Below are positions 1 to 64,000 of a stretch of DNA of 64,000 nucleotides, one piece after another. The notes below the pieces were generated by a model. That model searched no databases and had not been told where the DNA came from. It saw nothing but the letters and a program-made list of their open reading frames with translations. Made by a program: the position numbers and the translations under genes. The stretch spans positions 18,073 to 82,072 of the forward strand of contig JABMQN010000003.1 in NCBI GenBank assembly GCA_013203045.1, given 5' to 3'. The DNA comes from Chloroflexota bacterium (lineage in GTDB: Bacteria > Chloroflexota > Dehalococcoidia > SZUA-161 > SpSt-899). Numbering within the stretch: the first letter of the stretch is position 1; each line of letters starts with the position of its first letter.

Positions 1-97
1 GAATAAAGAATGAATAAATGCGGGCAAGCTGAGCATAAAGATTCCATAAATATTTCGTGCAGCGGATAATGAATGGGGCCCTGAGTGTAGCTGCGAC

Positions 98-1921
98 TTA
101 GTTTTCTTTTCCATTCGCAGTCTCATCGACGGGATCAACCAGACCGATTAACGTATCACCGGGTCGCGGAGATATCTGACTGTCTGCGGCGAATACTGCC
201 AGGTTTCCGGTTTCTGTGATAAGGAACAAGGGAACGGCTGTATTACCATAAAGTCTGTCGAAGTCATCATGATCGAATTTCTCGGTTAAGCCGGTAGCTT
301 TCATTGTTGAGCCGGTATTGAATCTTCTGGACAAGTAAGAGTAAGTTATTCCCGGTCCGAACAAAAGTCTGCCCCGAATGTGATGTGATACGGCTTCCTT
401 ACGGCCTTCTCCGCTCTCTTCCGGCGGAAGTTGGAATACATTCGCCCTCCCCAAGAAAGGCGCAAAATGCAAGGCTGCAAGGGAATTGGCGCCGTTGTTA
501 GGCGTCAAGGCTAACAAGTAACCAATTCCACTCAGATCGATTTTATCTAAAGCATACTGTGAGAGGATGCTGGCATAGAAGGTGGGCAATCCGGCAGCCC
601 GGGCTGCAGACAGGTTTTCCCAGTCAGTATCCACGAGTAATACCTGATAACCTTTTGCCTGGAGTGTCTTGGCTATTTCACGGGCCCAGGAATGGGCTCC
701 CATGATCAGGAATCCCTGTGGATTGGGTTGGGCTATTTGCAGTCGGCGGGCTAATGGAAAGACAGTCAATCCATAGAATGTCACCGTCCCTATTATGACT
801 AGGAATGTTGCCGGTACAAGCTCGTCAGCTTCAGGATGGTTCACTTCGGTATCCAGTAAACGCAGTGCAAAAACTGACGCAACGGCTGCTGCCACAATGC
901 CACGAGGTGCCATCCACATTAGAAAGAGTTTTTCTCTCCAATTAAGACCGGATTTGATTGTGGAAAGTATTACTGCAACGGGACGTACTACCAATATCAG
1001 AATAATCAGGAAAGCCAGACTTCCCCAACTGAGGCCTGAGAAGTCACTTGATTCCAGGCGTGCTGCCAAGAGTATGAACAATCCGGAAACTAACAGTACC
1101 CCGAGATTCTCTTTGAATTCGATAATGTGGCGTACTGAGATACGTTTCTGGTTGCCCATGATGATCCCCATGATAGTCACACCGAGGAGTCCCGATTCAG
1201 ATTGAAATAAGTCGGAGACTCCGTACACAGTGAATACCATCATTAGTGCCACGGTGCTCTGGAGAAAATCGGGAATCCAGTATCGTCTAAGGGCAAAGAG
1301 GAGTAACACTGCTCCAATAACTCCGGCGAACCCTCCAATGAAGATTGTCTTGAGGAATCCCACAATCACCAATGTGGTTGCGTCTTCCAATCTACCGGCT
1401 ACAATCAGCCCGAAAACCAATACTGCCAGCATGGCTCCCAAGGGATCGATAACGATTCCCTCCCACTTCATTATGGGGCCAACCTGGCCAATTGGTCGGA
1501 CGTGCCTGAGTAGAGGTATTACCACTGTTGGTCCACTTACTACCAGGATGGCTCCCAGCAATACAGACATATCAAACTCAAGCCCGAGGACGAAATGTGC
1601 AGCAAGTGTGGTTAATAGCCATGTGGTGAGAGCGCCGATGGTTATCAATCTTCGAATGACATGGCCGACATCGCGAAGTTAGGAGAGCCTGAGGCTCAGA
1701 CCACCCTCGAATAGGATAACGGCTACCGAAAGCGAGACAATGGGGAGGAGCATATCCCCAAAGGTTTCGTTAGGATCGAGGAAGCCCGTAACCGGCCCTA
1801 TGATGATACCGAGTATTAAGAGCAAAAGGATTGAAGGCAAGCGCAATCGCCATGCCAGCCATTGCGCAGCTATGCCCACAACGATGATGCTTGCCAGTTT
1901 TATCAGAAGATCTTCATCCAT
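98..1921 (-). pseudogene. NhaP/CPA1-type Na+/H+ antiporter with C-terminal regulatory domain, interrupted by in-frame TAA at 1679-1681 (minus strand)
   Basis: ORFs 1679..1921 and 98..1648 are in the same frame (both ends mod 3 = 1). Hand translation across the junction gives ...EGGLSLRLS*LRDVGHVIRRLITIG..., a contiguous antiporter N-terminus. Multi-pass hydrophobic protein typical of CPA1. Confidence 0.7.
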
Positions 1922-2006
1922 GAGCTGGGTCTCGGAAGCGATACTAAAGATATGTGCCCAGCATAAGCCATCGCGATCGATTGTTCAAGGGGGGAGAGAG
2001 GAGGAA

Positions 2007-2495
2007 TTACTCCATGGGGTATTCCGGAGTCTCGACTTTCTCCAGCTTGTCTTCGCTTTCGAGATGGTCGACGTATAATACACCGTTGAGATGATCTATT
2101 TCATGTTCCAGAGATTGAGCGAGGAGGTCATTAGCCTTTATTCGAATTGCCTTGCCGTTGCGATCAAGCGCCTTGCAGGTTACTGACTCGGCGCGTTTGA
2201 TTTCGCCTCTATAGCCGGGGAAGCTGAGGCATCCCTCCGTAACAACTCGCTCTCCGGATTTCTTAACAATCTCCGGGTTTATCAGAGCGAAAAGCTTTTC
2301 GTCCGGTATCTCGATTATTATTATTCGCAACAATCTGCCGACTTGTGGGGCAGCGAGACCAGCACCGTAAGCATTCTGCATGGTTTCGATCATGTCATCG
2401 ATCAGTTTCTGGATCGATTTGCTGACGGTGGTAACCCGCTTCGATTTTTCTCTTAATACGGGATTTCCGAAACGCTGTATCGGTAGTATTGCCAT
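2007..2495 (-). CDS. def: peptide deformylase
   Basis: Motifs [18 protein letters not shown] and HEIDHLNG (PDF motifs I-III). Confidence 0.92.
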
Positions 2496-2550
2496 AACTA
2501 TTCCTATTTAAATTATACGGAGCGGTTTGTAGTAGTGTCAATTTTTGAGT

Positions 2551-5001
2551 TTAAGTGAGTCCCACCGGGTCGATATCCACTGTCCAACCCTGAGGTATCG
2601 ACACCTTTGAAAGGATGGAAATGGGGTCCGGACTTCTGAGGACCACTTGCCAGCGGTATCTGCCGCGTACTCTTTGAGTGTATGCAGGGGATGGACCGAT
2701 TATCGCCATGTTAGCCAATCCTTGAGAACCCTGCTCCTCTCTGATAGCATCGGCCATTCGCTCGGCTTCTTCCTGGCATCGTTCAGCGTTGGTATGTATG
2801 TAGATCAGGCTTGCCAGTCGGTTAAATGGCGGATATGAATACTGGTGGCGAAGATCACTCTCCTGTGTATAGAAAGAACCGAAATCCTGTTGAGCGGCAG
2901 CTATAATGGCATAGTGTTCGGGAGTATAGGTTTGAATGATGGCTTGTCCTCCCCGCTGCCCACGCCCAGCTCTCCCAGATACCTGTGAAAGAAGTTGAAA
3001 AGTACGCTCGCCGGCACGGAAATCGGGGAGGTATAAGCCAATGTCTGCATTGATTACGCCCACCAGTGTTACCAGCGGGATATCGAGCCCTTTGGCGATC
3101 ATCTGCGTACCGATGAGAATATCAGCCTCGTGCGACTGGAACGTGTGCAGGATTTTTTCGTGCGAATATTTTCCCTTGGTGACATCGCGGTCCCAGCGAA
3201 GAATCCTTGCTTGTGGGAAAGCTCTGGCCGTCTCTTCCTCAACCTTTTGAGTGCCGATGCCAAGGAACTTGATACGTCGGCTCCAACATTTAGGGCAAGA
3301 GGTTGGAGTAGGGATGCGATAATTGCACAAGTGGCAAATGAGTTCATTCTCTTCATAATGGTGAGTAAGTGCCATCTCGCATCGCCTGCAACTCATGACG
3401 TGTCCACAATCGCGACATTGCACAAAAGAAGCTGCTCCCCGGCGATTAAGGAACAAGATTACCTGTTCTCTTGCGGCCAGAGCTTCGTCGATGGCTTGCG
3501 CAAGCTTTCGACTAAAAATACTCCTGTTGCCTTGCTTGAGTTCTTGCCGAAGATCGACGAGTACTACCTGTGGCAAAACCGGAAACATCCCATTATTGGT
3601 CTCACCAACTCGTTCTGGTAGTTCCAACAATTGGTAATCGCCTTTTTGAGCGTGATGATAGCTCTCGATATCCGGGGTTGCGCTCCCCAAGATCACCACA
3701 GAACCTGTCAGTTCAGCGAGTTTCAAAGCAGCTTTACGAGCATGATAAAGAGGAATTTTATCGTGTTGTTTGTAGGTCCATTCGTGCTCTTCGTCGATAA
3801 CGATGAGTCCTAAATCGGGCTGCGGTGCAAAGATGGCACTGCGTGATCCGATCACCACATCGAACTCCCCTTCCCGAATCCGATGCCACTCATCGAATTG
3901 TTCGCCGGGAGAAAGCTTACTGTGAAGCACAGCAACACGATCCGGGAACCGGGATGCAAAGCGGGCTATAGTTTGTGGTGTGAGAGCAATTTCAGGGACG
4001 AGCACGATGGCCTTCTTCCCCTGAGCAATGGTCTCTTTCAGGGCTCTGAGATATATCTCTGTTTTCCCGCTACCCGTAATACCGTGCAGGAGGAAAACCG
4101 AAGGTTCACGTTTAGCCGAAAGACCGCGCAGTTTCTCCTGGATTTGCACCCACGCTGTTTTTTGATCGGGTGTTAGTTCCGGGGGCGAAACGGATGGGAA
4201 GCTGCGGTGTGCCAGTGGGTCTCGCCGCACTTCGATTTTTTCAATGGTTACCAGTCCTTTTTTTTGCAGTGATCGAGCGACATTTTGAGCGGCTCCCGTT
4301 TGTTTTACAGCTTCTGAAAGAGGGAGGTCATCCACCTCTTCAATGAGAAGACGTAGCAGATCGGATTGCCTCAATGCTCTCTTTTTCTCCAGGATGACTA
4401 TCTGGCTTTCTGCTTCGTGACGATCAACAGCGAGTCGGATATGAAGTATCTCCTTGGGTTTGATCCGTTCGTGCTGCAATGCGGTTGTTTTCTTTATCAG
4501 TCCCTTGGCTACCAGCTGCTTGATTGTGGGACTGATTTGCTTTTCCGGCATCTTCTTTTTGAGTTGACGGGCATCGATGCTACCGGATTTTTTCAGGAAA
4601 TTGAATACCTTCTTCTGTATGGGTGTTAGTTTGGCAGTAGCTTCTGCCGGAGAGTCGGAAACAGGTTCGATAAATATCAGCGTCCGTCTTTCGAAACCGG
4701 GGGGCAGCATCAGTGATGCCGCTTCAAAATAGGGTGACAAATAGTATTCGGCGATCCATCGGGCCAGCTCTACTTGGTGTTCGGAAAGAAGTGGTTGAGG
4801 CTCGATGACCTCGGCGATTTCTTTGGTCTCTTCCACCGGGGAATGGTCAGTGAGGTTGAAAACGATTCCCTGGAGGGTTCTTGGCCCGAATGGTACCCAA
4901 ACAGCGCAACCTACGGCGATTTGGGGATCAGGTGGTAAGGTATATGTAAAAGTTCGCGGCCATGCTGTTGGGGCATTGACCGCGACTTCGGCATATTTCA
5001 T
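2551..5001 (-). CDS. priA: primosomal protein N' (replication restart helicase PriA)
   Basis: 816 aa with Walker A GITGSGKT, DEEHE box, Cys-rich zinc-binding insert (CRDCGHVMSCRRCEMALTHH...CHLCNY) and C-terminal helicase domain. Confidence 0.9.
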   Translation of the reverse strand: MKYAEVAVNAPTAWPRTFTYTLPPDPQIAVGCAVWVPFGPRTLQGIVFNLTDHSPVEETKEIAEVIEPQPLLSEHQVELARWIAEYYLSPYFEAASLMLPPGFERRTLIFIEPVSDSPAEATAKLTPIQKKVFNFLKKSGSIDARQLKKKMPEKQISPTIKQLVAKGLIKKTTALQHERIKPKEILHIRLAVDRHEAESQIVILEKKRALRQSDLLRLLIEEVDDLPLSEAVKQTGAAQNVARSLQKKGLVTIEKIEVRRDPLAHRSFPSVSPPELTPDQKTAWVQIQEKLRGLSAKREPSVFLLHGITGSGKTEIYLRALKETIAQGKKAIVLVPEIALTPQTIARFASRFPDRVAVLHSKLSPGEQFDEWHRIREGEFDVVIGSRSAIFAPQPDLGLIVIDEEHEWTYKQHDKIPLYHARKAALKLAELTGSVVILGSATPDIESYHHAQKGDYQLLELPERVGETNNGMFPVLPQVVLVDLRQELKQGNRSIFSRKLAQAIDEALAAREQVILFLNRRGAASFVQCRDCGHVMSCRRCEMALTHHYEENELICHLCNYRIPTPTSCPKCWSRRIKFLGIGTQKVEEETARAFPQARILRWDRDVTKGKYSHEKILHTFQSHEADILIGTQMIAKGLDIPLVTLVGVINADIGLYLPDFRAGERTFQLLSQVSGRAGRGQRGGQAIIQTYTPEHYAIIAAAQQDFGSFYTQESDLRHQYSYPPFNRLASLIYIHTNAERCQEEAERMADAIREEQGSQGLANMAIIGPSPAYTQRVRGRYRWQVVLRSPDPISILSKVSIPQGWTVDIDPVGLT

Positions 5002-5004
5002 TCC

Positions 5005-5349
5005 TTATTGGCTCGATTTTAGTTTGAGTCGAGTCTTCTTCCGGCTAAGGCCTCTGAGGTAATACAGCTTGGCTCTGCGGACATGTCCGCGTGCTACTAC
5101 CTGGACTTTCTCCAGAAAAGGGGAATTGTATGGGAAGATTCGTTCTACGCCAACTCCGTGGAAAATCTGTCTCACGGTGAAAGTGGCTGAAACACCACTG
5201 CCTCGTTTGCGGATGACAATACCCTGAAAAACCTGTATGCGTTGTCTTTCACCTTCTACAACTTTAAAGCTAACCTTAACGGTATCACCGGGCCGAAAGT
5301 CTTCAATATTCGGGTTGGGCTCTACTTCAACAACTGATCGCACGTCCAT
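5005..5349 (-). CDS. rplS: 50S ribosomal protein L19
   Basis: 114 aa with typical L19 sequence (FRPGDTVKV...[10 protein letters not shown]...RRAKLYYLR). Sits upstream of trmD as in the conserved trmD-rplS cluster. Confidence 0.93.
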
Positions 5350-5396
5350 TTTGGATAATCCTTCTTAATCTAAACTCGCAATTAGAAATTGTAACA

Positions 5397-6119
5397 CTAT
5401 TCAAACATTTTTTCCAGCATTTGGCGTTCTTTGTTAGTCAGCTCGGCTTTTTCAAGAAGGTCTGGGCGGCGTTTCAATGTTCGCAGGATCGCTTGCTCAC
5501 GGCGCCATTTAGCGATCTCAGCGTGGTGTCCGGAGAGCAAAACAGGCGGCACTTCCCAACCTCGGAAGTCTTGCGGTCGAGTGTACTGCGGATACTCTAG
5601 CAATCCGTTGGAGTGAGAGTCTTCTTTTACCGATTCGTCCGAACCAAGGACGCCGGGAAGCTGTCTTACCACAGTATCAATCACCACCATCGCTGCCAGT
5701 TCGCCACCGGTCAAAACATAGTCGCCGATACTTATTTCATCGGTAACCAGGTGTTCCCTCACGCGCTCGTCGACTCCCTCATAATGTCCGCAGATAAGGA
5801 CGAACCGCGAGTGGGATGCCAGCTCCTCCGCTACCTGTTGATTGAACAGTCTGCCTTGCGGTGTAAGCAAGATGACGGGTATCTCAGAATCATTTTTAAT
5901 AGCTTCTACTGCGGCAAAAAGTGGTTCTGCCATGAGGACCATTCCGGCTCCGCCACCGTGAGGATAATCGTCGACCACTCGGTGCTTACCCAGTCCATGA
6001 TCGCGCAAATTATGGATGGCGATTTCAACAAGTCCATTGTCTATGGCCCGTTTGATGATACTCTCATCAAACGGGCCGCTGAACATATTGGGAAAAAGAG
6101 TTATGATGTCGATATGCAC
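5397..6119 (-). CDS. trmD: tRNA (guanine37-N1)-methyltransferase
   Basis: [14 protein letters not shown]-terminus and SPOUT-fold TrmD signature. Adjacent to rplS. Confidence 0.92.
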
Positions 6120-6129
6120 TTTATTGTAT

Positions 6130-6597
6130 TCACAAATTTCTGGAGTAATCTATTAATTGGCCGCGGCGGAAATCTACAGATTCGAACAATCCCTGCAATT
6201 CACTATCATGTTGATCAACCATCACGCGGATCAACTTCAGGCCTCGCGATTGGCAATTCTCAGTCAGTGCTCCGATGAGTTTTCTGGCAATACCTTGTCG
6301 ACGGTAATCGGGGTCCACACCCACCACTTGAATGGTGCATGCTTCTGTAATTTGATCAGCGACGTAAGTAATTGCAGCTAGAGCGAAACCTACTACTCGT
6401 CCATTTACTTCGGCAACGAAACTTGTCCCGATGTCTCCACCGATATACCCATTGATCAAATCCACATAAGTGAAGGCTCTTTCTGTTGCTCCTATCTTCC
6501 TATCGATTTCGAAGATGCCATCAATGTCATCCTGTATCATTGGACGGATCTGTACTTCAGCTCCCGTGACTGCCATAATGACCTCCTTCGATATCAA
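6130..6597 (-). CDS. GNAT family N-acetyltransferase
   Basis: Acetyl-CoA-binding motif ([13 protein letters not shown]) in a ~155-aa protein. Confidence 0.7.
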
Positions 6598-6676
6598 AGC
6601 AACTTACTAAAAGCTGCTTTTTCGATTGATAGCCAATACTAATCCTCAATGGCCGGTTTGTCAATACAGCGTACAG

Positions 6677-6709
6677 CCGTAGAGACGTCCCGCCGGGACG
6701 TCTCTACGG
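6677..6709. repeat. Perfect palindromic hairpin CCGTAGAGACGTCCC-GCC-GGGACGTCTCTACGG (REP-like; second copy at 28031-28073)
   Basis: 15-bp inverted arms read directly. Core TAGAGACGTCCCGnCGGGACGTCTCTA is shared with the 28 kb copy. Confidence 0.8.
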
Positions 6710-6861
6710 GATTGTATATTTGGATTGGAGCACCCAGAATCTTATTCTCTGTGATCTTCGTATACTTCGTGGTGAAATAAAATGGCAAAGTATTTGGGCC
6801 TCTCTGGTTCCGGGCGTTCCCGCCGAAGTTAGATGCAGACAGGCTTGTCCGGGTTATAGGT

Positions 6862-7452
6862 CTACGTTACCCATTCCCCTTTCCCATATTGAGCGCGTTC
6901 AAGGTGACGAGTCCCATCCCTTGTGGTCGTTACATAGAGCTCGGCGCTCATGAAAAGAGCGGGATTCACTGCTTCCAAGTCCACATGACCCGATGGTGTG
7001 AAGGCTTCTTCATCATAGTGTGTCGCCACTACTTCTCCCACAAACCACTCGTGATCACCTATGGTGTAACTGGAGAAAAGTGTGCACTCGTAAGCGGCAT
7101 AGGCATCCTTCAAAATGGGGGCGGATGTTTTTAGCGATTCTTCCTTTTGCAGTTTGAACCTTTCGAATTTGTCCACATCTCTTCCCGGACAACCTCCCGT
7201 TCCGGAGATGAGTTCAGCCTTTTCCAAAGAAAGGAAGTTGATACCGAATTCCTTTGCTTCCAAGATGAGTTCGTGTGTGTATCGCTTGGGGGCGATTGAT
7301 ATCCCAATGAGCGGCGGATTTTGCGAAACGGAACTGAGCCAGGCGACAGCCATGGCGTTATCCCTGCCCTGGGCATGGCAGGTGACAATAACTGCCAGTT
7401 TAGGGTAATGGTGATGGAATCCAGCAGTTCCTTCAACGTGTTTCTTGGCCAT
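6862..7452 (-). CDS. flavin reductase-like (FMN-binding split-barrel) domain protein
   Basis: N-terminal ~110 aa resemble the flavin reductase-like domain (LAVIVTCHAQGRDNAMAVAW...PPLIGISI). C-terminal extension of unknown function. Confidence 0.55.
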   Translation of the reverse strand: MAKKHVEGTAGFHHHYPKLAVIVTCHAQGRDNAMAVAWLSSVSQNPPLIGISIAPKRYTHELILEAKEFGINFLSLEKAELISGTGGCPGRDVDKFERFKLQKEESLKTSAPILKDAYAAYECTLFSSYTIGDHEWFVGEVVATHYDEEAFTPSGHVDLEAVNPALFMSAELYVTTTRDGTRHLERAQYGKGEWVT

Positions 7453-7470
7453 TGAATCCTCCTATCAACA

Positions 7471-7570
7471 TGTCATTCTGAACGAAGTGTAGCGCGAGGC
7501 TTTAGCCTCGCCTTTGCGTTATGCTTCGGCAGCCTCAGCCTCGCCTGAAGCGACCCTGAAGGGTCGCGCT
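7471..7570. repeat. Composite small repeat: TGTCATTCTGAAC terminus, GCGAGGCTTTAGCCTCGC hairpin and GCGACCCTGAAGGGTCGC hairpin
   Basis: Shares TGTCATTCTGA terminus with 8482-8593 and 26008-26088. Shares GTAG(C/T)GCGAGGCTT(T/C)AGCCTCG core with 16714-16735 and 29141-29167. Confidence 0.7.
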
Positions 7571-7616
7571 ATGGCATCTCATTCATCTATTCATTACTTC
7601 CATGCTTAGCATCGAT

Positions 7617-8444
7617 TTAGGAAGGCGGGTTTTGTTTGGAAGGATATCCCATCACGAGTATCAATACGGCAGCACCAATTGCTGTTATGAGTCCCACCAA
7701 AGTCACGGTTGATTTCCCGTCTTTGCCGTCTTCCCCGGGCTCACCTGGTTCCCCGGGCTCACCTCGTGGACCCTGTTTTCCACGTATTACTGATCCATCG
7801 AGGACCGGGGTGCGAATGGTAAAGGTTTCCGACAATTCTTTATCCCATACATTAATAACGGTGACAGTATACTCTCCGGGATCTGAAATGGGCGGTATTA
7901 TCTGTGTACAGAATTTGCCTTTACGGTCAGTGTTAACAGTTGAATATGGTTCTTCATCAAAGTATATGGTAACGGGTAAATTCGGTGGGGATACTTCTCC
8001 ACAGATGTTGGTAGCTACTCCTTCCGATGGACGCAGCTCTATTTCAAGAAAACCGGGCTCGTGGCAATCCTGGCAGTGTGATGTCAAGTCTAATGCGATG
8101 TTACCGCCATTCTTGAATACTGCAACCTCAGCTGCTGGTTGAAAGTGATCTCCGATAGTAAAGGCGAAAGTCTTCTTATTGTAGCTATTGCCGGTACCAT
8201 CAATGGTGAGAACATAGCTGCTCAGCACCGGCCGTTGCCCATCAGTATTGGTGTAAGTTGTTGTGGAGATCACCTTTTCCCCGTCTATCCAGGCTGTTAT
8301 CTTGGTGCCGTCTTCAACGGAACGTCCATCCAGAGTGACTGTACCATAGAAAATACACACGTCCGGCTGGGCGAGCGCCATTGAGGGGAGAAGGATAAGT
8401 ATAGCCAGAATCCCAATTACCAATATAATAATGAATTTGCTCAT
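7617..8444 (-). CDS. secreted/cell-surface protein with short collagen-like (G-X-Y)7 tract and C-terminal TM anchor
   Basis: Signal peptide MSKFIIILVIGILAILILLPSMALA-QP (start at second Met; track ORF extends to 8480). C-terminal GPRGEPGEPGEPGEDGKDGKS followed by hydrophobic TLVGLITAIGAAVLILVMGY. Confidence 0.6.
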   Translation of the reverse strand: MSKFIIILVIGILAILILLPSMALAQPDVCIFYGTVTLDGRSVEDGTKITAWIDGEKVISTTTYTNTDGQRPVLSSYVLTIDGTGNSYNKKTFAFTIGDHFQPAAEVAVFKNGGNIALDLTSHCQDCHEPGFLEIELRPSEGVATNICGEVSPPNLPVTIYFDEEPYSTVNTDRKGKFCTQIIPPISDPGEYTVTVINVWDKELSETFTIRTPVLDGSVIRGKQGPRGEPGEPGEPGEDGKDGKSTVTLVGLITAIGAAVLILVMGYPSKQNPPS

Positions 8445-8481
8445 TTGTATGCCTTGATTGTGTACTGGTTTCCCCTTCAAT

Positions 8482-8593
8482 ATGTCATTCTGAGCAAAGC
8501 GAAGAATCTCAATGTGTTCAGCACAGGCTCCGTGAAGAATCTCTCCACCTTCAATGTGAGATTCTTCGGTCGCTACTCTCCCTCAGAATGACA
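8482..8593. repeat. MITE-like element with perfect 12-bp terminal inverted repeats TGTCATTCTGAG / CTCAGAATGACA and internal GAAGAATCTC/GAGATTCTTC hairpin
   Basis: Read directly. Same terminus family as 7471 and 26008. Confidence 0.8.
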
Positions 8594-8620
8594 TCCATTT
8601 TAGCATATAATTCCTGTAAT

Positions 8621-8761
8621 TCAGGATTTCTTCCGTTTGCGCAGTCGCTTTAAAACGGCGTCTCGGTAGGTTTTGGCCAGACCTTTGCCGTGCTGCTGCA
8701 TCTTGCGGTGTTTCTTGAGTCGCCGTTCCTCGCGGCGCTCTTGACGGGTTTTATCTCCCAT
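8621..8761 (-). CDS. possible 46-aa highly basic small protein (MGDKTRQERREERRLKKHRKMQQHGKGLAKTYRDAVLKRLRKRKKS)
   Basis: Not in ORF track (<60 aa). ATG at 8761 preceded by GGAGG 8 nt upstream, TGA at 8621. Lies in an otherwise gene-free gap. Confidence 0.35.
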   Translation of the reverse strand: MGDKTRQERREERRLKKHRKMQQHGKGLAKTYRDAVLKRLRKRKKS

Positions 8762-8837
8762 CAAACCGTTCCTCCAGTTAATGGTTATTGGGATTATGGC
8801 TCTTCCCCCAACAAACTACCAAACCATCAACTATCAA

Positions 8838-10055
8838 CTAAATCACCCCTTCGGCCCGAAGTTTCTCGATCTCATCTGAAGTATAGCCCACAATATCGGC
8901 AAGTATTTCCTCAGTATGCTGTCCCATTTTTGGGGATGCGCTCTTGGTTCCGGCCCAGGTTTTACTGAAGTGAACCGGATATCCGGGTATCTTCGTTTTT
9001 CCCCTTTCAGGGTGTTCGAAATCGACGATGTAGTCGTTGGCCAGTATTTGCGGATCGTGTGGAAGTTCGGAGGGTTTGTTCACTTCGCAACAGACGAAGT
9101 CGTTTTCCTTGAGAGCTTTCAACCATTCATCCCGGGGTTTCGTGGCGAATATCTCATCGAAGATGGGAACAAGCTGATCCGCATTTGCCAGGCGGTTTTC
9201 ATCAGTATCGAACCGCGGGTCAGTTTCCAGTTCCGGGTGTCCGAGAACCTGGCAAAGCGTGGCCCATTGCTGCTGCCGTTTCTGTGCCGGAATGGTCATG
9301 ATAAGCCAGCGGTCATCACCGCAGCGGTAGTAATTTCTGGTGGCATGCTCTTTGATGCGCAGGTGCCGAGGGACTTCGTTACTGTCCATGCAGGCGGTAA
9401 ATGCGTTGATGTAGTGTAAATAGATACCAGCGCTGAGTACGGAGACATGGACTTCCTGCCCAAAGCCCTGACGCTCTCGCATGAATAAGGCTGTGAGTAT
9501 CTGATGACTGCACATGATCGCGGTGGCCTGATCGAGGATACCGAACTGTGAAACCATCGGAGGCATGCCTTCCTCGCCTACAGTCCACATCAACCCCGAT
9601 CGTCCCTGACCCTGATAGTCGAATCCGCCCAGATCACGATCCGGACCTTTGGGTCCGTATGCTGATACCCAGGCATAAATTATCTGCGGATTGACTTGCG
9701 AGATGGCGGGATAGTCCATTTTCAAGTCCTCTACCCTCTTCCGACGGAAATTGGTGAGAAACACATCGGATTTCTTAGCCAGCCGATAGGCCACTTCCCT
9801 GCCGGCTTCTTTGCTCACATCCAATGCAATGCTTTTCTTGCCCCGGTTGGCGCACTCATTCCACAGGCTACTCCCATCTGCAAGTTTAAAAGAACTCCGG
9901 TTGACCAGGAATGCCAGTCTGGAAGGGTCCCCTTTACCCGGTTGTTCAATCTTTATCACTTCCGCACCAAGGTCAGCGAGTATGGCTGCCCCCCCCGGTC
10001 CGGCGTGATATGAGCCCAATTCCAAGACTCGTATTCCATCCAATGGTTGTATCAT
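8838..10055 (-). CDS. CoA-transferase family III (CaiB/BaiF/formyl-CoA transferase-like)
   Basis: MIQPLDGIRVLELGSYHAGPGGAAILADLGAEVIKIE N-terminus typical of family III. Start moved to internal ATG 10053-10055 with AGGAG RBS; the 37-aa track extension would overlap the upstream gene. Confidence 0.85.
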   Translation of the reverse strand: MIQPLDGIRVLELGSYHAGPGGAAILADLGAEVIKIEQPGKGDPSRLAFLVNRSSFKLADGSSLWNECANRGKKSIALDVSKEAGREVAYRLAKKSDVFLTNFRRKRVEDLKMDYPAISQVNPQIIYAWVSAYGPKGPDRDLGGFDYQGQGRSGLMWTVGEEGMPPMVSQFGILDQATAIMCSHQILTALFMRERQGFGQEVHVSVLSAGIYLHYINAFTACMDSNEVPRHLRIKEHATRNYYRCGDDRWLIMTIPAQKRQQQWATLCQVLGHPELETDPRFDTDENRLANADQLVPIFDEIFATKPRDEWLKALKENDFVCCEVNKPSELPHDPQILANDYIVDFEHPERGKTKIPGYPVHFSKTWAGTKSASPKMGQHTEEILADIVGYTSDEIEKLRAEGVI

Positions 10056-10143
10056 TTTACTCCTACTAAAATCCCCCTTGTTCCCCTTTGCGAAAGGGGA
10101 TTCAGGGGGATTTATTCCACATTTTTGAATGTTCCCTTTTGAG

Positions 10144-11319
10144 CTATGCTTTGTGTTTCTGGACAAATCGTTTCATCCGTTCCAGTGCTTCTTCGATATC
10201 CGGTAATGCAACCGCATAGCAGCAGCGGATGTAACCTTCTCCACACTCCCCGAATGCCGATCCCGGAACCACGGCGATCTTCTCTTCCACCAGGAGTTTC
10301 TCACAAAAGTCTTCCGAAGAAAGCCCCGTCGATTTGATCGAAGGGAAGGCATAGAAAGCGCCTTTGGGTTCGAAACATGTCAGGCCGATATCATTTAATC
10401 CTTTTACGATGAAACGACGACGATGGTCGTAATCGGCCACCATTGATTGTACAGCTTCCTCTCCATTTTTCAGCGCTTCTATAGCGGCCATTTGAGCCAT
10501 GATCGGTGCGCACATCATGACGTATTGATGGACCTTCATCATGGCTTCGATGATGTGATCTGGGGCTGCCGCATACCCGATCCGCCAACCGGTCATGGCA
10601 TAGGCTTTGGAGAATCCGTTTACCAGTATGGTGCGTTCACGCATGCCGGGTAAAGCAGCAAAACACGTGTGACTGGTACCATAAACTAGTCGGTCGTAAA
10701 TCTCGTCAGAGATAACAAGCAAGTCGTGACGTTGGGCCACATCAGCTATTTGGGTCATATCGTCACGTTCCAGAACGGTACCGGTGGGATTATTCGGATA
10801 ACCCAGCAGCATGGCCCTGGTTTTTTGGGTGACTCGTTTTTCAATCTCGGCAGCTTGAGGTTTGAAATCATCCTCAGCGAACGTTGGCACGGGAGCGACG
10901 GTACCACCGGCGAGAATAGTGTAGGGCATGTATGCCACGTAGCTCGGGTCCGGAATAACAACTTCCTCGCCGGGATCAAGAATGGCACGCATGGCCAGAT
11001 CAAGTGCTTCACTGGAGCCGGTAGTGACCAGGATTTCGGTGTTGGGATCGTATACAAGCCCATAGCGAGACTTCAGGTGCTTAGCGATTTCCTTCCGTAG
11101 TTCGATCAGGCCATAGTTGGAGGTATACATGGTATAGCCTTTTTCGATAGCGTAAATACCAGCTTCTGAAATATGCCATGGTGTGACGAAATCGGGCTCA
11201 CCAACGCCCAGCGATATGACCCCTTCCATCGAAGCAATCAAATCGAAATACTTGCGTATCCCCGAGGCCGGAATCGCTTGAACCCGTTGTGAGATTGGAT
11301 TATCAATACCTTTTCCCAT
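10144..11319 (-). CDS. pyridoxal-phosphate-dependent aminotransferase, class I/II (aspartate aminotransferase family)
   Basis: 391 aa with PLP lysine region GFSKAYAMTGWRIGY and N-terminal GVGEPDF motif. Confidence 0.85.
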   Translation of the reverse strand: MGKGIDNPISQRVQAIPASGIRKYFDLIASMEGVISLGVGEPDFVTPWHISEAGIYAIEKGYTMYTSNYGLIELRKEIAKHLKSRYGLVYDPNTEILVTTGSSEALDLAMRAILDPGEEVVIPDPSYVAYMPYTILAGGTVAPVPTFAEDDFKPQAAEIEKRVTQKTRAMLLGYPNNPTGTVLERDDMTQIADVAQRHDLLVISDEIYDRLVYGTSHTCFAALPGMRERTILVNGFSKAYAMTGWRIGYAAAPDHIIEAMMKVHQYVMMCAPIMAQMAAIEALKNGEEAVQSMVADYDHRRRFIVKGLNDIGLTCFEPKGAFYAFPSIKSTGLSSEDFCEKLLVEEKIAVVPGSAFGECGEGYIRCCYAVALPDIEEALERMKRFVQKHKA

Positions 11320-11404
11320 AGCTATTTCCTGTTGGTTTCGTAAGTTCGTTTATTAATAATACCTGATATTTGTTTTCATATCTACCCAGACTGTAGAACA
11401 CTGC

Positions 11405-11433
11405 TTGACTTACCCAAAACTATTTGCTAGTAT
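11405..11433 (+). promoter_or_regulatory. sigma70-like promoter TTGACT-17-TAGTAT
   Basis: Hexamers and 17-nt spacer read directly. Lies immediately upstream of the palindrome at 11435-11458. Confidence 0.5.
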
Positions 11434-11434
11434 C

Positions 11435-11458
11435 GTTATTGCAACTAGTTGCAATAAC
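11435..11458. promoter_or_regulatory. perfect 24-bp palindrome GTTATTGCAACTAGTTGCAATAAC (candidate dimeric-repressor operator of the ECF metal-transporter operon)
   Basis: Perfect dyad symmetry read directly. Position overlaps the predicted +1 of the promoter driving the operon starting at 11507. Confidence 0.6.
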
Positions 11459-11506
11459 ATTTGTTTGCACAAGGCCGGCTTTACAATTTAAGCAAGGAGA
11501 GTTTTA

Positions 11507-12283
11507 ATGGCGAAAAAGGCTTTTATGCTAGTTGTGGCTTCATTGCTAACAGCTAGTCTATTAATCATAGGGTGTTCCAGCGATAATGATGAAGGCGCGG
11601 ATGCAACTGACGATGCTAGTGAAGTAGGCACACTGGAGTTCAACGCCAATGGGGAAGATTTTGTCCGGCAGGGGTTTGTTTCCAAAGATGGTTGGAGTGT
11701 CACATTTGATCATGTCTATATTACACTTTCGAATATCACTGCTTATCAGACGGACCCGCCGTATGATGCTCATGAAGATGGGAAGGTCGAGGTGAAGCTT
11801 GATGGAATTCATACCGTGGATTTGGCTGAGGGCGATGAGACTGCTGCGCCAATATTCGTGGGTGAGATCAGTGATGCGGCTACGGGTCACTATAACACCA
11901 TTTTTTGGAGGATGGATAGGGCCGATTCAGGTCCTTCAGCCGGGTATTCTCTGGTGATGATTGGCATAGCTGAAAAGGATGGTCATGTGGAGGATTTTTC
12001 CATAAAGATTGACTCGATATGCAGGTACAGTTGCGGTGAATACGTCGGTGATGAACGCAAAGGCATTCTTTCTGAAGGTAGCACAGCAGATATGGAAATG
12101 ACCTTCCATTTCGATCATCTCTTTGGCGATGCGGATATCCCGGCGGATGATGAACTTAATCTTGGAGCGCTAGGTTTTGAGGCGCTTTTGGAGATGCCGG
12201 AAGGCGGGGACCCGGATATCAATATGGCGGAGCTTCATCTCGGGCATGTTGGTGAAGGACATTGTTTTTGCGAGTGTGAGTAG
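11507..12283 (+). CDS. lipoprotein with Cys/His-rich C-terminus (putative metal-capturing accessory component of ECF transporter)
   Basis: Lipobox LLIIG-C after signal peptide. C-terminus HLGHVGEGHCFCECE. First gene of the operon ending with cbiM-cbiQ-cbiO. Confidence 0.55.
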   Translation: MAKKAFMLVVASLLTASLLIIGCSSDNDEGADATDDASEVGTLEFNANGEDFVRQGFVSKDGWSVTFDHVYITLSNITAYQTDPPYDAHEDGKVEVKLDGIHTVDLAEGDETAAPIFVGEISDAATGHYNTIFWRMDRADSGPSAGYSLVMIGIAEKDGHVEDFSIKIDSICRYSCGEYVGDERKGILSEGSTADMEMTFHFDHLFGDADIPADDELNLGALGFEALLEMPEGGDPDINMAELHLGHVGEGHCFCECE

Positions 12284-12330
12284 AAAGTCTCGCCGAAGGT
12301 ATCTTCACCTTCGGGGGCAGCCGGTGCAAT

Positions 12331-12771
12331 ATGAAGCATTCCATTATCGTTCTGATATTTATATTGGCAATTTTATATTTGCCGACTACAGCTTATGCGC
12401 ATGGCGCCAAGATTGAGTACACCGTTGCTACCAACATAGAGATCGTTGCTAAATATGATAGCGGCGAACCGATGGCCAAAGCCCAGGTATCAATTTACGC
12501 ACCCGATAATCCATCAACACCGTGGCTTACCGGAACCTGCGATGAAGAAGGTCGTTTTAGCTTCACTCCTGATACCTCAATTCCTGGCACATGGGATATT
12601 CAAGTCCGTCAGGCAGGTCATGGAGATATGATTCATATAACGATTGACGAGGGCTCTGTGAGTGGCAGCAGTTCAAGCGGCTACTCCACCGGCCAGATTA
12701 TAATCATGGCTGTTTGTGTGATCTGGGGTATCTTGGGCACAGCCCTGTTTTTCAAGCGGAGAAAAGCATAA
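12331..12771 (+). CDS. small membrane protein with N- and C-terminal TM helices and periplasmic beta domain (CbiN/NikN/NikL-like accessory component)
   Basis: MKHSIIVLIFILAILYLP...GQIIIMAVCVIWGILGTALFFKRRKA. Stop overlaps cbiM start (TAATG). Confidence 0.45.
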   Translation: MKHSIIVLIFILAILYLPTTAYAHGAKIEYTVATNIEIVAKYDSGEPMAKAQVSIYAPDNPSTPWLTGTCDEEGRFSFTPDTSIPGTWDIQVRQAGHGDMIHITIDEGSVSGSSSSGYSTGQIIIMAVCVIWGILGTALFFKRRKA

Positions 12772-13412
12772 TGCACATTCCTGATGGCTACCTCCCAACT
12801 GCTGTCTGTGCTGCCGGTTATGCAATAGCAGTCCCGGTCACAGCGTTTGCTCTTTACAAAATAAGAAAGGAGGGAGACCCTCGAGAAAAAATACCCAAGG
12901 CTTCCCTCCTGACGGCCGCCTTTTTCGTTGCCTCATGGATTCACATTCCCGTACCTCCAACGAGTGTGCATCTCATATTGAGTGGCTTGATGGGATCAAT
13001 ATTAGGGTATTTTGCCTTTCCCGCTATTCTGATAGGGCTCTTTCTGCAAGCAGTAATGTTCGGTCATGGGGGCCTTTCCACACTTGGAGTAAACGCGATT
13101 GTGATCGGATTGCCCGCACTTGTGGCCTATCATATCTTTCGTTTACGAACCTTGTTTGGAGAAGCGAATCGGACTGGAACCGGGATCTTCGGATTTCTGG
13201 CGAGCCTGTGTGCAATCGGAATTTCTACAGGTTTGTTCGTTGTTCTACTAATTAATTTCATCCCCGCTGATATGGATGCTGACGATGAAAGAAATGCTAT
13301 ACTAGCGTTGGCACTCGGGCATGTACCGCTGATGTTTATTGAAGGGGCATTCACTGCATTCGTGACTATGTTCTTACTCAGGGTCAGGCCGCAGATGTTA
13401 ATTGGAATATGA
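12771..13412 (+). CDS. cbiM: ECF transporter substrate-specific component CbiM/NikM
   Basis: Begins MHIPDGYL, the hallmark CbiM/NikM N-terminus. Multi-TM. True ATG at 12771; track ORF starts upstream at an alternative codon. Confidence 0.9.
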   Translation: MHIPDGYLPTAVCAAGYAIAVPVTAFALYKIRKEGDPREKIPKASLLTAAFFVASWIHIPVPPTSVHLILSGLMGSILGYFAFPAILIGLFLQAVMFGHGGLSTLGVNAIVIGLPALVAYHIFRLRTLFGEANRTGTGIFGFLASLCAIGISTGLFVVLLINFIPADMDADDERNAILALALGHVPLMFIEGAFTAFVTMFLLRVRPQMLIGI

Positions 13413-14173
13413 AGTTTGTTCTGGATCAACATGCGCACCTCAATTCTCCGATCCATCGCTGGGACCCCCGTTTCAAGCTGATTGGTTTCATACTGCTGAT
13501 TTTTGCCTTTTCATTTGTGAGCCATTTGTACTTGTTACCAGCAATGGCAGCAGTAACAATCACTATATTCGCAATCTCCAGAATCCCCATATCATTCATC
13601 CTGGCTCGATTGCGATATCCCTCCTTTTTCTTGTTCATCGTAGTGATTATGTTGCCATTCATTTCAGGTTCAGATGTCCTTTTCAACATTGGAATTCTGG
13701 ATGTGAACAAAGAGGGATGCGAGGCTGCCCTTTTAATATCCGTAAGATTTTTCTGTATTCTTACGTTGGGATTGATCCTCTTTAGTACTGCTCCCCTCAT
13801 CATTTCTATAAAGGCAATGCGTTCTCTTGGGCTTCCATCTATACTGGCAGATATGACTCTGCTCACTTTCCGTTATCTTTTTGAGATTGGGAATTACTTA
13901 CACCAGATGGAGACCGCACTGAGGCTCAGGGGATTTAAGGCGCGACGCTTCAGCCGACGGGGATTCAATACGCTGGCATGGTTGGGAGGGAGTATTTTGG
14001 TACGCACCTACGAACGGTCCGAATGGATTTACAAGGCAATGATTATACGCGGTTACGGTCGAGATACAAAAATGGCCCAAGTTGGTTTCCAAGCTGCTAC
14101 CCGTGATATCCTGGCACTGGGGCTACTAGTCCTGCTTGCAACTGGATTTGTTGTGGTTCAGGTATTAACATAA
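13409..14173 (+). CDS. cbiQ: ECF transporter transmembrane (T) component CbiQ
   Basis: RWDPRFKLIGFILLIFAF motif and multi-TM protein. ATGA overlap with cbiM. Confidence 0.85.
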   Translation: MKFVLDQHAHLNSPIHRWDPRFKLIGFILLIFAFSFVSHLYLLPAMAAVTITIFAISRIPISFILARLRYPSFFLFIVVIMLPFISGSDVLFNIGILDVNKEGCEAALLISVRFFCILTLGLILFSTAPLIISIKAMRSLGLPSILADMTLLTFRYLFEIGNYLHQMETALRLRGFKARRFSRRGFNTLAWLGGSILVRTYERSEWIYKAMIIRGYGRDTKMAQVGFQAATRDILALGLLVLLATGFVVVQVLT

Positions 14174-14192
14174 TGCGAGTATTAGTTTAAAC

Positions 14193-14942
14193 ATGTCTGC
14201 GAAATCAATTGATTTGGCTCTTGAAGTTAGCGGATTGAGCTTCTCGTATCCGGATAAGGCTGATGTTTTGCGAGATATCAACCTGGAAATACAATCCGGG
14301 GAGAAAGTTGGGTTGATAGGCCCCAACGGAGCCGGGAAAACCACGTTGTTCCTTTCGATATGTGGGGTGCTAAAGCCTTCCAAAGGTGAAGTATTCGTGT
14401 TGGGCAAACCGGTAAAAAGCGGAGACTTCCACCCCGAAATCGGGATGGTCTTTCAGAATCCCGATGATCAATTATTTTGCCCCTCGGTACGCGACGATGT
14501 GGCTTTCGGACCGCAAAACATGGGACTTCCGAAGAATGAGATTGAAATGCGGGTATCTGAAGCGCTTTTAGATGTAGGATGCCAGGAACTTGCAGGAAGG
14601 CCGCCACACCATCTTTCCGGGGGAGAGAAGCGGATGGTCTCGATTGCAGGCGTGCTAGCCATGCGGCCTGACCTGGTGATATACGATGAGCCAAGTGCCA
14701 ATCTCGGTATGCGTTCTCGCCGTCGAGTCATTAATCTTTTGCAAGCCTCCAAACAAACGATTCTGATTTCCTCTCATGACCTCGAACTCATTTTAGAAGT
14801 ATGTGACCGTGTGGTCATGCTGGATAGCGGTCAAATCGTGGCAGATGGGAATCCTCGCCAAATCATGGACGATGAGGAATTGATGGAAACTTATGGCCAG
14901 GAAAAACCCCATTCCCTCATTCCACATGTAAAACCCCATTAA
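14193..14942 (+). CDS. cbiO: ECF transporter ATPase (A) component CbiO
   Basis: Walker A GPNGAGKTT, ABC signature LSGGEKRM, Walker B LVIYDEP. Confidence 0.9.
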   Translation: MSAKSIDLALEVSGLSFSYPDKADVLRDINLEIQSGEKVGLIGPNGAGKTTLFLSICGVLKPSKGEVFVLGKPVKSGDFHPEIGMVFQNPDDQLFCPSVRDDVAFGPQNMGLPKNEIEMRVSEALLDVGCQELAGRPPHHLSGGEKRMVSIAGVLAMRPDLVIYDEPSANLGMRSRRRVINLLQASKQTILISSHDLELILEVCDRVVMLDSGQIVADGNPRQIMDDEELMETYGQEKPHSLIPHVKPH

Positions 14943-15183
14943 GCGCTTATTGCGCCACATCGACAAAACGTTGTCGATAACGCGCAAAGCCAAATATCAA
15001 AGTGCAAAGTTCAAATTAAGACCAAATGACAAATGTTAAACACTATTTCAGGGCATGGCTTCATGGCATTTGGATTTTGGAATTTGTTATGTCACTGTCC
15101 ATCCGATACCGGAAGGGCCACCTCGTCCGAGACTCTGCTCGGATGAGACGTAGTTCTTTATACCCTGGAATGTGTTTTCCTAC

Positions 15184-15213
15184 TTTACAATAAATAGCCG
15201 GTTTTGTTACAAT
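15184..15213 (+). promoter_or_regulatory. sigma70-like promoter TTTACA-18-TACAAT upstream of xerD-like gene
   Basis: Hexamers read directly. Confidence 0.4.
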
Positions 15214-15268
15214 GCTAGTCGTCGAAATCCACATCGATGCCTAAATTTATCCTCAAAGGAAACAAATT

Positions 15269-16180
15269 ATGGGTTACATGATCGGAAATTTCCTAAACTA
15301 TATCACTGTTGAAAAGGGGTTTTCCCAAAATACAATTTCCGCCTACAAAAATGATTTGACCCAGTTTGCTGCCTTCGTCGAAGCTCAGTGCAAAGAGAAA
15401 GGCTTGGGTTCTCCGGATTGGACTGCCGTAGATCGGGACATGCTCATGACCCATGTTTTAAAACTTAAGGAAAGGCAATATGCCCCAGCCACGGTTGCCA
15501 GAAAAGTGGCCGCAGTTAAATCGTTTTTCAATTTTCTGGTTAGTGAAGGCGTTGTGAAAGCGGATCCAACGGAGAATATAGCTGGTGCCAGGCTGGGAAA
15601 AACGTTGCCTAAGGTCCTCTCTGTTTCCCAGGTGGAGGAGTTACTATCAGAACCAACCAAGCAATCCACACCTGAGGCTATAAGAGATAAAACTATGCTC
15701 GAGACACTCTATGCTACTGGCATGCGGGTGACAGAACTCATCACGCTAAATGTCGATGATGTAAACCTTGATGATGGGTTTATCCGTTGTTTTGGCAAAG
15801 GCTCAAAAGAGCGGTTGATTCCCATCCATGAACAAGCCATCAGGGACCTGATAGCATACATTCAGGAAACTCGCCCTCAGATAGCTCGCCAAGATGAGCA
15901 GGCCCTGTTCGTGAATGTGCGTGGACGTCGCCTGACCAGGCAAGGCCTTTGGCTCATTCTGAAGAACTATGCAAAAACCTTAGGAATCGAAAATGAAATC
16001 ACCCCTCATACTCTTCGCCACAGTATTGCTACGCATCTTCTCCATAGCGGGAAAATGAATTTACGGGAACTTCAAGAGTTCCTGGGGCATGCCAATATTT
16101 CAACCACTCAGATATACACTCACCTGACCAGCGAACACGTTCGTAAAGTCTATGAGAGCTCGCACCCGCGGGCAAAATAG
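15269..16180 (+). CDS. xerD: tyrosine site-specific recombinase XerC/XerD family
   Basis: N-terminal SAM-like core-binding domain. Catalytic region HTLRHSIATHLL...LGHANISTTQIYTHL with R..HxxR..Y. Confidence 0.85.
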   Translation: MGYMIGNFLNYITVEKGFSQNTISAYKNDLTQFAAFVEAQCKEKGLGSPDWTAVDRDMLMTHVLKLKERQYAPATVARKVAAVKSFFNFLVSEGVVKADPTENIAGARLGKTLPKVLSVSQVEELLSEPTKQSTPEAIRDKTMLETLYATGMRVTELITLNVDDVNLDDGFIRCFGKGSKERLIPIHEQAIRDLIAYIQETRPQIARQDEQALFVNVRGRRLTRQGLWLILKNYAKTLGIENEITPHTLRHSIATHLLHSGKMNLRELQEFLGHANISTTQIYTHLTSEHVRKVYESSHPRAK

Positions 16181-16219
16181 ACATTAGGCAGATACGGCAC
16201 AATATCAAAGGATATATCT

Positions 16220-16687
16220 GTGTTTATCGGAGTTATCGGCGGCGGCAGATGTTCCAAGAAGGTGGCAATTTTAGCCGAAGGAGTAGGCCGCGAGCTGGCT
16301 GAGCATGGTGCAACGCTCGTATGCGGTGGATTGGGTGGAGTAATGGAAGCTGCTTGCAGGGGAGCACGAGAGGCAGGTGGCCGAACCATAGGGATTCTCC
16401 CCGGCAACAGAGCCGAAGATGCGAATGCATACGTTGACACCCCCATCGTTACCGGAATAGGTGAGATGCGCAATGTGATCATCATCAAATCGGTTGAAGT
16501 GGTGATTGCGATCGATGGGCAATACGGGACCCTTTCGGAAATCGGACATGCCCTGGCCAGAGGAATTCCAGTGGTTGGCTTAGATACTTGGGAATTGTCC
16601 CAGCGTGGAAAGCTGAAAGATTCGATAATCCTTGCCAAAGATGCCAAAGACGCAGTAGAGAAGGCACTGGCTGCTGTTAGTGTTTGA
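16220..16687 (+). CDS. TIGR00725/LOG-family Rossmann-fold nucleotide-binding protein
   Basis: VIGGGRCSKKVAILAEGVGRELAEHGATLVCGGLGGVMEAA and PGNRAED...VDTPIVTGIGEMRN signature. GTG start with AAGGA RBS. Confidence 0.75.
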   Translation: MFIGVIGGGRCSKKVAILAEGVGRELAEHGATLVCGGLGGVMEAACRGAREAGGRTIGILPGNRAEDANAYVDTPIVTGIGEMRNVIIIKSVEVVIAIDGQYGTLSEIGHALARGIPVVGLDTWELSQRGKLKDSIILAKDAKDAVEKALAAVSV

Positions 16688-16713
16688 CTGCACAAATGAG
16701 GTCGCCCGGAAAC

Positions 16714-16735
16714 GTAGTGCGAGGCTTTAGCCTCG
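16714..16735. repeat. REP-like hairpin GTAGTGCGAGGCTTTAGCCTCG
   Basis: Copy of the motif also at 7488-7511 and 29145-29167. Confidence 0.7.
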
Positions 16736-16758
16736 ATAAACAAAGAGGGGGGATTGGT

Positions 16759-17043
16759 ATGGCAACGTTCATGATGTTTGGCAAGTACTCGGCAGAGGCA
16801 TTGAAAGGGATCAGTGCCGATCGTACAAGCAAGGCTGCTGACTTGATGAAGGGTTACGGTGGCGAAATAACCTCCATGTATGCCATGCTGGGAGGCAATG
16901 ATCTGGTCTTGATTGTTGACTTACCGGGTGTGGGAGAGGCGATGAAAGCCTCAGTTGCCCTTAGCAAAACCACCGGAATTGCGTTCACTACATCACCGGC
17001 CGTCAAAGTGGAGGACTTCGACAAGCTGATGGCTGGGGTGTGA
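16759..17043 (+). CDS. GYD-domain protein
   Basis: MATFMMFGKYSAEALKGIS...GGEITSMYAMLGGNDLVLIVDLP is GYD-family sequence. ATG at 16759 with AGAGGGGGG RBS; the track extension runs through the REP element. Confidence 0.75.
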   Translation: MATFMMFGKYSAEALKGISADRTSKAADLMKGYGGEITSMYAMLGGNDLVLIVDLPGVGEAMKASVALSKTTGIAFTTSPAVKVEDFDKLMAGV

Positions 17044-17082
17044 AGGCCATTATACTGGCATACTTCCAATTTATGGCGACGC

Positions 17083-17177
17083 TATGACTCTTTGACTAGC
17101 AATTATGCGCTAGCGGAGTGAGTCATAGGGAGGGGTATTTTTCACCCTCACCTAACCTCTCCCATCGAGGGAGAGGA
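17083..17177 (+). promoter_or_regulatory. structured 5' leader of enolase: three consecutive hairpins, the last being CCTCTCCC-ATCGA-GGGAGAGG, immediately before the GGGAGG RBS
   Basis: Inverted repeats read directly. Alternating SD-like (GGGAGG) and anti-SD-like (CCTC) tracts. Confidence 0.4.
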
Positions 17178-17182
17178 ACTAA

Positions 17183-18481
<1,299 letters not shown>

Positions 18482-18553
18482 TGCTGGTTATGTTGTTTCC
18501 GTATGGTCGATTTTTGAATGGTGATGACTGTAGTTAGCGTACGTTTGAGAGCA

Positions 18554-18583
18554 TTGACAGTGGATTTCGTCAGGTGCTAGAAT
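18554..18583 (+). promoter_or_regulatory. sigma70 promoter TTGACA-18-TAGAAT with TGn extended -10 (TGCTAGAAT)
   Basis: Hexamers read directly. Upstream of the CoA-transferase gene at 18740. Confidence 0.55.
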
Positions 18584-18739
18584 CCCACAGAAGAAACGGG
18601 GGGAGAGAAAACAGGGAAAGACTACAACAGACAACCACATCTTTCCACTGGAGATATCTGACCACAGCCAATTATCCTGTATTGGGCTCTTACAATGTAG
18701 CATCGGTGCTGCGTCAAAAACTCAAAGGAGGTTGAACAA

Positions 18740-19957
18740 TTGACTAAAGGAGCTCTCGAAGGCGTCAAGATTATAGAGATGGGGCATTTCCTACTCGTGC
18801 CCACTGCCACGGCGATGCTAGCTGACTGGGGGGCAGAAGTAATCAAAATTGAAAACTTCAAGATGGGTGGGGACGCTGTCCGATTTCCCGTCCCGATCGA
18901 GGGTGTTATGCCACCCCAGGAACTCAAGATCAGCATGTGGTTCCATTATTTCAACCGCAACAAAAAGAGCGTCGGAATTGATCTCAAAACAGAGAAAGGC
19001 AAAGAAATCCTTTTCAAACTTATCGAAACTGCGGATGTGTTTACCACCAACTTTGATGCTGGCGCAATTGAAAAACAGGGCCTTGATTATGAGACCTTAA
19101 AGAAGATCAATCCCAAACTGATCTATTGCCAGGCAACAGGCTATGGAACAAAGGGGCCTGACAAATACAAGCCCGGTTTCGACTATGCGGCATGGTGGGC
19201 CAGGAGCGGGATGATGGACCGGATTTCCACCGATGAAGACCCACGTCCGCAACGGGCAGGCTTAGGAGACAACCAGGTAGCTCCATGTATAGCCGGAGCC
19301 GTCTCGGCTGCACTGTATGCCCGAGAGAAAACAGGGATCGGGCAGAAGGTTGAAGTGAACCTCTTCCATTTCGCGGTCTTCGGGGCTGCTTTTGATATTG
19401 GAGCTGCTCTCAATATGGGTGTCAACATTCCAAAAACTGACAGAACCAGAGTCTCTAATTTTATGTGGAATGTCTATAAGACAAAGGATGATAAGTGGAT
19501 CATGTTCGTCATGCCTCAGACCGATCTTTTCTGGGATCGATTCTGCAAAGCTATTGGCAACCCTGAGTGGGAGCATGACGAAAGGTTCAATTCTCATATG
19601 AAACGCGTGGAACAGAATATGTTCCTGATCCCTGAAATGGACAAAATCGCTGCTACCAAGACGGCTGATGAATGGGACCAAGTTGCGAAAGATTTCGACA
19701 TCGTTCTCGGCAGGGTTCAGACTCCGTTGGATGTGGCAAATGATCAACAGGCATATGAAAATGGCTTTTTCGAAGAGGTGGAGGTAGATGGATATAAATT
19801 CAAAATGATCCATTCGCCCGTCACCTTCAGTGAAACTCCGGGCACTATCAGGACCCTCGCTCCGGAATTGGGACAAGACACAGAGACGGTCCTCATGGAT
19901 TATGGATATAGCTGGGATGATTTGTCAGCCCTGAAAGAACAGGGCGTGATCATTTAA
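18740..19957 (+). CDS. CoA-transferase family III (CaiB/BaiF-like)
   Basis: KIIEMGHFLLVPTATAMLADWGAEVIKIE. TTG start with AAAGGAGG RBS. Paralog of 8838..10055. Confidence 0.85.
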   Translation: MTKGALEGVKIIEMGHFLLVPTATAMLADWGAEVIKIENFKMGGDAVRFPVPIEGVMPPQELKISMWFHYFNRNKKSVGIDLKTEKGKEILFKLIETADVFTTNFDAGAIEKQGLDYETLKKINPKLIYCQATGYGTKGPDKYKPGFDYAAWWARSGMMDRISTDEDPRPQRAGLGDNQVAPCIAGAVSAALYAREKTGIGQKVEVNLFHFAVFGAAFDIGAALNMGVNIPKTDRTRVSNFMWNVYKTKDDKWIMFVMPQTDLFWDRFCKAIGNPEWEHDERFNSHMKRVEQNMFLIPEMDKIAATKTADEWDQVAKDFDIVLGRVQTPLDVANDQQAYENGFFEEVEVDGYKFKMIHSPVTFSETPGTIRTLAPELGQDTETVLMDYGYSWDDLSALKEQGVII

Positions 19958-20024
19958 AGAGTAGGGATTCAACATGTTGAACCCCTACAGGATTTTAAAA
20001 ATCGAAAAGGGAGGTGAAATCGCA

Positions 20025-20858
20025 ATGAAAGCTGGGTTTATTGGCATGGGAGATATCGGATTGCCCATGGCAAAGAACGTGGTAAAGAAAGGGTTCGAGA
20101 CGTATGTCACAGGTCATGTAAGACGACAGCCAATCGAAGAGATGGTGGCTCTGGGAGCTAAAGAGTGTGCCACTGCTAAAGAAGTTGGCGAAAATGTAGA
20201 TGCTGTGCTCATTATGGTCCAGAACGATAAACAGGCTGATGAAGTGATCTTCGGGCACAATGGACTCATGGAAGGGCTTAAAAATGATTCGGGTATCATC
20301 CTCATGGGCACGTTTGCTCCATCGTTTTGCCGGAAAGTAGCAGACGCGGGAAAACCTAAGAGCATCGATGTTCTGGATGCTCCGGTGGTAGGTGCTCGCA
20401 TGGGAGCCGAGGCCGGTACTCTCGGTATCAGTGTGGGTGGTGACAAAGATGCGGTTGAAAAATATCGAGCCCTGATTGAGACGATGGGGACTATAACCTA
20501 TTGCGGCGAATTAGGTATGGGCCAAATCGTCAAACTGGCCAATAACATTTGCGCAACGATCAATTCCTGGGTGCTTGCCGAAGCCATCAATTGGGGGATC
20601 CGGAATGGAGCTTCCGAAGAAATGCTGGTTAAACACATCCAGGGTGGTTCTGGTGGCAGTTTTATTGCAACAAACTATCAGTGGATCAAGACCATGTGGA
20701 CTGATCCGCCGCCGCCGACGTACTACGTCGGAGCAAAGGACATGAGCCATGTTCTGGATATTGGATTGGATCTTAGGCAACCCTGCCCATTCACAGCGCT
20801 TGCTTGCGAACTTCTAAAAGGACCGCCTCCCAAGATATTCGAAAGCGCTGACGGCTAG
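20025..20858 (+). CDS. NAD(P)-binding 3-hydroxyisobutyrate/6-phosphogluconate dehydrogenase-family oxidoreductase
   Basis: GFIGMGDIGLPMAKN Rossmann motif. ATG 20025 with AAAGGGAGG RBS. Confidence 0.75.
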   Translation: MKAGFIGMGDIGLPMAKNVVKKGFETYVTGHVRRQPIEEMVALGAKECATAKEVGENVDAVLIMVQNDKQADEVIFGHNGLMEGLKNDSGIILMGTFAPSFCRKVADAGKPKSIDVLDAPVVGARMGAEAGTLGISVGGDKDAVEKYRALIETMGTITYCGELGMGQIVKLANNICATINSWVLAEAINWGIRNGASEEMLVKHIQGGSGGSFIATNYQWIKTMWTDPPPPTYYVGAKDMSHVLDIGLDLRQPCPFTALACELLKGPPPKIFESADG

Positions 20859-21027
20859 GTTAAACATACTGGTTTCAGAATCAGTGATTAACTGATACCT
20901 TTCCCTGAAGTGATATAACCTTCAACCCTCCCAAAATGGGAGGGTTGTCGTGTGAACGGGAGTATTAAGCAATCCTCAAAAATGGGACTATTGCTTGAGT
21001 AGAATCTAGAATAAGGAGATTAGAAAA

Positions 21028-22188
21028 ATGGATTTCGAGTTCACCGAAGAACAAGCGATGCTGCAAAAAAATGTGCGGGCTTTCCTGGAAAAGGAAATCG
21101 CACCACTCGTGAATGAATATGAACAGAAATATACCCCATTCCCGAGGGAAATACTCGTTGATCTAATTAAGAAACTGTTGCCGTGGGACTACTGTCTTGG
21201 CATCATGAAGAAAGAGGATGGTGGCACGGAAATACCTTATATCACGAACGGATTACTCCAGGAAGAGCTTTCACGTGTTTGGCCCAGCCTGGCCGTGTCA
21301 CTGGGTTCTGGTGGTGGTTATCTGGTTGCAAAGCTGGCAACCGAGGAGCAAAAGAAAAAGTATTTACCGGGATTACAGTCTCTTGATTTGATGGGTGCTT
21401 TTGCTTTAACCGAGCCCAATGTCGGATCCGACCTGCGTGGTGTTGAGACCACTGCTGTGTTGCAGGGCGATCACTATGTGGTGAATGGTCAGAAGGCATG
21501 GGTTACCGGTGGTAACTTTGCTGATATTACGATTCTCTTTGCTTCCGAAGATAGGAGCCAGGGAATGGATGGGTTGGCCATTTTCCTCGTTGATCGGAGA
21601 GAATCCCCATTTGAGGCTACCACTATTCCAAAGATAGGCCTGCGTTGTGCCCCTTCTGCGATAATGACCTTCACCGATTGCAAGGTTCCGAAAGAGAATC
21701 TCATAGCCGGTGCTGGAACGGGAGCTATGAATAAACTGACGGGTGAGTTGGGATTTACCCGGGCTACTGTTGGAATGTTCTCCATCGGAATTGCCCAGGC
21801 TGCTATTGAAGCAGCAATCAGGTATGCTCAGCAGAGAGTGCAATTTGGCAGGAAGATCGGGAAATTCCAGATGATTCAAGGTCTTATCGCTGAGTCAGTA
21901 GTCGAAACCGAGGCTGCCAGGTTACTTTGCTACAAAGCATATTCACTTCTGGATGCGGGCAAGGAAGCTATCATCCCAGCTTGCGGCGGTAAATATCTTG
22001 CTAATGAAGTGGCTCTCAAAGTAACATCAAATGCTATGAAGGTTCATGGTGCCTGGGGCCTTGCCGAAGAATACCCTGTAGAACGATATTTCAGAGATGC
22101 CAGAGCTATGTTCCCTCCGGAGGGCAACCCCGAGATTCAGAAGCTTATCGTTGGTGGAAGAGTCCTCGGTATGAGCGCGCTCGTTTAA
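21028..22188 (+). CDS. acyl-CoA dehydrogenase
   Basis: 386 aa with ACAD N-terminal, middle and C-terminal domain signatures (LTEPNVGSDL, ...QFGRKIGKFQ..., catalytic Glu near C-term). Confidence 0.9.
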   Translation: MDFEFTEEQAMLQKNVRAFLEKEIAPLVNEYEQKYTPFPREILVDLIKKLLPWDYCLGIMKKEDGGTEIPYITNGLLQEELSRVWPSLAVSLGSGGGYLVAKLATEEQKKKYLPGLQSLDLMGAFALTEPNVGSDLRGVETTAVLQGDHYVVNGQKAWVTGGNFADITILFASEDRSQGMDGLAIFLVDRRESPFEATTIPKIGLRCAPSAIMTFTDCKVPKENLIAGAGTGAMNKLTGELGFTRATVGMFSIGIAQAAIEAAIRYAQQRVQFGRKIGKFQMIQGLIAESVVETEAARLLCYKAYSLLDAGKEAIIPACGGKYLANEVALKVTSNAMKVHGAWGLAEEYPVERYFRDARAMFPPEGNPEIQKLIVGGRVLGMSALV

Positions 22189-22222
22189 GCTTGAACGGAA
22201 TATCATAATTAACAAAACAGAT

Positions 22223-22258
22223 ACCGCCTCCATATCAATATGGGGGCGGTTTTCTTTT
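22223..22258 (+). terminator. Rho-independent terminator ACCGCCTCCATA-TCAA-TATGGGGGCGGT + TTTCTTTT
   Basis: GC-rich hairpin followed by a T-run directly after the acyl-CoA dehydrogenase stop. Confidence 0.7.
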
Positions 22259-22272
22259 ACCCCGGTATAGAT

Positions 22273-22301
22273 TTGAAAATAGTTGCATAATCAGGTATGC
22301 T
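22273..22301 (+). promoter_or_regulatory. sigma70-like promoter TTGAAA-17-TATGCT for the eRF1-like gene
   Basis: Hexamers read directly. Gene is bracketed by an upstream terminator and a downstream promoter, so it is monocistronic. Confidence 0.45.
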
Positions 22302-22375
22302 CTCCAAAAACCTTTGCGACCGGTGATCTCAAATACAATGGGCGCATTATTTGGAATTGGGGAAAAGGAGTTTTA

Positions 22376-23488
22376 ATGCTTGCGGACATCGATTTAACCC
22401 AACTGTCGGAAATATCTACCAAGGATAAATCATGCCTAAGTCTGTACATATCAAGTCCAAATTCTTTATACAATTTGGATCGAGGTTTTGAACAGGTACG
22501 ACGTGTTCTTAAGATCAATGATACCGAGAAAGACGAAAGAGAGCTTTTCGAAGAAAATGTGAACGTAATTAAGAAACACCTGGAAAAGAATCCGATGGAA
22601 TCTGGTTCACTATGTATATTTTCGTGTTGGGGACTCGATTTCTTTGAAGTGTATCGATTGCCAGTACCTGTTAAAGACATTATTTGGTTTGATTCATCAC
22701 CCTATATTCGTCCACTTGCGGAATTAAAGGAAGAATATGAAAACGTGGCGGTGGTAATTGCAGATAATAAAAAAGCACGTATTTTTCTGATATCATCGGC
22801 TATTGCCGGTAACGAATCTACCATCGAAGGGAATATCAAAAATCATGTCAAGAAGGGAGGCTGGTCTCAACAAAGGTATGAACGTAGGCGGGATAAGCAA
22901 TTGCTATTGTATTCGCGTGAAATTGTTGATGCGCTTACGGAACTTGAGAAAACCGAAGAGTTTCGACGTATTTTGTTGGTAGGTGGGAAAGAAGTGCTGC
23001 AAATCCTTTTCAATAATTTACCCCAAAACTTGCAGGAAAAAGTCGGACAAAAAGCGATTGATTTGCGCAAAGGTGAAGATACTATCAACAAAGAGATAAT
23101 GGGATTGTTTTTCGAGCAGGAACGTCAATCGGAACTGGACCTTTGGGAAAAAATTCGTGCAGAATATCTCAGGGATGGGTTGGGCATTGTTGGCGTTACA
23201 AATGTTTTGTATGCTTTAAAATCCGGTCAGGTTGAAGAAATTATAATTAATCGAGACTACAAAATAACAGGGAAACGATGTCGTGTTTGTGAAAATCTGG
23301 AATCAGGCGATGTTGATATATGTTCCAAATGTGGTTCAGACTCGCTTTTTGCAGTTGATTTGGTCAATGAGATAGTGGAGTTGGCAAATCAATCAAGTGC
23401 TACAGTAGATTTTTGTGATCGTATTGATACCTTAAAAGAAGCTGGTGAAATAGCTGCTTTTCTTAGATATAAAGCTAATATTGGATAG
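22376..23488 (+). CDS. bacterial eRF1/Pelota-like protein (baeRF-type): three-domain eRF1 fold with GGW-SQQRYERRR in the GGQ-loop position and a Cys4 zinc ribbon inserted in domain 3
   Basis: Central domain VAVVIADNKKARIFLIS...KKGGWSQQRYERRRDKQ...ILLVGGKEV parallels eRF1 domain 2 (KKHGRGGQSALRFARLR). C-terminal GIVGVTNVLYALKSGQVEEIII...CRVCENLESGDVDICSKCG...EIAAFLRY parallels eRF1/Pelota domain 3. ATG 22376 with AAGGAG RBS. Confidence 0.7.
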   Translation: MLADIDLTQLSEISTKDKSCLSLYISSPNSLYNLDRGFEQVRRVLKINDTEKDERELFEENVNVIKKHLEKNPMESGSLCIFSCWGLDFFEVYRLPVPVKDIIWFDSSPYIRPLAELKEEYENVAVVIADNKKARIFLISSAIAGNESTIEGNIKNHVKKGGWSQQRYERRRDKQLLLYSREIVDALTELEKTEEFRRILLVGGKEVLQILFNNLPQNLQEKVGQKAIDLRKGEDTINKEIMGLFFEQERQSELDLWEKIRAEYLRDGLGIVGVTNVLYALKSGQVEEIIINRDYKITGKRCRVCENLESGDVDICSKCGSDSLFAVDLVNEIVELANQSSATVDFCDRIDTLKEAGEIAAFLRYKANIG

Positions 23489-23640
23489 ACCCAAAACTGT
23501 CTACATTAAATTCAAGTATTTGCACTTTCTATTAGCATTATTGTTGGTTCCGAATGTATCAATTGCTATGTATAAAGTGGCTGATAAATAAAATAAAAGC
23601 AAATATTATGAACATAATGTATGAAACGTACCGTAATAAC

Positions 23641-23669
23641 TTGACACTCGCTTCAGGTAATGCTAGAAT
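23641..23669 (+). promoter_or_regulatory. strong sigma70 promoter TTGACA-17-TAGAAT (extended -10 TGCTAGAAT) driving the molybdopterin-oxidoreductase operon
   Basis: Consensus -35 and near-consensus -10 with exact 17-nt spacer, read directly. Confidence 0.65.
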
Positions 23670-23714
23670 TTCGCACAAAACAGTAAGGTAACCATTTGAA
23701 TGGGAGGTCTTGGG

Positions 23715-25934
23715 ATGGGTTCTTATGAAATCAAAAAAACCGCCTGCCAGTTCTGCGCTGCACTCTGCGGAGTTCTGGTTCATGTTGAAGACGGCAAGGT
23801 TGTCAAGATCGAAGGAAACAAGGATCACTTTTTGAGCCACGGTTTTACCTGCGAGCGGCCCGGCATCGCTCCCAAATGGCTGTATCATCCGGATCAGATC
23901 ATGTATCCCCTCAAGCGCATGGGCAAACGCGGTGAAGGCAAATGGCAACAGATTAGTTGGGATGATGCCATGACTGAGATCGGGCCAAAACTTCTCGAAC
24001 TCAAAGATAAATATGGGCCGGAAATGCTGGGATTCTTTGAGGGAACCTATCGAGGTAACGACTACTGGCCACGGGGCCGCTTTGCTACCCTTTTTGGCAA
24101 TCCGCACAACATTTTCGCTCCCGGAATAATCTGCGGCATAAATGATATGGGTATCAACATGGCGGTCACTGGGGACGTAACTACCTGGTCCACTGACCTA
24201 TCTAACTCAGGCTGCGCTGTCTTCTGGGGTAGCAATCCAGCCCAATCGGAGATGAGAAGCTGGACCCACCTTCTCCGAATGAAGAAGGAGAGGGATATCA
24301 AGATAATAGCGATAGATCCCCGGCGGACTAAAACCACCGATATCGCCGATATCTGGCTCCAGTTGCGGCCTGGCACCGATACTGCACTGGCCATGGCCTG
24401 GCTCAACGTCATTATCAATGAAGAACTCTATAATAAAGATTTCGTCCAGAATTGGACCGTAGGGTTCGATAAGCTCAAAGAACGGGTTCAAGAATATCCG
24501 CCAGAGAAAGTAGCTGAAATAACCGGTGTTCCCGCAGAGAAGATTGTCGAAGCTGCACGGACGTATGCCACCCACGGTCCATCAGCCATGCCATATGGTG
24601 TAGCCATCGATCAGTTAGGTTTGAATGGCACCCGTACAGAACACGCAAAAGTAATTATGCGCGCCATTTGCGGCTACCTGGGGGAATTTGGGGGACATCT
24701 CATAACCCGGCCGGGATCGACCAATAACGGCGGAAAATTCATTACTGAAGCTGAGCTTTCCATGATGGAGCGTCTCCCCATGGAAGCGCGTGAAAAAATG
24801 ATGGGTTTCGATGTTTGTCGGTTGGTTTCACTCAAGGGCTGGAGTATGATGGCCCCGCATATCGAACGGGTATACGGTGTTCCTGCACCGGTGACGGTAC
24901 AGATACAGGCTCATACCACCATGCTCTGGCGTTCCATCCTCTCTGGTGAACCCTACCCGATCAAGTCACTCATCTGCTGGGGCTCAAATCCGATGGCCTG
25001 GGGTGGAAACACCAAGTTGGTATACGAGGCGCTCAAGAGCGACAACCTTGATCTTTCTGTAGTTCAAGAACTGGTCATGACACCCACGGCTCAACTGGCA
25101 GATTATGTTTTCCCAGCTACCAGCTGGATGGAACGGGACCTGTGCACCAACATGATGGATTTTGCCAGTTTGCTATGGGCTGGTGAGAAGGCCATCGAGC
25201 CTCTGGGAGAGCGCCGGGACATCTATGAGTTCTTCCGCGCGTTAGCTTTGAGTGTGGGACAGGATGAATACTGGCCATGGAAAACCACAGAAGAAGTGAG
25301 CGATTATCGATTGCAGTTGTGCGGACTGACCTTCCGGGATTGTGTGGATCGAATGATAGTCTTTCCGGATACATTCGATGTAAAACCATATGAAAAGACT
25401 GGATTCCCCACACCTTCAGGTAAGGTTGAGCTTTATTCCACCATCCTCGAAAAACTGGACTATGATCCCATGCCTTTCTACGAGGAACCCCCTGAGAGTC
25501 CACTCAGGCTCCCCGAAGTGGCTAAAGAGTATCCGCTTATTTTAAATACTGGCGGCAATTATCGACCCATGTATCACTCCGAGTTCATGCAGTGGGGAAT
25601 CGGTTCCCGTGAGAAGCATCCTGACCCTCTGATGGATATTCATCCCGATACAGCTCGGGATCTGGGAATAAATGATGGCGATTGGGCCTACATCGAAACT
25701 CGCCGTGGCAAGATTAAACAGAAGGCCAGATATAACGATGGAATCTTGCCCAATGTAGTAAATTGCCAGGCGAGCTGGTGGTTCCCTGAAAAGCCGGCCA
25801 ACGAACCGGAACTCAGTGGTGTATGGGAGTCCAATGCTAATGTGCTCACCCTCGACGATCCCGAGTTCTGCGACGAACTGTCTGGTGGTTGGTGCAACCG
25901 TGCTCTCCTTTGCAAGGTTTACAAGGCAAACTAG
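23715..25934 (+). CDS. molybdopterin/tungstopterin oxidoreductase, MopB superfamily, cytoplasmic (acetylene-hydratase/formate-dehydrogenase-like), copy 1
   Basis: N-terminal 4Fe-4S motif CQFCAALCGV...C, ...YPLKRMGKRGEGKWQQISWDDAMTEI..., and C-terminal molydop-binding beta-barrel (WAYIETRRGKI). No twin-arginine signal. ATG 23715 with GGGAGG RBS. Confidence 0.85.
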   Translation: MGSYEIKKTACQFCAALCGVLVHVEDGKVVKIEGNKDHFLSHGFTCERPGIAPKWLYHPDQIMYPLKRMGKRGEGKWQQISWDDAMTEIGPKLLELKDKYGPEMLGFFEGTYRGNDYWPRGRFATLFGNPHNIFAPGIICGINDMGINMAVTGDVTTWSTDLSNSGCAVFWGSNPAQSEMRSWTHLLRMKKERDIKIIAIDPRRTKTTDIADIWLQLRPGTDTALAMAWLNVIINEELYNKDFVQNWTVGFDKLKERVQEYPPEKVAEITGVPAEKIVEAARTYATHGPSAMPYGVAIDQLGLNGTRTEHAKVIMRAICGYLGEFGGHLITRPGSTNNGGKFITEAELSMMERLPMEAREKMMGFDVCRLVSLKGWSMMAPHIERVYGVPAPVTVQIQAHTTMLWRSILSGEPYPIKSLICWGSNPMAWGGNTKLVYEALKSDNLDLSVVQELVMTPTAQLADYVFPATSWMERDLCTNMMDFASLLWAGEKAIEPLGERRDIYEFFRALALSVGQDEYWPWKTTEEVSDYRLQLCGLTFRDCVDRMIVFPDTFDVKPYEKTGFPTPSGKVELYSTILEKLDYDPMPFYEEPPESPLRLPEVAKEYPLILNTGGNYRPMYHSEFMQWGIGSREKHPDPLMDIHPDTARDLGINDGDWAYIETRRGKIKQKARYNDGILPNVVNCQASWWFPEKPANEPELSGVWESNANVLTLDDPEFCDELSGGWCNRALLCKVYKAN

Positions 25935-26007
25935 CATTAAATTGATACGTCATCGCGAGAACAAGATATCGCCGGTGGTAGTATGCGCGAGAGCAAAAAC
26001 CCTTTTG

Positions 26008-26088
26008 TGTCATTCCCGTCCTTCCGATGCCGGAAAGAGGAATCTAGATGGGTGGGGATGTAGATTCCGGGTCAAGCCCGGAATGACA
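26008..26088. repeat. MITE-like element with TGTCATTCC / GGAATGACA termini and internal TCTAGATTCC hairpin
   Basis: Read directly. Terminus family shared with 7471 and 8482. Confidence 0.65.
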
Positions 26089-26100
26089 CGGTATTAAGTC

Positions 26101-28023
26101 ATGACAGATTTCTCAGCACTTTTCCAGCCTGGCAACATCGGCTCATTGCGACTCGAAAACCGAATCGTAATGCCTGCCATGGCCTCGCAACTCCCCGAAC
26201 CGGATGGCAGGCTATCGGAGAGACTGCTCGATTACTATCGAGCTCGTGCTGAAGGTGGCGTGGGCCTCATCATTCCTGCATATGCCGGTGTTAGTGCTGA
26301 CGCTCCCCTTATGTTCAACATGGCTCTGAGTGATGATAGCTGGGTTGAGGATTGGTCCCGGCTGATCGATGTAATCCATAGTTATGGTGTGAAAGTTGGC
26401 GTTCAACTTATGCACGTGGGTATGCTGTATCTGTTCGCCGGGTTTGTCCCTCAAGGTATCACCATGAAAGTGCCATCGGAAATGCCCTGGCTTAGTGATG
26501 ATATTCCTTATCAGGTACTCAATCATGAGGATATCGAACGCTATATCGATGATTTCGGCCAAACGTCACGCCGGGCTAAGGAGGCCGGAGCGGACCTGAT
26601 TGAAATCCATTCCTGCCACGGTTCTCTGGCGGGAATGTTTATGTCGCCGATCACCAACCGTCGAACGGATGATTATGGGGGTTCTGCCGAAAATCGGGTC
26701 CGTTTTCCTCGTAGGATTGTTGAGCGTATTAGAAAGGAAGTGGGATCGTATTTGCCCATTTTAATTCGAATTAATGGCAGCGATGACCTCGATGGTGGCA
26801 TCACAATAGAGGAAGCTGCACAGCATGCAGTTATGCTCGAATCCGCTGGTGCAGATGCTATCAGCGTTTCCCGAGGGATTGAGTTCTGGGCAACGACAAC
26901 TATTCCCTCTTATTTGTATCCAAATGGTTCGATGTTGTCATTAGTAGATGGAATCAAGAAAGCGGTATTAGTGCCGGTGATGGCGGCTGGAAAGATCACA
27001 CCGGAGCTGGCACAAGAGGTCGTCGCGGATGGGAGAGCTGACTTTGTAGCTCTGGGTCGACCCTTACTTGCTGATCCCGAACTCCCGAACAAATTACGCC
27101 AAGGGCGAGCCGATGAAATCCGGCGCTGTATCTACTGCATGAATTGCTTAAGTTTTGAAGCTGCTATGGGGGGCGGTTCATGTTCGGTTAATCCTTACCT
27201 GAATTTGGAATCCCAATATCCACCGAAGGCTGCTAGTCCAGTTAAAGAAGTGATGATCGTTGGTGGTGGATTGGCTGGTTTACAAACTGCTTTGATATTG
27301 GTTGAACGAGGGCATCACGTCACCATTTATGAAAAGGACGCTGAACTTGGGGGACAATGGAATATTGCTAGAGCGGTAAACGATAAGGAGGATTTCGTCA
27401 ATCTTCTACATTTTTTAAAGCAGTCTTTGGATAAATACGAAGTGGAAATATATATGGGTGTTGAGGTCACCAAAGCAAAAGTGATTGAAGCCAAACCTGA
27501 TGCTGTAGTGATTGCTACGGGAGCAGTACCGGCCGTGCTCGATGTTCCCGGTTTTCAAAGAAAAAATGTGGTTCAGGCACTGGATGTAATCAGTGGGAAG
27601 ATTAAGCCTGAGGGCAGGATAGTAGTGTTCGGGGGACGGTATACTGCGCTGGAGACTGCTCTTATGTTAGCGGAACAAAGTAAAGATGTGAGCGTGGTTA
27701 CTCGTGCTGCTTTCGGATTAACGCTAGAGAGAGTGACTTTCCGGACATTGTTGAAGAGACTTATTGATCTCAGAGTTCCCATGTATCCGAACACGGCTGT
27801 TCTCGAAATCGTGGAGAAACATGTGGTCATGCGTTACAATGGGGAGGTTCTAGAATTGTCGGCCGACACGGTGGTGTTAGCAGTGGGAATGCGATCCGAA
27901 AACAGGCTGGCTCAAGAACTTGAAGGTATTGTACCGGAAGTCTATGCCGTTGGTGACTGCGTAAAGCCTCGGAACGCAGCTTCGGTGGCTTATCAGGCAG
28001 CACAAGTGGCTGCTAAGATTTAG
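26101..28023 (+). CDS. OYE-family NADH:flavin oxidoreductase fused to FAD/NAD(P)-binding domain (2,4-dienoyl-CoA reductase/enoate reductase-like)
   Basis: N-terminal TIM-barrel OYE domain (RIVMPAMA..., HSCHGSL), Cys cluster CIYCMNCL, then GxGxxG dinucleotide-binding domains (MIVGGGLAGL). Confidence 0.85.
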   Translation: MTDFSALFQPGNIGSLRLENRIVMPAMASQLPEPDGRLSERLLDYYRARAEGGVGLIIPAYAGVSADAPLMFNMALSDDSWVEDWSRLIDVIHSYGVKVGVQLMHVGMLYLFAGFVPQGITMKVPSEMPWLSDDIPYQVLNHEDIERYIDDFGQTSRRAKEAGADLIEIHSCHGSLAGMFMSPITNRRTDDYGGSAENRVRFPRRIVERIRKEVGSYLPILIRINGSDDLDGGITIEEAAQHAVMLESAGADAISVSRGIEFWATTTIPSYLYPNGSMLSLVDGIKKAVLVPVMAAGKITPELAQEVVADGRADFVALGRPLLADPELPNKLRQGRADEIRRCIYCMNCLSFEAAMGGGSCSVNPYLNLESQYPPKAASPVKEVMIVGGGLAGLQTALILVERGHHVTIYEKDAELGGQWNIARAVNDKEDFVNLLHFLKQSLDKYEVEIYMGVEVTKAKVIEAKPDAVVIATGAVPAVLDVPGFQRKNVVQALDVISGKIKPEGRIVVFGGRYTALETALMLAEQSKDVSVVTRAAFGLTLERVTFRTLLKRLIDLRVPMYPNTAVLEIVEKHVVMRYNGEVLELSADTVVLAVGMRSENRLAQELEGIVPEVYAVGDCVKPRNAASVAYQAAQVAAKI

Positions 28024-28030
28024 ACCGGTA

Positions 28031-28073
28031 TTGCATTATAGAGACGTCCCGTCGGGACGTCTCTATAATGCAA
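28031..28073. repeat. 43-nt perfect palindrome TTGCATTATAGAGACGTCCC-GTC-GGGACGTCTCTATAATGCAA (REP-like; copy of 6677-6709 core)
   Basis: 20-bp perfect stem read directly. Lies immediately after the stop of the 26101..28023 gene, so it may double as a terminator-like hairpin, but there is no T-run. Confidence 0.8.
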
Positions 28074-28108
28074 AATAATGTTAATCCCCCAAACCAAAAG
28101 GAGGATCG

Positions 28109-28678
28109 ATGCAACTTGCCTTCTACTTTGATCAAACCCGATGTACCGGCTGTTGGACGTGTGTGATCGCCTGCAAGGATTGGCATGATGTCCCGGCGGG
28201 GCCTGCTAGCTGGATAAGAATTTCAGAAATCCAGCGTGGCAAATACCCAGATCTGTTCATGGCCTTTATGGCTACTCCGTGCTACCATTGTGCCGATCCA
28301 TATTGCATACCGGCCTGTCCTCATGATGCCATAACCAAGAGGGCTGAGGATGGTATCGTGATAGTGGATCAGGAGGTTTGTGTGGGGAAAGATGAGTGTG
28401 GTATGTGTATTGATTCTTGTCCGTATGAGGCACCGCAGTTCGGTGATGAGCAGAACGCTAAAATGCAGAAGTGCAATTTCTGTATTGATCGATGGGAAGA
28501 GGGAAAACCTCCGATTTGTGTGGCTGCCTGCCCCACCCGAGCGCTCGATGCAGGTCCCATAGAAGAGATGGAAGCTAAATACGGAAAGGCACAGGAAGCT
28601 GAGGGTTTTCAGTATGATTCAACCCTGAAGCCATCGATAATTGTGAAGTCGAAACCGGTGATTTCATTAATTTACTAA
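28109..28678 (+). CDS. 4Fe-4S dicluster/DmsB-like iron-sulfur electron-transfer subunit
   Basis: Four Cys clusters (CTGCWTCVIACK, CYHCADPYCIPACP, CVGKDECGMCIDSCP, CNFCIDR...CVAACP). Confidence 0.85.
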   Translation: MQLAFYFDQTRCTGCWTCVIACKDWHDVPAGPASWIRISEIQRGKYPDLFMAFMATPCYHCADPYCIPACPHDAITKRAEDGIVIVDQEVCVGKDECGMCIDSCPYEAPQFGDEQNAKMQKCNFCIDRWEEGKPPICVAACPTRALDAGPIEEMEAKYGKAQEAEGFQYDSTLKPSIIVKSKPVISLIY

Positions 28679-28694
28679 TTGAGGAGGGAATACA

Positions 28695-29147
28695 ATGACT
28701 GAACAACAAAACCAGTTTTCCCCGATATGCCAGCTTGGCTATGTAGTGAGTGATATTCAGAAGACATGTGAGTATTATCAAAGGATATTTGGCATGGAGT
28801 TTTCAGAAGTAATCGATGTCGATATGGATGGTGCCATCCTGCGCGGCAAGCCGGTTAATACCAAGATAAAGGTTGCTTTTGCCAAGTCGGGCGACCTCGA
28901 ACTTGAACTGATTCAACCAGTTGAAGGCGAGAATCTGTACACCGAATTTCTTGCTAGCAATGGTGATGGCATTCATCATATTGCCTTTCCAGTGGATGAT
29001 ATGGATGCCATGAAAGCGGAATTTGCCAAGAAAGGTCTGGAGCCGCTGTTCTACAAAGACATGGGTGTAATGGAATTCGCGTATTTTGATACCACTGAGT
29101 TTGGTGGAACGATGACCGAATTTCACTATTGGAAAATGGAAACGTAG
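28695..29147 (+). CDS. VOC (glyoxalase/bleomycin-resistance/dioxygenase) family protein
   Basis: Paired beta-alpha-beta-beta-beta modules with metal-ligand positions (LGYVV...HHIAF...E). Paralog of 43007..43471. Confidence 0.7.
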   Translation: MTEQQNQFSPICQLGYVVSDIQKTCEYYQRIFGMEFSEVIDVDMDGAILRGKPVNTKIKVAFAKSGDLELELIQPVEGENLYTEFLASNGDGIHHIAFPVDDMDAMKAEFAKKGLEPLFYKDMGVMEFAYFDTTEFGGTMTEFHYWKMET

Positions 29148-29225
29148 CGCGAGGCTTCAGCCTCGCACCCAAGCGATCCTGAAGAAGTAGGATGGGTGCA
29201 GCGAAGCATAACCCATCACAACTGA
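29141..29225. repeat. REP-like composite repeat (GAAACGTAGCGCGAGGCTTCAGCCTCGC ... GCGATCCTGAAG ...) overlapping the stop codon of the VOC gene
   Basis: Same motif as 7481-7570 and 16706-16735. Confidence 0.65.
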
Positions 29226-29305
29226 ACAATGATGATAACAGAGTGGATGGTGGGTTACATTGCATTTCACCCACCCTACCACTTGGAACGAAGGAGTCCA
29301 GGAAG

Positions 29306-31504
29306 ATGAGTAAAAGCAGCACGGAAAACGTTATTACCACTACTTGTGCCGCACACTGTGGCGGTGGTTGTCCTCTGAAAGCCCACGTTAAAGATGGTGT
29401 CATCACCAGGATCGAAGCGGACGATGATAGCGATAATACCCAGGTTCGGGCATGCTTGCGCGGGCGTTCTTGGAGGCAAAGGATATATCACCCCGATCGA
29501 CTCAAGCAACCAATGAAGCGTGTGGGGCCTCGAGGGAGCGGCCAGTTCGAACCGATCTCGTGGGATGAGGCTTTAGATACCATCGCCAGCGAGATCAAAC
29601 GGATCATCGATACTCACGGACCTGCTTCCATTGTTCACTGGGTGTCCGGTGGAGATCAGGGAATGCTGCATGACACCTGGCGGCGCATGAGTCGGCTTTT
29701 CTGCATGATGGAAGGAGGAGGTTACACTCGACCCTGGGGTTTGCATTCCTACGAGGGCGGTATATTCGCCGAACTTACCTGCTTTGGAATGGGCTGGACG
29801 GCTCATACCCGTGATGATTTTCTCAATTCCAAACTGATCATTATGTGGGGATGGGATCCGGCGACCACCATTCAGGATAGCAATACCGCATGGTATCTGG
29901 CTCAGGCCAAAGAAGCCGGAGTCAAGATCATATCGGTTGACCCAAGATTCACCGTCTCAACTGCTACATTCGCCAACCACTGGATACCCATCCGGCCAGG
30001 CTCGGATACGGCAATGCTGGTTGCTATGGCAAATGTGATGGTAACCGAAAACCTCCAGGACCAGGCATTCTTAGATAAGTTCACTGTTGGATTTGATGCG
30101 TTTAAAGATTACATTTTGGGCAATGAAGATGGTGTAGCTAAAACCCCGGAATGGGCATCCGAAATCACCAGAATCCCGGCGGATACCATCCGAAAACTAG
30201 CTCGGGAATATGCCACCACTAAACCGGCTGCACTCATTACCGGAATCGGGCCTGGACGAACGGCTTATGGTGAGCAATACCATCGAGCAGCTATCACACT
30301 GGCAGCGATGACCGGAAATATCGGCAAACCCGGCGGATCGTGTGGTGGCAAGTCATGGGGACCGCATGCTCTGGGAAGAATGGGATCGGGTCCCAAGATA
30401 CCGCCGAACCCAGTAGACCAGACCATTCCCAATCCGGAAGGCAAGCTTCCCAATCGTAATTATTATATTTATGGTTATGGTATCATCAATGTCTTTAGGC
30501 TCACCGATGCCATTATCAAGGGGAAATCCGGCGGCTACTCGGCCGACTACAAACTGCTATGGATAACCAATGCTAACCCTCTTAACCAATGGCCTAACAC
30601 CAACAAAACCATTGAGGCCTTTAACAAACTGGATTTGGTGGTTACTGAAGAGCAGTTCATGACACCAACGGCTCAGTACGCCGATATTGTGCTCCCATCG
30701 ACTACTTTCTTCGAAAGGGCCGATATTACCATGGGAGCCGCAGTGCCAGTCTTCTATGCCTATCGGAACAAAATCATTGAACCTATAGACGAAGCCAGAA
30801 CGCCGATGGATGTGGCCACTGAACTGGCTGAAAGGCTCAACTTAGAAGGTTTTAATGATAAAACTGACGAAGAATGGCTCGATGCGATACTCGAAAAAAG
30901 CACCGTCCCCGATCATGAAGCGATTAAAAAAGACGGTATCTATAAGATTGATCTTCCTGAACCCAATGTACCCTTCCGTGCACAGATTGAGGATCCGGAA
31001 AACAATCCCTTTTATACCCCTTCCGGAAAGATAGAAATCTACTCTCAGACCATCGCTGATATGAATGTGCCTGATTGCCCTCCGATTCCCAAATATATCG
31101 AACCGTGGGAGAGCCCGAACGATCCACTGGCAAAGAAATACCCTTTGCAGCTCATTACCACCCACACTCGAAGACGGGCACATACCCAATTTGATAATGT
31201 CCCCTGGTTACGAGAATTAGACCCGCATTCAATAAAGATAAATGTAATTGATGCTGAAGCCAGGGGGATCAAGGATGGTGATTTGGTTAGGGTTTTTAAT
31301 GATCGTGGTACAATGATTATTCCGGTAAAACTTATTGAAACGATCATTCCAGGGGTGGTCGATCTTCCTCAGGGTGCCTGGTTCGATCCTGATGAGAATG
31401 GAATTGATCGCGGTGGTTGTGCCAATGTACTTTCTATTGATAGACCTTCCCCCGGCGGGGCTTTACCTTCCAATACCGGTCTGGTTCAGATCGAAAAAGC
31501 CTGA
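29306..31504 (+). CDS. molybdopterin/tungstopterin oxidoreductase, MopB superfamily, cytoplasmic, copy 2
   Basis: N-terminal TTTCAAHCGGGCP...DGVITRIEADDD 4Fe-4S motif, ...YHPDRLKQPMKRVGPRGSGQFEPISWDEALDTIA..., and C-terminal molydop-binding domain. ATG 29306 with AAGGAG RBS. No Tat signal. Confidence 0.85.
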   Translation: MSKSSTENVITTTCAAHCGGGCPLKAHVKDGVITRIEADDDSDNTQVRACLRGRSWRQRIYHPDRLKQPMKRVGPRGSGQFEPISWDEALDTIASEIKRIIDTHGPASIVHWVSGGDQGMLHDTWRRMSRLFCMMEGGGYTRPWGLHSYEGGIFAELTCFGMGWTAHTRDDFLNSKLIIMWGWDPATTIQDSNTAWYLAQAKEAGVKIISVDPRFTVSTATFANHWIPIRPGSDTAMLVAMANVMVTENLQDQAFLDKFTVGFDAFKDYILGNEDGVAKTPEWASEITRIPADTIRKLAREYATTKPAALITGIGPGRTAYGEQYHRAAITLAAMTGNIGKPGGSCGGKSWGPHALGRMGSGPKIPPNPVDQTIPNPEGKLPNRNYYIYGYGIINVFRLTDAIIKGKSGGYSADYKLLWITNANPLNQWPNTNKTIEAFNKLDLVVTEEQFMTPTAQYADIVLPSTTFFERADITMGAAVPVFYAYRNKIIEPIDEARTPMDVATELAERLNLEGFNDKTDEEWLDAILEKSTVPDHEAIKKDGIYKIDLPEPNVPFRAQIEDPENNPFYTPSGKIEIYSQTIADMNVPDCPPIPKYIEPWESPNDPLAKKYPLQLITTHTRRRAHTQFDNVPWLRELDPHSIKINVIDAEARGIKDGDLVRVFNDRGTMIIPVKLIETIIPGVVDLPQGAWFDPDENGIDRGGCANVLSIDRPSPGGALPSNTGLVQIEKA

Positions 31505-31539
31505 CATTTTTGCGGCTAAACTCACCGTATGGAGATAGT

Positions 31540-31992
31540 ATGGAGTTATGTTACTATGAAGATTACGAGGTTGGACAAATACTCGTTTCAGACACGTATA
31601 CGATAGATAAAACCGAACTAGTGGAATTCTCAAAGAAATGGGATCCACAACTATATCACATTGATGAAGAAGCAGCTATAGAGTCGATTTACGGGGGTTT
31701 GACGGCACCATCTTCGCTGATAATGGCGGTAGCAAGCCGACTTGGAAACACGATTCTACCAAAATGTGCTGCGATGGGTGCTCTGGGGATGACGGATCAA
31801 GAGTTCCCTAATCCCATGAGACCGGGTGACCACATCACCCTTAAATCAACAGTAACTCAGAAGAGACGCTCGAAAACGAAATTAGATCGGGGGATCGTTC
31901 ATTTTGCTGTCCAACTTGTCAATCATGATGATGAACCGATTACCACGTATCGCACCAAGATAATGGTGGCCAAGCGGAATAATTCGGCATAA
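31540..31992 (+). CDS. MaoC-like (R)-hydratase hot-dog domain protein, subunit 1
   Basis: MELCYYEDYEVGQ...FSKKWDPQLYHIDEEAA is the MaoC dehydratase N-terminus. The track ORF starts 30 nt earlier at TTG, so the start is uncertain. Confidence 0.75.
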   Translation: MELCYYEDYEVGQILVSDTYTIDKTELVEFSKKWDPQLYHIDEEAAIESIYGGLTAPSSLIMAVASRLGNTILPKCAAMGALGMTDQEFPNPMRPGDHITLKSTVTQKRRSKTKLDRGIVHFAVQLVNHDDEPITTYRTKIMVAKRNNSA

Positions 31993-31993
31993 C

Positions 31994-32452
31994 GTGGAAG
32001 TTAAATTTAAAATGCTTTACTTCGAGGACTTCGAGTTAAACCAAACGTTTGATACTGGCAGTTACATTGTGGATAAGGATGAAGCAATCGAGTTTGCTAA
32101 GAAATGGGATCCTCAGATATATCACATCGATGAAGAGGCGGCAAAGAAGAGCATTTATGGTGGTTTGACTGTGCCGTCATCGTATATGATCGCCGTTAGT
32201 GATTTGTTGAATACCAGTTATTTCCCTGAAGCGGCAGTTATTGCTGCTCTGGGAAGGCAAGATATGGAGTTTCCTAATCCTGCCCGGCCAGGTGATCGGC
32301 TTACGTGTTTAAATCAAACAATCGAGAGACGTGAGTCGAAGACCAAACCGGATCGGGGGATACTGCGTAATCGTATTGAGCTAAAAAACCAAAATGATGA
32401 AATTGTCCTGAGTTACGTGGTCACGACCATGATATCCAAACGACTTGTGTAA
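31994..32452 (+). CDS. MaoC-like hydratase hot-dog domain protein, subunit 2 (paralog)
   Basis: MLYFEDFELNQ...FAKKWDPQIYHIDEEAA, about 45% identical to the upstream paralog. Start may be GTG 31994 or ATG 32012. Confidence 0.75.
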   Translation: MEVKFKMLYFEDFELNQTFDTGSYIVDKDEAIEFAKKWDPQIYHIDEEAAKKSIYGGLTVPSSYMIAVSDLLNTSYFPEAAVIAALGRQDMEFPNPARPGDRLTCLNQTIERRESKTKPDRGILRNRIELKNQNDEIVLSYVVTTMISKRLV

Positions 32453-32473
32453 AGATACACTAAGGAGGTCAAA

Positions 32474-33280
32474 ATGCAGAACGAAAATATGATCAGCAAA
32501 ATTCGAGAAGGCGGAGTCGCACAGGGCGCTGAGCACGCTGAAGAACGTAAACGATTGCTAACGGAAGATCTTGGTTATCGGACCGCTGAAAAAGCTGAAT
32601 ATGCTCTAATTGCGAGTTGTTTCAATCCACTGCTTGAACCTCAGGATATGAAAGCCTTTGCCAAACTGTTGGAGTATTATAAAGTCGACTATACCCTTCT
32701 TCCCAAAGAATATTGCTGTGGTGATCCTTTCTATTTGCACTATGTTAATGACAAGCATGAAGGTGATCTTGAGCAAGCAGATGAACTTAGCAAAGAGTTT
32801 TTTGAGGAAAATCTGAAACAGGCGAGGAACGCTGATGCAACCAAAATTCTTGCCTATTGTGCCGGCTGTGACATGGCTTTCCAACGGTTCAGTGATAGTG
32901 TTCCCGAAGAGATAATGTGGCATCCCACGTTACTGGCTCAACTGTTCCAGGGAGGTAAGCTTGAGCTTGAGGCCGATTTCTACCCCGGTTGTCATCGGTA
33001 TCGTCAGGAGCTCAACAACTCTCTGCCGGACCTCGATGCAGTTCGCACTGTCCTAAGTAAAATAGAAGGGCTCGAACTAACTGAGTTCGGCAGCGAATTG
33101 TGTTGCATGAAGCCGGATGAGTTGGAGTCACTGGTCCCATTAATCAAACACAAGACGATCATAACACCATGCTCCGGTTGTACCCTCTTTCTCAGAAAAG
33201 CTCTCGCAGAGCAGGGCGATTATCGGGTATTCATGCTGTCCGAAGTGGTCTGGGCTGCCGTTGACGGTCACCCTCTATAA
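32474..33280 (+). CDS. HdrB-like protein with two CCG (Cys-rich) domains
   Basis: CCG motifs EYCCGDPF and ELCCMKPD, plus additional Cys (AYCAGC, PCSGC). ATG with AAGGAGG RBS. Confidence 0.7.
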   Translation: MQNENMISKIREGGVAQGAEHAEERKRLLTEDLGYRTAEKAEYALIASCFNPLLEPQDMKAFAKLLEYYKVDYTLLPKEYCCGDPFYLHYVNDKHEGDLEQADELSKEFFEENLKQARNADATKILAYCAGCDMAFQRFSDSVPEEIMWHPTLLAQLFQGGKLELEADFYPGCHRYRQELNNSLPDLDAVRTVLSKIEGLELTEFGSELCCMKPDELESLVPLIKHKTIITPCSGCTLFLRKALAEQGDYRVFMLSEVVWAAVDGHPL

Positions 33281-33302
33281 TCTTCATTAAAAGGATTAGT
33301 CA

Positions 33303-33698
33303 ATGCCTAAAGAGCTTCCCAAACCGGAAGATTACAGCGCCTTTTCTAAACTGCTCAGGTTGAGCTACCCAGTCTATGAGGACGGCGTTTGTAAGGCTAC
33401 TCTTGAAATCGACGATCGATTGCTCAATAATTATGGAACCGCTCATGGGGGAGTGATTTACTCGATAGCCGATGTCGCGATGGGCGCAGCGCTGTGGTCT
33501 ATTTTGGATGACGATGAAATATGTAAGACAATAGAGGTGAAGATCAATTATGTCAAACCTGCTTTCCCAGGCACTTTAACTTGTGAAGCTAAAGTTTTGG
33601 GCAGAACGAGAAAGATCGGGACAGTTGAATCGGAAGTTATCAGTGATGGGCAAGTTATTGCTAAAACGAAAGGTAAATTCCATATATCCAAAGTATGA
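33303..33698 (+). CDS. PaaI-type hot-dog thioesterase
   Basis: GTAHGGVIYSIADVAMGAAL motif. Confidence 0.8.
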   Translation: MPKELPKPEDYSAFSKLLRLSYPVYEDGVCKATLEIDDRLLNNYGTAHGGVIYSIADVAMGAALWSILDDDEICKTIEVKINYVKPAFPGTLTCEAKVLGRTRKIGTVESEVISDGQVIAKTKGKFHISKV

Positions 33699-33719
33699 CT
33701 CGATGTAAGTGAGGATTGG

Positions 33720-34160
33720 ATGAAACCACAAGGTGTCAATCGGATAGTTATAGCGGTAAAGGACCTTGAAAAGAGTAAAGAATTCTACTCGAAATTACTC
33801 GGAGCTACATTTCATGATGCAAACGGTACCGGTGAACCTATGGGCATAAATGTAGCCATCAGTTGGGATGCTGGAATAGAATTAATCGCACCCATACCTG
33901 GGAAGAACGTCTTTCTTGAGCAACTCATCGAACAGAATGGAGAGGGAATTCAGGCTGTGGTATTCGAGGTGGATGATGCGGATGAAGCTCGCGATATGGC
34001 TGAAAGTGCTGAAATGAATGTTCTGGTGCCGGTTGATTACAGCCAGGAAGAGATTGACCAGCATTTGGAGGGGATGTTCACAAAATACAAGGAATACGTG
34101 CTGGATTCAACGGCCAAGTGTGGCTACACCGTAATGCTGGGACAAATCGAGCCAAAATAA
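33720..34160 (+). CDS. VOC/glyoxalase-fold protein
   Basis: VNRIVIAVKDLEKSKEFYSKLLG ... GIQAVVFEVDD, a two-module VOC pattern. Confidence 0.6.
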   Translation: MKPQGVNRIVIAVKDLEKSKEFYSKLLGATFHDANGTGEPMGINVAISWDAGIELIAPIPGKNVFLEQLIEQNGEGIQAVVFEVDDADEARDMAESAEMNVLVPVDYSQEEIDQHLEGMFTKYKEYVLDSTAKCGYTVMLGQIEPK

Positions 34161-34183
34161 AAGCAGAATGGAGGAATCAGATT

Positions 34184-34519
34184 ATGATCAAAACAATCGC
34201 ACTGATTCACCGGAAAGAAGGGATTTCGAGAGAGGAATTTGCCAAACATTATGAAGAGTCACATGCACCATTGGCAGTGAAACTCTTCCCACAGATCAAG
34301 AAATATATACGAAATCATATTGTAGAAATTCCCGGAATGGAAGGCCCGGAATTTGACTGTATCAGTGAATTCTGGTTCGACAATGTTGAAGATGCTCTGG
34401 CGGTAGCCGAGATCGCTCAATCAGAAGCTGGACAAGCTATTCGAGATGACGAAGACAAATTCATGAATAGCAGCAAGACGATCTCGTTAATGGTGGATGA
34501 AAGAGTTTCGGATATTTAG
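34184..34519 (+). CDS. EthD-domain protein (dimeric alpha/beta-barrel)
   Basis: MIKTIALIHRKEGISREEFAKHYEESHAPL... is the typical EthD N-terminus. ATG 34184 with GGAGG RBS. Confidence 0.7.
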   Translation: MIKTIALIHRKEGISREEFAKHYEESHAPLAVKLFPQIKKYIRNHIVEIPGMEGPEFDCISEFWFDNVEDALAVAEIAQSEAGQAIRDDEDKFMNSSKTISLMVDERVSDI

Positions 34520-34524
34520 GATTA

Positions 34525-34620
34525 GTTCGTACTTCGACAGGCTCAGAACGAACGTTTCTCCCGATTACAATTTTCTGCTTCCGCTCGTCCTGAGTTTATC
34601 GAAGGGTGAGCGTGGAACAT
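34525..34620. repeat. degenerate member of the GTCATTCTGAGC repeat family between the two EthD paralogs
   Basis: Contains GCTCAGAACGAACG and CGTCCTGAGTTTATCGAAGGGTGAGCG resembling the termini/internal motifs at 7471 and 8482. Confidence 0.4.
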
Positions 34621-34633
34621 ATGTGAGATAGAT

Positions 34634-34966
34634 ATGATCAAGACAATTGCATTGCTTAAAAGAAAGCCGGGCCTTTCACGCGAGGAATTTGTTGAGCACT
34701 ATGAAGATGTCCATGTACCGCTAATAATGAAGCATTCGACTGGGCTCAATAAATATGTGCGGAATCACATACTTGCCTTAGCCGAAAGTGAAGAAGCGGA
34801 GTATGACTGTATCACCGAACTCTGGTATGAGGATATGGAAGCTTTCAAGTCCTCCGTAAACGTGTGGGGAACGGAGGCTGGGAAGGTGATCATAAATGAC
34901 GAGAACAGGTTTATAGACAGGAGTAAGATCGTATTTTTCATGGTGGATGAAAGGGTTTCCGATTGA
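34634..34966 (+). CDS. EthD-domain protein (paralog)
   Basis: MIKTIALLKRKPGLSREEFVEHYEDVHVPL, about 45% identical to 34184..34519. Confidence 0.7.
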   Translation: MIKTIALLKRKPGLSREEFVEHYEDVHVPLIMKHSTGLNKYVRNHILALAESEEAEYDCITELWYEDMEAFKSSVNVWGTEAGKVIINDENRFIDRSKIVFFMVDERVSD

Positions 34967-34997
34967 TCGAGATCCAAGGTGAAAGGAGATTAGGGTG

Positions 34998-35762
34998 ATG
35001 GATGTACCTGATTTGTCTCTCAAGGGCAAGATAGCGATAGTTACCGGAAGTAGCAAAGGGATAGGGAAAAAACTGGCCGAGGGATTCGCCGAGGCCGGAG
35101 CTTCTGTAGTCCTTGCGGCTCGTACTGCTTCTAAATTGGAAACCACTGTTAGCGAAATCACGTCCCGAGGCGGAAAGGTAATAGCTGTGCCTACGGATGT
35201 CACTGATAGTACGCAGGTTTCGCGAATGGTGGAGAAGGCTTTGGAATCATTTGGGCGAATAGACGTTTTGGTGAATGTCGCAGGTGGCGCTGGTCGAGAT
35301 GCCTTTATCCCTCTTTTAGAAATGGAAGAAGATAAGTGGGATTCCATAGTTGACTTGAATTTAAAGAGTGTTTATCTTTGCTGTCGTGCGGTTGGTCGAG
35401 TGATGACTGAACAAAAGAGCGGTAGTATAATCAATTTTAGTTCGGGTGCTGGTACTCGGCCGGTTGTCGGAGAAACCCACTATGGAGCTGCTAAAGCGGG
35501 GGTAAATCACTTTACCAGGGTTCTCGCAACGGAATGGGGACGCTATAATATTCGTGTAAATGTCATTTCACCGGGCCTGATAGCCACTGAAAGTGCACAG
35601 GAATGGGTAAGTTCCGATCTATTCGAAAAGTTCGCCAAAGCGATTCCCTTGGGGAGAGCGGGTCAGCCGGAAGATATACTGGGTGCTGCTCTTTTTCTGG
35701 CCTCGGAGGCATCGGCTTTTGTTAGCGGGGTTATTATTCCAGTAGGTGGTGGACCCGAATAG
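34998..35762 (+). CDS. SDR-family oxidoreductase
   Basis: TGSSKGIG Rossmann motif and catalytic YxxxK (YGAAK). Confidence 0.85.
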   Translation: MDVPDLSLKGKIAIVTGSSKGIGKKLAEGFAEAGASVVLAARTASKLETTVSEITSRGGKVIAVPTDVTDSTQVSRMVEKALESFGRIDVLVNVAGGAGRDAFIPLLEMEEDKWDSIVDLNLKSVYLCCRAVGRVMTEQKSGSIINFSSGAGTRPVVGETHYGAAKAGVNHFTRVLATEWGRYNIRVNVISPGLIATESAQEWVSSDLFEKFAKAIPLGRAGQPEDILGAALFLASEASAFVSGVIIPVGGGPE

Positions 35763-35779
35763 GGTAAGAAGGAGGAATC

Positions 35780-36544
35780 ATGAATCTGCCAAATTTCTCT
35801 GTTGAAGGGAAGGTTACAATAGTCACCGGAGCAAGTCGAGGGATAGGTAATGCACTGGCAAAGGGTTTTGCTGAAGCTGGTGCTCCTGTGGTACTTGTTG
35901 CTCGCACGGTTTCTGAATTGGAAGCGACAGCTGAAGAGATCACCGCAAATGGCGGTAAAGCGTTGGTTGTTCCCACGGATGTTATCCAGCGTGATCAGTT
36001 GAACAAAATGGTACAGAAGACCATTATCGAATTTGGGCGGATAGACGTACTGCTCAACGTAGCAGGCGGAGCAGGTGACATCTATGTGATCCCCCCTATT
36101 CAAATGTTGGAGGAAAACTACGACGAGCTTCACGAGAGGAACTATAAAAGTGTCTTTCTATGCAATCAAGCCGTTGCGAAAGTGATGATAGAACAGCAAC
36201 ATGGGAGCATCGTTAATATCAGCTCGCTTTCCGGCACAAAGGCAGTTGCTTTGGAAGCCGTCGTGGGGGGGCTCAAAGCTGCCGTGAATCAGATGACTAA
36301 GGCATTAGCCGTGTCGTGGGGTCCCTACAACGTACGGGTCAATGCTATTGCACCGGGGATAACACTTACGGAACGGGTTAAGAAGAAACTGGGACCAGAA
36401 TTTATCGAACAGTTTTCGGAGAGTATTCCCCTTAGAAAGGCGGCTGAGCCCGAAGATCATCTTGGGCCGGCTATGTTCCTTGCTTCCGATGCCTCAGCGT
36501 ATATCACAGGTATTGTTCTGCCCTCAGATGGTGGTCCTCAATAG
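35780..36544 (+). CDS. SDR-family oxidoreductase (paralog)
   Basis: TGASRGIGNA and SGTKA...K motifs. Confidence 0.85.
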   Translation: MNLPNFSVEGKVTIVTGASRGIGNALAKGFAEAGAPVVLVARTVSELEATAEEITANGGKALVVPTDVIQRDQLNKMVQKTIIEFGRIDVLLNVAGGAGDIYVIPPIQMLEENYDELHERNYKSVFLCNQAVAKVMIEQQHGSIVNISSLSGTKAVALEAVVGGLKAAVNQMTKALAVSWGPYNVRVNAIAPGITLTERVKKKLGPEFIEQFSESIPLRKAAEPEDHLGPAMFLASDASAYITGIVLPSDGGPQ

Positions 36545-36561
36545 GATATTACTGAAGTCAT

Positions 36562-37116
36562 TTATCGGTCCAGCTTGAATTCCCATTGGCAGCAGATATC
36601 GGAATAGTCGGTCCTGGGCGGTACTTTCAGAGGAGTGACTTCGATATCAGGATTGAAGAAGTGGGAAATAGTATCAAAGGTCCAGGGTGTTATTTCCTGG
36701 CACTGATGCTTTTCTCTCCCTTTACCTTCCCTCTCCAGTGCGAATAGAGTAGGGCACGTGTATTTTGTCAGTATGGCATGGTCGCGGTTCTTAATATCGA
36801 TGGTGTATTCGCAAAGTGAAAGCCACGGATTGACTTGCATGTACTTCATCACGGCGGCTACGTCATCACCGTGAATGTTCAGCACATCGGTCATTGCCTT
36901 TAATTCAAAGGACTGGGCCTTTTCCCATACTTTAACGTCGCAATCATAGGCCTCATCCTTGCCCCATTTCTCCATCGCGGCGAGATACCAGAAGCCATCA
37001 ATCCTCAGAATATACTCCCGATATGCCTTAAGCAGCTTAAGAAGTACATCCTTGCTGAAACGGGCATGATCGAATTCCGGATCGAATTCACCACTATAGT
37101 CGATTAGTTCAGACAA
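36562..37116 (-). CDS. conserved hypothetical protein with Cys motif ...CPTL...C...CCQWEFKL (tandem paralog A)
   Basis: 184 aa, about 55% identical to the adjacent gene. No recognisable catalytic motif. Confidence 0.6.
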   Translation of the reverse strand: MSELIDYSGEFDPEFDHARFSKDVLLKLLKAYREYILRIDGFWYLAAMEKWGKDEAYDCDVKVWEKAQSFELKAMTDVLNIHGDDVAAVMKYMQVNPWLSLCEYTIDIKNRDHAILTKYTCPTLFALEREGKGREKHQCQEITPWTFDTISHFFNPDIEVTPLKVPPRTDYSDICCQWEFKLDR

Positions 37117-37128
37117 ATTGTTCTCTCT

Positions 37129-37677
37129 TTAAAGCTTGAATTCCCATTGGCAACATATATCAGAGTAGTCGGTTCTGGGGGGCACCTTAAGTGGAGTGAC
37201 CTTGATTTGTGGATTGAAGAAATGGGCCATCATATGCATGAATCTTGAGTCGATTTCCCGACACTGCCGTTCCTCTCGTCCCTGGCCTTCTTTTTCAAGA
37301 GCGAGCAGGGTTGGACAGGTGATGTGGGTCAAAATCGCCCGGTTATTGTTGATAACTTCCAGAGTATATTCCGTAATAGCGATCCAGGGGCATGCTTGCA
37401 TGTATTTGGCAAATGCTGCAACATCATTGCCTTTGATGTTGAGTGTGCTGCTGATTGCCTGGAGTTCAAATAGCTTGGCTTTTTCCCAAACCTTGATGTC
37501 GCACTCCACAGCCTCATCGTTGCCCCACTTCTCCATAACGGTCAGGTACCAGAATGCATCGATCTTACGGATGTATTCGGAATAAGTTTCGAGAAGCTTG
37601 AGAAGCGTTTCTTTTGCAAATTTATCATGGCTGAATTCGGGATCGAATTCGCCACTGTAGTCGATTAGTTCTACCAT
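37129..37677 (-). CDS. conserved hypothetical protein (tandem paralog B of 36562..37116)
   Basis: MVELIDYSGEFDPEF... matches MSELIDYSGEFDPEF of paralog A. ATG 37677 chosen over the track extension to avoid overlap with the nitroreductase gene. Confidence 0.6.
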   Translation of the reverse strand: MVELIDYSGEFDPEFSHDKFAKETLLKLLETYSEYIRKIDAFWYLTVMEKWGNDEAVECDIKVWEKAKLFELQAISSTLNIKGNDVAAFAKYMQACPWIAITEYTLEVINNNRAILTHITCPTLLALEKEGQGREERQCREIDSRFMHMMAHFFNPQIKVTPLKVPPRTDYSDICCQWEFKL

Positions 37678-37684
37678 ATTCCCC

Positions 37685-38353
37685 TTAGTCGAAACCCAGC
37701 CAAGTGGTGATATCTTCAAGAGATTCGCGCGTACTCTGAAGTCTATTGGCCGGGAAATCCGGGTCCGGATAACCTATAGCAATTGACATCACTATTCGTT
37801 GAGAATCCGGGATTTTACAGACTTGTCTAGCGACTTCAGGAAAGAGTACTCCCTGACCGGCGATGCATGTTCCAAGCCCGTATCCCAAAGCAGCCATACA
37901 AATCGTCTGAGTAAGGCATCCGTGGTCGAATTGAGTAGGGGATTCATCCAGGGAATTGGAAGCGGTCAATATGATAGCTGCAGGCGCATCGTAAAACCGG
38001 AATCCTCTCTGAACCCAAGCCGTCCGTTTTTCTTTATCTTTCCGGTCGATACCCATATGTCCGTATAGCTGGGCTGCCAGTTTCATATGGCGCTCCTTGT
38101 ATACACCGGCGTGAAGATGCATATGGACTTCCGGATTGAAGGGTTCTCTGGCATTTAGTTTCTGGATATTGAGTCGGCGGATTTCATCCAGTGCTTTTCC
38201 AATGACAACCGTGATTTCCCAAGGTTGACCATTTTCAGCCGAAGGGGATCGGATTCCAAGTTCGAGCACTTTTTGCAGAATTTCCTTTGGAATTGGGTCG
38301 GGCTTGAACCCCCTTATGCTTTTGCGTTCTCTTATTCCTTCCAAAATATCCAT
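37685..38353 (-). CDS. nitroreductase-family FMN oxidoreductase
   Basis: RKSIRGFKPDPIPKE...SPSAENGQPWE is the nitroreductase signature. Confidence 0.8.
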   Translation of the reverse strand: MDILEGIRERKSIRGFKPDPIPKEILQKVLELGIRSPSAENGQPWEITVVIGKALDEIRRLNIQKLNAREPFNPEVHMHLHAGVYKERHMKLAAQLYGHMGIDRKDKEKRTAWVQRGFRFYDAPAAIILTASNSLDESPTQFDHGCLTQTICMAALGYGLGTCIAGQGVLFPEVARQVCKIPDSQRIVMSIAIGYPDPDFPANRLQSTRESLEDITTWLGFD

Positions 38354-38395
38354 CGTGTGATTCCTTTTGAGACACTAAGTATTTTCAGTATAGCA

Positions 38396-39829
38396 TTATC
38401 CTGTACTCTCCGACACATACCGATGATATGTAGTAAACCGGTGAAACGCTCGACATGCGCCGCGGAAAGACGCATATGCCGTTAGTCCCGCTTCCCTTAG
38501 ATCTCTTACATGTATATCCACTGGCTCCTCCTTGGTATCGTTTGTTATCGGAATGAGAATGGGCTTATCGCCGATCTGTTGTTGTAACTCTAATAAGCAT
38601 TCAATAACCTCATCTTTTGTAGGGAAAGGATCACCGAGAACAAAAAGTAAAGAACCAATGCGTAGAATAATGGCATCGATTTGGGGATCATCGGCCAGTA
38701 CGGGGATAGCTTGACGCATGATCGAAAGATCATGAACCACAATAGGCAGGTCCAGGGGATTCATGATGCCCTGATTGATCAAGTACACATGTTCAAGGAG
38801 ACTGTTTTGAGTATGGAGCGAAAGCGAAGGGACTTCAATGCCTTCTTCGGCACACATGTCTCCCGCAGCCACGGTATCGCCACCGCCTGCACTTATCACT
38901 GCTGCACGCCTGCCGGTTGACGGTTTCAAATTCAGAAAAGATATGGCGGTTTCCACCATCTCTTCGATGGAGCCTACTTTGATGGCTCCTGTCTGTTTAA
39001 AAAATGCTTCCCAAACCTGCTTTTCGCCGGCAAGAGAAGCTGTGTGCGATCTGGCGGCTCTGGCCCCTGCCTCGGTCAGTCCCCCTTTCCAAATGATGAC
39101 CGGTTTTTTAAGTGATACTCGTTGTACTGCGTCAGCGAATCGTCGTCCATCTTTAATACCCTCAAGATACATCCCAATGATCCGGGTTTCAGGATCGTCT
39201 GCAAGATAATCTAGAAAATCAGGAGCGTCCAGCATAAGTGCGTTACCATAGCTGATCACCTTGCTGACTCCGATGCCTACGTTTTCTGCATTTAACAGAA
39301 AGACGCGTGCATGCCCGCCACTTTGAGAAAGAAACCCCATTGGGCCATGATTCATTGGCATCTCTTCAAACATCTGCATCTTAGCGGAAGGTACATGGAA
39401 TCCCATACAATTAGGACCCACAACCCGAATATCCTGTCCCTGTGCAATCTGCAAAACTTCGTTACTAAGCTGTTGACCTCCCTCTTGGCCAGTCTCCGCG
39501 AAGCCGGAGGTGCATATTTGAACATTTGCAGCGCCAGCTGCGACGCAGTCTTCAACAGTTTGCGGAACGATGTGAGCTGGTACCGTGACAATAACCAGGT
39601 CGACAGGTTCAGGAATTGCGCTAACAGTCGGGTATGCGCGAAGGCCATCGATAAAGTCAGCTTTCGGATTAACTGGATATATATTTCCTGAAAATCCACC
39701 GTCCTTAAGAATTTGCAGGAGCCTATATCCTGTGTAACCGGGATGCTGGAAATGATCGGTTCTCGAGACACCAACAATAGCTATGTTTTTTGGTGGAAAA
39801 CCTTTGCCAAAACCGTTTGAGTTGCTCAT
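38396..39829 (-). CDS. acyl-CoA synthetase (NDP-forming) alpha-domain / CoA-binding protein
   Basis: IAIVGVS...CoA-binding Rossmann domain, then succinyl-CoA-synthetase-like flavodoxin domain with conserved His region. Lacks ATP-grasp beta part. Confidence 0.7.
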   Translation of the reverse strand: MSNSNGFGKGFPPKNIAIVGVSRTDHFQHPGYTGYRLLQILKDGGFSGNIYPVNPKADFIDGLRAYPTVSAIPEPVDLVIVTVPAHIVPQTVEDCVAAGAANVQICTSGFAETGQEGGQQLSNEVLQIAQGQDIRVVGPNCMGFHVPSAKMQMFEEMPMNHGPMGFLSQSGGHARVFLLNAENVGIGVSKVISYGNALMLDAPDFLDYLADDPETRIIGMYLEGIKDGRRFADAVQRVSLKKPVIIWKGGLTEAGARAARSHTASLAGEKQVWEAFFKQTGAIKVGSIEEMVETAISFLNLKPSTGRRAAVISAGGGDTVAAGDMCAEEGIEVPSLSLHTQNSLLEHVYLINQGIMNPLDLPIVVHDLSIMRQAIPVLADDPQIDAIILRIGSLLFVLGDPFPTKDEVIECLLELQQQIGDKPILIPITNDTKEEPVDIHVRDLREAGLTAYASFRGACRAFHRFTTYHRYVSESTG

Positions 39830-39922
39830 ATATTTATATCCTTACACATGTTCATTGCAATATTACTGTCTATGTTCATGATCTAATAGGAGATTGTCCA
39901 GGTCACCTACAGACGGGGTGAC

Positions 39923-40759
39923 TCATGTGAAGGACTCTGAATTGCGGCTTCGTATTCTATTCCGCAGGATAACCTTGCGTATCCCGGCACCCATGGAGGC
40001 GACAGCCCACTTGCGGGGTAATTTGGAGAAAACTCGAATTAACTGGCGGTTGAGAAACCCTGAGACATATACCGGACTTCGTCCCAGCTGTTCGAGCCCA
40101 AGTTTGGCGACTTCTTGAGGAGGTTTCAGCCCAAACAGGTCTTCTCTGGCGATGCCCTGAGCGATATGTGTCTCGGTATCCGTAGACCCGGGAGCCAGTA
40201 CGAGAACATCTATGTTGTGCCTGCGCAGTTCACTCCATAGAGCTTCTCCAAGTGAAAGCACGAAAGCTTTGGTTGCTGAGTATGCAGCAGACCAGGGTAC
40301 GCCGAAAAAGCCCTCCATCGAACCGGTGAGTATGATACCCCCGCGGCCTCTTTCGATTAATCTCGGTATGAACGAATGCGTTATCATAAGAGCGGCACGA
40401 CAATTGACATCGAGCATCTCAGAAAGCTTCTCCAAAGGTATCTCGTGGTGCAGTCCCTTTAAACCGAAGCCAGCGTTACTGATAACCAGCCCGATGTCCT
40501 TGCCTTCGCAGGCGCTCAACAACAAATCAAGGAAGTCAGGAGTAGAGAGATCAAGTGGAATCGACTCAGCTTCCACTCCATGCTGGTTGCGAAGTTCCTC
40601 AACAATTGTTTGCAGAAGATCAGCCCGGCGAGCAACGAGTATCACATTGAGCCCTTCAGCAGCAACGAGGCGTGCGAACTGTTCCCCGATACCTGATGAA
40701 GCCCCGGTCACCAGTACCCATGGACCGTATTTCTTACGGAAATTTTTAGAAAGTGACAT
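39923..40759 (-). CDS. SDR-family oxidoreductase
   Basis: TGASSGIG and Y..K motifs. Confidence 0.85.
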   Translation of the reverse strand: MSLSKNFRKKYGPWVLVTGASSGIGEQFARLVAAEGLNVILVARRADLLQTIVEELRNQHGVEAESIPLDLSTPDFLDLLLSACEGKDIGLVISNAGFGLKGLHHEIPLEKLSEMLDVNCRAALMITHSFIPRLIERGRGGIILTGSMEGFFGVPWSAAYSATKAFVLSLGEALWSELRRHNIDVLVLAPGSTDTETHIAQGIAREDLFGLKPPQEVAKLGLEQLGRSPVYVSGFLNRQLIRVFSKLPRKWAVASMGAGIRKVILRNRIRSRNSESFT

Positions 40760-40775
40760 ATTTCAGTTTTCAATA

Positions 40776-42983
40776 CTAATCTTTATAAACCTTGCAGAGG
40801 AGCCCTCTGAAATAGCTGTTCCCGGCATAGTCGGAGAATCCAGGTTCGTCTGGGACGATAGCATCGATGTTCGATTCCCACACTCCGAATAAACTCGGTT
40901 CGGCTTCCTCTTTCTCAGGGAACCACCAGTAGCCGTCAGCGTGGACAACCTGTGGGGGCATTCCTTCCAATAGCTTCACCTTCTGTCTCACTTTCCCCAT
41001 TGGCGTTTCGACCCATGCCCAGTCTCCCTCGCTGATACCCAGTTCCTCAGCCTTTTCGGGACTGATCTCCATCACTGGGTCGGGATAACGTTTCCTTATC
41101 TTTTCAAGCTGTCTATGAGAGGAATGATGGAATTCCTTTACCCTCGAACCGCTAATCAGGATCAACGGGTATTCTTTCGCTAAGTCCGGTGTAGATATGG
41201 GGCTCCACGGCGGTTCCTCATAGCCTGCCAGTGGATCGTAGCCCAGTTGCTGTAATACAGTTGGCACCAACTCAACTTTGCCTGAAAAAGTAGCGAATCC
41301 GGTTTTTTCATACTTTTTGTATTCTTTAACCGGGAAGTAACCGGGAGTCTGAGCAAGTTCGCGGAGTGTGACACCGGCGGGTGCCAGCAGTTTATTCAGC
41401 CAACCTTCAAGTGTATCCGGCCAATTTTTTTCTTGTCCCAGCCGCTTACCCAGATCAGCCCATAACTGGTAATCGTCTTTTCGTTCGTACATGGGCTCGA
41501 CGATAGCCTCGCGTCCGAATTCAGAGCCTGTCATTCCCCACAGGTTAGTGATCGTGGGATGCTCCATGGCATCGGTGGCCGGCAGTACATAATCAGCGAG
41601 AGCCCCGGTTGGTGTGAGGAAATGATCCATGGATACATGCAACTCGAGATTATCACTCTTGAAAGCTTCGTATGCATGCCTGGAATCACCGATGGAGCAA
41701 AGCGTATTCGTACCCTGATCGAACACCGCCTTAATTGGGTAGGGCTTCTCAGTCAGGATTGCTTCCCAGCACGCATGAGGGGATGGATAGATGAAGTATT
41801 GCGCCGCTCCCCATCCTTTGGGATAGACACGCTTCATCGCTTCGTGGTAAAGGACTAAAGCCTTGACTGACCCTATCGATTGTTGATCGGCACTGACGGT
41901 ATCCCGGGTTCGCAGCGGGTGATTGATTTGACTGTCCCAATTCATCTCCTCCAGAAAAGCGGTATAATCCGGCGGAGTGCTGAAGACCTGGCCCCCTTCT
42001 CGATCCAGATTACCGGTTACGGCTCGAAGCCAGCATTTTCCCATCACCCCACTTAATCCAGCGCGATTGCCCAGGTGCGTATTGGCAACACCCCAGGTCA
42101 GGGCAGCCGCAGAAGCGTTGGCATACATTCGGGCAGCCTCGATGATTTTATCGGCGGGTACCCAGGTGATTTCCGAGACTTTCTCTGGAGTATACTGCTG
42201 AACGAGAGTCTTGAGTTCGTCAAATCCCAGGCACCACTTCTCGACGAACTCCTTATCATAAATACCTTCATTAATGATCACGTTCAACATGCCTAAAGCC
42301 AAAGCCCCATCCGTGCCCGGGCGAAGTTGCAGCCAGAGGTCGGCCGCTTTAGCGCAGGTGGTCGGCCTGGGGTCCACCACGATGATCTTCATCCCTTGAC
42401 TCTGCGAGTACTTGTATCCCTCCCACAGCCTCGGCTGAGATTCTGATGGGTTTGCTCCCCAGATAATCAGGACACCGGTTTTTTCAGGATTTAAAAATGT
42501 GGCCCAAGCTGCAATCGTGTCATAGCCATACATAGCGCATTCGACCGGGAATTCCGCTTCACCACAGTTCTTGCCGAGATGAAAGAAATTAGGCGTTCCC
42601 CAGAGATTGCACCATTTCCAGGCCGCCGGATCACCCGGCCCATGAGGGGAACCTCCGAGGACCAGTACAGCTTCCGGCCCATATCGATCGCGGATGCTCT
42701 CCAGTTTCGCTGCGATCTCATCCATCGCCTGTTCCCAGGAAATCCGTTCCCACTTTGCCTCTCCGCGTGCGCCTACCCTTTTCAGCGGGTAATTCATCCT
42801 TTTTGGATGGTCGTGGTATTCCACGCCGTTTACACCGCGGATGCAAAGGTGGCCCAGAACACTTTCACTGTCCGGTTGCACCTTAACCACTCTGTCATTG
42901 TCAATATGGGCAACGATATGACAGAAGGTGCCACACACCGGGCAAGTGCCTTTTCGAGTAGTTGTATTAGATTCTGTTACCAT
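40776..42983 (-). CDS. molybdopterin/tungstopterin oxidoreductase, MopB superfamily, cytoplasmic, copy 3
   Basis: CPVCGTFCHI...C 4Fe-4S motif, ...YPLKRVGARGEAKWERISWEQAMDEIAAKL..., and C-terminal barrel (WAWVETPMGKV). No Tat signal. Confidence 0.85.
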   Translation of the reverse strand: MVTESNTTTRKGTCPVCGTFCHIVAHIDNDRVVKVQPDSESVLGHLCIRGVNGVEYHDHPKRMNYPLKRVGARGEAKWERISWEQAMDEIAAKLESIRDRYGPEAVLVLGGSPHGPGDPAAWKWCNLWGTPNFFHLGKNCGEAEFPVECAMYGYDTIAAWATFLNPEKTGVLIIWGANPSESQPRLWEGYKYSQSQGMKIIVVDPRPTTCAKAADLWLQLRPGTDGALALGMLNVIINEGIYDKEFVEKWCLGFDELKTLVQQYTPEKVSEITWVPADKIIEAARMYANASAAALTWGVANTHLGNRAGLSGVMGKCWLRAVTGNLDREGGQVFSTPPDYTAFLEEMNWDSQINHPLRTRDTVSADQQSIGSVKALVLYHEAMKRVYPKGWGAAQYFIYPSPHACWEAILTEKPYPIKAVFDQGTNTLCSIGDSRHAYEAFKSDNLELHVSMDHFLTPTGALADYVLPATDAMEHPTITNLWGMTGSEFGREAIVEPMYERKDDYQLWADLGKRLGQEKNWPDTLEGWLNKLLAPAGVTLRELAQTPGYFPVKEYKKYEKTGFATFSGKVELVPTVLQQLGYDPLAGYEEPPWSPISTPDLAKEYPLILISGSRVKEFHHSSHRQLEKIRKRYPDPVMEISPEKAEELGISEGDWAWVETPMGKVRQKVKLLEGMPPQVVHADGYWWFPEKEEAEPSLFGVWESNIDAIVPDEPGFSDYAGNSYFRGLLCKVYKD

Positions 42984-43006
42984 GTTTCGTCTCTCCTCTT
43001 CCCTAT

Positions 43007-43471
43007 CTAGACTGGTTTGATTTCAAAAAGCTCAGTCATCACGCCACCGACTTGATCAGTGTTCACGTACGCCCAGGATATACCAGCCTCAGGGTAACTG
43101 TGCTGCCACACCGGCTCGATACCTTCCTTGGCCCATTCCGCCAATATCTCATCGAGGTTGTTGACCGTGAAGCGTACATGCTGTATTCCCTCGCCTCTTT
43201 CTCTCAGGAATTCAGAATGAATCGATTCACCCTCAAGCACCTCAATCAGTTCAATCTCAATCGGCCCCGACTGTGCGAAAGCCATCTTCAATCGAACATC
43301 GGTGGACTTCCCTCGATAGAGGCACCCTTCAAGGCTAACCTCCGAAATGTTGAAGGGCCCCCAGCCAAGCACCTTTTCATAGTATTCCACGGTTTTCTCG
43401 ACATCCTTGACGATGATTCCTATCTGTTCGACGGGGGGCAGACTGATAGAGCTTTTTCTATCTGTTGACAT
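43007..43471 (-). CDS. VOC/glyoxalase-fold protein (paralog of 28695..29147)
   Basis: IGIIVKDVEKTVEYYEKVLGW...IQHVRF. Adjacent to MopB copy 3, just as 28695 is adjacent to MopB copy 2. Confidence 0.7.
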   Translation of the reverse strand: MSTDRKSSISLPPVEQIGIIVKDVEKTVEYYEKVLGWGPFNISEVSLEGCLYRGKSTDVRLKMAFAQSGPIEIELIEVLEGESIHSEFLRERGEGIQHVRFTVNNLDEILAEWAKEGIEPVWQHSYPEAGISWAYVNTDQVGGVMTELFEIKPV

Positions 43472-43490
43472 TGCATCACCTCCAGAGGGA

Positions 43491-44147
43491 TCAACTCTCA
43501 GTTTTTTTGATTCTTTCGGTGTTCATCCGGCTAAAAGGATTCCGCGAAGTGTACAGAATCCCGAGCGGATTATTTGCTAGTACCCTGTCTTTCACAGCCA
43601 AAACTGTGACCGGCGCCTTGCTATGCTTTATGAACAGCGTATCATCGCCTACGCATAACCCCAGCAGAATGTTAAGTTGACATCCTTCCGTATCGAGTAT
43701 CATCGCCTGCCCGATTGGATTACACATTGGTTGTCGGAATCCCGCTACGATTTTGTCTTCTTCCGGTAGTTCCACATCATCTGAACAGATCGAGCCGCAC
43801 ATGCAGGCTACCGCCACAACCTCGAATCCTTCATTGAGGAGAACATTGGTCAGAAGTTTCGCTTCATCGGAGAGACCAATACAGAAGGCCAATCCGAGTT
43901 TTTGATAGCCACGGAGTTTTGCATACAGCATTGTCTCTTCCACTCGGGTGAGCTTACCAAGCTGCTTCCATGTTCGTGCAACGTCCCGAGCCATACTCTG
44001 GTTTTCAGTTTCTTTGAGCTTTGATTTAGCTTCGTCTATCAACTCAGTTCGATTCACCGTGGGACAGAACTTTGGTGCTTCATCCAAATCACCAAAGATA
44101 CACGGTTTTGATGGACAATAGCTGCACAGGATTTGTTTTTCATTCAT
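43491..44147 (-). CDS. Cys-rich DUF1847-like putative metal-binding protein
   Basis: CSYCPSKPC...CPT... plus multiple Cys (ACMCGSIC, CNPIG, GLCVGDD). Family assignment is from memory of the DUF1847 pattern and is not verified. Confidence 0.45.
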   Translation of the reverse strand: MNEKQILCSYCPSKPCIFGDLDEAPKFCPTVNRTELIDEAKSKLKETENQSMARDVARTWKQLGKLTRVEETMLYAKLRGYQKLGLAFCIGLSDEAKLLTNVLLNEGFEVVAVACMCGSICSDDVELPEEDKIVAGFRQPMCNPIGQAMILDTEGCQLNILLGLCVGDDTLFIKHSKAPVTVLAVKDRVLANNPLGILYTSRNPFSRMNTERIKKTES

Positions 44148-44241
44148 AATACTCTCCCAAGTGTTTACGATGGGTCCCTATTCAGTTCCCCATGGGAAGG
44201 GGCCAGCTTGTTTTGGACAGCCATCCGCCTTCCACGAAAAT

Positions 44242-45060
44242 TTACATCAAGAGCGTGCCCCCATCTACAACAAGTAAATGTCCCGTGGTGAACGCTGCGG
44301 CCTCGGAAGCCAGGTATACAGCAGCAGCGCCGATTTCCGATGGTTTGGCGGATGTGCGTTCCAGAGCGCACTGCCTGGACATTGTGAGCAAGTCATCCGG
44401 TTTGGTGGCTATGGCCTTTATTATCAGATCCTTTGACGGATGCCATCTGCTGCCTTCACTGGTCTCCTCGTCAAGGTTTTCAGGGGCTGTTGCATAGGGG
44501 CTTACGGCATTGACGTTTATGCCGTAGGGTCCTACCTCTTTGGCGAGCACCTTCGTGAATGCATGAATGGCGCCTTTCATGGCTGAGTAGACCACCAGCA
44601 GAGGATCGCCCACGAATCCTGTGGTTGAGCCAAGATTGATAATCTTGCCACTTTTTTGTGCTATCATGTGGGGAAGCACTGCCTTGGTGCACCGCAGCGT
44701 GCTCCACAGGTTTAGATCAATCTCCTTTTTCCACTCCTCTTCTGTACTCTCTACAAAGGTCTTGAAATCTACGTTTCCACCCACATTGTTGATCAGCACG
44801 TCAATTGAACCGAATCTTTCCAGGGTTTGGTTCACCATCGATTCAACCTCACCGGAGTTGAGCACATCGGTCCGCGCCCATAGGACATCCTGGGCGCCGA
44901 GTTCCATGGCTACGGCCGCGACCCCCCGGCCCTGCTGTTCGTCCCTTGCAGCGATAACAACGTTGGCCCCTTCTCGGGCAAACGCCAGCACGATGCCGCG
45001 GCCTATGTTGGCATTACCCCCAGTGACGATCACGGTCTTTCCTGCTAATCCTGTCTCCAT
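44242..45060 (-). CDS. SDR-family oxidoreductase
   Basis: METGLAGKTVIVTGGNANIGRGI. ATG 45060 preferred over the 18-aa track extension. Confidence 0.85.
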   Translation of the reverse strand: METGLAGKTVIVTGGNANIGRGIVLAFAREGANVVIAARDEQQGRGVAAVAMELGAQDVLWARTDVLNSGEVESMVNQTLERFGSIDVLINNVGGNVDFKTFVESTEEEWKKEIDLNLWSTLRCTKAVLPHMIAQKSGKIINLGSTTGFVGDPLLVVYSAMKGAIHAFTKVLAKEVGPYGINVNAVSPYATAPENLDEETSEGSRWHPSKDLIIKAIATKPDDLLTMSRQCALERTSAKPSEIGAAAVYLASEAAAFTTGHLLVVDGGTLLM

Positions 45061-45147
45061 TATTCTCTCCCTCCCTTTTGTGCTTTTCAATAGAAACTTT
45101 ATAGCGCTGAACAATAGGCAAGCTTGGCAACTTTGAAATGCATGTTG

Positions 45148-45999
45148 TTATGTGCGTGCCCTGACGAGAACAGTTCGGATGGCATCCCCTGCTTTGCGTG
45201 CGGCCTCGACAGGGGGCAATTTAAGCAACTCATCCGAGAATACCTCGACCCCGATTGGCGCCATGCAACCAATTGTGTCCAACGCCCGGAATACTCCCGG
45301 CAGATCAATAACACCATGCCCCGGCAACAGCCGCCCCTGCATCGTCTCTTCGATGACGTCTGCCCACGATTCAGCAGCTGCATCGTTGATTTGCATGGCA
45401 ACCACGGCATCCGCCGGAAGCCCTGTCAAATCATCGACACTCCCACCGCTCCGATGGAGATGCCAGGTATCGAGGTTAATCCCGCCGTTGGGTCGACCAG
45501 CCTGGCGCACGATTTCCCCAGCAGTCTTGATATCAGGTATGCCGGACCACGGGAGAAACTCCAGGGAGACTTTCAGCCCGTGTTGAGCAGCTCGATCGCA
45601 TACACCGGCAAAGGCTTCCACAACCATCTCGGTTTCCAGTCGAGGGCCAAACGCCTGAACAACGTTGAGATGTCGAGCGCCGAGTGCGTCAGCGATCTGA
45701 TAGAAGAAATCCTCCCCAGGCCCCAGCGTTTCGGTTGCGGGGCTATCAGGGTCCAGTCCGAGCGCCGCCGGCGGCAGCCAGTTCATCAGGGGATCGAGTT
45801 CGCTGATGCTCAATCCGTGATCCTCCAGCATCAACTTTAAGTCCTGATCACTCAATCCTTGAGCGCACGCATCCTGATAATGGTGTGGCCAAATCGATAT
45901 CGATCGGAATCCACCCGCGGCTGCAGCCTCAACCAGCTCGCTGAAACTTGCGTGGGCAATCGTGCCACAGCACAGGCAGAGATCATCGTAATCTAGCAT
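45148..45999 (-). CDS. sugar phosphate isomerase/epimerase (xylose-isomerase-like TIM barrel)
   Basis: TIM-barrel AP-endonuclease-2-like pattern. ATG 45999 with AAGGAG RBS. Confidence 0.65.
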   Translation of the reverse strand: MLDYDDLCLCCGTIAHASFSELVEAAAAGGFRSISIWPHHYQDACAQGLSDQDLKLMLEDHGLSISELDPLMNWLPPAALGLDPDSPATETLGPGEDFFYQIADALGARHLNVVQAFGPRLETEMVVEAFAGVCDRAAQHGLKVSLEFLPWSGIPDIKTAGEIVRQAGRPNGGINLDTWHLHRSGGSVDDLTGLPADAVVAMQINDAAAESWADVIEETMQGRLLPGHGVIDLPGVFRALDTIGCMAPIGVEVFSDELLKLPPVEAARKAGDAIRTVLVRART

Positions 46000-46068
46000 G
46001 ATATCGCTCCTTTCCTGTTCACAGTAATGCGGTCCGTCTGGTGGCAAATCAGCCGAGCAACACTCACG

Positions 46069-46851
46069 TCAACCTGACTTCGAAATTGGCATTTGCGTTC
46101 CCACCATCCAACCGCCATCAACCACCAACGCTGTTCCGGTAACGAATGATGAATCATCGCAAGCCAGATACAGAGCTGCCTGGGCAATATCCTCAGGCCT
46201 GCCTATTGATGGCAAAGGCCACAGATGAGAGTAATCCCGGGCCGCAGTGTCCTCCGGGATGATCAAGGAAGTCATCGGAGTCTCAATAAAACCCGGGCAA
46301 ATACAGTTTATCCGGATGTTGTCAGCGCCATACTCGATCGCGATTGACTTCGTCAGCTGCATCACCCCCGCCTTGGCGGCAGCATATACGGAGACGTATT
46401 GGTTAGGTGTGATTCCGGCTGTGGAGGCAATGCTGACGATCGTTCCGCCACCGCGCTGCTGCATCACCGGAATCGCGTGTTTACATCCGAGGAACACTCC
46501 CCGCAGGTTTATGTTAATCACACGATCGAATTCTTCAACGTCAACGTCGGCGGCCTTGGCGAACATGGGTATACCAGCCCCGTTGAAGAGGACGTCTAGC
46601 CCTTCGTATTTATCGACTGTTGCCTTCACCATATTTTCGATATCATCAGGATTCGCCATGTCTGTCTCAACAAAAACAGCCTCACCGCCCGCATCGACGA
46701 TCCTTTTGACGGTTTCCTGCCCAGCATCAGTGGTAATATCGGCAATGACTACCTTCGCGCCTTCCCGAGCGAAAAGCAATGCTGTGCTCCGACCGATACC
46801 GGAGCCCCCGCCAGTTATCAAGGCAATCTTATCCTTTAATTTCCCATTCAC
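46069..46851 (-). CDS. SDR-family oxidoreductase
   Basis: KIALITGGGSGIG and Y..K (YAAAK). Probable GTG start at 46851 with GGGGAG RBS; the track start at 46959 would overlap the upstream SnoaL gene. Confidence 0.8.
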   Translation of the reverse strand: MNGKLKDKIALITGGGSGIGRSTALLFAREGAKVVIADITTDAGQETVKRIVDAGGEAVFVETDMANPDDIENMVKATVDKYEGLDVLFNGAGIPMFAKAADVDVEEFDRVININLRGVFLGCKHAIPVMQQRGGGTIVSIASTAGITPNQYVSVYAAAKAGVMQLTKSIAIEYGADNIRINCICPGFIETPMTSLIIPEDTAARDYSHLWPLPSIGRPEDIAQAALYLACDDSSFVTGTALVVDGGWMVGTQMPISKSG

Positions 46852-46892
46852 TTTGCGCGTCTCCCCAATCTGGTGATTCAATCGATCATATT

Positions 46893-47285
46893 TCAGGCTG
46901 AGTCCTGTTCGGTCGGTAACTGACTTTTGACCTGCTCGGTATCGAAATAATCCCGCCATGCCGTAATCTTACCGTTGCGCAGATCGAAGGCTCCCATAAC
47001 TGGAACTTCCATCGGCTTACCCGAAAACCTGAACCGGTCCGTTCGTTCCGTGAGAACGGTTCCAGTAGTCGTTTCGGCTATATTGTGAATTTGCCAGTCG
47101 ATCTCGCTTGAGCTGTTGAACATATTTTGCAGAAACTCTCTGATTGCTTCAATCCCTGATAACGGCTCCCACGGGATGTTGTGAAAAACGCAGTCGGTAC
47201 TATCAAACATTGCCATCATTTTGTTTATATCCCTGGAGTTACATGCCTGGATAAATTCCAGAACGATTTGTTGATTTGTAGTCAT
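46893..47285 (-). CDS. SnoaL-like/NTF2-fold protein (limonene-epoxide-hydrolase-like)
   Basis: QIVLEFIQACNSRDINKMMAMFD is the NTF2-like cone-fold N-terminus. Confidence 0.65.
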   Translation of the reverse strand: MTTNQQIVLEFIQACNSRDINKMMAMFDSTDCVFHNIPWEPLSGIEAIREFLQNMFNSSSEIDWQIHNIAETTTGTVLTERTDRFRFSGKPMEVPVMGAFDLRNGKITAWRDYFDTEQVKSQLPTEQDSA

Positions 47286-47295
47286 ACTGTACTCC

Positions 47296-48333
47296 TCACT
47301 GAGGCATTTCGATTAAGACCTTTATGGCATCTTCGGAATTCGACTGTATTTCGAATGCCTCTTTAATATCGTCGAACGGAAAAACATGGGTGATCAGGTC
47401 ATTGGTTTTAATATTGCCAGACTGCATATATTCCAGCGCCTTATCCCATCGCTGTCCACCGCAGCCACGGATGGTGATGTTCCGGAATTGGAACATGAGT
47501 TTGGTGAGGTCTGGAGGCAACTCAAGGTATTGCTCGTAGATACCCACCTGCATGATCTTGCCGAAAGGCTGGATCATCAGTGGGGCCTGACGGAAAGCTG
47601 CGGGTGATCCGGAGCATTCGAAAATTGTAGTTGCCATATGTCCGGAAGTAGCCTCTGAAACCATCTCGACCGGATCAACTTCCATTGGGTTCAAGACAAT
47701 ATCGGCACCCAGCTTTGATGCCATTCCCCGGCGTATACGGGAAGGCTCACTGACGATAACTTTCGAAGCTCCGGCGGTTTTGCATGCCTGCAGGATGCCC
47801 AGCCCAATTACCCCTGCTCCGAGTATCAGAACGGTTTCCCCTTCCTTAATGCGAGCCTCCTCCACAGCATAGCAGGCAACGGACATGGGTTCGATGGTGG
47901 CGGCTTCTTTCCAAGTCATACCCTCTGGAATGTGAAAGACCAGCACTCCGACCATTGGCTTTGGTACAATGACGTATTCGGCAAAGGCTCCGTCCAATCC
48001 TTCGCCAGGGACTTTTGGATTTGGACAGAAACCGAGGCTGTGATGGCACCAATAACATTCACCGCAATCGCGAAGGCCAGTTCCCACGATTCTATCGCCC
48101 ACTTTGAGACCATCGATTGCCGAACCCATCTGCACGATTTCACCGCTAAACTCATGGCCCGGGATAATAGGTTTTTTCGCCATTGATGGCTCTCCGGCTT
48201 TGTACAGGTGGATATCGGTGCCGCAAATACCGCAGGCCTTCACTCGGACCAGTATCTCATCGTCACGAATAACAGGGTCCGGAATATCTTCTATTCGTAT
48301 ATCGCCAGGGGCATGGATCAATGCTGCTTTCAT
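47296..48333 (-). CDS. zinc-dependent medium-chain alcohol dehydrogenase
   Basis: GICGTDIHLY, structural Zn Cys cluster (C..C..C......C), and GAGVIGLG Rossmann motif. Confidence 0.88.
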   Translation of the reverse strand: MKAALIHAPGDIRIEDIPDPVIRDDEILVRVKACGICGTDIHLYKAGEPSMAKKPIIPGHEFSGEIVQMGSAIDGLKVGDRIVGTGLRDCGECYWCHHSLGFCPNPKVPGEGLDGAFAEYVIVPKPMVGVLVFHIPEGMTWKEAATIEPMSVACYAVEEARIKEGETVLILGAGVIGLGILQACKTAGASKVIVSEPSRIRRGMASKLGADIVLNPMEVDPVEMVSEATSGHMATTIFECSGSPAAFRQAPLMIQPFGKIMQVGIYEQYLELPPDLTKLMFQFRNITIRGCGGQRWDKALEYMQSGNIKTNDLITHVFPFDDIKEAFEIQSNSEDAIKVLIEMPQ

Positions 48334-48399
48334 AATTCGGTTATCTCCTGTTTCGATATCCTCTGTAAATTATATGAAACCTAAATGTAAGGGGATTCT

Positions 48400-48452
48400 A
48401 TCAATCATTGACGAATATGTCAATTGATGTTATAATTCGATATCAATTCGGT
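48400..48452. promoter_or_regulatory. cluster of AT-rich palindromic boxes (TCAATCATTGA, TCAATTGA, ATATCAATTCG) in the divergent ADH/Lrp intergenic region: candidate Lrp/AsnC operator array
   Basis: Palindromes read directly, spaced about 10-20 bp apart upstream of the tandem-Lrp gene. Confidence 0.45.
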
Positions 48453-48549
48453 CTTATTTCAAACTAATATATAACAAAATCGTCCGTTAATATTTCGTAA
48501 ATAGCGAATATGTCATCCGTAATATATTGGTGGGTTTTTGGAGCATATC

Positions 48550-49494
48550 ATGAATGGTAGTGCGTCTTCTCAATTGGATGGTCTGGATTTAATGTTGATC
48601 CGGGAGTTGGAAATCAATGCCCGGCAGACAAGTGTAAATCTGGCTAAAAAATTACACATTAGCAGGCCGACCATAAGAACGAAGCTACAGAAACTGATTG
48701 ATGATAATATCATCAGGATTATCCCGATTGCCGATCCGTTGGCTATGGGGTTCAAGACACGGGTCAATCTGGGTTTCAACACACTTCCCAGTGAAGTTGA
48801 TAGAGTTGCCAATGCTCTGGCCTCCCACAAGGATATCCATCACGTGGCGATTTTCACGGGTCGATATGATGTAATGGCCTGGGCGGTTCTGGAAAGCCCG
48901 GAGTATCTTCCCGATTTCGTGATGAAAGATTTGGCGGGAATTGCAGGTATTACCCGGGTCGAAACGATGGTGAATCTAAAGATGGTGAAAGTTTGCTATG
49001 CATTTTTATCGGAGCAAAACCATGCCATGAGGAGTCAGCCGCCTCAAGAGCCTCTCAATGATCTGGATGTAAGACTAATCAGGGAGCTCCGGACGGATGC
49101 GCTACAGACACAAACGGAGCTGGCCCCTAAATTGGGAAGAAGTCCGTCTACTATTCGAAGGCGTCTCCAGCGTCTTCTGGATGAAGAGATCATTCGGATT
49201 GTAGCTATTGCTGATCCGGCTGCTCTGGGATACAAAACGAGGGCAACGATCGGGATCAATGTCCAGCCGGGTAGAGTTGATGCCGTGGCTCAAGAACTTT
49301 CCGTGTTCAGTTGTGCTCATCATGTGTTAATAAATACGGGCCATTTTGATTTGATCGTCTCAACGGATTTTGAGGGCCCTGAAGAGCTATCGAGCTTTGT
49401 GAGGGAAGATTTGGGCAGGATTCAAGGTTTAATAAGTCACGAGACAATGATATGTCTTAAGACTTCCAAAGATGATTTTACGTTTGCCAACTAG
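48550..49494 (+). CDS. tandem-duplicated Lrp/AsnC-family regulator (two HTH+RAM units in one polypeptide)
   Basis: Two repeats with 40-50% identity: LMLIRELEINARQTSVNLAKKLHISRPTIRTKLQKLIDDNIIRI... and VRLIRELRTDALQTQTELAPKLGRSPSTIRRRLQRLLDEEIIRI... Confidence 0.75.
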   Translation: MNGSASSQLDGLDLMLIRELEINARQTSVNLAKKLHISRPTIRTKLQKLIDDNIIRIIPIADPLAMGFKTRVNLGFNTLPSEVDRVANALASHKDIHHVAIFTGRYDVMAWAVLESPEYLPDFVMKDLAGIAGITRVETMVNLKMVKVCYAFLSEQNHAMRSQPPQEPLNDLDVRLIRELRTDALQTQTELAPKLGRSPSTIRRRLQRLLDEEIIRIVAIADPAALGYKTRATIGINVQPGRVDAVAQELSVFSCAHHVLINTGHFDLIVSTDFEGPEELSSFVREDLGRIQGLISHETMICLKTSKDDFTFAN

Positions 49495-49545
49495 GATTGA
49501 ATCAGTAACATCGGGTGAAGCAGTGTTCGTAAGAGGTGATACAAC

Positions 49546-50301
49546 ATGAAACTGGAAAACAAAGTAGCGATTGTAAGCGGAGCAGCTTCCGGTATTGGTC
49601 GGGCTATTGCGCTTAATTTGGCTGAGAACGGGGCAAGGGTAGCTGTGTGCGATATCAACTTGGATGGAGCCGAAGAGGTAGCTAATGAGATTGGGGCGTC
49701 GGGGGGCGAAGCTCTCGCACTGAAGGTCGATGTTTCAAATTGGCCAGAGGTAGAAGCAAACGTAACGACAGTTCTTGAAAAGTTTGGGATTATAGATGTA
49801 CTGGTGAACAGTGCTGCTTATCTGGGATTTCAGATGGGCAAGGCATTTCATGAAGAGGAACTGGAAGAGTGGGATAAGCACATCAATGTTACCCTCAAAG
49901 GCACGCTACATTTCTGTAGAGCGGTTATCCCTCATATGATCGCCCAGCAATCCGGGCGAATAGTCAATATTACCTCGACCGCTGCAAAGGTTGGGGATCC
50001 TGCTGTTCCGGTTTTCTATCCGGCCTGTAAAGCTGGCATTGCGGCTGTTTCGAGATGCCTTGCTGCACAACTGGCTCGTCATGGGATACTGATCAATTGC
50101 GTGGCTCCGGGCCCGATTCAAACACCAGCGCTTCTGAGTCAACCACCGATATATCTCGAAAAGATGGCGAAGCCTATTCCATTAAAACGTCTGGGGGAAC
50201 CGGAGGATGTGGCCAATATGGTGCTTTTCCTTTCCTCGGATGACTCTAAATTTATCACCGGTCAGCATTACAGTGTTGATGGTGGAATCACCCTTTTTTA
50301 A
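49546..50301 (+). CDS. SDR-family oxidoreductase
   Basis: SGAASGIGRA and Y..K (YPACK). Confidence 0.85.
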   Translation: MKLENKVAIVSGAASGIGRAIALNLAENGARVAVCDINLDGAEEVANEIGASGGEALALKVDVSNWPEVEANVTTVLEKFGIIDVLVNSAAYLGFQMGKAFHEEELEEWDKHINVTLKGTLHFCRAVIPHMIAQQSGRIVNITSTAAKVGDPAVPVFYPACKAGIAAVSRCLAAQLARHGILINCVAPGPIQTPALLSQPPIYLEKMAKPIPLKRLGEPEDVANMVLFLSSDDSKFITGQHYSVDGGITLF

Positions 50302-50316
50302 GGGAGGTATAAAGAC

Positions 50317-50493
50317 ATGCTCGTAGTTGCTGAGGATACTTGTGTAGGTTGTGGAAGGTGCGTAACATTCTGTCCTGAAGAAGCCCTGTGGGCTTGGGGG
50401 ATTTTGGAGATCGACTATGAAAAGTGTACCGAATGCCTCATTTGTATTGATAACTGCCCGGTCGACGCGTTGAGAGTAGAGGAGAGTGCGTGA
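50317..50493 (+). CDS. 58-aa 2x[4Fe-4S] ferredoxin (unannotated small ORF)
   Basis: Hand translation MLVVAEDTCVGCGRCVTFCPEEALWAWGILEIDYEKCTECLICIDNCPVDALRVEESA, with two CxxCxxCxxxCP motifs. AGGGAGG RBS at 50301-50307. Stop overlaps the next start (TGATG). Confidence 0.75.
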   Translation: MLVVAEDTCVGCGRCVTFCPEEALWAWGILEIDYEKCTECLICIDNCPVDALRVEESA

Positions 50494-51824
50494 TGAGGCA
50501 GGAAAAGTATGATGTCGTGGTGATCGGGGCCGGTGTCGGGGGGCTCTGCTCCGGGGCATTGCTTGCTCATAAAGGATACAAAACACTGGTAGTCGAAAAG
50601 CTTCCCGCTGTGGGGGGCAGGTGCTCGACCATTGATTATAAAGGTTACAAAGTCCCGGTTGGCGCCGTCGGTGTTCCCAGCAGTGGACCATTCAGGGAGG
50701 TGTTCGAAGAAGTAGGTGCGGAATTTAATGTGAAGCAGCATCCGGAAGGAAAATATCTTGTGGATGGAACCGAAATCCCTCTCCCTGAGAAGGGGCAGTT
50801 CAACGCAATTCTGTCTCATTGCTGCAAAAATGAAGATGAGTTCAATCGGATAAGAAAAGCCATGCGTCGCGCCGATACGTGGGAGAAGCCATCCAACGAG
50901 ATTACTCTGCGTGACTGGTTGCTTCAATACACTGATAACGAGAATGTGCTGGCGCTGTTTCAGAATGTCTGTTCTGCTTTCATTATCGCTAATGCTCATG
51001 AAGCTTCCGCACAAGAGTTCTTTGATATCCGGACCGGGATGATGCGATCGTATGGCGCTGCGTGTTTCCCTTTGGGCGGGAGTATTGCTCTAATGGAGTC
51101 TTTGGTGTCTGTCATCAAGGTGAGGGGCAGTGATGTCTGGACGGGGAGTCCGGCAACCAAGATTCTGGTGACTGATGAGAAAGTAAGAGGCGTTGTAGTC
51201 AATTCTCCAAAAGGAGACGTAGAGATAACGGCGGATGCGGTGATCAGCAATGCCGGTCCCAAGAGGACGGTGGAACTGGCCGGTAGAGAGAATTTCGATA
51301 AGGGCTTCCTGTGCGAAGTGGACCGTATGAAGCCTGCCTTTCAGATGTGGATCACTACTGTCAGTGATCGTCCGCTGTACGATTGGCCCGTGGTGACTAC
51401 TCTTAAAACCAGACGAATGATCAACATGATGATTCCCTCCATGGTAATTCCCGGTTTGGCCCCTCCGAACAAGCACATCCATTATTCGATCTCAGGTCCC
51501 GCAGATCAGACGGGGCATTGGAACATGAAGGAAGAAGTAGACCTGCATATCCAGGATTTAAAGGATAATATTCCTCTGTTTAGTGAACATGGCGAGGTTT
51601 TGCATGTAGGATGCTACTGGGGAGATTGGCCCACGATAACCAATACACCGTTCGCAGGATACCAGCCAATGAAACAGAAGACTCCGATTGAAAATCTGTA
51701 TCAGGTTGGAGAAGCAGTGGGGCCTCGCGGATGGTTAGGCGGTACTCCCGGATGTGCTCTAACGGCGAAAATGGTGGTAGAGGAAGTAGATAAGCGAATA
51801 ACCCGGCAGCGCATGACCGGCTAG
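50493..51824 (+). CDS. FAD-dependent oxidoreductase, phytoene-desaturase (CrtI)-like / NAD(P)-binding Rossmann-like
   Basis: YDVVVIGAGVGGLCSGALLAHKGYKTLVVEK...GGR is the dinucleotide-binding signature. Confidence 0.75.
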   Translation: MRQEKYDVVVIGAGVGGLCSGALLAHKGYKTLVVEKLPAVGGRCSTIDYKGYKVPVGAVGVPSSGPFREVFEEVGAEFNVKQHPEGKYLVDGTEIPLPEKGQFNAILSHCCKNEDEFNRIRKAMRRADTWEKPSNEITLRDWLLQYTDNENVLALFQNVCSAFIIANAHEASAQEFFDIRTGMMRSYGAACFPLGGSIALMESLVSVIKVRGSDVWTGSPATKILVTDEKVRGVVVNSPKGDVEITADAVISNAGPKRTVELAGRENFDKGFLCEVDRMKPAFQMWITTVSDRPLYDWPVVTTLKTRRMINMMIPSMVIPGLAPPNKHIHYSISGPADQTGHWNMKEEVDLHIQDLKDNIPLFSEHGEVLHVGCYWGDWPTITNTPFAGYQPMKQKTPIENLYQVGEAVGPRGWLGGTPGCALTAKMVVEEVDKRITRQRMTG

Positions 51825-51866
51825 AATGTATATCTCGATGGCAGCTTTACCGGTGCAGGTTAGGAA

Positions 51867-53771
51867 ATGAGCGAGTTTGGATATGCTGGTCAAATCCTAA
51901 AAGTTGATCTCTCCGAAGGGAAGATCACCACGCTCCCAACGGCTGATTATTCCGATAGATTCCTCGGCGGCCGAGGCGTAGCTGCCAAGATATATTGGGA
52001 CGAAGTTCCTCCTCAAACCAAGTCTCTTTCCCCGGGGAATTACCTCATTTTTGTTAATGGACCTCTGGCCGGATTCACTCGTTTAGCGGGGTCTCGATGG
52101 CAAATATGCGGAAAATCCCCTGCGACGCAGCCGGAGCAGTTTTCCTATGCGAATGCGGGTGGCAGTTGGGGTGCGTGGCTGAAGTTCGCAGGCTTCGATG
52201 GTATTGCCGTCACTGGCAAATCGGATACACTCGTGTATTTGTGTGTGAGAGATGGCCAATGCGAAATTCGGGATGCTACTCATTTGGCGGGCAAGAGCAC
52301 CATCGAAACACGGCAAATACTGAAGCAATATCTGGGGAAGGATACGAGGGTAGTGGCAACTGGCCCTGCGGGTGAAAACCAGGTCTCCTTCGCAACACTG
52401 CTGGCGGACGAAGACTCCAGTGCTTCTGCTGGCTTTGGTGCGGTGATGGGTTCGAAGAATCTTAAAGCTATCGCAGTGATTGGCGATAAAAAGCCCATTG
52501 CTGCCGATCCCGAGAGACTCAAAGAACTGGCCGATCAGATAGCCCAATTGCGTAAAGGTACCCACGAAATGTACACCCCGGCAATACCGGGCCGAACCAA
52601 GCGTACAGCTTGCTATGGATGTCCCACTGGCTGCACTCGTCAGATTTATACGGCTGACGATGGAGATCGGGGTAAATTTTTCTGTGAGTCTCTTGCCTTT
52701 TATCTCAAGCAGGCTCAGGAGTATTATGGAGACTGGCCTGAACCTTCATTTTACGCTAACAGGCTTTGCGATAAATACGGCCTCGATACCGCTGTGATGG
52801 AACCGATGATCATCTGGCTTTCCCGATGTTTTAAAGAAGGCGTTTTATCGGAGTCGGAGACAGGTCTACCGCTATCCAAGATTGGGAGCAATGAGTTCAT
52901 CGAAGCACTCGTTCGCAAAATTTCTCTACGAGAAGGTTTTGGCGACGTGCTTGCTGATGGGATCATACGGGCCGCACAATCGGTGGGCGAAGAGGCAGAA
53001 CACCTGATCGGTGATTGTATTGCTACGAAAGGCAATGAGGTAAGAACGTATGATCCCCGGTTGTACAATATCACCGCGCTTCTTTACGCTACAGAACCGA
53101 GGCGGCCGATTCAGCAACTCCACGAGGTGAGCATTACGATATCTGAGTGGATTCAATGGCAGAAAGGCGGCAAAGATTCGTTCCTTTCATCCGAGTCCTT
53201 TCGCGATATATCAAAGGAATTCTGGGGAAGTGAAGCTGCGTTTAACTTCATGACCTTGGATGGAGCGGCGCTCGCAGCCAAGATGATTCAAGATCGGACA
53301 TATGCTAAAGAAAGCCTGATTCTTTGCGACTTTCTCTGGCCGATCATGTGGGTCCGGTATTCAGAAAACCATGCCGGAGACCCAACCCTTGAGGCTAAGG
53401 TTCTATCAGCGGTTACTGGCACCCAGGTGGATAGAGAGGAGCTTGATCGCATAGGCGAAAGAATTTTCAATTTGCAGAGGGCTATCCTGGTCCGAGAGGG
53501 GCGCAGGGGAAGGGAAGGAGATACTCTTTTGGATTTCTTTCATACCGATCCACTGGAGTTTGAGGTCTTGAATCGCAGACTTCTGGTTCCCGGGAAAGAT
53601 GGTGAGCCTATATCCCGCAAAGACGCGATACTGGAGAAATCCGACTTCGAACGTTTGAAGGATGAGTATTACGAACTTAGAGGTTGGGATGTTGCCACTG
53701 GACTTCAAAAACGAGAGAAGCTGGTTGAACTTGGGCTTGAGGACGTAGCTCCCGAATTGGATACTAATTGA
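51867..53771 (+). CDS. tungsten-containing aldehyde:ferredoxin oxidoreductase (AOR family)
   Basis: GYAGQILKVDLSEGKI...LGGRG N-terminal domain and CYGCPTGC 4Fe-4S motif. Confidence 0.88.
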   Translation: MSEFGYAGQILKVDLSEGKITTLPTADYSDRFLGGRGVAAKIYWDEVPPQTKSLSPGNYLIFVNGPLAGFTRLAGSRWQICGKSPATQPEQFSYANAGGSWGAWLKFAGFDGIAVTGKSDTLVYLCVRDGQCEIRDATHLAGKSTIETRQILKQYLGKDTRVVATGPAGENQVSFATLLADEDSSASAGFGAVMGSKNLKAIAVIGDKKPIAADPERLKELADQIAQLRKGTHEMYTPAIPGRTKRTACYGCPTGCTRQIYTADDGDRGKFFCESLAFYLKQAQEYYGDWPEPSFYANRLCDKYGLDTAVMEPMIIWLSRCFKEGVLSESETGLPLSKIGSNEFIEALVRKISLREGFGDVLADGIIRAAQSVGEEAEHLIGDCIATKGNEVRTYDPRLYNITALLYATEPRRPIQQLHEVSITISEWIQWQKGGKDSFLSSESFRDISKEFWGSEAAFNFMTLDGAALAAKMIQDRTYAKESLILCDFLWPIMWVRYSENHAGDPTLEAKVLSAVTGTQVDREELDRIGERIFNLQRAILVREGRRGREGDTLLDFFHTDPLEFEVLNRRLLVPGKDGEPISRKDAILEKSDFERLKDEYYELRGWDVATGLQKREKLVELGLEDVAPELDTN

Positions 53772-53796
53772 CAATATAGAACCTTCATGCTAGAAT
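53768..53796 (+). promoter_or_regulatory. sigma70 promoter TTGACA-17-TAGAAT (TGCTAGAAT extended -10), overlapping the AOR stop
   Basis: Hexamers read directly. Third occurrence of the TGCTAGAAT -10 in the window. Confidence 0.55.
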
Positions 53797-53847
53797 TTTG
53801 CACCCAAATCCTCCATTAGAAATTAGATTACTGATTAACTGGCACTG

Positions 53848-53948
53848 AAAAAGGGTAAACCTGCCGAAAGGCGGCGGCGCAGAGCTACGGGTCTAAAGTC
53901 GCATGAGCCAGGACAACCGAGTTACCGAGTGCGACTTCGACTTTGTTA
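53848..53948 (+). ncRNA. structured 5' leader with GEMM/c-di-GMP-I-riboswitch-like motifs (GGGUAAACC...CGAAAG...GGUCUAAA...GUUACCGA)
   Basis: By-eye resemblance to the c-di-GMP-I consensus (GCAAACC, GNRA loop, CUAAA, GUUACCGA). Not computationally verified. Confidence 0.35.
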
Positions 53949-53984
53949 CGCCTTTGGGCCGCATTGCCCAAAGGCGTTTGTGTC
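53949..53984 (+). terminator. intrinsic terminator/attenuator hairpin CGCCTTTGGG-CCGCATTG-CCCAAAGGCG + TTTGTGTC
   Basis: Perfect 10-bp GC-rich stem followed by a U-rich tract, located inside the leader upstream of the PAS gene. Confidence 0.6.
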
Positions 53985-54015
53985 AGATAAAAATCCCAAT
54001 AATGAGGGTATTCGT

Positions 54016-55734
54016 ATGAGAGATGAAAAGAAAACCAAAGCAAAACTCATCGAAGAACTGCAACAGATGCGCTATAGAGTGGCCGAATTGGAGGCCCCAG
54101 AAACAGGACGCAAGCAGACGGAGGAACAATTGAGAATCCTCTCATCGGTAGTTGATCAAAGTGTAAACTCAATTGCCGTACTCGACAATGAAGGCAATGT
54201 TGAATACGTGAATTCGAAACTGCTTGAGCCATATGAAATTAATCCCGAGGAAATCATTGGTACAAACTGGCGGTCCTTTCTATCTGAACATTCCTCTCTG
54301 AGAAGCCGGTATGACGAAATGCGAAGCACTGTTCTGGAAGAGGGGGAAGTATGGAGAGGAGAAGTCTCAGATAGAACAGTGAACGGGGAAACAATATGGA
54401 GAGAAGCGACTGTTTTCCCAATTGTAGATGCGAGCGGAACGGTTACCCATTCCGTGTATATGAGCCAGGACATTACTGATCGCAAACAGGCAGAGCAAGA
54501 GCGAGTACGGTTAACTGCAATTCTAGAGAACACCAGCGACATGGTTTCTACGGCGCTGCCAGACCAACGAATAACCTATATGAACCGAGCGGGAAAAGAA
54601 ATGCTTGGCTGGCCAAATGAAAACATCTCTATAGATAAAGATATTCACATGGCTCATCCGCAGTGGGCTGCTGAAATGATTGAGAAAGAAGGTGTTTCCA
54701 CAGCGATCCGCGATGGTATCTGGAGAGGTGAGACTGCGTTGTTGGGTACCAATGGCACCGAGATTCCGGTTTCACAGGTGATCATGTCTCATAAGTCTTC
54801 AACCGGCGAATTGGAATACCTGTCCACCATCATTCGAGATATCAGTGAGCGCAAGCAGGCAGAGGAAGTAATGAGACAAAGCGAAGAAACCCTCAAAGTA
54901 TCTCAGGAGATCGGCCATATCGGCAGTTGGAGCCTCGACCTGGAAAAAAACGATCTGTTGTGGTCTGACGAGGTCTACCGGATATTCGGATTGATGCCTC
55001 AGCAGTTTGACACCACGTATGAGGTGTTTTTAGAAGCAGTTCATCCGGATGATAGGGAGATGGTCAACTCGGCTTATACCACTGCTATTAAAACTCATGC
55101 TCCCTATGAAGTGGTCCACAGGGTCCTGAGACCGAACGGGGAAGTGAGAATTGTCCGAGAAAAATCGGTAGACATTGCAGACGAATCTGGAAGGATAGTT
55201 CGATCTGTCGGAATGATACATGATATTACCGAGCAGAAGCTGGCCGAGGAGGCCCTGAGGGACAGTGAAGAGAAACTCCGCAGTATTCTTGAATCATCTC
55301 CCGATGCCATTACCGTCACTAATCTGGAGGCAAAGCTGACCGATTGCAATCCCGCAACTCTGTCCATGCACGGTTTTGATACTATGGAAGAACTGATCGG
55401 CATGGATACCCTTGAGTTAATAAAGCCGGAAGATCATCAAAGGGCGGTGGAAAATATCCAAAGAACTTTGGATCAGGGTACCGCGAAGAATATAGAATAC
55501 ACTTTTTTAAGAAAAGACGGAACTGAATTCTTAGGAGAAATTTCCGCAAGCGTGATTCGGGATGTGTTTGGCAATCCGGTTTCCTTCGTGGCCATAACAA
55601 AAGACATCGCTGAGCGCAGGCAAGCGGAGGAAGTACTGCGGGAATCGGAGGGAAAATTCAGAAGCATAGTCAATTCCTCCCCGATGGGGATGCATATGTA
55701 CCAACTGGAATCCGACGGACCGCTTCAAAGGTGA
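54016..55734 (+). CDS. multi-PAS/PAC sensor protein lacking any recognisable output domain
   Basis: Coiled-coil N-terminus followed by about four PAS/PAC repeats. Ends ...MHMYQLESDGPLQR with no HisKA/HATPase/GGDEF/EAL. ATG 54016 (the track extension runs through the terminator hairpin). Confidence 0.7.
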   Translation: MRDEKKTKAKLIEELQQMRYRVAELEAPETGRKQTEEQLRILSSVVDQSVNSIAVLDNEGNVEYVNSKLLEPYEINPEEIIGTNWRSFLSEHSSLRSRYDEMRSTVLEEGEVWRGEVSDRTVNGETIWREATVFPIVDASGTVTHSVYMSQDITDRKQAEQERVRLTAILENTSDMVSTALPDQRITYMNRAGKEMLGWPNENISIDKDIHMAHPQWAAEMIEKEGVSTAIRDGIWRGETALLGTNGTEIPVSQVIMSHKSSTGELEYLSTIIRDISERKQAEEVMRQSEETLKVSQEIGHIGSWSLDLEKNDLLWSDEVYRIFGLMPQQFDTTYEVFLEAVHPDDREMVNSAYTTAIKTHAPYEVVHRVLRPNGEVRIVREKSVDIADESGRIVRSVGMIHDITEQKLAEEALRDSEEKLRSILESSPDAITVTNLEAKLTDCNPATLSMHGFDTMEELIGMDTLELIKPEDHQRAVENIQRTLDQGTAKNIEYTFLRKDGTEFLGEISASVIRDVFGNPVSFVAITKDIAERRQAEEVLRESEGKFRSIVNSSPMGMHMYQLESDGPLQR

Positions 55735-55981
55735 ACGTGACCCCACAATCAGCACATTGCAGTTCTCTATCAGTGAAACTCATTGAATGACCTCCTTTTT
55801 AAGAATTGTGAACTGAACTTTGGTCATTGATTTGTATGGTAATAACTTGGGGAGATGATACTACACCGCATATATAGCAAGGCATTTCGATCACAATCCA
55901 AAAGTCTTGGTTTAGGGGTAAAGACCTGCTCAAGTATGAGGTGTTACCAATTATAACGTTTAAGCAGTATTAGTACTAGCT

Positions 55982-56116
55982 CTACCCGATCCTAAACACC
56001 TTCGTCTTACACTTACCACACGTACCCTTAGTGGCTGGCCTGCCGTTCTTCATCTTGACCTTCTTGGGACTCTGGATCTCAACCTTCTTGCGGCATTTCA
56101 TGCAATACGCAGTCAT
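55982..56116 (-). CDS. 44-aa zinc-ribbon protein (MTAYCMKCRKKVEIQSPKKVKMKNGRPATKGTCGKCKTKVFRIG), DUF5679-like
   Basis: Not in ORF track. ATG 56116 with GGGAGG RBS, TAG at 55982. CxxC...CxxC ribbon. Confidence 0.6.
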   Translation of the reverse strand: MTAYCMKCRKKVEIQSPKKVKMKNGRPATKGTCGKCKTKVFRIG

Positions 56117-56574
56117 AAGAATACCTCCCTTTAAATAAAGGCTGCTTATCTACAAGACGAGTGGCAACGTGCGGAAGTTCCTTGATGGGCCTATGACAGA
56201 TAGCGGAAAGGTGATTCTCAGATCGTTAAACGCACGAGAATAACTGTAGGGGCGAGTTTAGGTTTCTAGGGTAGGCCCTCACTAGGTTGGGCATTGTTCA
56301 CCTTCAGCAAAACTCAAGATACAGAGAGAATCACCCACTACACTGAGCCTCTTGCAAAATTCTGTGGAACAGGCTTGAGACTTGCAATTGATTAAGAAAG
56401 ACAGGCCCAATATGTTTTTACAACCACGCAAGCCTGGAAATTGTCTGCCTTACCCCAATAATTGAGGTAAATAGAGCTATTATCTTTGTTTTTGCCGTTT
56501 CTTGAGCATACTTCCCCTTTTGCAACCGCGTTTGGCGCATTTGAAAACTTCTCTTTTCGTTATCAAGTAAGAAA

Positions 56575-57726
56575 CTATGTGGCAGCAAGACGTAACAGTT
56601 GATCGGCTGTTAGCGCCAACATGCCAAACATCAAATGAGTCATTACTTTAGCATGCCCCCGAACTCGTATCATCCTCCCACCAAACTCGTCCTTCAAGCG
56701 ACCATACACTCTCTCAACACTTGTTCTCTCTTTGTATCGACGGCTCTCAGGCCGTTCAAAGTGAAGAAATTTGAAACGTCGAGCTTCTGCCTTCAAATCC
56801 TCTTTCAGTTCCGTATTCCGCCGTGGATTGATATCCACAATCGGTATATGCCCCAGTGATTTGCTGTACTCTCTGATAACCGGAGCATCATAAGCTGAAT
56901 CCATCAAGTCATATAGGTTGGTAACCCGTTGGTTCGTCACAGATGCCAGAGGTAATGACACTTGGCTGTCATGAACTGAGGCTGAAGTCAGAATACAGCT
57001 AACGGGAATCTGACCGTCTGCAACATCGATGTGAAGCTTGTATCCAATCCAAGTCTCTTTGTGGCCCTTGCTGTTCTTCTTCGTGCCAACATCACACTTA
57101 TTCGGCAGGTCATCCAGCATTTCATCTACCGTTGTCATGGTTTGCTGGCGCTCCAATCGAGTTGTCACTTTCGCCCGTTCCTCACCCTTCTTGGGACGAC
57201 CACGTTTCTGCTTCAAAGATTCCATCTCTGATTCAGCTTTTAATTTCTTCTCCGGCTTTTCCCGAACTTCAATCTCCGTCGAATCCCGAGAGATATGCCC
57301 TACGATATCCTCGGACAGATTATTGACAATCAATGCTTCGTGGACATGTGTCGATAATTGAGTTTCCGAGAACTCTTCATAAGCTCGCGAGAAGGTTGCT
57401 TCGCTTGGTATATCACTCTTCATTTCCCATCCGCAAATACGACGCAACTTATTGTCACATTCAAGACGGTCCAAGAGTGCACGTGTTGTCGGCATATTGT
57501 ATACAGCTTTGGCAACAAAAGCTCGCGCTACAGGAGCACGCTCCTCCGGCGGCCTTCCTCGTAAGCTGTTATTGAGGGCAACAAACCTCTCGATTCGAAT
57601 CATGTCCAATGTGACTATAAGTTTCTGCTCTTTCTCGGTCAATTTGCCAAATGATTCCTCAAGCCAGGGGAAAAGACTCCCTTGTATCTTCAGCCAATAT
57701 CCAGATATTCTCTCAACTAACTCCAC
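56575..57726 (-). mobile_element. IS4/IS5-type DDE transposase gene (insertion sequence; ends not defined)
   Basis: 383-aa protein with N-terminal HTH region and DDE region (...HIDVADGQIPVS...DSAYDAPVIREY...). Terminal inverted repeats could not be identified by eye. Confidence 0.65.
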
Positions 57727-57937
57727 AGATGATCTCCTTCTCGTTTATCTACACTCTCATTTTACCCTAATCAATGGAGATCAAACCATTATTGTACAGT
57801 CGAATAATTATGCCTCTTTACCGACTTTTGCAAGAGGCTCCACTGTTAATCATTTTTCGTACTCCAATCCGCCCCAAGGTAACAAACTGTATACTTTGTT
57901 ACCCACTCGTTGAAATCGGCCAAATTCTAAATGTGTC

Positions 57938-58027
57938 TTGACAATTCACTTTATTATATGTAGAGTAATTCCACATTATATATGTTAATATGTTGACAAA
58001 TACAACTATAATAAGTATCATATGTAG
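57938..58027 (+). promoter_or_regulatory. two sigma70-like promoters (TTGACA-17-TAGAGT and TTGACA-17-TATCAT), each overlapped by a TATATGTAG box; a third inverted box CTACATATA sits at 58298-58306 after the gene
   Basis: Hexamers and 9-mer repeats read directly in an AT-rich leader of the C2H2 gene. Confidence 0.45.
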
Positions 58028-58064
58028 ATGCAATCTATAAAAAGATATTAAGGATGTAGCATAA

Positions 58065-58283
58065 ATGAGTTACGCACAATATCGACCACCACGCCGACTA
58101 TGGATCTGTCCTGTCCCAGGCTGTGAATCGAATTTCGAGGAACGTTGGCGACTAAAGCGGCACCTCAAACTTACTCATAGACTAGGTGAAAGAGACGCTA
58201 CCATCACAGCCGAGAGGTCGGAATACTGGCTACGGTTGGGATATGTGAATCCCCGCACCTTTTTTGGTGATGAAATGGATTAA
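58065..58283 (+). CDS. small C2H2 zinc-finger protein (CPVPGC-x13-H-x4-H)
   Basis: WICPVPGCESNFEERWRLKRHLKLTH is a classical C2H2 finger spacing. 72 aa. Confidence 0.6.
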   Translation: MSYAQYRPPRRLWICPVPGCESNFEERWRLKRHLKLTHRLGERDATITAERSEYWLRLGYVNPRTFFGDEMD

Positions 58284-58359
58284 ATTATTACGATGCTCTA
58301 CATATAGGCTATGCACTGTCTTTGAAAATATGTAATTAGTACTTTGGGAGATCAATGTA

Positions 58360-58875
58360 ATGGACAACATAGATCGCTTGGAAAAATTATTGGACGGTAC
58401 AAATTTCATGGCTTTCCCGGATTTAAATTCTCTGGATCCTATGAAAGATTTTGAGGATCACAACACTGGGGAGTGGGAAAAACTCGGTAATGACAAGGCT
58501 GAAAGGATTAGGGGCTTAATATGGGCGATTGCGGCGGACAAGCTACAGCCGATGGCTTTTGAGAAATGGGGCAACACCAGTGACTCGGCGGTAAAAGATG
58601 TGCTTCAGGAGACGCTAAATGAAAAACTGGGGGAACTCGAACGTAATACGGACTGGCAGCATGTAATCAAGAATGTAAAAAACTACCTTATGAACGAGGA
58701 GCAGTGGACTCCAGAACAAGTCGAACAATTGATTCATTTCTGCCTAATTGATTACTGGGTGGATTTCTGCGCTGATGGCGTTAAAAGTTGGGAGCTATTA
58801 CCACGAGCCAACGTTTGGGAGATAGTCGATTTACTGGCCAGCTTGTATAGGGAGGTCAGCCTTGGCAATAATTGA
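58360..58875 (+). CDS. hypothetical protein (acidic, helical)
   Basis: 171-aa ORF with good coding look. Overlaps the start of the serine recombinase by 14 nt (co-transcribed). Confidence 0.55.
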   Translation: MDNIDRLEKLLDGTNFMAFPDLNSLDPMKDFEDHNTGEWEKLGNDKAERIRGLIWAIAADKLQPMAFEKWGNTSDSAVKDVLQETLNEKLGELERNTDWQHVIKNVKNYLMNEEQWTPEQVEQLIHFCLIDYWVDFCADGVKSWELLPRANVWEIVDLLASLYREVSLGNN

Positions 58876-60997
58876 TGATATATTAATCTCTTTAAACACT
58901 AGGGGATCAAAACCAAGCGAATCAGATCTGCGGAAACTCCCTTTCAGAAAAGCAGACATCTATGGAAGGCAGTCGGATCCCAGCCAAGTACGTGATCACA
59001 AACAATCCCTTCTCGAAATTGCAGACTTGGTGGAACTAGCTAAAAATGATGGGTACAAGAGTGAACTAACCAAAGAACAAGTTGAAGCATGGCTACTATC
59101 AATTCAACGAGGGGAGACGGAGAAAGGCGTATTGGTTAATGGTGATATTATGGTTGATGTTCGGGATTTGGGGATTTCCGGGCAGTTGTCCGCTGAATAC
59201 CGTGAGGGATTGACTGCCCTTATCAACGGAATTGAGAATAACGAGATTGGTTCTGTTTATGTAGCTGAACCCAGTCGACTTACTCGTGATAGAGAAGGTC
59301 TTCAGCCGCCCATTTTTCTCCGCTTGTTTAAAACTCACTTCTGCAGAGTTAGAACGCCAGAAGGTACTTGGAACGCAGCTATACCTGCGGACTGGGAATA
59401 TCTCCACGAAGAATTTCAATTGGCGAGAAAGGAGAATATACACTTCGGGCGACGTTTATACCGAAAAAGAAAAAAGAAAGCAGGAAACGGCGATTATGTA
59501 GGGGAACCTGTCACATTGGGTTACAAATTGAAAATCCTACGTATTAGCTCGAATGGGAGGTACGAATTTGGGAGAATGGAACCGTACGCCCCTCATGCTG
59601 AGATTGTGAACGAAATACTTAGGGAGTATTTAAACCAAGACGGAAGCTGGCAAAGAACTGCCCAAGCACTAAAGGGCACCATAATCCCATTCTTTGAACC
59701 TGAACTCAATTATATGTGTAATTACTCAGTGTTGAGGCAGTGCACTGAGTTGGCAGATGGTTATAAAATAACACCTACACTGATCAAAGGAGTTGTGAAG
59801 AATCCCAAGATTATAGGTATTCATTATTGGGGAGACACAGTTCCAATTGCACATAATCATGAACCTATCGTGTCTGAGGAGTTATTTACAAGAGCCTATA
59901 CGGTGGCAACTAGAAAAGGCAAACCCAAGGGAAAAACTGTAAGATTTGAGCCTCTTGTGCTCTCTGGTCTCCTCATGTGCTGCGAACATCAAGAACCAAT
60001 AGTGATGTCAAGCAATCGCAAGGAAGGGCGCTATAGATGTGATCGTGGATATCGATCTGGCCAAGACCATCATTGTATGCTCATCACTGATCACCTTGTT
60101 GATGAGCCTGTTACATCGGCGATACTCGGGCAGTTGGATTTAACACCATTCGCTCAGGAGGTACTAGACAAATTTGAGACAGACGTTGCACAGGTCAACG
60201 TTGAAAAAATGAACTATCGAAAGAAAGTATCCGAATTGAAACAGAGGTTGGAAAATCTCAAACCGTATTTGGGATGCGGAGATCCAAAGCGAGAGGATAT
60301 ATACTGGGATTTGTACCAGGAAACTCTGGATACTATAAATGACCTTCAGGCCAAACCGCCTTCAGATATCACAAAAAGTAAAGGGACAGACATTACCAAA
60401 TTACGAATGTTCCTTTCAGAATTACCTAAGAACTGGCAATTATTCAACCATAGCCAACAGAATCGGTTTATAGGACTCTTCATTGATAGGATTGATGTAT
60501 GGCACAAGGATCGTCGAATCGATTTACAGATCATTTGGAAAAACGGTTTTGTACAATCATTGACAATAGATCTCCCAAAGGCTAATAACAAACTTGGCAA
60601 TGCATGGACGTCTCAAGAAAAAAACCTTCTTAGATTACTATGGCGGGATTACTCGAGAGAGGATATCCAAGGTGCATTACCCAATCGAAGTTGGGGAGCC
60701 ATTCAGAGCCAAGCGCATGTCATGAAGCTAAAGCGTCAGGTCGGCCATAGTAATCGGACTTACCATGGCCCATGGACAGATGCAGAGGAAGCAAATGCCA
60801 GGAAACTTTGGGAATTAGGAATTCGAAAAGAAGAAATTGCCCATGCAATCGGCAGAGGTGAGAACAGTGTCGCACAGAAAGCACGGCGCTCTGGATGGAA
60901 ACGCCCAGAGCATTTCAGGAAAAAGACCAGCAAGGTGTTATGCGTAGGTGAAAAGTTAGAAGTTCTGCAAGGATTGCCTTCCCAAGGTCGATGGTGA
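58862..60997 (+). CDS. large serine recombinase (resolvase catalytic domain + recombinase domain + zinc ribbon/coiled coil) with two C-terminal Myb/SANT-like repeats
   Basis: Catalytic IYGRQS and RLTRD motifs. Cys cluster CCEHQ...C. C-terminal repeats WTSQEKNLLRLLWRDY...W and WTDAEEANARKLWELG...W. TTG start with GGGAGG RBS. Confidence 0.8.
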   Translation: MAIIDDILISLNTRGSKPSESDLRKLPFRKADIYGRQSDPSQVRDHKQSLLEIADLVELAKNDGYKSELTKEQVEAWLLSIQRGETEKGVLVNGDIMVDVRDLGISGQLSAEYREGLTALINGIENNEIGSVYVAEPSRLTRDREGLQPPIFLRLFKTHFCRVRTPEGTWNAAIPADWEYLHEEFQLARKENIHFGRRLYRKRKKKAGNGDYVGEPVTLGYKLKILRISSNGRYEFGRMEPYAPHAEIVNEILREYLNQDGSWQRTAQALKGTIIPFFEPELNYMCNYSVLRQCTELADGYKITPTLIKGVVKNPKIIGIHYWGDTVPIAHNHEPIVSEELFTRAYTVATRKGKPKGKTVRFEPLVLSGLLMCCEHQEPIVMSSNRKEGRYRCDRGYRSGQDHHCMLITDHLVDEPVTSAILGQLDLTPFAQEVLDKFETDVAQVNVEKMNYRKKVSELKQRLENLKPYLGCGDPKREDIYWDLYQETLDTINDLQAKPPSDITKSKGTDITKLRMFLSELPKNWQLFNHSQQNRFIGLFIDRIDVWHKDRRIDLQIIWKNGFVQSLTIDLPKANNKLGNAWTSQEKNLLRLLWRDYSREDIQGALPNRSWGAIQSQAHVMKLKRQVGHSNRTYHGPWTDAEEANARKLWELGIRKEEIAHAIGRGENSVAQKARRSGWKRPEHFRKKTSKVLCVGEKLEVLQGLPSQGRW

Positions 60998-61306
60998 CAT
61001 CGAACGTATCGCCGTCTACTACCCTATTCACATGAGCTTTGTATGTGTAGTTTAGATTCATTGTGCCCCTTCAATTTTGGTGCTCATTATAACACTTTAA
61101 TTTGATCAGGGAAAACTGGCAATCAAAACCGTGCAAAATGGAATATGCTTTTCTATGTCCGCACGATGATGGCAAATCACTACGGGGGATTAAAAACGGT
61201 CTTGACTTGATCACCATCTTCCTCCATACTATCATGAAAACGATGTTCGATGAATGCTCTGTAATTCTTCCTTGTTGAAAGATTACTGATATCCAGAGGA
61301 ATAGAT

Positions 61307-62803
61307 GTGAAATCGGTCTTCAGTTTAGTCTGCGGCATACTGGTGATAGTTTCTTTATATTTGCCATGGTGGAATTTTGGTATTGAAGTCTCCGGATGGG
61401 AAGTGTTAGGAGAAACAGAGCTTTGGTGGGTAGGTAATACTGGACCGATAATTACTTTAGTTGGCGGGATCGTGCTGATTGGATGTGCACTGGCGGCTTT
61501 GATAGTGACCAGATTTAGATCTGAAGCAAAAAATGTATTTGCTGTGTTGCGAATACTTCCACGGATTGCTGCGTTCCTTGTTGTAATGGGTGCGGTTTGG
61601 TACATAATTGATGCCAGGGATTCAGATATGAGGGGTTGTGGAGGCATTTTACCTTTCGACTGGACTGGATTTGGAACTTGGCTTGCTATCGAGGCAGGTT
61701 TGGGGGGGTTGCTTGTAGGGGTGACTGTACCTTCCAGGTCCAAAATGTGGAGGCGGGAGTATGGAGAGAGTGTTAGTAAAGGTTCTCCTATGACATCTGG
61801 GGTGAGGGATTACAGTTTTCACGAAGATAGATTAGCGGGTCCGGTAAGGGCCTATGGCTCAGCTAAGGAGCATTTCAATCGAGCGAGTGATTCCCAGTCT
61901 GCAGGCAAGGATTCCCAGGCTGTTGTTGAGTATGACACTGCCATCAAACTCGACCCAAATTATACTTTGGCTTATTTCAATCGTGGTACACTACTCCTGT
62001 CGCAGGGCAACAAGAAAGATGCAATCGCTGATTTCGAAAAGGTTATCGAACTCTCTGATGATCCGGACCTTGCCAAAATGGCCCGGCATCGCATAAATGA
62101 AGCGAGTGTTACAAGTGATGAAAAGGAGTCTGGCTCTGTGATGCAAGGGGGACAACTGGAAAGTGGCGAAAAGGTCCCTGTCGTCGATCCCCATAGTTTA
62201 GCAAAAAACCATTTCGATAGAGCTTGCGATTACGAGGCCAGAGGAGACGATGATCGGGCTATTCAGGCGTACACTCAGGCTATTGACAGTGACTCCAAAT
62301 ATTCTTTGGCCTATTTCAACCGTGGATCACTCCGCTTATTGAGAGGAAGTGCGCCTGAGGCTATTACAGACTTTGAAAAAGTCCTCAAACTATCGACTGA
62401 TGATAATCTAACTCGCATGGCGCAAAAACGCCTTGATGAAGCAATGGCTACACTTAATCAAGAAGTCTCGGCTCCCGAATTGGCCAGGCAGTCTGATGAA
62501 AGCACTGCGGGAGATAAAGGGTCTGATCTTGGTAGTACGGCAAGGTACCATTTTAATCGGGCACGTGATTGTGAGTCCAAAGGAGATGATGAACTGGCTA
62601 TTGCAGCGTACAGTCAGGCTATCGTATCTGAACCTGATAAAGCCATAGCTTATTTTAACCGAGGTTCTCTTCATCTTTTACATGAAAATAAAGCTGAGGC
62701 TATCGCGGATTTCGAAAAGGTCATTGAGCTTTCCGATGATGATAACATGGTCGAAATGGCGCAGAATCGTATCAGTGAATTGAATGAGCAAGAGTGGGAC
62801 TAG
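61307..62803 (+). CDS. membrane-anchored TPR-repeat protein (N-terminal 4-TM domain + 4 tandem ~95-aa TPR-containing modules)
   Basis: N-terminal hydrophobic segments. Repeated module ...A(I/Y)xxYxxAIxxDxxYxLAYFNRG(T/S)L(L/R/H)L..G...AIxDFEKV(I/L)(E/K)LSxDD(P/N)(D/N)L..MA... Confidence 0.7.
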   Translation: MKSVFSLVCGILVIVSLYLPWWNFGIEVSGWEVLGETELWWVGNTGPIITLVGGIVLIGCALAALIVTRFRSEAKNVFAVLRILPRIAAFLVVMGAVWYIIDARDSDMRGCGGILPFDWTGFGTWLAIEAGLGGLLVGVTVPSRSKMWRREYGESVSKGSPMTSGVRDYSFHEDRLAGPVRAYGSAKEHFNRASDSQSAGKDSQAVVEYDTAIKLDPNYTLAYFNRGTLLLSQGNKKDAIADFEKVIELSDDPDLAKMARHRINEASVTSDEKESGSVMQGGQLESGEKVPVVDPHSLAKNHFDRACDYEARGDDDRAIQAYTQAIDSDSKYSLAYFNRGSLRLLRGSAPEAITDFEKVLKLSTDDNLTRMAQKRLDEAMATLNQEVSAPELARQSDESTAGDKGSDLGSTARYHFNRARDCESKGDDELAIAAYSQAIVSEPDKAIAYFNRGSLHLLHENKAEAIADFEKVIELSDDDNMVEMAQNRISELNEQEWD

Positions 62804-62926
62804 ATTTGGAATTGTGTGAGAGTTGTTTTGTTATTGGTATTTGACAGGTCCGCTACAGCAATGTGGATTGATGAGTGGGCAGGAGGGTGATGTCAAGACT
62901 CTTAGCTACGAGATAGGAGGCTGGAA

Positions 62927-63847
62927 ATGAGATCAATCGTCAGTTTGGTTAGTGGGATAGTGGTGGTGGTAGGAGCATTGTTTGTGTCTTGGCTTAGTGT
63001 TGTTGAGAGTGGAGGCCAGGACCGTGTAACCAGGTTATTCGGTCGCGAAATAATCGGTGGGGATGCAGAATTGGTAAGCACAAGTGGGCCTATCCTCACA
63101 GTTATCGGTGGTGTATTGCTAATCGTCATCGCACTTGTTTCTTTTATAATGGTTATGGCGAATCTCAGGGCACGGAGAACTTATTTGACTTTATCACTTG
63201 GAGCCAGGTTGGCTGCGCTGCTGGTTATTGCGGGTGCTACTTTGTATTTTACTGATGTTACGGATAATAAGGCGGGTTTGGAGGAATACTATTATCCAGA
63301 TGGAGCGAAAGTGATGATTGAAGAAGGTGTTTTCATCAGTCTTTTTGGAGCCTTGCCTGGATTGATCATCGGTGTTACTACGCCGTTCTCGGTTTGGAAT
63401 ATGCTGTTTCGCAGGAGAGGTGACGAGGAAGGCACTGAAGGCCGGATAGCTACTCCAGTTCAGCGGCGAGAAGAGTACTACACCAACGGAGAAGCTGTTG
63501 ATGGACTCACCTTGAGAAAAGGGTATAGCGAAAAGCTCAAAGGAACTGCTGACGAGGTTCCTTCTGGAACACCGGAGGAGCACTTTACAAGAGCGGTACG
63601 TTATGAGGCGGAGGGGAAGTATGACGAAGCAATTGATGAATACGATGCTGCGATCATCGGCAACGCGAATTATCCACTAGCTCATTCCAATCGAGGTTCG
63701 CTTCATTTGGTCTTGGGGCACAGTGTAAAAGCTCTCTATGATTTCGAAAAGGTAATCGAGTTGTCTGATGATCCCGACCTTGCAGCGATGGCGCAAGATC
63801 GCGTTGATGAATTGAACGAACAGACCAGTGATGATAGCATGGTATAA
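62927..63847 (+). CDS. membrane-anchored TPR-repeat protein, paralog with a single C-terminal TPR module
   Basis: N-terminal TM domain similar to 61307..62803 (SLVSGIVVVVGALFVSWL; ...GPILTVIGGVLLIVIALV). C-terminal ...YPLAHSNRGSLHLVLGHSVKALYDFEKVIELSDDPDLAAMAQDRVDELNEQ. Confidence 0.7.
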   Translation: MRSIVSLVSGIVVVVGALFVSWLSVVESGGQDRVTRLFGREIIGGDAELVSTSGPILTVIGGVLLIVIALVSFIMVMANLRARRTYLTLSLGARLAALLVIAGATLYFTDVTDNKAGLEEYYYPDGAKVMIEEGVFISLFGALPGLIIGVTTPFSVWNMLFRRRGDEEGTEGRIATPVQRREEYYTNGEAVDGLTLRKGYSEKLKGTADEVPSGTPEEHFTRAVRYEAEGKYDEAIDEYDAAIIGNANYPLAHSNRGSLHLVLGHSVKALYDFEKVIELSDDPDLAAMAQDRVDELNEQTSDDSMV

Positions 63848-64000
63848 AAACCATACTTGATGGTTTATCTCGTCTTTACTGAACCCGGATTAGCGAGACG
63901 TAAGGATAGGCTCCTGACCTTGCCTCAAAGTGGTATCGTATAGAGCGGGTTGTCGGGAGTGAACATCCATCTGTTCTGCCATTATAAAAAGGCTCCGTGT

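Follow-up and report, generated by a model that had tools for sequence, protein, structure and literature searches.

Recurrent pairing of VOC-fold and MopB genes in uncultured anaerobes suggests a previously undescribed two-part enzyme

In anaerobes, most hydroxylations that proceed without oxygen and most transfers of oxygen atoms are the work of Mo/W-bisPGD enzymes, for which ferredoxins, cytochromes, membrane anchors, and TorD-type chaperones are the known partner subunits. Within the DMSO reductase family, PadBCD, pyrogallol transhydroxylase, and S25DH/EBDH place water-derived oxygen onto organic carbon, PadBCD doing so on a CoA ester. Water-derived oxygen is also added by the Mo enone hydratase/dehydrogenases AtcABC and MhyADH of the anaerobic steroid and cyclohexanol pathways, in which SDRs and flavin desaturases handle neighboring steps on alicyclic ketones. 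A typical trait of VOC enzymes is the chelation of vicinal oxygens, and the ring cleavage that they catalyze normally requires O2. Acetylene hydratase (AH) of Pelobacter/Syntrophotalea acetylenica (2e7z) has a Cx2Cx3C...C [4Fe-4S] motif and a Cys141 metal ligand, and possesses neither a Tat leader nor a dedicated ferredoxin subunit. Cldh and Eadh of Gordonibacter/Eggerthella are leaderless AH-related bis-MGD enzymes acting on organic oxygenated substrates (PMC7028382, PMC12771579), and Gordonibacter-type dehydroxylase genes are co-located with genes for 4Fe-4S proteins, MFS transporters, and LuxR regulators (PMC12771579).

We analyzed a 64,000-nt stretch of DNA from a Chloroflexota bacterium of the Dehalococcoidia (hereafter the window), in which an earlier note had described three paralogous MopB enzymes, each accompanied by a VOC-fold protein. 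The genes that it named were all found where it had placed them. The MopB and VOC genes, with related loci elsewhere identified by L numbers in the text, are as follows.

23715..25934, + strand: MopB1, a cytoplasmic AH-like Mo/W-bisPGD protein with no VOC partner
28695..29147, + strand: VOC1, a methylmalonyl-CoA epimerase (MMCE)-like VOC protein
29306..31504, + strand: MopB2, a cytoplasmic DmsA-like Mo-bisPGD protein with a Ser ligand and a Cx3Cx3C FS0 motif
33720..34160, + strand: VOC3, of a different clade without MopB linkage
40776..42983, - strand: MopB3, a cytoplasmic AH-like Mo/W-bisPGD protein of a VOC-linked clade
43007..43471, - strand: VOC2, an MMCE-like VOC protein, 23 nt upstream of MopB3

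The third VOC gene, VOC3, had been overlooked in the earlier note.

All three MopB proteins contain the MopB domains PF04879, PF00384, and PF01568. The FS0 cysteine motif begins at residue 11-14 in each of them, which leaves no space for a Tat leader, and none carries a Tat signal, in agreement with the earlier note. They are not three paralogues of one kind: MopB1 and MopB3 are AH-like and 40% identical to each other, whereas MopB2 is 29% identical to either and belongs to a second subfamily. Nor is one AH/FDH-like N-terminal motif supported for all three; MopB2 is DmsA/TorA-like and has a Cx3Cx3C motif.

MopB1 (E=6e-135, 36% identity) and MopB3 (E=9e-119, 35% identity) have 2e7z as their best PDB match over its full length, and resemble AH in the [4Fe-4S] motif, in the lack of a Tat leader and of a dedicated ferredoxin subunit, and in Cys141, the equivalent of which is present in both proteins and in all 88 AH-like sequences of the alignment. 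However, in place of the catalytic Asp13 of AH, MopB1 has Ala, and MopB3, like its whole clade, has Gly; Asp was found at this position in one (L100) of 116 aligned MopB proteins (89 AH-like and 27 MopB2-type). The hydrophobic ring of AH (Ile14, Ile113, Ile142, Trp179, Trp293, Trp472) is also mostly lost. None of the six residues is conserved in MopB1, and only Trp293 and Trp472 are retained in MopB3, so that Ile14, Ile113, Ile142, and Trp179 are found in neither. Moreover, AH has no VOC neighbor, whereas MopB3 has one that looks obligatory, though the MopB3-type locus L084 lacks it.

The promoter-like site and the flavoenzyme gene on the two sides of MopB1 are listed here.

23641..23669, + strand: promoter-like site TTGACA-17-TAGAAT with TG, ahead of MopB1, matching 11/12 consensus positions (consensus match only)
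26101..28023, + strand: OYE (FMN) + FAD/NAD(P) + FeS flavoenzyme of the BaiCD / 2,4-dienoyl-CoA-reductase type

MopB1 orthologues are 738-739 aa long, which supports the start at 23715. The flavoenzyme, which scored 473 bits against the BaiCD family (cut-off, 825), is the OYE-FAD reductase placed by the earlier note between the first two MopB copies. That note had also tied MopB1 to VOC1 by its position at the head of the operon, a link that is not supported: two genes and 2.7 kb intervene, and no VOC gene was found at the loci of the MopB1 relatives L001, L086, L096, L098, L099, and L101, among which L001 is the only one above 70% identity (the search's own figure).

MopB2 lies in an operon with the following further elements.

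28109..28678, + strand: Fer, a DmsB-like ferredoxin, 4x[4Fe-4S], 16 Cys in four groups, electron-transfer partner of MopB2
29149..29166, + strand: GC-rich hairpin GCGAGGC-TTCA-GCCTCGC without a T-run, directly after the VOC1 stop (read from the sequence)
31510..33698, + strand: genes for two MaoC hydratase subunits, a CCG-domain FeS protein, and a 4HBT thioesterase

Fer is as the earlier note had described it. In MopB2 the motif reads C14-x3-C18-x3-C22...C49, and its Ser aligns to Ser147 of DMSOR; the best PDB match is DMSOR/TMAOR (E=1e-92), with a weaker match to pyrogallol transhydroxylase (4v4c, E=3e-58). A strong AAGGAG Shine-Dalgarno sequence supports the start at 29306, and an optional 38-aa extension from 29192 contains neither a twin-arginine motif nor a hydrophobic stretch. 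The Cx3Cx3C FS0 motif, the Ser Mo ligand, and the DmsB-like partner are those of DmsAB / YnfEFG-type DMSO/selenate reductases. MopB2 differs from these in having no Tat signal and no DmsC anchor, and in the VOC gene inserted between Fer and MopB2. In addition, Tyr114 and Trp116 of DMSOR are not conserved, and the scores of MopB2 against TIGR02166 (666.1 bits; cut-off, 777.7) and of Fer against TIGR02951 (172 bits; cut-off, 214) both fell below the thresholds. MopB2 is surrounded by genes for MaoC hydratases, a thioesterase, and CoA transferases, which recalls the CoA-ester oxidation by PadBCD, but PadBCD (compared by description), pyrogallol transhydroxylase, and S25DH/EBDH pair with membrane or periplasmic proteins and not with a VOC. 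The window ORFs scanned include no gene for a TorD/NarJ-like chaperone, an NrfD/DmsC-like membrane anchor, or a methylmalonyl-CoA mutase or (propionyl-CoA) carboxylase.

VOC1 and VOC2 match Glyoxalase_4 and are 39% identical to each other. The AF2 model of VOC2 (pLDDT 92) has the uncharacterized protein 3gm5 as its best structural match, and the nearest functional relatives are MMCEs, with which the single-domain two-module VOC fold and the positions of the metal site are shared. However, identity to MMCEs is 21-24%, the TIGR03081 (MMCE) score is 52.4 bits against a cut-off of 114.95, and the metal ligands are Gln/Glu/His/Glu instead of His/Gln/His/Glu. These proteins are also linked to MopB genes and stand outside any mutase/carboxylase context, and are thus not ordinary MMCEs. 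The ligand equivalents Q16, E74, H98, and E147 are invariant among linked VOCs; in A1, E74, H98, and E147 are invariant and Q16 almost so. E44, which may correspond to the second catalytic Glu of MMCE, is conserved in 88% of linked VOCs. Linked VOCs form one group in the tree, and the MopB genes with which that clade is paired belong to two unrelated lineages. The same core residues are seen, amid heterogeneous neighbors, in unlinked VOCs, from Myxococcota among others, which indicates that the VOC chemistry is not intrinsically MopB-dependent.

We examined whether the pairing is conserved elsewhere, and it was found across Chloroflexota and Desulfobacterota. Of the 23 nearest VOC relatives outside this genome, 18 are followed immediately, on the same strand, by a MopB3-type or MopB2-type gene, compared with 0/57 more distant VOCs (Fisher p ~1e-14, computed on 19/23, with the same order for 18/23). 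These 18 belong to Dehalococcoidia, Thermodesulfobacteriota, and a Desulfonema limicola MAG. VOC1 clade members are always directly upstream of a MopB2-type gene. Viewed from the MopB side, a VOC gene is present at 2/3 MopB3-type and 5/10 MopB2-type loci, whereas it is present at none of 77 other AH-like loci, MopB1 orthologues included (p=7e-6 for MopB2-type against these unrelated loci). In the MopB tree, the MopB3 clade was VOC-linked in 8/8 cases and the MopB1 clade in 0/7. We conclude that the VOC-MopB adjacency is beyond chance. The recurring MopB-VOC unit proposed in the earlier note stands for MopB2 and MopB3, which directly adjoin VOC genes, but not for MopB1, and we did not find the pairing described in the literature. 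Of the two outcomes that the note had named as refuting its idea, lack of conservation in other genomes and clustering of the VOCs with ordinary epimerases or glyoxalases, neither was observed. It should be mentioned that no VOC gene lies within 5-6 kb of half of the sampled MopB2-type genes and of one MopB3-type gene (L084), so that MopB evidently can work without an adjacent VOC.

The arrangement of the paired genes is tight and varied. In L162, L165, L167, and L172, the stop codon of one gene and the start codon of the next overlap by 4-11 nt, and the 23-nt spacer between VOC2 and MopB3 in the window contains a GAGGAG Shine-Dalgarno sequence. The orders VOC-MopB, Fer-VOC-MopB, VOC-Fer-MopB, and MopB-Fer-VOC were all seen. 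A bare VOC-MopB3 cassette of two genes stands amid unrelated genes (Mrp antiporter, M24 peptidase, PGK, PlsY) in L010, L012, and L014. Where the cassette is duplicated (L016, L019, L167), every MopB copy has its own VOC copy with congruent orthology, and one Fer is common to both. VOC and MopB partners co-diversify, the distances between the proteins being correlated (Mantel r=0.81, n=20; 0/2000 permutations reached this value), a figure inflated by the shared descent of linked genes. No VOC-MopB fusion was found among the 150 best family representatives, the longest being 435 aa.

The surroundings recur in part. Fer adjoins the VOC/MopB2 genes in most related loci, OYE genes lie near Fer-VOC-MopB2 in L015, L016, L017, L020, and L163, the MopB2-MaoC-MaoC order is repeated in L166, and a CCG gene follows VOC-MopB2-AOR in L165. 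Beside VOC2-MopB3, the window contains the following genes.

43491..44147, - strand: Cys-rich DUF1847 protein, head of the VOC2-MopB3 operon
47296..49494: Zn-dependent alcohol dehydrogenase (- strand) and AsnC/Lrp regulator (+ strand), recurrent neighbors of VOC-MopB3

The order DUF1847, VOC, MopB3 is repeated in L008 and L169/L170, and is absent from other MopB3-type loci. An ADH gene adjoins VOC-MopB3 in L008, L012, L082, and L083, that of L012 being a Zn-ADH 0.4 kb upstream, and the AsnC regulator does so in L008 and L083. A gene for a nitroreductase-type flavoprotein occurs with MopB3 in the window, L008, and L012, where it follows MopB3.

Two versions of the cassette are present in the window, that is, VOC2 with the AH-like MopB3 without a ferredoxin, and Fer and VOC1 with the DmsA-like MopB2, and their parts do not qualify as acetylene hydratase, DmsA, or MMCE. 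We propose, with a probability of roughly one half, that VOC-MopB is a conserved functional cassette, in which a cytoplasmic Mo/W-bis-pyranopterin enzyme and a dedicated MMCE-like metal-dependent VOC protein would share a substrate, whether in successive reactions or within a complex. A water-derived oxygen may be added or removed by the pterin enzyme, presumably through hydroxylation or dehydrogenation with Fer in the case of MopB2, and possibly through non-redox hydration or dehydroxylation in that of MopB3. The divalent metal of VOC would chelate carbonyl or thioester oxygens while a proton is moved, as in an epimerase, a tautomerase, or a 1,2-carbonyl-shift isomerase, and VOC might thereby provide the Mo/W site with the correct isomer or resolve what that site produces. 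The chemistry put forward in the earlier note, hydroxylation or hydration by MopB followed by VOC-catalyzed isomerization or ring cleavage, is compatible with these data.

Neighbors of the cassettes encode SDRs, Zn-ADH, OYE flavoenzymes, AOR, NTF2/SnoaL proteins, MaoC hydratases, and CoA transferases or ligases, with OYE, SDR, ADH, AOR, SnoaL, and MaoC genes recurring. They faintly suggest anaerobic breakdown of oxygenated alicyclic, terpenoid/steroid-like, or aromatic acids/ketones, partly as CoA esters, and this inference is weak because several cassettes stand among housekeeping genes. The gene context resembles that of AtcABC and MhyADH as a functional analogy only, since those enzymes belong to the xanthine-oxidase family, not MopB, and have no VOC partner.

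A bolder form of the proposal, possible but rather doubtful, is that VOC takes part in catalysis as a genuine subunit of a heteromeric Mo/W-bisPGD enzyme, a new class built on two MopB scaffolds, in which a metal-chelated enolate/enediolate made by VOC would be passed to or from the pterin site. If so, it would provide O2-independent hydroxylation, dehydroxylation, or hydration of unreactive alicyclic/phenolic carbon in abundant uncultured subsurface Dehalococcoidia and sulfate reducers.

Alternatively, VOC may be a non-catalytic accessory of MopB, for example a structural third subunit, a protein for substrate binding or delivery (cf. bleomycin-binding VOCs), or a maturation helper for leaderless enzymes. 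The tight, often translational coupling with the VOC gene upstream, the single VOC paralogue for each MopB paralogue, the one VOC clade serving both MopB lineages, and the lack of TorD/NarJ-like and DmsC-like genes among the window ORFs scanned would all fit such a role. Nevertheless, the invariance in linked VOCs of the four metal-ligand positions and other core residues, which are kept in unlinked relatives too, argues for catalysis, and many close MopB2-type genes have no VOC. We also know of no VOC-fold chaperone or VOC-fold MopB subunit, and we consider an accessory role unlikely.

Less probable still is that MopB3 is a cytoplasmic reductase of the catechol/phenol dehydroxylase type, from the sister group of AH, with the VOC metal binding a catechol-like substrate or tautomerizing it for O-atom abstraction. 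Chelation of vicinal oxygens, as noted above, is typical of VOC enzymes, the recurrent nitroreductase-type flavoprotein could donate electrons, and the AH clade includes cytoplasmic leaderless catechol dehydroxylases (PMC7028382; PMC12771579). A small 4Fe-4S gene lies downstream, as in catechol dehydroxylases, at about 30 other AH-like loci of the sample. However, compared by description, neither MopB1 nor MopB3 is adjoined by the 4Fe-4S protein, MFS transporter, or LuxR regulator of Gordonibacter-type loci, MopB3 has a VOC partner, and a VOC or glyoxalase partner is unmentioned in PMC7028382 and PMC12771579. The VOC is, furthermore, of the MMCE type and not the extradiol-dioxygenase type.

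Inherited synteny, with VOC and MopB genes travelling together without a direct functional link, is very unlikely. Many linked loci do come from related Dehalococcoidia with common flanks (M20 peptidase, GNAT, methyltransferase, CutA1), but the pair also occurs in different phyla and quite different surroundings, with two unrelated MopB lineages, several gene orders, overlapping coding regions, and duplication of the cassette as a unit. Finally, taking the annotations at face value, with MopB1 and MopB3 as acetylene hydratases, MopB2/Fer as a DMSO or S/N-oxide reductase, and the VOCs as MMCEs merely co-resident in a catabolic island, is hardly tenable despite the best PDB matches, the MMCE as best-named structural relative, and the abundance of CoA-ester enzymes in the island, because Asp13 and most of the hydrophobic ring of AH, Tyr114 and Trp116 of DMSOR, and the Tat leader are missing as described above, no membrane anchor and no mutase or carboxylase gene is present among the window ORFs scanned, every NCBIfam score is under its curated cut-off, and co-residence alone is not expected to give such adjacency.

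Dehalococcoidia and Desulfobacterota dominate marine and aquifer sediments, and their carbon sources are poorly known. Such a pairing would single out in these two groups a set of enzymes with at least 246 VOC clusters (50% identity) and hundreds of clusters of the MopB2 type. Because the cassette consists of two to three genes and a MAG assigned to a cultured species, Desulfonema limicola, carries it, the hypothesis is directly testable. The recurrence of the pairing in many uncultured anaerobes suggests a previously undescribed two-part enzyme and, if this is true, a dedicated VOC-fold partner recruited by two MopB lineages would be a new building block for the Mo/W-bisPGD family.

The dense catabolic island at 17-55 kb of the window, in this Chloroflexota/Dehalococcoidia MAG, encodes three Mo/W-bisPGD proteins (MopB1, MopB2, and MopB3) and three small VOC-fold proteins (VOC1, VOC2, and VOC3). 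An NCBI ‘Chloroflexi bacterium’ protein matches VOC2 at 100% identity, and the nearest relatives of MopB1 are annotated as Dehalococcoidia.

Features of the island, with coordinates and strand.
23641-23669, +, promoter-like site preceding MopB1
23715-25934, +, MopB1, acetylene hydratase (AH)-like
26101-28023, +, OYE/FAD/FeS flavoenzyme, between MopB1 and Fer
28109-28678, +, Fer, DmsB-like 4x[4Fe-4S] ferredoxin
28695-29147, +, VOC1, Glyoxalase_4
29306-31504, +, MopB2, DMSO/TMAO-reductase-like
After MopB2, +, in order: two MaoC hydratase subunits, CCG-domain protein, 4HBT thioesterase
33720-34160, +, VOC3 (146 aa), after the 4HBT thioesterase and before two EthD genes
After VOC3, +: two EthD proteins and two SDRs
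40776-42983, -, MopB3, AH-like
43007-43471, -, VOC2, Glyoxalase_4, between DUF1847 and MopB3
Order on the minus strand: DUF1847, VOC2, MopB3, SDR, ADP-forming CoA ligase, nitroreductase-family protein, two DUF6125
Also nearby: SDRs, Zn-ADH, LEH/SnoaL protein, xylose-isomerase-like TIM barrel, AsnC regulator, phytoene-desaturase-like flavoprotein, AOR

Several small genes occur as tandem pairs (DUF6125, 36562-37719, -; EthD, 34118-34966, +; MaoC, 31510-32452, +), which suggests heterodimeric proteins; DUF6125 recurs by the VOC-MopB gene pair at three homologous loci (L008, L009, and L027). A tyrosine integrase (15269-16180, +), a DDE transposase (56575-57726, -), and a large serine recombinase (58862-60997, +) bracket the island, which points to possible mobility or recent acquisition. 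The gene for a 601-aa protein (53929-55734) with four PAS domains and no recognizable output domain is directly preceded by a c-di-GMP-I riboswitch (RF01051, 57.7 bits, E=1e-8; 53844-53929, +). Neither a Moco riboswitch nor any other RNA element was found with the MopB genes. Ahead of MopB1, a low-GC stretch (GC 0.41, 22-24 kb) encodes a bacterial eRF1-like protein (baeRF family 10/VLRF1-like; 22283-23488, +), flanked by an acyl-CoA dehydrogenase gene and the MopB1 promoter-like site; a terminator-like hairpin (22223-22250) separates it from the dehydrogenase gene.

All three MopB proteins possess Fe4S4, molybdopterin, and dinucleotide-binding domains, and their cluster motifs start 11-14 residues after the start codon, which leaves no Tat leader, as the earlier note had stated. 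The MopB2 start at 29306 is supported by an AAGGAG Shine-Dalgarno sequence and by homologues of 727-737 aa. The three do not form the single paralogous set that had been proposed: MopB1 and MopB3 share 40% identity and match AH (PDB 2e7z) end to end (36% and 35% identity, respectively), whereas MopB2 is 29% identical to either, has TMAO and DMSO reductases as its top matches, and carries a Cx3Cx3C motif and a Ser aligned with DMSOR Ser147. The AH catalytic Asp13 is replaced by Ala in MopB1 and by Gly across the whole MopB3 clade, and most of the AH hydrophobic-ring residues are replaced in the AH-like proteins of the window; the Cys141 ligand is kept in all AH-like proteins aligned. Among the 116 aligned MopB proteins (89 AH-like and 27 MopB2-type), Asp at position 13 was found in one, L100 (~4977-7169 of metagenome contig VSSQ01000245.1), which is also the closest neighbor of AH in the neighbor-joining (NJ) tree and, by these sequence features, a candidate true acetylene hydratase. 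None of the MopB, Fer, OYE, or VOC proteins reached the NCBIfam curated cut-offs: for dmsA_ynfE the MopB2 score was 666 (cut-off 777.7), and for methylmalonyl-CoA epimerase (MMCE) the VOC score was 52 (cut-off 115), so that the VOCs are not ordinary epimerases. A scan of the window ORFs found no DmsC-like anchor, TorD-like chaperone, or methylmalonyl-CoA mutase. The plain annotation as AH, DMSO reductase, and MMCE does not pass the tests for the features that define these enzymes.

Conservation of the VOC-MopB pairing was assessed from both sides. A profile of VOC2, VOC1, and 20 homologues, run with one genome per GTDB species, returned 80 loci. A MopB gene lies directly downstream on the same strand in 18 of the 23 closest VOC relatives (≥48% identity), whereas the other 57 VOCs, which are more distant (35-50% identity) and come from Myxococcota, Spirochaetes, and other groups, never adjoin one. 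The proposed adjacency is thus conserved in other genomes, mostly of Dehalococcoidia, plus a Thermodesulfobacteriota MAG and a MAG of Desulfonema limicola (DYJH01000075), in the following gene orders.

Arrangements at the linked loci.
VOC, MopB3-type: L003, L008, L010, L012, L014
VOC, Fer, MopB2-type: L004, L006, L007
Fer, VOC, MopB2-type: L015
Fer, VOC, VOC, MopB2: L013, L017, L018, L020
Fer, fused VOC-VOC, MopB2: L021, L023, L024
Fer, VOC, MopB2, VOC, MopB2: L016, L019

From the MopB side, an AH-like profile run against metagenomes gave 80 loci, with an upstream VOC gene only in L082 (67% identical to MopB3) and L083 (85%). It was absent from L084 (73% identical to MopB3) and from the 77 remaining loci, MopB1-type genes included; in about 30 of these 77, the MopB gene is followed instead by one for a small ferredoxin. 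Ten MopB2-type homologues (57-76% identity), picked solely on the size of their contigs, were divided equally between those with a VOC gene in the operon (L162, L163, L165, L167, L172) and those with none (L164, L166, L168, L171, L173). The computed contrasts between linked and unlinked genes were far beyond chance on both the VOC and the MopB side. About 30 cassettes were collected in all. The VOC partner that the earlier note assigned to each MopB protein therefore stands for only two of the three, MopB2 and MopB3. MopB1 is separated from VOC1 by two genes and 2.7 kb; the MopB1 orthologue in L001 has no VOC, and 0/7 members of the MopB1 clade are linked in the NJ tree, whereas the MopB3 clade is linked in 8/8. 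Overall, that observation was partly confirmed and its interpretation partly supported. VOC3, which had been overlooked, is 29-33% identical to VOC1 and VOC2 and falls in a separate VOC clade (with L027 6124) unlinked to MopB genes.

Gene spacing and surroundings also bear on the pairing. In L162, L165, L167, and L172, the end of the VOC gene and the beginning of the MopB gene overlap by 4-11 nt; in the window, a 23-nt spacer that contains a GAGGAG Shine-Dalgarno sequence separates VOC2 from MopB3. The VOC1-MopB2 spacer is unusually long (158 nt), although these two genes overlap in relatives, and a GC-rich hairpin with a perfect 7-bp stem (GCGAGGC TTCA GCCTCGC; 29149-29166, +) is located directly 3' of the VOC1 stop. 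The genes surrounding the pair in L010, L012, and L014 are mostly unrelated (Mrp antiporter, M24 peptidase, PGK, PlsY); L012 has a nitroreductase gene directly after MopB3 and Zn-ADH 0.4 kb upstream, and L165 carries a module of SnoaL, VOC, MopB2, AOR, and CCG amid translation genes. The linked VOCs group together in NJ trees and divide into two clades: every VOC1-type gene directly precedes a MopB2-type gene, and VOC2-type genes are partnered by MopB3-type or Fer/MopB2-type genes. Where two cassettes share an operon and one Fer (L016, L019, L167), each MopB paralogue has its own VOC paralogue, and VOC orthology is congruent with MopB orthology. Distances between VOCs correlate with those between partner MopBs (Mantel test on p-distances, r=0.81, n=20; reached in 0/2000 permutations), a value to which the shared descent of linked genes contributes, so that it reflects stable linkage through diversification and not protein contact. 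Mere synteny is an unlikely explanation of the adjacency, because several phyla, contexts, gene orders, and MopB lineages are involved. We conclude that VOC-MopB is a conserved, previously unremarked cassette of Mo/W-bisPGD enzyme systems; our literature search found no description of a VOC/glyoxalase partner for a MopB/molybdopterin enzyme, and what it returned was general work on AH-like genes and on catechol dehydroxylases.

VOC1 and VOC2 share 39% identity. The confident AF2 model of VOC2 (pLDDT 92.3) is closest to 3gm5, an uncharacterized ‘putative MMCE’ (31% identity, TM 0.82), with true MMCEs ranking after it at 21-24% identity. The MMCE metal-ligand positions are occupied by Q16, E74, H98, and E147, all invariant in linked VOCs; E44, which may be the equivalent of the second catalytic Glu of MMCE, is conserved in 88% of them. 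Since the metal site is invariant and unlinked relatives carry the same core residues, the VOC is most likely a functional metal-dependent proton-transfer enzyme recruited to MopBs, not a degenerate scaffold. It could instead be a structural, substrate-delivery, or maturation subunit of MopB, which agrees with the tight gene coupling, although the invariant, catalytic-looking site fits this role less well. Co2+ or Ni2+ is the typical metal of MMCE-like VOC enzymes, and it could be supplied by the ECF cobalt/nickel transporter of the CbiM/CbiQ/CbiO type that is encoded a few kb outside the island (12331-14942, +).

The VOC family comprises at least 246 clusters at 50% identity (E≤1e-30), many of them tandem VOC-VOC fusions of ~300-360 aa (L021 7917-8933, L023 3677-4684, L024 7932-8942; representatives P0361-P0508). 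These were the only fusions found, with no VOC-MopB (Rosetta-stone) fusion among the 150 best family representatives. Some loci have two separate VOC genes, VOC2-type then VOC1-type, ahead of a single MopB2, as if a double cassette had lost one MopB and the VOCs had fused later. A plasmid search for a cultured cassette host returned distant MMCE genes only. The unlinked distant VOCs have mixed neighbors (luciferase-like monooxygenase, MBL/alkylsulfatase, sulfotransferase, Coq4; crude ORF calling in high-GC genomes), too heterogeneous to inform on the ancestral VOC chemistry. An arsenic-related role (ArsM-like methyltransferase with ArsI-like VOC) was dropped because the vicinal Cys pair of ArsI is missing from the VOCs, VOC2 having a single, non-conserved Cys.

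A rival reading makes MopB3 a catechol-dehydroxylase-type reductase, for which the VOC would chelate the catechol. Its attraction is that the cytoplasmic catechol dehydroxylases are the sister group of AH (PMC7028382, PMC12771579); however, known dehydroxylases are accompanied by 4Fe-4S proteins, MFS transporters, and LuxR regulators, and a VOC partner is unreported for them. Most likely, the cassette would combine two activities on one substrate: the Mo/W-bisPGD site would carry out an oxygen-atom or water transfer, and the metal site of the VOC an enolization-type step, as in an epimerase, a tautomerase, or a 1,2-carbonyl shift. The MopB2 step would be redox-coupled via Fer, and OYE or CCG proteins might also take part in electron transfer. 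MopB3 lacks a ferredoxin, so its step may be non-redox or rely on another donor.

Recurrent neighbors are Zn-ADH and an AsnC regulator for VOC-MopB3 and OYE flavoenzymes and SDRs for Fer-VOC-MopB2; AOR, SnoaL/NTF2 proteins, and MaoC pairs also recur. Such a gene set would suit the breakdown, under anaerobic conditions, of oxygenated compounds of alicyclic, terpenoid/steroid-like, or aromatic type, some of them in the form of CoA esters. In the AtcABC and MhyADH pathways, a molybdenum enzyme adds water-derived oxygen following SDR and flavin desaturase steps, a logic that the cassette neighbors appear to resemble. Pooled Pfam neighbor counts were rejected as a guide to the pathway, reflecting mostly lineage-specific synteny (M20 peptidase, GNAT, methyltransferase, CutA1). 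In L171 (1752-8223), a VOC-less MopB2-type gene shares an operon with an AMP-ligase, both subunits (large and small) of a B12-dependent acyl-CoA mutase, a ChsH2-like protein, an SCP-x-type thiolase, and NIPSNAP, a hint that branched or tertiary-carbon CoA esters may be substrates of MopB2-type enzymes. The genomic evidence for VOC-MopB linkage is strong, and the hypothesis of two activities in one cassette is testable.

Follow-up and report, generated by a model that had tools for sequence, protein, structure and literature searches.

A c-di-GMP-I (GEMM-I) leader precedes a shortened PAS-domain gene in a Chloroflexota MAG; homology files it under RF01051 as a genuine member of the GEMM-I family whose competence to bind c-di-GMP is questionable. 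The stretch of DNA that was analysed, hereafter called the window, is 64,000 nucleotides (64 kb) long. We hold, with middling confidence, that the leader is a GEMM-I descendant with the build of an OFF switch which has most likely been weakened or has begun to decay, because two near-invariant ligand-binding features are missing from it, its target gene is broken and the copies in sister lineages are broken as well. The promoter, aptamer, hairpin, ribosome-binding site and ATG are all encoded on the + strand within 250 nt, and the elements of the leader and the genes on both sides of it are as follows:

53743 to 53771, + strand: derived 3' end of the AOR gene (NQT71232.1); homology to the sister strain stops at 53743
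53768 to 53796, + strand: sigma-70-type promoter, TTGACA-17-TAGAAT with an upstream TG (11/12 match)
53842 to 53846, + strand: 5' strand (GCACU) of the putative closing stem P1, predicted to pair with AGUGC at 53928-53932
53844 to 53929, + strand: c-di-GMP-I (GEMM-I) aptamer, located by the RF01051 covariance model
53855 to 53880, + strand: first hairpin of the aptamer, with a GAAA loop at 53866-69
53883 to 53923, + strand: second hairpin of the aptamer, 53883-93 pairing with 53912-23
53948 to 53984, + strand: intrinsic-terminator-like hairpin with a perfect 12-bp stem and a UUGUGU tail
54004 to 54018, + strand: Shine-Dalgarno sequence GAGGG (54004-54008) and start codon ATG (54016-54018)
54016 to 55734, + strand: shortened multi-PAS gene (572 aa, NQT71233.1), characterised with Pfam; the gene call is identical in public assemblies

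Family membership was established by an Rfam scan of the whole 64 kb. RF01051 (c-di-GMP-I / GEMM-I) matched positions 53844-53929 of the + strand with 57.7 bits (E = 1.1e-08), well above its curated gathering score of 35 bits. The match was untruncated (model positions 1-87), and it was the sole Rfam match in the window at curated thresholds. A permissive scan of 53780-54020 again placed RF01051 at the top as the best model of clan CL00126; it outscored the variant models of the clan, and two weaker matches from the same clan were discarded. An earlier note on this DNA had seen a resemblance to GEMM in the leader and had named the lack of an Rfam match above threshold as its refutation; the score puts the resemblance far beyond chance. 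The strings quoted there as resembling conserved elements, GGGUAAACCUGCCGAAAGGCGG (53853-53874), GGUCUAAA (53890-53897) and GUUACCGA (53921-53928), are all present in the leader, and the aptamer is surrounded by an A-rich 5' flank and an ACCGA 3' flank.

The helices of the aptamer are intact. It consists of two adjacent hairpins, the first built from 2-bp and 6-bp stems around a 3-nt internal loop, as described for GEMM (Weinberg 2007, PMC1950547). The pairs of this hairpin are 53855/80 and 53856/79, followed by 53861-65 with 53870-74. When the RF01051 model was mapped to the aptamer, 19/21 pairs were canonical; at 53860/53875 C faces C, and one pair in the distal part of the second hairpin is C-A. 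Comparison with the canonical copy of a sister strain gave 95.1% of cells paired and 5 compensatory pairs in which both sides have changed. The second hairpin also contains a sequence resembling a receptor for the GAAA loop, UCUAAAG...CAGGA, which differs from the canonical 11-nt motif and has weak distal pairs. With the putative stem P1 the calculated energy of the aptamer was -19.2 kcal/mol versus -13.7 kcal/mol without it, and the canonical sister copy has UUU/AAA at the equivalent place.

The leader shares with the Vc2 riboswitch of Vibrio cholerae the two-hairpin aptamer, the 2+6-bp first hairpin with its 3-nt internal loop, the GAAA loop and the location in a 5' UTR. It differs from Vc2 in an AGA linker, an A at G83, A43G and C22U, and in its host, a Chloroflexota MAG. 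For this comparison we used our own conversion of Vc2 numbering to model positions, checked against the spacing of G20 and A47 and against other residues (PMC4744006, PMC11705072). Three nucleotides that contact the ligand in Vc2, G20, A47 and C92 (PMC4744006, PMC5888326), are kept as G53854, A53881 and C53925 (model positions 11, 38 and 83).

Conservation of these three equivalents speaks for a fully functional c-di-GMP OFF riboswitch, in which the substitutions would be tolerated or would tune the affinity and the PAS-only protein would be a sensor or adaptor repressed at high c-di-GMP. Intact helices and a score well above threshold fit such a still-functional switch: every stem is preserved, with compensatory differences from the paralogue, the promoter, ribosome-binding site and hairpin are intact, and the shortened ORF is stable across three assemblies. 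We regard full function as a serious but doubtful possibility, and sensing of c-di-GMP by this aptamer as questionable and uncertain, given four alterations at near-invariant positions, all of them transitions:

53856, + strand: U in place of Vc2 C22, which gives a U-G pair
53877, + strand: G in place of Vc2 A43
53882, + strand: G in place of Vc2 A48 (model position 39)
53916, + strand: A in place of Vc2 G83 (model position 74)

Two of these changes affect near-invariant features of the binding core. The linker between the hairpins (53881-53883) reads AGA and not AAA, and A48 is listed with the key recognition nucleotides (PMC3764141), which argues against full function. The GEMM linker is "virtually always AAA", with 2 exceptions among 322 (PMC1950547), and the occurrence of these two among accepted GEMM RNAs is a point in favour of function. 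Secondly, C53878 lies opposite A53916 (model positions 35 and 74), so that the interhelical Watson-Crick pair C44-G83, which is described as universally conserved (PMC4744006), is unable to form. Binding by the Vc2 mutant G83C was undetectable by ITC and NMR (PMC11705072), which again weighs against a functional switch, although the window aptamer carries G83A and not the G83C that was assayed. Taken together, the altered positions suggest that the ligand affinity is probably reduced.

The core changes of the window are derived, since relatives retain the consensus bases at the altered positions; a sister relic, for example, retains the G at the position of G83 (consensus AGC). They are also confined to the population of the window, a further point against full function. 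A pattern scan of the metagenome for G39 together with A74 in a GEMM-like frame yielded no other GEMM with both A48G and G83A. The four loci that it returned were rejected as chance: a first hairpin and an Rfam match are absent from all of them, and three represent one and the same coding sequence. A covariance model of the window aptamer and the canonical sister copy was searched against 883 kb of DNA, mostly from Chloroflexota, and nothing similar came up; its lone extra match there was weak and GEMM-like, with a normal AAA linker (L013).

The c-AMP-GMP sensors of Kellenberger 2015 and Nelson 2015 are reportedly marked by an A at position 20. The Geobacter c-AMP-GMP riboswitches and the window aptamer have the fold in common, and the latter has a G at position 20 (G53854) with its changes elsewhere; this G makes the c-AMP-GMP subtype unlikely. 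The GEMM-Ib riboswitches for c-AMP-GMP arose from GEMM-I via nucleotide changes in the binding site (PMC5888326, PMC7266159), and rare GEMM-I variants sense c-AMP-GMP (PMC7266159). With these variants as a precedent, and with a structure that is conserved while nucleotides of the binding core are altered, the changes at A48, G83 and A43 might be read as a shift of ligand preference to another cyclic or linear dinucleotide. We judge this to be very unlikely: besides the G at position 20, RF01051 beats the variant models of the clan, the case is a single representative to which neither the metagenome scan nor the 883 kb of related DNA added another, and there are signs of decay at the locus. It also appears improbable to us that the aptamer is a naturally occurring, working GEMM-I variant that is retuned to much higher c-di-GMP concentrations or to another dinucleotide, with the PAS-only protein as a deliberately shortened regulator. 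The weakened or decaying GEMM-I descendant that we favour would be an ordinary kind of element, which may be losing its function.

The hairpin that follows the aptamer has the stem ACGCCUUUGGGC/GCCCAAAGGCGU, pairing 53948-53959 with 53966-53977 (8 G-C pairs, 6-nt loop, -22.7 kcal/mol). Behind the last paired U the tail reads UUGUGU, without a run of four unpaired U. A rho-independent terminator is defined as a stable G+C-rich hairpin directly followed by at least four U. A strict consensus scan left the leader hairpin uncalled because its U-run is weak, a point against the switch that we propose. Perfect stems of at least 9 bp occur at 7 loci in the 64 kb, the leader hairpin among them, and the U-tracts of other gene-end hairpins (11435, 20923 and 28031) are equally weak. 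The perfect 10-bp GC hairpin with U-tract that had been proposed for this site is borne out as far as the stem is concerned, which even comprises 12 bp, whereas the U-tract is weaker than implied.

Among GEMM RNAs, a terminator overlapping the last aptamer stem is the commonest arrangement (78/322) and is predicted to act as an ON switch (PMC1950547). The window has in common with this arrangement that an aptamer and a rho-independent terminator hairpin follow each other in the same leader; it differs in that the hairpin starts ~16-25 nt past the aptamer, without overlap, and in the opposite (OFF) logic that we propose. Within the lineage, the leader resembles the canonical riboswitch of a sister strain, which lies in the same neighbourhood and has the same layout: its aptamer is followed by a separate 13-bp hairpin, whose U-tract is weak, and by a ribosome-binding site. 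This suggests that the detached-hairpin design is in use in this lineage. The sister riboswitch differs in having all consensus nucleotides (GGCAAACC, GACGCAAAGC, AGC), and it governs an 87-aa protein and a DUF4395 gene, a block that is deleted in the strain of the window.

Because the hairpin is separate from the aptamer, a third element, an antiterminator, is needed for control. A candidate was found in the minimum free energy (MFE) folds of shortened transcripts:

53874 to 53904, + strand: 5' strand of the candidate antiterminator/anti-aptamer helix, from the MFE of shortened transcripts
53929 to 53962, + strand: 3' strand of the candidate antiterminator, from the same folds

In the aptamer, the 5' strand takes up the 3' side of the first hairpin, the junction, and the 5' side of the second hairpin with its distal loop. 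The 3' strand comprises the 3' strand of P1 (53929-53932), a linker with a CGACUU/CGACUUU repeat, the 5' arm of the terminator and the first bases of its loop. Transcripts ending at 53960-53965, which are without the 3' arm of the terminator, folded into a long nested helix of 53874-53904 with 53929-53962 at -42.8 to -44.2 kcal/mol, compared to -19.2 kcal/mol for the unliganded aptamer with P1; the antiterminator duplex itself has an energy of -33.7 kcal/mol. A competing fold for the terminator stem thus does exist; its absence had been named beforehand as a refutation of the switch. Dinucleotide shuffles gave complementarity at least as good in 184/1000, 93/500 and 408/1000 cases, so that the OFF logic is a matter of geometry and not of statistics. 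Of the OFF-switch platform that had been claimed, the geometry of the competing fold therefore stands; a pairing strength above that of shuffled sequences does not.

We propose that the leader would work as a transcriptional OFF switch in the following way. The aptamer (53844-53929) would fold first. Binding of c-di-GMP would lock the junction (53874-53885) and P1 (53842-46 with 53928-32), which would leave 53933-53962 free to form the hairpin 53948-53977, and transcription would terminate in UUGUGU ahead of the PAS gene. With no c-di-GMP bound, the distal loop of the second hairpin (53896-53904) would be exposed and open to strand invasion by 53929-53947, which comprises the linker and the 3' strand of P1; from there the helix would extend outward until 53874-53885 captured the 5' arm and loop of the terminator (53950-53962), resulting in read-through.

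The MFE structure of the full-length leader contains the terminator with or without the aptamer. As the terminator forms at equilibrium regardless of the aptamer, any read-through must be kinetic. The same observation can be turned into an argument for an inert aptamer, where the hairpin would be a constitutive or factor-dependent terminator or attenuator that ends read-through from AOR and limits the expression of a pseudogene. This explanation would also account for an AOR gene without a terminator of its own before the hairpin, for an antiterminator that is not significant against shuffles and for the shortened gene downstream. It even has a precedent in Bc1 of the Bacillus cereus group, where the interaction with c-di-GMP is demonstrated and two terminators mask the response (PMC11218506). 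Bc1 and the leader are alike in combining GEMM-I with a detached terminator-type platform, and the c-di-GMP response of Bc1 in vivo is absent or doubtful; the window differs by its one hairpin and altered core nucleotides. An inert aptamer is nevertheless unlikely in our estimation, considering its intact helices and the dedicated strong promoter directly before it.

This promoter matches the consensus at 11/12 positions (53768-53796), in line with the strong promoter that the earlier note had placed before the leader, and its -35 hexamer overlaps the stop codon of AOR. Transcription would start at ~53803, a few bases past the -10 hexamer. Matches of at least 11/12 occur seven times on both strands of the window, each just upstream of a gene, and hence such promoters are seemingly in use in this genome. 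The scarcity and good placement of the promoter and of the leader hairpin are points in favour of the OFF-switch build. The promoter is also conserved in two sister lineages (L090 and L099). A possible anti-Shine-Dalgarno role of CCUCC in the leader (53810-14) was dropped, since 536/1000 shuffles did at least as well.

The weakened or decaying leader that we favour is accompanied by a target gene that has lost its end. The PAS protein contains four complete PAS domains and ~25 residues of a fifth, and its terminal PLQR stems from the junction described below. In relatives such as P0026, the last 40 residues align with the start of a further PAS domain. All Pfam matches belong to PAS-type families, without an output domain, which agrees with the earlier description of a PAS-only gene; a PAS-like diguanylate-cyclase sensor domain stayed below threshold (27.4 bits vs a cutoff of 28.1). 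PAS-only proteins exist, and the NCBI annotation lists this one as intact, both of which are points against decay. The best relatives of the protein share at most 44% identity with it and are mostly multi-PAS histidine kinases with HisKA/HATPase domains and 850-1000 aa, and the search for a full-length PAS orthologue yielded none above 44% identity; the exact protein did not surface in that search because an unrelated 51-aa fragment represents its 90% cluster. None of the best 120 relatives carries GGDEF or EAL (PF00990, PF00563), and a motif scan found no GGDEF or EAL motif anywhere in the window. A lone match to the HD...GYP pattern (~9059, minus strand) was attributed to chance, as it lies inside a gene of the Pfam CoA-transferase family III. 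The suggestion that the gene was formerly a PAS-GGDEF/EAL protein is consistent with our data only in that an output part was lost, as neither the 120 relatives nor the window point to a GGDEF/EAL ancestor; judged from the relatives, the lost part more probably consisted of further PAS domains and a kinase.

The gene lost its end at a junction, at and beyond which the following features were found:

55671 to 55783, - strand: shortened treble-clef zinc-ribbon fragment (MSFTDRELQCADCGVTFTF...), recognised by translation and Pfam zf_Tbcl
56345 to 57840, - strand: IS element whose terminal inverted repeats are 21 nt long, with a DDE_Tnp_1/DUF772 transposase at 56575-57726
58862 to 60997, + strand: large serine recombinase gene (Pfam Recombinase/Resolvase)

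The zinc-ribbon ORF, which starts at 55783, runs head-on into the PAS ORF and loses its similarity inside it; residues 5-21 match positions 2-18 of the 48 in the zf_Tbcl profile (E = 0.001). By their homologies, the convergent PAS and zinc-ribbon genes are evidently both cut, with a breakpoint at ~55720. Past the junction, a DUF5679 gene, the IS element, an AT-rich stretch and the large serine recombinase follow, and the GC content drops from ~0.50 to 0.39-0.46. The serine recombinase marks this DNA as mobile or foreign. As direct cause of the truncation, the IS element was rejected, as it has its own inverted repeats (56345/57840) and lies ~625 bp from the junction. An inversion was likewise dismissed, since no displaced remainder was found in the window: tblastn with the kinase C-termini of the relatives and with the PAS protein, together with zinc-ribbon regexes, gave no kinase, PAS or zinc-ribbon remainder elsewhere in the window.

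The enolase of the window is ~100% identical to that of an NCBI "MAG: Chloroflexi bacterium", with Dehalococcoidia-like MAGs as its neighbours. The locus was recovered in several assemblies: a 60.7-kb JGI contig, a second JGI sample and the Logan assembly of SRR28106079 carry this DNA as well. The four contigs with the locus are identical over 53349-55962, including the riboswitch, where no sequence variation occurs, and the 26 differences of one of them (L089) all fall in the DUF5679 gene. The junction recurs unchanged in three assemblies and is thus no isolated chimera but a reproducible feature. That the likeness to GEMM is due to chance, or the locus to faulty assembly, has a negligible probability: the identical DNA occurs in two JGI samples, 3300032737 and 3300032731, as well as in one SRA run, homologous copies exist in sister lineages, and the Rfam match is the sole one, with E = 1.1e-08 over the window.

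Sister lineages reveal how the leader looked before. In one sister strain (ENA ERZ247946xx, L090-L096) the flanks share 93% identity with the window, and homology extends across AOR as far as window position 53743. The window is without ~1.2 kb of the sisters' DNA, comprising DUF4395, the 87-aa gene and the canonical c-di-GMP-I riboswitch (L090 12922-12834, minus strand, 80.3 bits). The AOR protein has 634 aa in the window vs 638 aa in relatives, and by this comparison the 3' end of AOR in the window is evidently a deletion product. Beyond the extra 1.2 kb, the promoter of the window and its second aptamer half recur on the + strand of the sister strain, with a scrambled first hairpin (13.7 bits, E = 8). 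This copy lacks both a terminator and a PAS gene, and the genes that follow it are SnoaL-like and of the acetone-carboxylase type.

In a third lineage (L099-L100), AOR is 75% and enolase 95% identical to the window. The same promoter is followed by the first aptamer half with the consensus GACGCAAAGCC, and inside the second hairpin the sequence switches abruptly to a stretch that matches 19/20 bases beside the IS element of the window. Among the matches listed, L099, the longest, and L100 end at the same base ~50 nt past the switch. Judging from its sequence, this leader bears the signature of an interruption by an IS-like repeat insertion. The homologous leaders are thus clearly broken in both sister lineages, which is another point against a fully functional switch in the window. 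By this comparison, the ancestral leader was a normal GEMM-I, and the locus is a rearrangement hot spot at which the same leader was damaged in three different ways.

The informative relatives were obtained by cluster and exact look-ups. Synteny of AOR in 80 loci from GTDB genomes (at most 58% identity) was too distant to help.

To our knowledge, c-di-GMP signalling is little studied in Chloroflexota, and the element provides an example from this group for a riboswitch family that has been studied very thoroughly. The recorded targets of GEMM RNAs include PAS and histidine-kinase genes (PMC1950547), and a GEMM-I ahead of a PAS gene is unsurprising to a specialist. The value of the locus is that of a natural experiment, with one promoter-driven GEMM-I leader in three lineages and differing damage: point changes of the core in the window, loss of the first hairpin in the sister strain and an inserted IS-like repeat in the third lineage, while a canonical GEMM-I copy survives next door in one of them. 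If the RNA of the window binds c-di-GMP, the AAA linker and C44-G83 would be less essential than the work on Vc2 suggests; if it does not, the locus would preserve a dated stage in the decay of a riboswitch whose target gene had been broken. For annotation, the lesson is that an Rfam score above threshold is no guarantee of a working switch.

The sister strain carries a canonical c-di-GMP-I riboswitch in addition to a degenerate copy of the window's leader; an interrupted leader was found in a third lineage and a weak GEMM-like candidate in a Dehalococcoidales MAG:

L090 (sister-strain locus) 12834-12922, minus strand: fully canonical c-di-GMP-I riboswitch, 80.3 bits
L090 13093-13267, plus strand: homologous but degenerate copy of the window's promoter plus aptamer, 13.7-15.5 bits
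L099 12938-13102 and L100 5914-6078 (third lineage): leader interrupted by a sequence that matches window segment 56293-56312
L013 (Dehalococcoidales MAG) 3585-3653, plus strand: weak GEMM-like match, 23.6 bits with a two-sequence model built from the window's aptamer and the sister strain's canonical copy

The canonical riboswitch is also present in four further sister-strain loci (L091, L092, L093 and L094). Behind it comes a detached hairpin of 13 bp with GGAGG/CCUCC within its arms, and the genes 3' of the riboswitch encode an 87-aa protein without Pfam match and a DUF4395 protein. This entire block, from riboswitch and hairpin to the 87-aa and DUF4395 genes, is absent from the window's strain. 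The neighbouring AOR gene differs at its 3' end (window 53743-53771): its final ~9 codons are unlike those of every relative, the protein comprises 634 aa in the window versus 637-640 aa in the relatives, and its stop codon shares bases with the -35 hexamer. A 1.2-kb deletion seems to have produced this C-terminus as a by-product.

In the degenerate copy, the first hairpin is lost, while the second hairpin and ACCGUGUGCGAC are retained; downstream lie genes for SnoaL_4, ferredoxin and hydantoinase/acetone-carboxylase proteins. In the third lineage, the interruption falls inside the second hairpin, and 19 of 20 bases of the interrupting sequence are matched immediately to the left of the window's IS. 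Among the matches listed, L099 and L100 share a common end base ~50 nt past the interruption. Taken together, the match beside the IS and the shared end suggest that the interruption is the end of a related IS or MITE, and that the window's IS may extend further to the left than the limits marked by its 21-nt inverted repeats. In the L013 candidate, the second hairpin is short, and the linker, GCAAAGC, is normal.

The linker between aptamer and terminator in the window contains a short direct repeat, CGACUU-CGACUUU (53936-53947). Since AAAGUCG in the second-hairpin loop (53895-53901) can pair with either copy, the alternative helix has two registers in which it could begin.

Homology search with the downstream PAS protein (window 54016-55734) missed the exact protein, because the representative of its 90%-identity cluster (P0241/P0242) is an unrelated 51-aa ENA fragment (9/18 identities), which is a database artefact. 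Further downstream, all 26 differences between the window and L089, one of the contigs carrying the riboswitch locus, lie in or beside a 44-aa DUF5679 gene (55963-56145), and none was found across the 2.6 kb upstream of this region. They probably stem either from a DUF5679 paralogue where the assembly breaks or from a tract of recombination.

The remaining features of the window are as follows:

57900-58360: AT-rich stretch (GC 0.39-0.41) between IS and recombinase module
57993: near-consensus promoter within this stretch
~58066-58284: 72-aa ORF with C2H2-like spacing in the same stretch, matching a called gene at L085 16199-16417
6045-6078, 6677-6710 and 28031-28074: long palindromic hairpins with perfect pairing, 13-20 bp
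23700-25934, 29192-31504, 40776-42983 and 51867-53771: three molybdopterin oxidoreductases and a tungsten-type aldehyde:ferredoxin oxidoreductase

The first two hairpins are alike in size and could be copies of a single repeat; the third (20 bp) follows a gene ending at 28023. All four oxidoreductase genes lie inside 30 kb and, with several short-chain dehydrogenases, a CoA-transferase, an acyl-CoA dehydrogenase and an old-yellow-enzyme-type reductase alongside, resemble a densely packed island of anaerobic oxidoreductases.

Follow-up and report, generated by a model that had tools for sequence, protein, structure and literature searches.

A classical-type C2H2 zinc-finger gene at the head of a putative three-gene mini integrative element in Chloroflexota

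The stretch of Chloroflexota DNA analysed here, 64,000 nucleotides in length and hereafter called the window, carries at 58065-58283 on the forward strand an open reading frame of 72 amino acids which, judged from its sequence, the alignment of its relatives and an AlphaFold model, is best described as encoding a real, single, classical-type C2H2 zinc-finger protein. The gene appears to head a mini integrative element of about 3.1 kb (about 57873-60988, both ends being putative), which is free of cargo and holds only three genes, in the order zinc finger, 171-aa protein and 711-aa large serine recombinase. The protein is most likely the small nucleic-acid-binding controller of this recombinase operon, a task that generally falls to other folds, and by type it would rank as a lead-gene regulator or excisionase-type protein built on a fold unusual for bacteria. 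In what follows we consider the protein and its family, the element and its relatives, and finally the control region and the functions which the finger could fulfil.

The product of the frame, MSYAQYRPPRRLWICPVPGCESNFEERWRLKRHLKLTHRLGERDATITAERSEYWLRLGYVNPRTFFGDEMD in translation, arranges its four ligands as C15-PVPG-C20-X12-H33-X4-H38, that is C-X4-C-X12-H-X4-H, and thus obeys the classical spacing rule C-X2-4-C-X12-H-X3-5-H with the aromatic/Leu core kept, F24 and L30 taking the canonical hydrophobic core positions. An earlier examination of the letters of the DNA (the sequence-only reading) had located this same frame and recognised its C2H2 motif, but by a miscount gave X13 where the interval is the canonical X12. 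In the AlphaFold2 model built on the family alignment, residues 11-50 reach pLDDT values of 93-97, with strands at 11-14 and 23-24, a helix at 27-37, a second helix at 42-51 and a further strand at 53-55, and we are confident in the predicted fold, a beta-beta-alpha finger with an extra helix. The finger proper covers residues 11-38 and contains a very basic helix (RWRLKRHLK), with the second helix and the invariant pair E53-Y54 following it.

A word-indexed search with the 72-aa protein returned only the protein itself, recorded as HQ553_00525 from a Chloroflexi MAG, and one relative at 59% identity. When 1.84 billion representatives were scanned exhaustively with HMMER, the matches fell into two classes, namely long multi-finger proteins, matched over residues ~10-45, and a handful of single-finger proteins of 70-80 aa. 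A profile made from the latter gathered 36 members from 5.8 billion clusters, ranging from 42 to 105 aa, all metagenomic and none carrying a Pfam assignment, and a pattern scan of metagenomes added one further locus. The family was found neither in the 185,579 species genomes of GTDB (one genome per species) nor among the IMG/VR, INPHARED phage and PLSDB plasmid sequences, numbers which bear out the rarity presumed by the sequence-only reading. Nine positions are invariant in the 34 aligned members (P9, C15, C20, W28, L30, H33, H38, E53 and Y54), so that the four ligands are kept in 34/34, the spacer between the two cysteines being either 2 or 4 residues; many members end in an acidic C-terminal tail.

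With respect to known domain models the family stands at some distance. The best Pfam match of the 72-aa protein, FOXP-CC, reaches 21.5 bits against a threshold of 28.9, and every match lies below its gathering threshold; at E<=1 neither PF00096 nor PF13894 is matched, although zf-C2H2_4 (PF13894) is matched, always below threshold, by 27/34 family members. The HMM comparison proposed with the sequence-only reading thus had a divided outcome, in that the zf-C2H2 models failed to recognise the protein itself, while the expected absence of a Ros/MucR signal was confirmed, there being no ROS_MUCR match either for the 72-aa protein at E<=1 or in any of the 34 relatives. The family profile, when compared with the PDB, finds CTCF, ZBTB7A/17, YY1 and consensus fingers, the best match being CTCF at 1.7e-9, an E-value summed over many fingers, and no Ros chain occurs among the best 60 of 132 matches. 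The spacing between the second cysteine and the first histidine in Ros/MucR proteins is shorter, X9. Membership of Ros/MucR can therefore be set aside on the absent ROS_MUCR match, on an interval of X12 instead of X9 and on PDB matches that are classical fingers, and the proposal of a eukaryote-style finger distinct from the Ros/MucR type is upheld. Structural comparison of the model placed the archaeal-virus finger AFV1p06 first, followed by classical or Zif268-type fingers, with E-values that, for a domain of this small size, do not attain significance, AFV1p06 included.

The likeness to eukaryotic TFIIIA/Zif268-type fingers lies in the spacing, the F...L core, the predicted beta-beta-alpha fold and the profile similarity to CTCF, ZBTB and YY1. 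The differences are that here a single finger makes up, with an added helix and strand and an invariant E-Y-W motif, a protein of 72 aa, that tryptophan occupies position 2 of the helix, that Pfam thresholds are not reached, and that the gene is part of an operon equipped with a Shine-Dalgarno sequence and a promoter of the sigma-70 type. The AFV1p06/SSV-type single C2H2 proteins of archaeal viruses (PDB 2LVH) are likewise small single-finger proteins of mobile elements in which a finger is joined to a structural extension. AFV1p06 binds zinc and DNA, and no bacterial homologue of it was found (PMC3541406); it differs in being archaeal and in missing the fourth histidine, a linkage to a recombinase is not described in that paper, and its similarity to the 72-aa protein (20% identity, Foldseek E-value 0.49) is not significant. 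In bacteria, fingers of the classical C2H2 kind are considered to be all but missing (PMC3541406). The Ros/MucR proteins resemble the present one as bacterial Cys2His2 zinc-binding, DNA-binding regulators, but their domain is structurally different and larger (PMC7663847). A bacterial source, as had been supposed from the sequence, is indicated by the record of the protein from a Chloroflexi MAG and by a c-di-GMP-I riboswitch in the window, and an archaeal origin, with the boxes of the leader acting as TATA elements, is rejected on these same two observations together with the sigma-70 promoter and the Shine-Dalgarno sequence.

Downstream of the finger gene lies the middle gene (58360-58875, forward strand), encoding an all-helical, fast-evolving protein of 171 aa, the AlphaFold model of which attained a pLDDT of 57.6, too low for a fold search. 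Its end is overlapped by the recombinase frame (58862-60997, forward strand). The 711-aa recombinase comprises the motif R36-x-S38-xxx-Q42, a Recombinase domain, a zinc ribbon and C-terminal Myb/HTH-like repeats; Pfam recognises the Recombinase domain at 35.4 bits, above the cutoff of 21.1, whereas Resolvase, at 21.1 bits, falls under its cutoff of 23.3 and Zn_ribbon_recom is weak. R36, S38 and Q42 are unchanged in 3 homologues, and the protein matches the integrase family PHROG 95 at 1.6e-43.

The putative limits of the element are given by comparison with a sister element (represented by L021-26) that occupies the same chromosomal site, its middle protein being 65% and its recombinase 56% identical to those of the window. 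Identity to L021 leaps from 55-74% in the element interior to 96-99% in the right flank at 60978/60979, the final mismatch being at 60978, and the 8-mer CCCAAGGT at this boundary, the putative attR crossover core (60981-60988, forward strand), recurs 58 nt upstream of the first -35 as a putative attL core (57873-57880, forward strand). Since CCCAAGGT, the one 8-mer on which the left end rests, occurs three times in the window against an expectation of two, that end is probable but not proven. As an element of a large serine recombinase, the locus accordingly has a defined right end, the same 8-mer at both ends and a different element, L021, at the same site. In the reconstructed attB an open reading frame on the minus strand stays in frame, the recombinase frame runs 9 nt past the attR core, and the circular junction predicted from the putative ends would read, from the 3' end of the recombinase gene, CCCAAGGT-GTAACAAAC and onwards. 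The GC content is 42.9% in the element, 47.9% in the window and 27% in the leader. A search for an empty site through the neighbouring DUF5679 gene returned only the same locus, and a split SNase-like gene was rejected as a marker of the left end, the remainder being a 35-codon frame for which Pfam gives nothing.

Two further features adjoin the left end. An insertion sequence at 56345-57840, with 21-nt inverted repeats and a CACT duplication, lies 29 nt outside attL. A near-perfect 24-bp palindrome, GTAACAAACTGTATACTTTGTTAC (57879-57902), is unique in the window, and 19 of its 24 positions are kept in the sister element (L021, 87-110) despite unrelated surrounding DNA and an unrelated finger gene; as no second copy occurs in the window, it was discarded as a second recombination site.

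In one homologous locus, L007, the ends could be solved. Here an opposite-strand flavodoxin/FMN_red gene is split by the element, its 5' part overlapping the 3' end of the recombinase gene and its 3' part lying to the left of the promoter, and joining the two parts at the shared CCGAA restores the protein, with an FMN_red match that spans the junction. The L007 element thus measures 3.15 kb and consists of a promoter and three genes only. Such elements recall the ssrA-specific genomic islands of Dehalococcoides, likewise elements of Chloroflexi with a serine recombinase encoded at the edge (PMC3146451). Those islands, whose target is the tmRNA gene, possess a 6-gene integration module (DsiB of 540 aa, DsiA and others), bear cargo and have no zinc-finger gene (PMC3146451), in contrast to the three genes, the cargo-free 3.1 kb and the insertion into protein-coding genes found here. 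The compact finger-bearing mini-elements of Chloroflexota are apparently undescribed, and a literature search for C2H2 proteins tied to recombinase modules or directionality factors returned nothing relevant.

The order finger, ~170-200-aa protein and large serine recombinase is shared by the window, L001, L007-9 and L014. The same locus in L013 is broken by an IS630-type insertion. At L019 a serine recombinase (Resolvase, 34.9 bits) follows the finger gene directly, and in L010-12 and L018 the finger gene is followed, with overlapping stop and start codons, by a gene for a 468-aa tyrosine recombinase. Two loci (L015/16 and the P0171 contig) are recombinase-free, with the finger gene and a ~200-aa protein. 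A distant finger subfamily adjoins an IS110-type gene in a phage-like region. The link between finger and recombinase, whether serine or tyrosine, is kept in 7 independent loci, and the connection with the adjacent recombinase that had been suspected from the window's letters is to this extent substantiated.

The finger gene with its promoter behaves in this respect as a unit. Comparison of L007 (serine recombinase) with L010 (tyrosine recombinase) gives 75% nucleotide identity over promoter and finger gene and nothing in common downstream. Conversely, the slot for the first gene may be filled by other proteins: in L021 it holds a two-finger C2H2 protein of 71 aa that is unrelated to the present one (PF00096, 27.2 bits, cutoff 25.2), and the L021 leader could not be aligned with that of the window; more distant relatives of the recombinase, in Dehalococcoidia and Chloroflexota MAGs, have upstream either an AbrB/MazE-type protein (30.5 bits, above cutoff) and a 240-aa protein or, as in L027, a zinc ribbon of the phage Mu Com type (27.7 bits, above cutoff). 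Because sister and distant elements hold two-finger C2H2, AbrB/MazE-type or Com-type proteins in this position, the lead slot is, to judge by such comparisons, reserved for a small nucleic-acid-binding regulator whose fold is interchangeable (one-finger C2H2, two-finger C2H2, AbrB-type or Com-type). The finger gene and its consensus sigma-70 promoter would then form a portable control cassette, set by Chloroflexota mobile elements before genes for site-specific recombinases.

The leader of the window contains, as the sequence-only reading had stated, two TTGACA hexamers, each with a spacer of 17 nt to a -10-like hexamer: a first promoter-like site, P1 (57938-57966, forward strand; TTGACA-17-TAGAGT, 10/12), to which the relatives' single promoter is homologous, and a second, P2 (57993-58021, forward strand; TTGACA-17-TATCAT, 11/12). 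In number such sites are not significantly enriched in the leader region (4, against 2.8 +/- 1.7 in shuffles). Exact TTGACA is present in 10/10 non-redundant loci, and P1 aligns with the TTGACA-17/18-TAGAGT/TAGACT of L007, L010, L018 and L019, including a downstream ACATT. The conserved promoter unit can be written as TTGACA-17/18-(T)GGTAGAGT or TTGTAGACT followed by ...ACATT, the -10 variants being also written TGGTAGAGT / TTGTAGACT. Over the 35 nt before the ATG the leaders of L007, L018 and L019 are 71-83% identical, as against 46-70% at third codon positions. The leader of the window looks like a tandem duplication of this ancestral promoter unit.

A different picture emerges for the boxes. 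The sequence-only reading had seen in the 9-mer TATATGTAG an operator-like box lying across both -10 regions, with an inverted copy after the gene. The first box, TATATGTAGAG (57955-57965, forward strand), holds an exact TATATGTAG and supplies, with its GTAGAG, the -10 region of P1, where it overlaps TAGAGT; the second, CATATGTAGAT (58019-58029, forward strand), agrees with the 9-mer in 8/9 bases only (CATATGTAG, 58019-58027) and overlaps and follows the TATCAT of P2. The inverted copy of the first box exists too (58296-58306, reverse strand; CTCTACATATA on the forward strand), the inverted pair extending to 11 nt (TATATGTAGAG, 57955/58296), but taken alone it is at chance level: 64 kb should contain about 5.6 isolated inverted repeats of 11 nt within a span of 400 nt, and one turns up in 17% of local shuffles. 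Exact copies of TATATGTAG occur in the window at 57955(+) and 58298(-) only, where 0.27 are expected and 3/100 shuffles reach 2. The pair was also dismissed as an invertible segment or recombination site, as its flanks are without extended similarity and its frequency is that of chance. None of the homologous loci contains the 9-mer, so that as a conserved box it has to be given up, and since P1 is the homologue of the relatives' conserved promoter, box 1 is largely a -10 element.

What does keep its position is a shorter core. A Shine-Dalgarno sequence AAGGA overlapping a third box, ATGTAG, lies at 58050-58059 on the forward strand (ATGTAG at 58054-58059), 32 nt after box 2. GTAGA overlaps the -10 of P1 and of the promoters of L007, L010, L018 and L019, and (A)TGTAG stands between Shine-Dalgarno sequence and ATG in 6 loci (window, L001, L007, L014, L018 and L019). 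The spacing between GTAG cores is 31 nt in L007, L018 and L019, compared with 64 nt between boxes 1 and 2 and 32 nt between boxes 2 and 3 in the window. ATGTAG, a motif picked for this test after looking, has 4 copies in 57900-58360 against 25 in the whole window, a number that 0/5000 local shuffles reach; 6 of the 25 lie inside the element. Across the sister elements neither GTAGA nor ATGTAG is enriched beyond the two leader positions. The operator idea thus survives in a weaker and modified form, because GTAGA/(A)TGTAG keeps its place both at the -10 and ahead of the ATG, with a spacing of 31-32 nt. Such conservation resembles a footprint and falls where a repressor would act, and it cannot be told apart from the constraints of promoter and translation initiation.

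In this context the reading we prefer, which in our estimate is about as likely as not, is that the 72-aa protein is a small nucleic-acid-binding controller, which would auto-repress a near-consensus promoter and so throttle the recombinase. We infer that binding to nucleic acid would occur through the basic finger helix RWRLKRHLK and that the candidate sites are of the GTAGA type, one over the -10 and transcription start and one in the interval between Shine-Dalgarno sequence and ATG, about three helical turns apart. The bound protein could then repress its own strong promoter, autoregulation being plausible, and the expected outcome would be a burst of recombinase on entry into a cell, giving way to low expression once the protein has accumulated. 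Several points tell against such a controller. A single finger reads only 3-4 bp, so that it could be specific only by oligomerising or by making further contacts; the GTAGA at the -10 may be no more than the -10 hexamer, and the TGTAG before the ATG may be a feature of RNA or translation; moreover, the two recombinase-free loci carry the finger nonetheless.

The main rival, which we consider unlikely, is that the protein is an excisionase-like directionality or architectural factor acting near the element end and favouring excision, perhaps also as a repressor. The position of the finger gene directly before the recombinase, with the stop/start overlap of the tyrosine loci, is the classical xis-int layout, the whole leader adjoins attL (the promoter lying within about 60-110 nt), and both this and the acidic tail of many members would suit such a factor. 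One distant member, P0174, matches DUF1233, 'putative excisionase', over residues 19-62 at 19.4 bits, but the cutoff is 22 and the match is confined to 1/34 members. Lambda Xis, P2 Cox, 186 Apl and AlpA/TorI are similarly small basic proteins of ~70 aa encoded directly before a recombinase gene and near an attachment site, and P2 Cox and 186 Apl both repress promoters and serve in excision; these proteins, however, are of winged-helix or HTH fold and work with tyrosine integrases, in contrast to a zinc finger of putative function accompanying both serine and tyrosine recombinases. That one cassette serves both types is itself an argument against an excisionase, since the directionality factors known for large serine recombinases work through contact with the recombinase, which speaks against a recombinase-agnostic factor; so is the Com-type translational regulator that the slot can hold, and in the serine-recombinase elements the fast-evolving middle protein of 171-240 aa is better placed as the candidate directionality factor. 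A bolder variant, which strikes us as improbable, would make the finger family a recombinase-agnostic cofactor, encoded near the attachment site under its own promoter and controlling directionality or target choice for serine and tyrosine recombinases alike in cargo-free 2-3-kb mini-elements of Chloroflexota.

A more sceptical explanation is that the boxes are promoter and ribosome-binding-site sequence together with AT-rich chance repeats, and that the finger is a zinc-stabilised protein-interaction module or cargo with no part in recombinase control. The lack of conservation of the 9-mer, the chance level of the inverted repeat, the promoter-like sites not significantly enriched and the existence of finger loci without recombinase all fit this explanation, yet strict synteny with recombinases of two unrelated superfamilies is kept across 53-60% protein divergence, sister elements exchange the finger for other nucleic-acid-binding folds, basic residues abound in the finger helix and the leader is better conserved than synonymous sites, and on balance we doubt it strongly.

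Very unlikely, in our estimate, is an action on RNA, whereby the protein would bind the 5' UTR at the Shine-Dalgarno/(A)UGUAG and regulate how the operon is translated, much as Com does in phage Mu. Fingers of the C2H2 type are able to bind RNA, as that of TFIIIA shows, the conserved TGTAG between Shine-Dalgarno sequence and ATG lies within the transcript, complementary ACAU...AUGU segments flank the Shine-Dalgarno sequence in the leaders, the equivalent slot of L027 holds a Com-type zinc ribbon, and the L001 leader folds better than its shuffles (z = -3.2, 2/200). Against this, RNAalifold gave no consensus structure in 10 leaders, single folds other than that of L001 were no better than shuffles, and the GTAGA copy over the -10 falls outside the RNA, because it is upstream of the predicted transcription start.

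A coherent bacterial family keeps the full C2H2 signature, and its place is that of lead gene in minimal modules of site-specific recombination. If binding and regulation are as the controller reading proposes, the family would represent a natural single-finger module for DNA or RNA recognition working in bacteria and a control protein of a new type for the large serine recombinases, enzymes that attract interest in genome engineering, and would come with self-contained integrative elements that are very small (3.1 kb) and whose attachment sites can be defined. Were the protein instead a recombinase-agnostic cofactor, it would constitute a new class of recombination control protein, and the bacterial mobile elements that carry it would be a reservoir of classical zinc fingers that bears on how the eukaryotic fold arose.

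The insertion of the element, a roughly 3.1-kb integrative unit (about 57873-60988) of a zinc-finger gene, a 171-aa middle gene and a large serine recombinase, has broken a short minus-strand ORF with a thermonuclease-like N-terminus, YKAHVNRVVDGDTFDV (60915-61061), which is probably the remnant of an older gene, since the pre-insertion ORF, as reconstructed, amounts to only 35 codons. To the left, 29 nt outside the end of the element, lies a complete IS (56345-57840), with 21-nt terminal inverted repeats, a 4-bp target duplication, CACT, and a DDE_Tnp_1/DUF772 transposase on the minus strand (56575-57726). Directly downstream of the element are two paralogous membrane-anchored TPR-repeat proteins (61307-62803 and 62927-63847), whose DNA is mostly 90-97% identical to that of the related host at L021, the locus carrying the sister element, apart from drops to about 70% where the repeats lie.

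Elsewhere in the window a c-di-GMP-I riboswitch (53844-53929; 57.7 bits) stands immediately 5' of the gene for a four-PAS-domain protein (53929-55734). Two long GC-rich hairpins (~6677-6709 and ~28031-28073) with the common core TAGAGACGTCCCG...CGGGACGTCTCTA may belong to a dispersed palindromic repeat or terminator family.

Among the relatives, a three-gene element of 3.15 kb (L007, 3262-6420; L008 is also listed) interrupts a flavodoxin/FMN-reductase-like gene, and a leftover of the same flavodoxin 3' end is found left of the promoter both in the tyrosine-recombinase variants, L010 and L011, and in the recombinase-only variant, L019. At L010 the 3' end of the integrase overlaps an antisense ComEC gene.

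In its C-terminal part (residues ~573-690) the recombinase of the window element (58862-60997) has two Myb/HTH-like repeats with the pattern WT..E...L..LW. They are an unusual extension among large serine recombinases and match PHROG 323, 'transcriptional regulator, D5-like' (4e-13), and, weakly, GcrA/Terminase_5. Within the recombinase gene a direct 15-nt repeat, TTATGTAG(N4)AACC (59257-59271 and 59494-59508), includes the ATGTAG core, as do the boxes in the leader of the zinc-finger gene.

In the sister element, which occupies the same chromosomal site, the single-finger gene is replaced by one (L021, 385-600; also L023) whose 71-aa product is unrelated, carries two C2H2 fingers and scores above the Pfam zf-C2H2 threshold. 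Abutting the putative attL core of the window element is a near-perfect 24-bp palindrome, GTAACAAACTGTATACTTTGTTAC (57879-57902), present as a single copy within the window. The sister element (L021, 87-110) keeps 19 of its 24 positions, set in DNA that is unrelated to the window's, as is the zinc-finger gene there. The palindrome thus goes with the recombinase or the middle protein, not with the finger.
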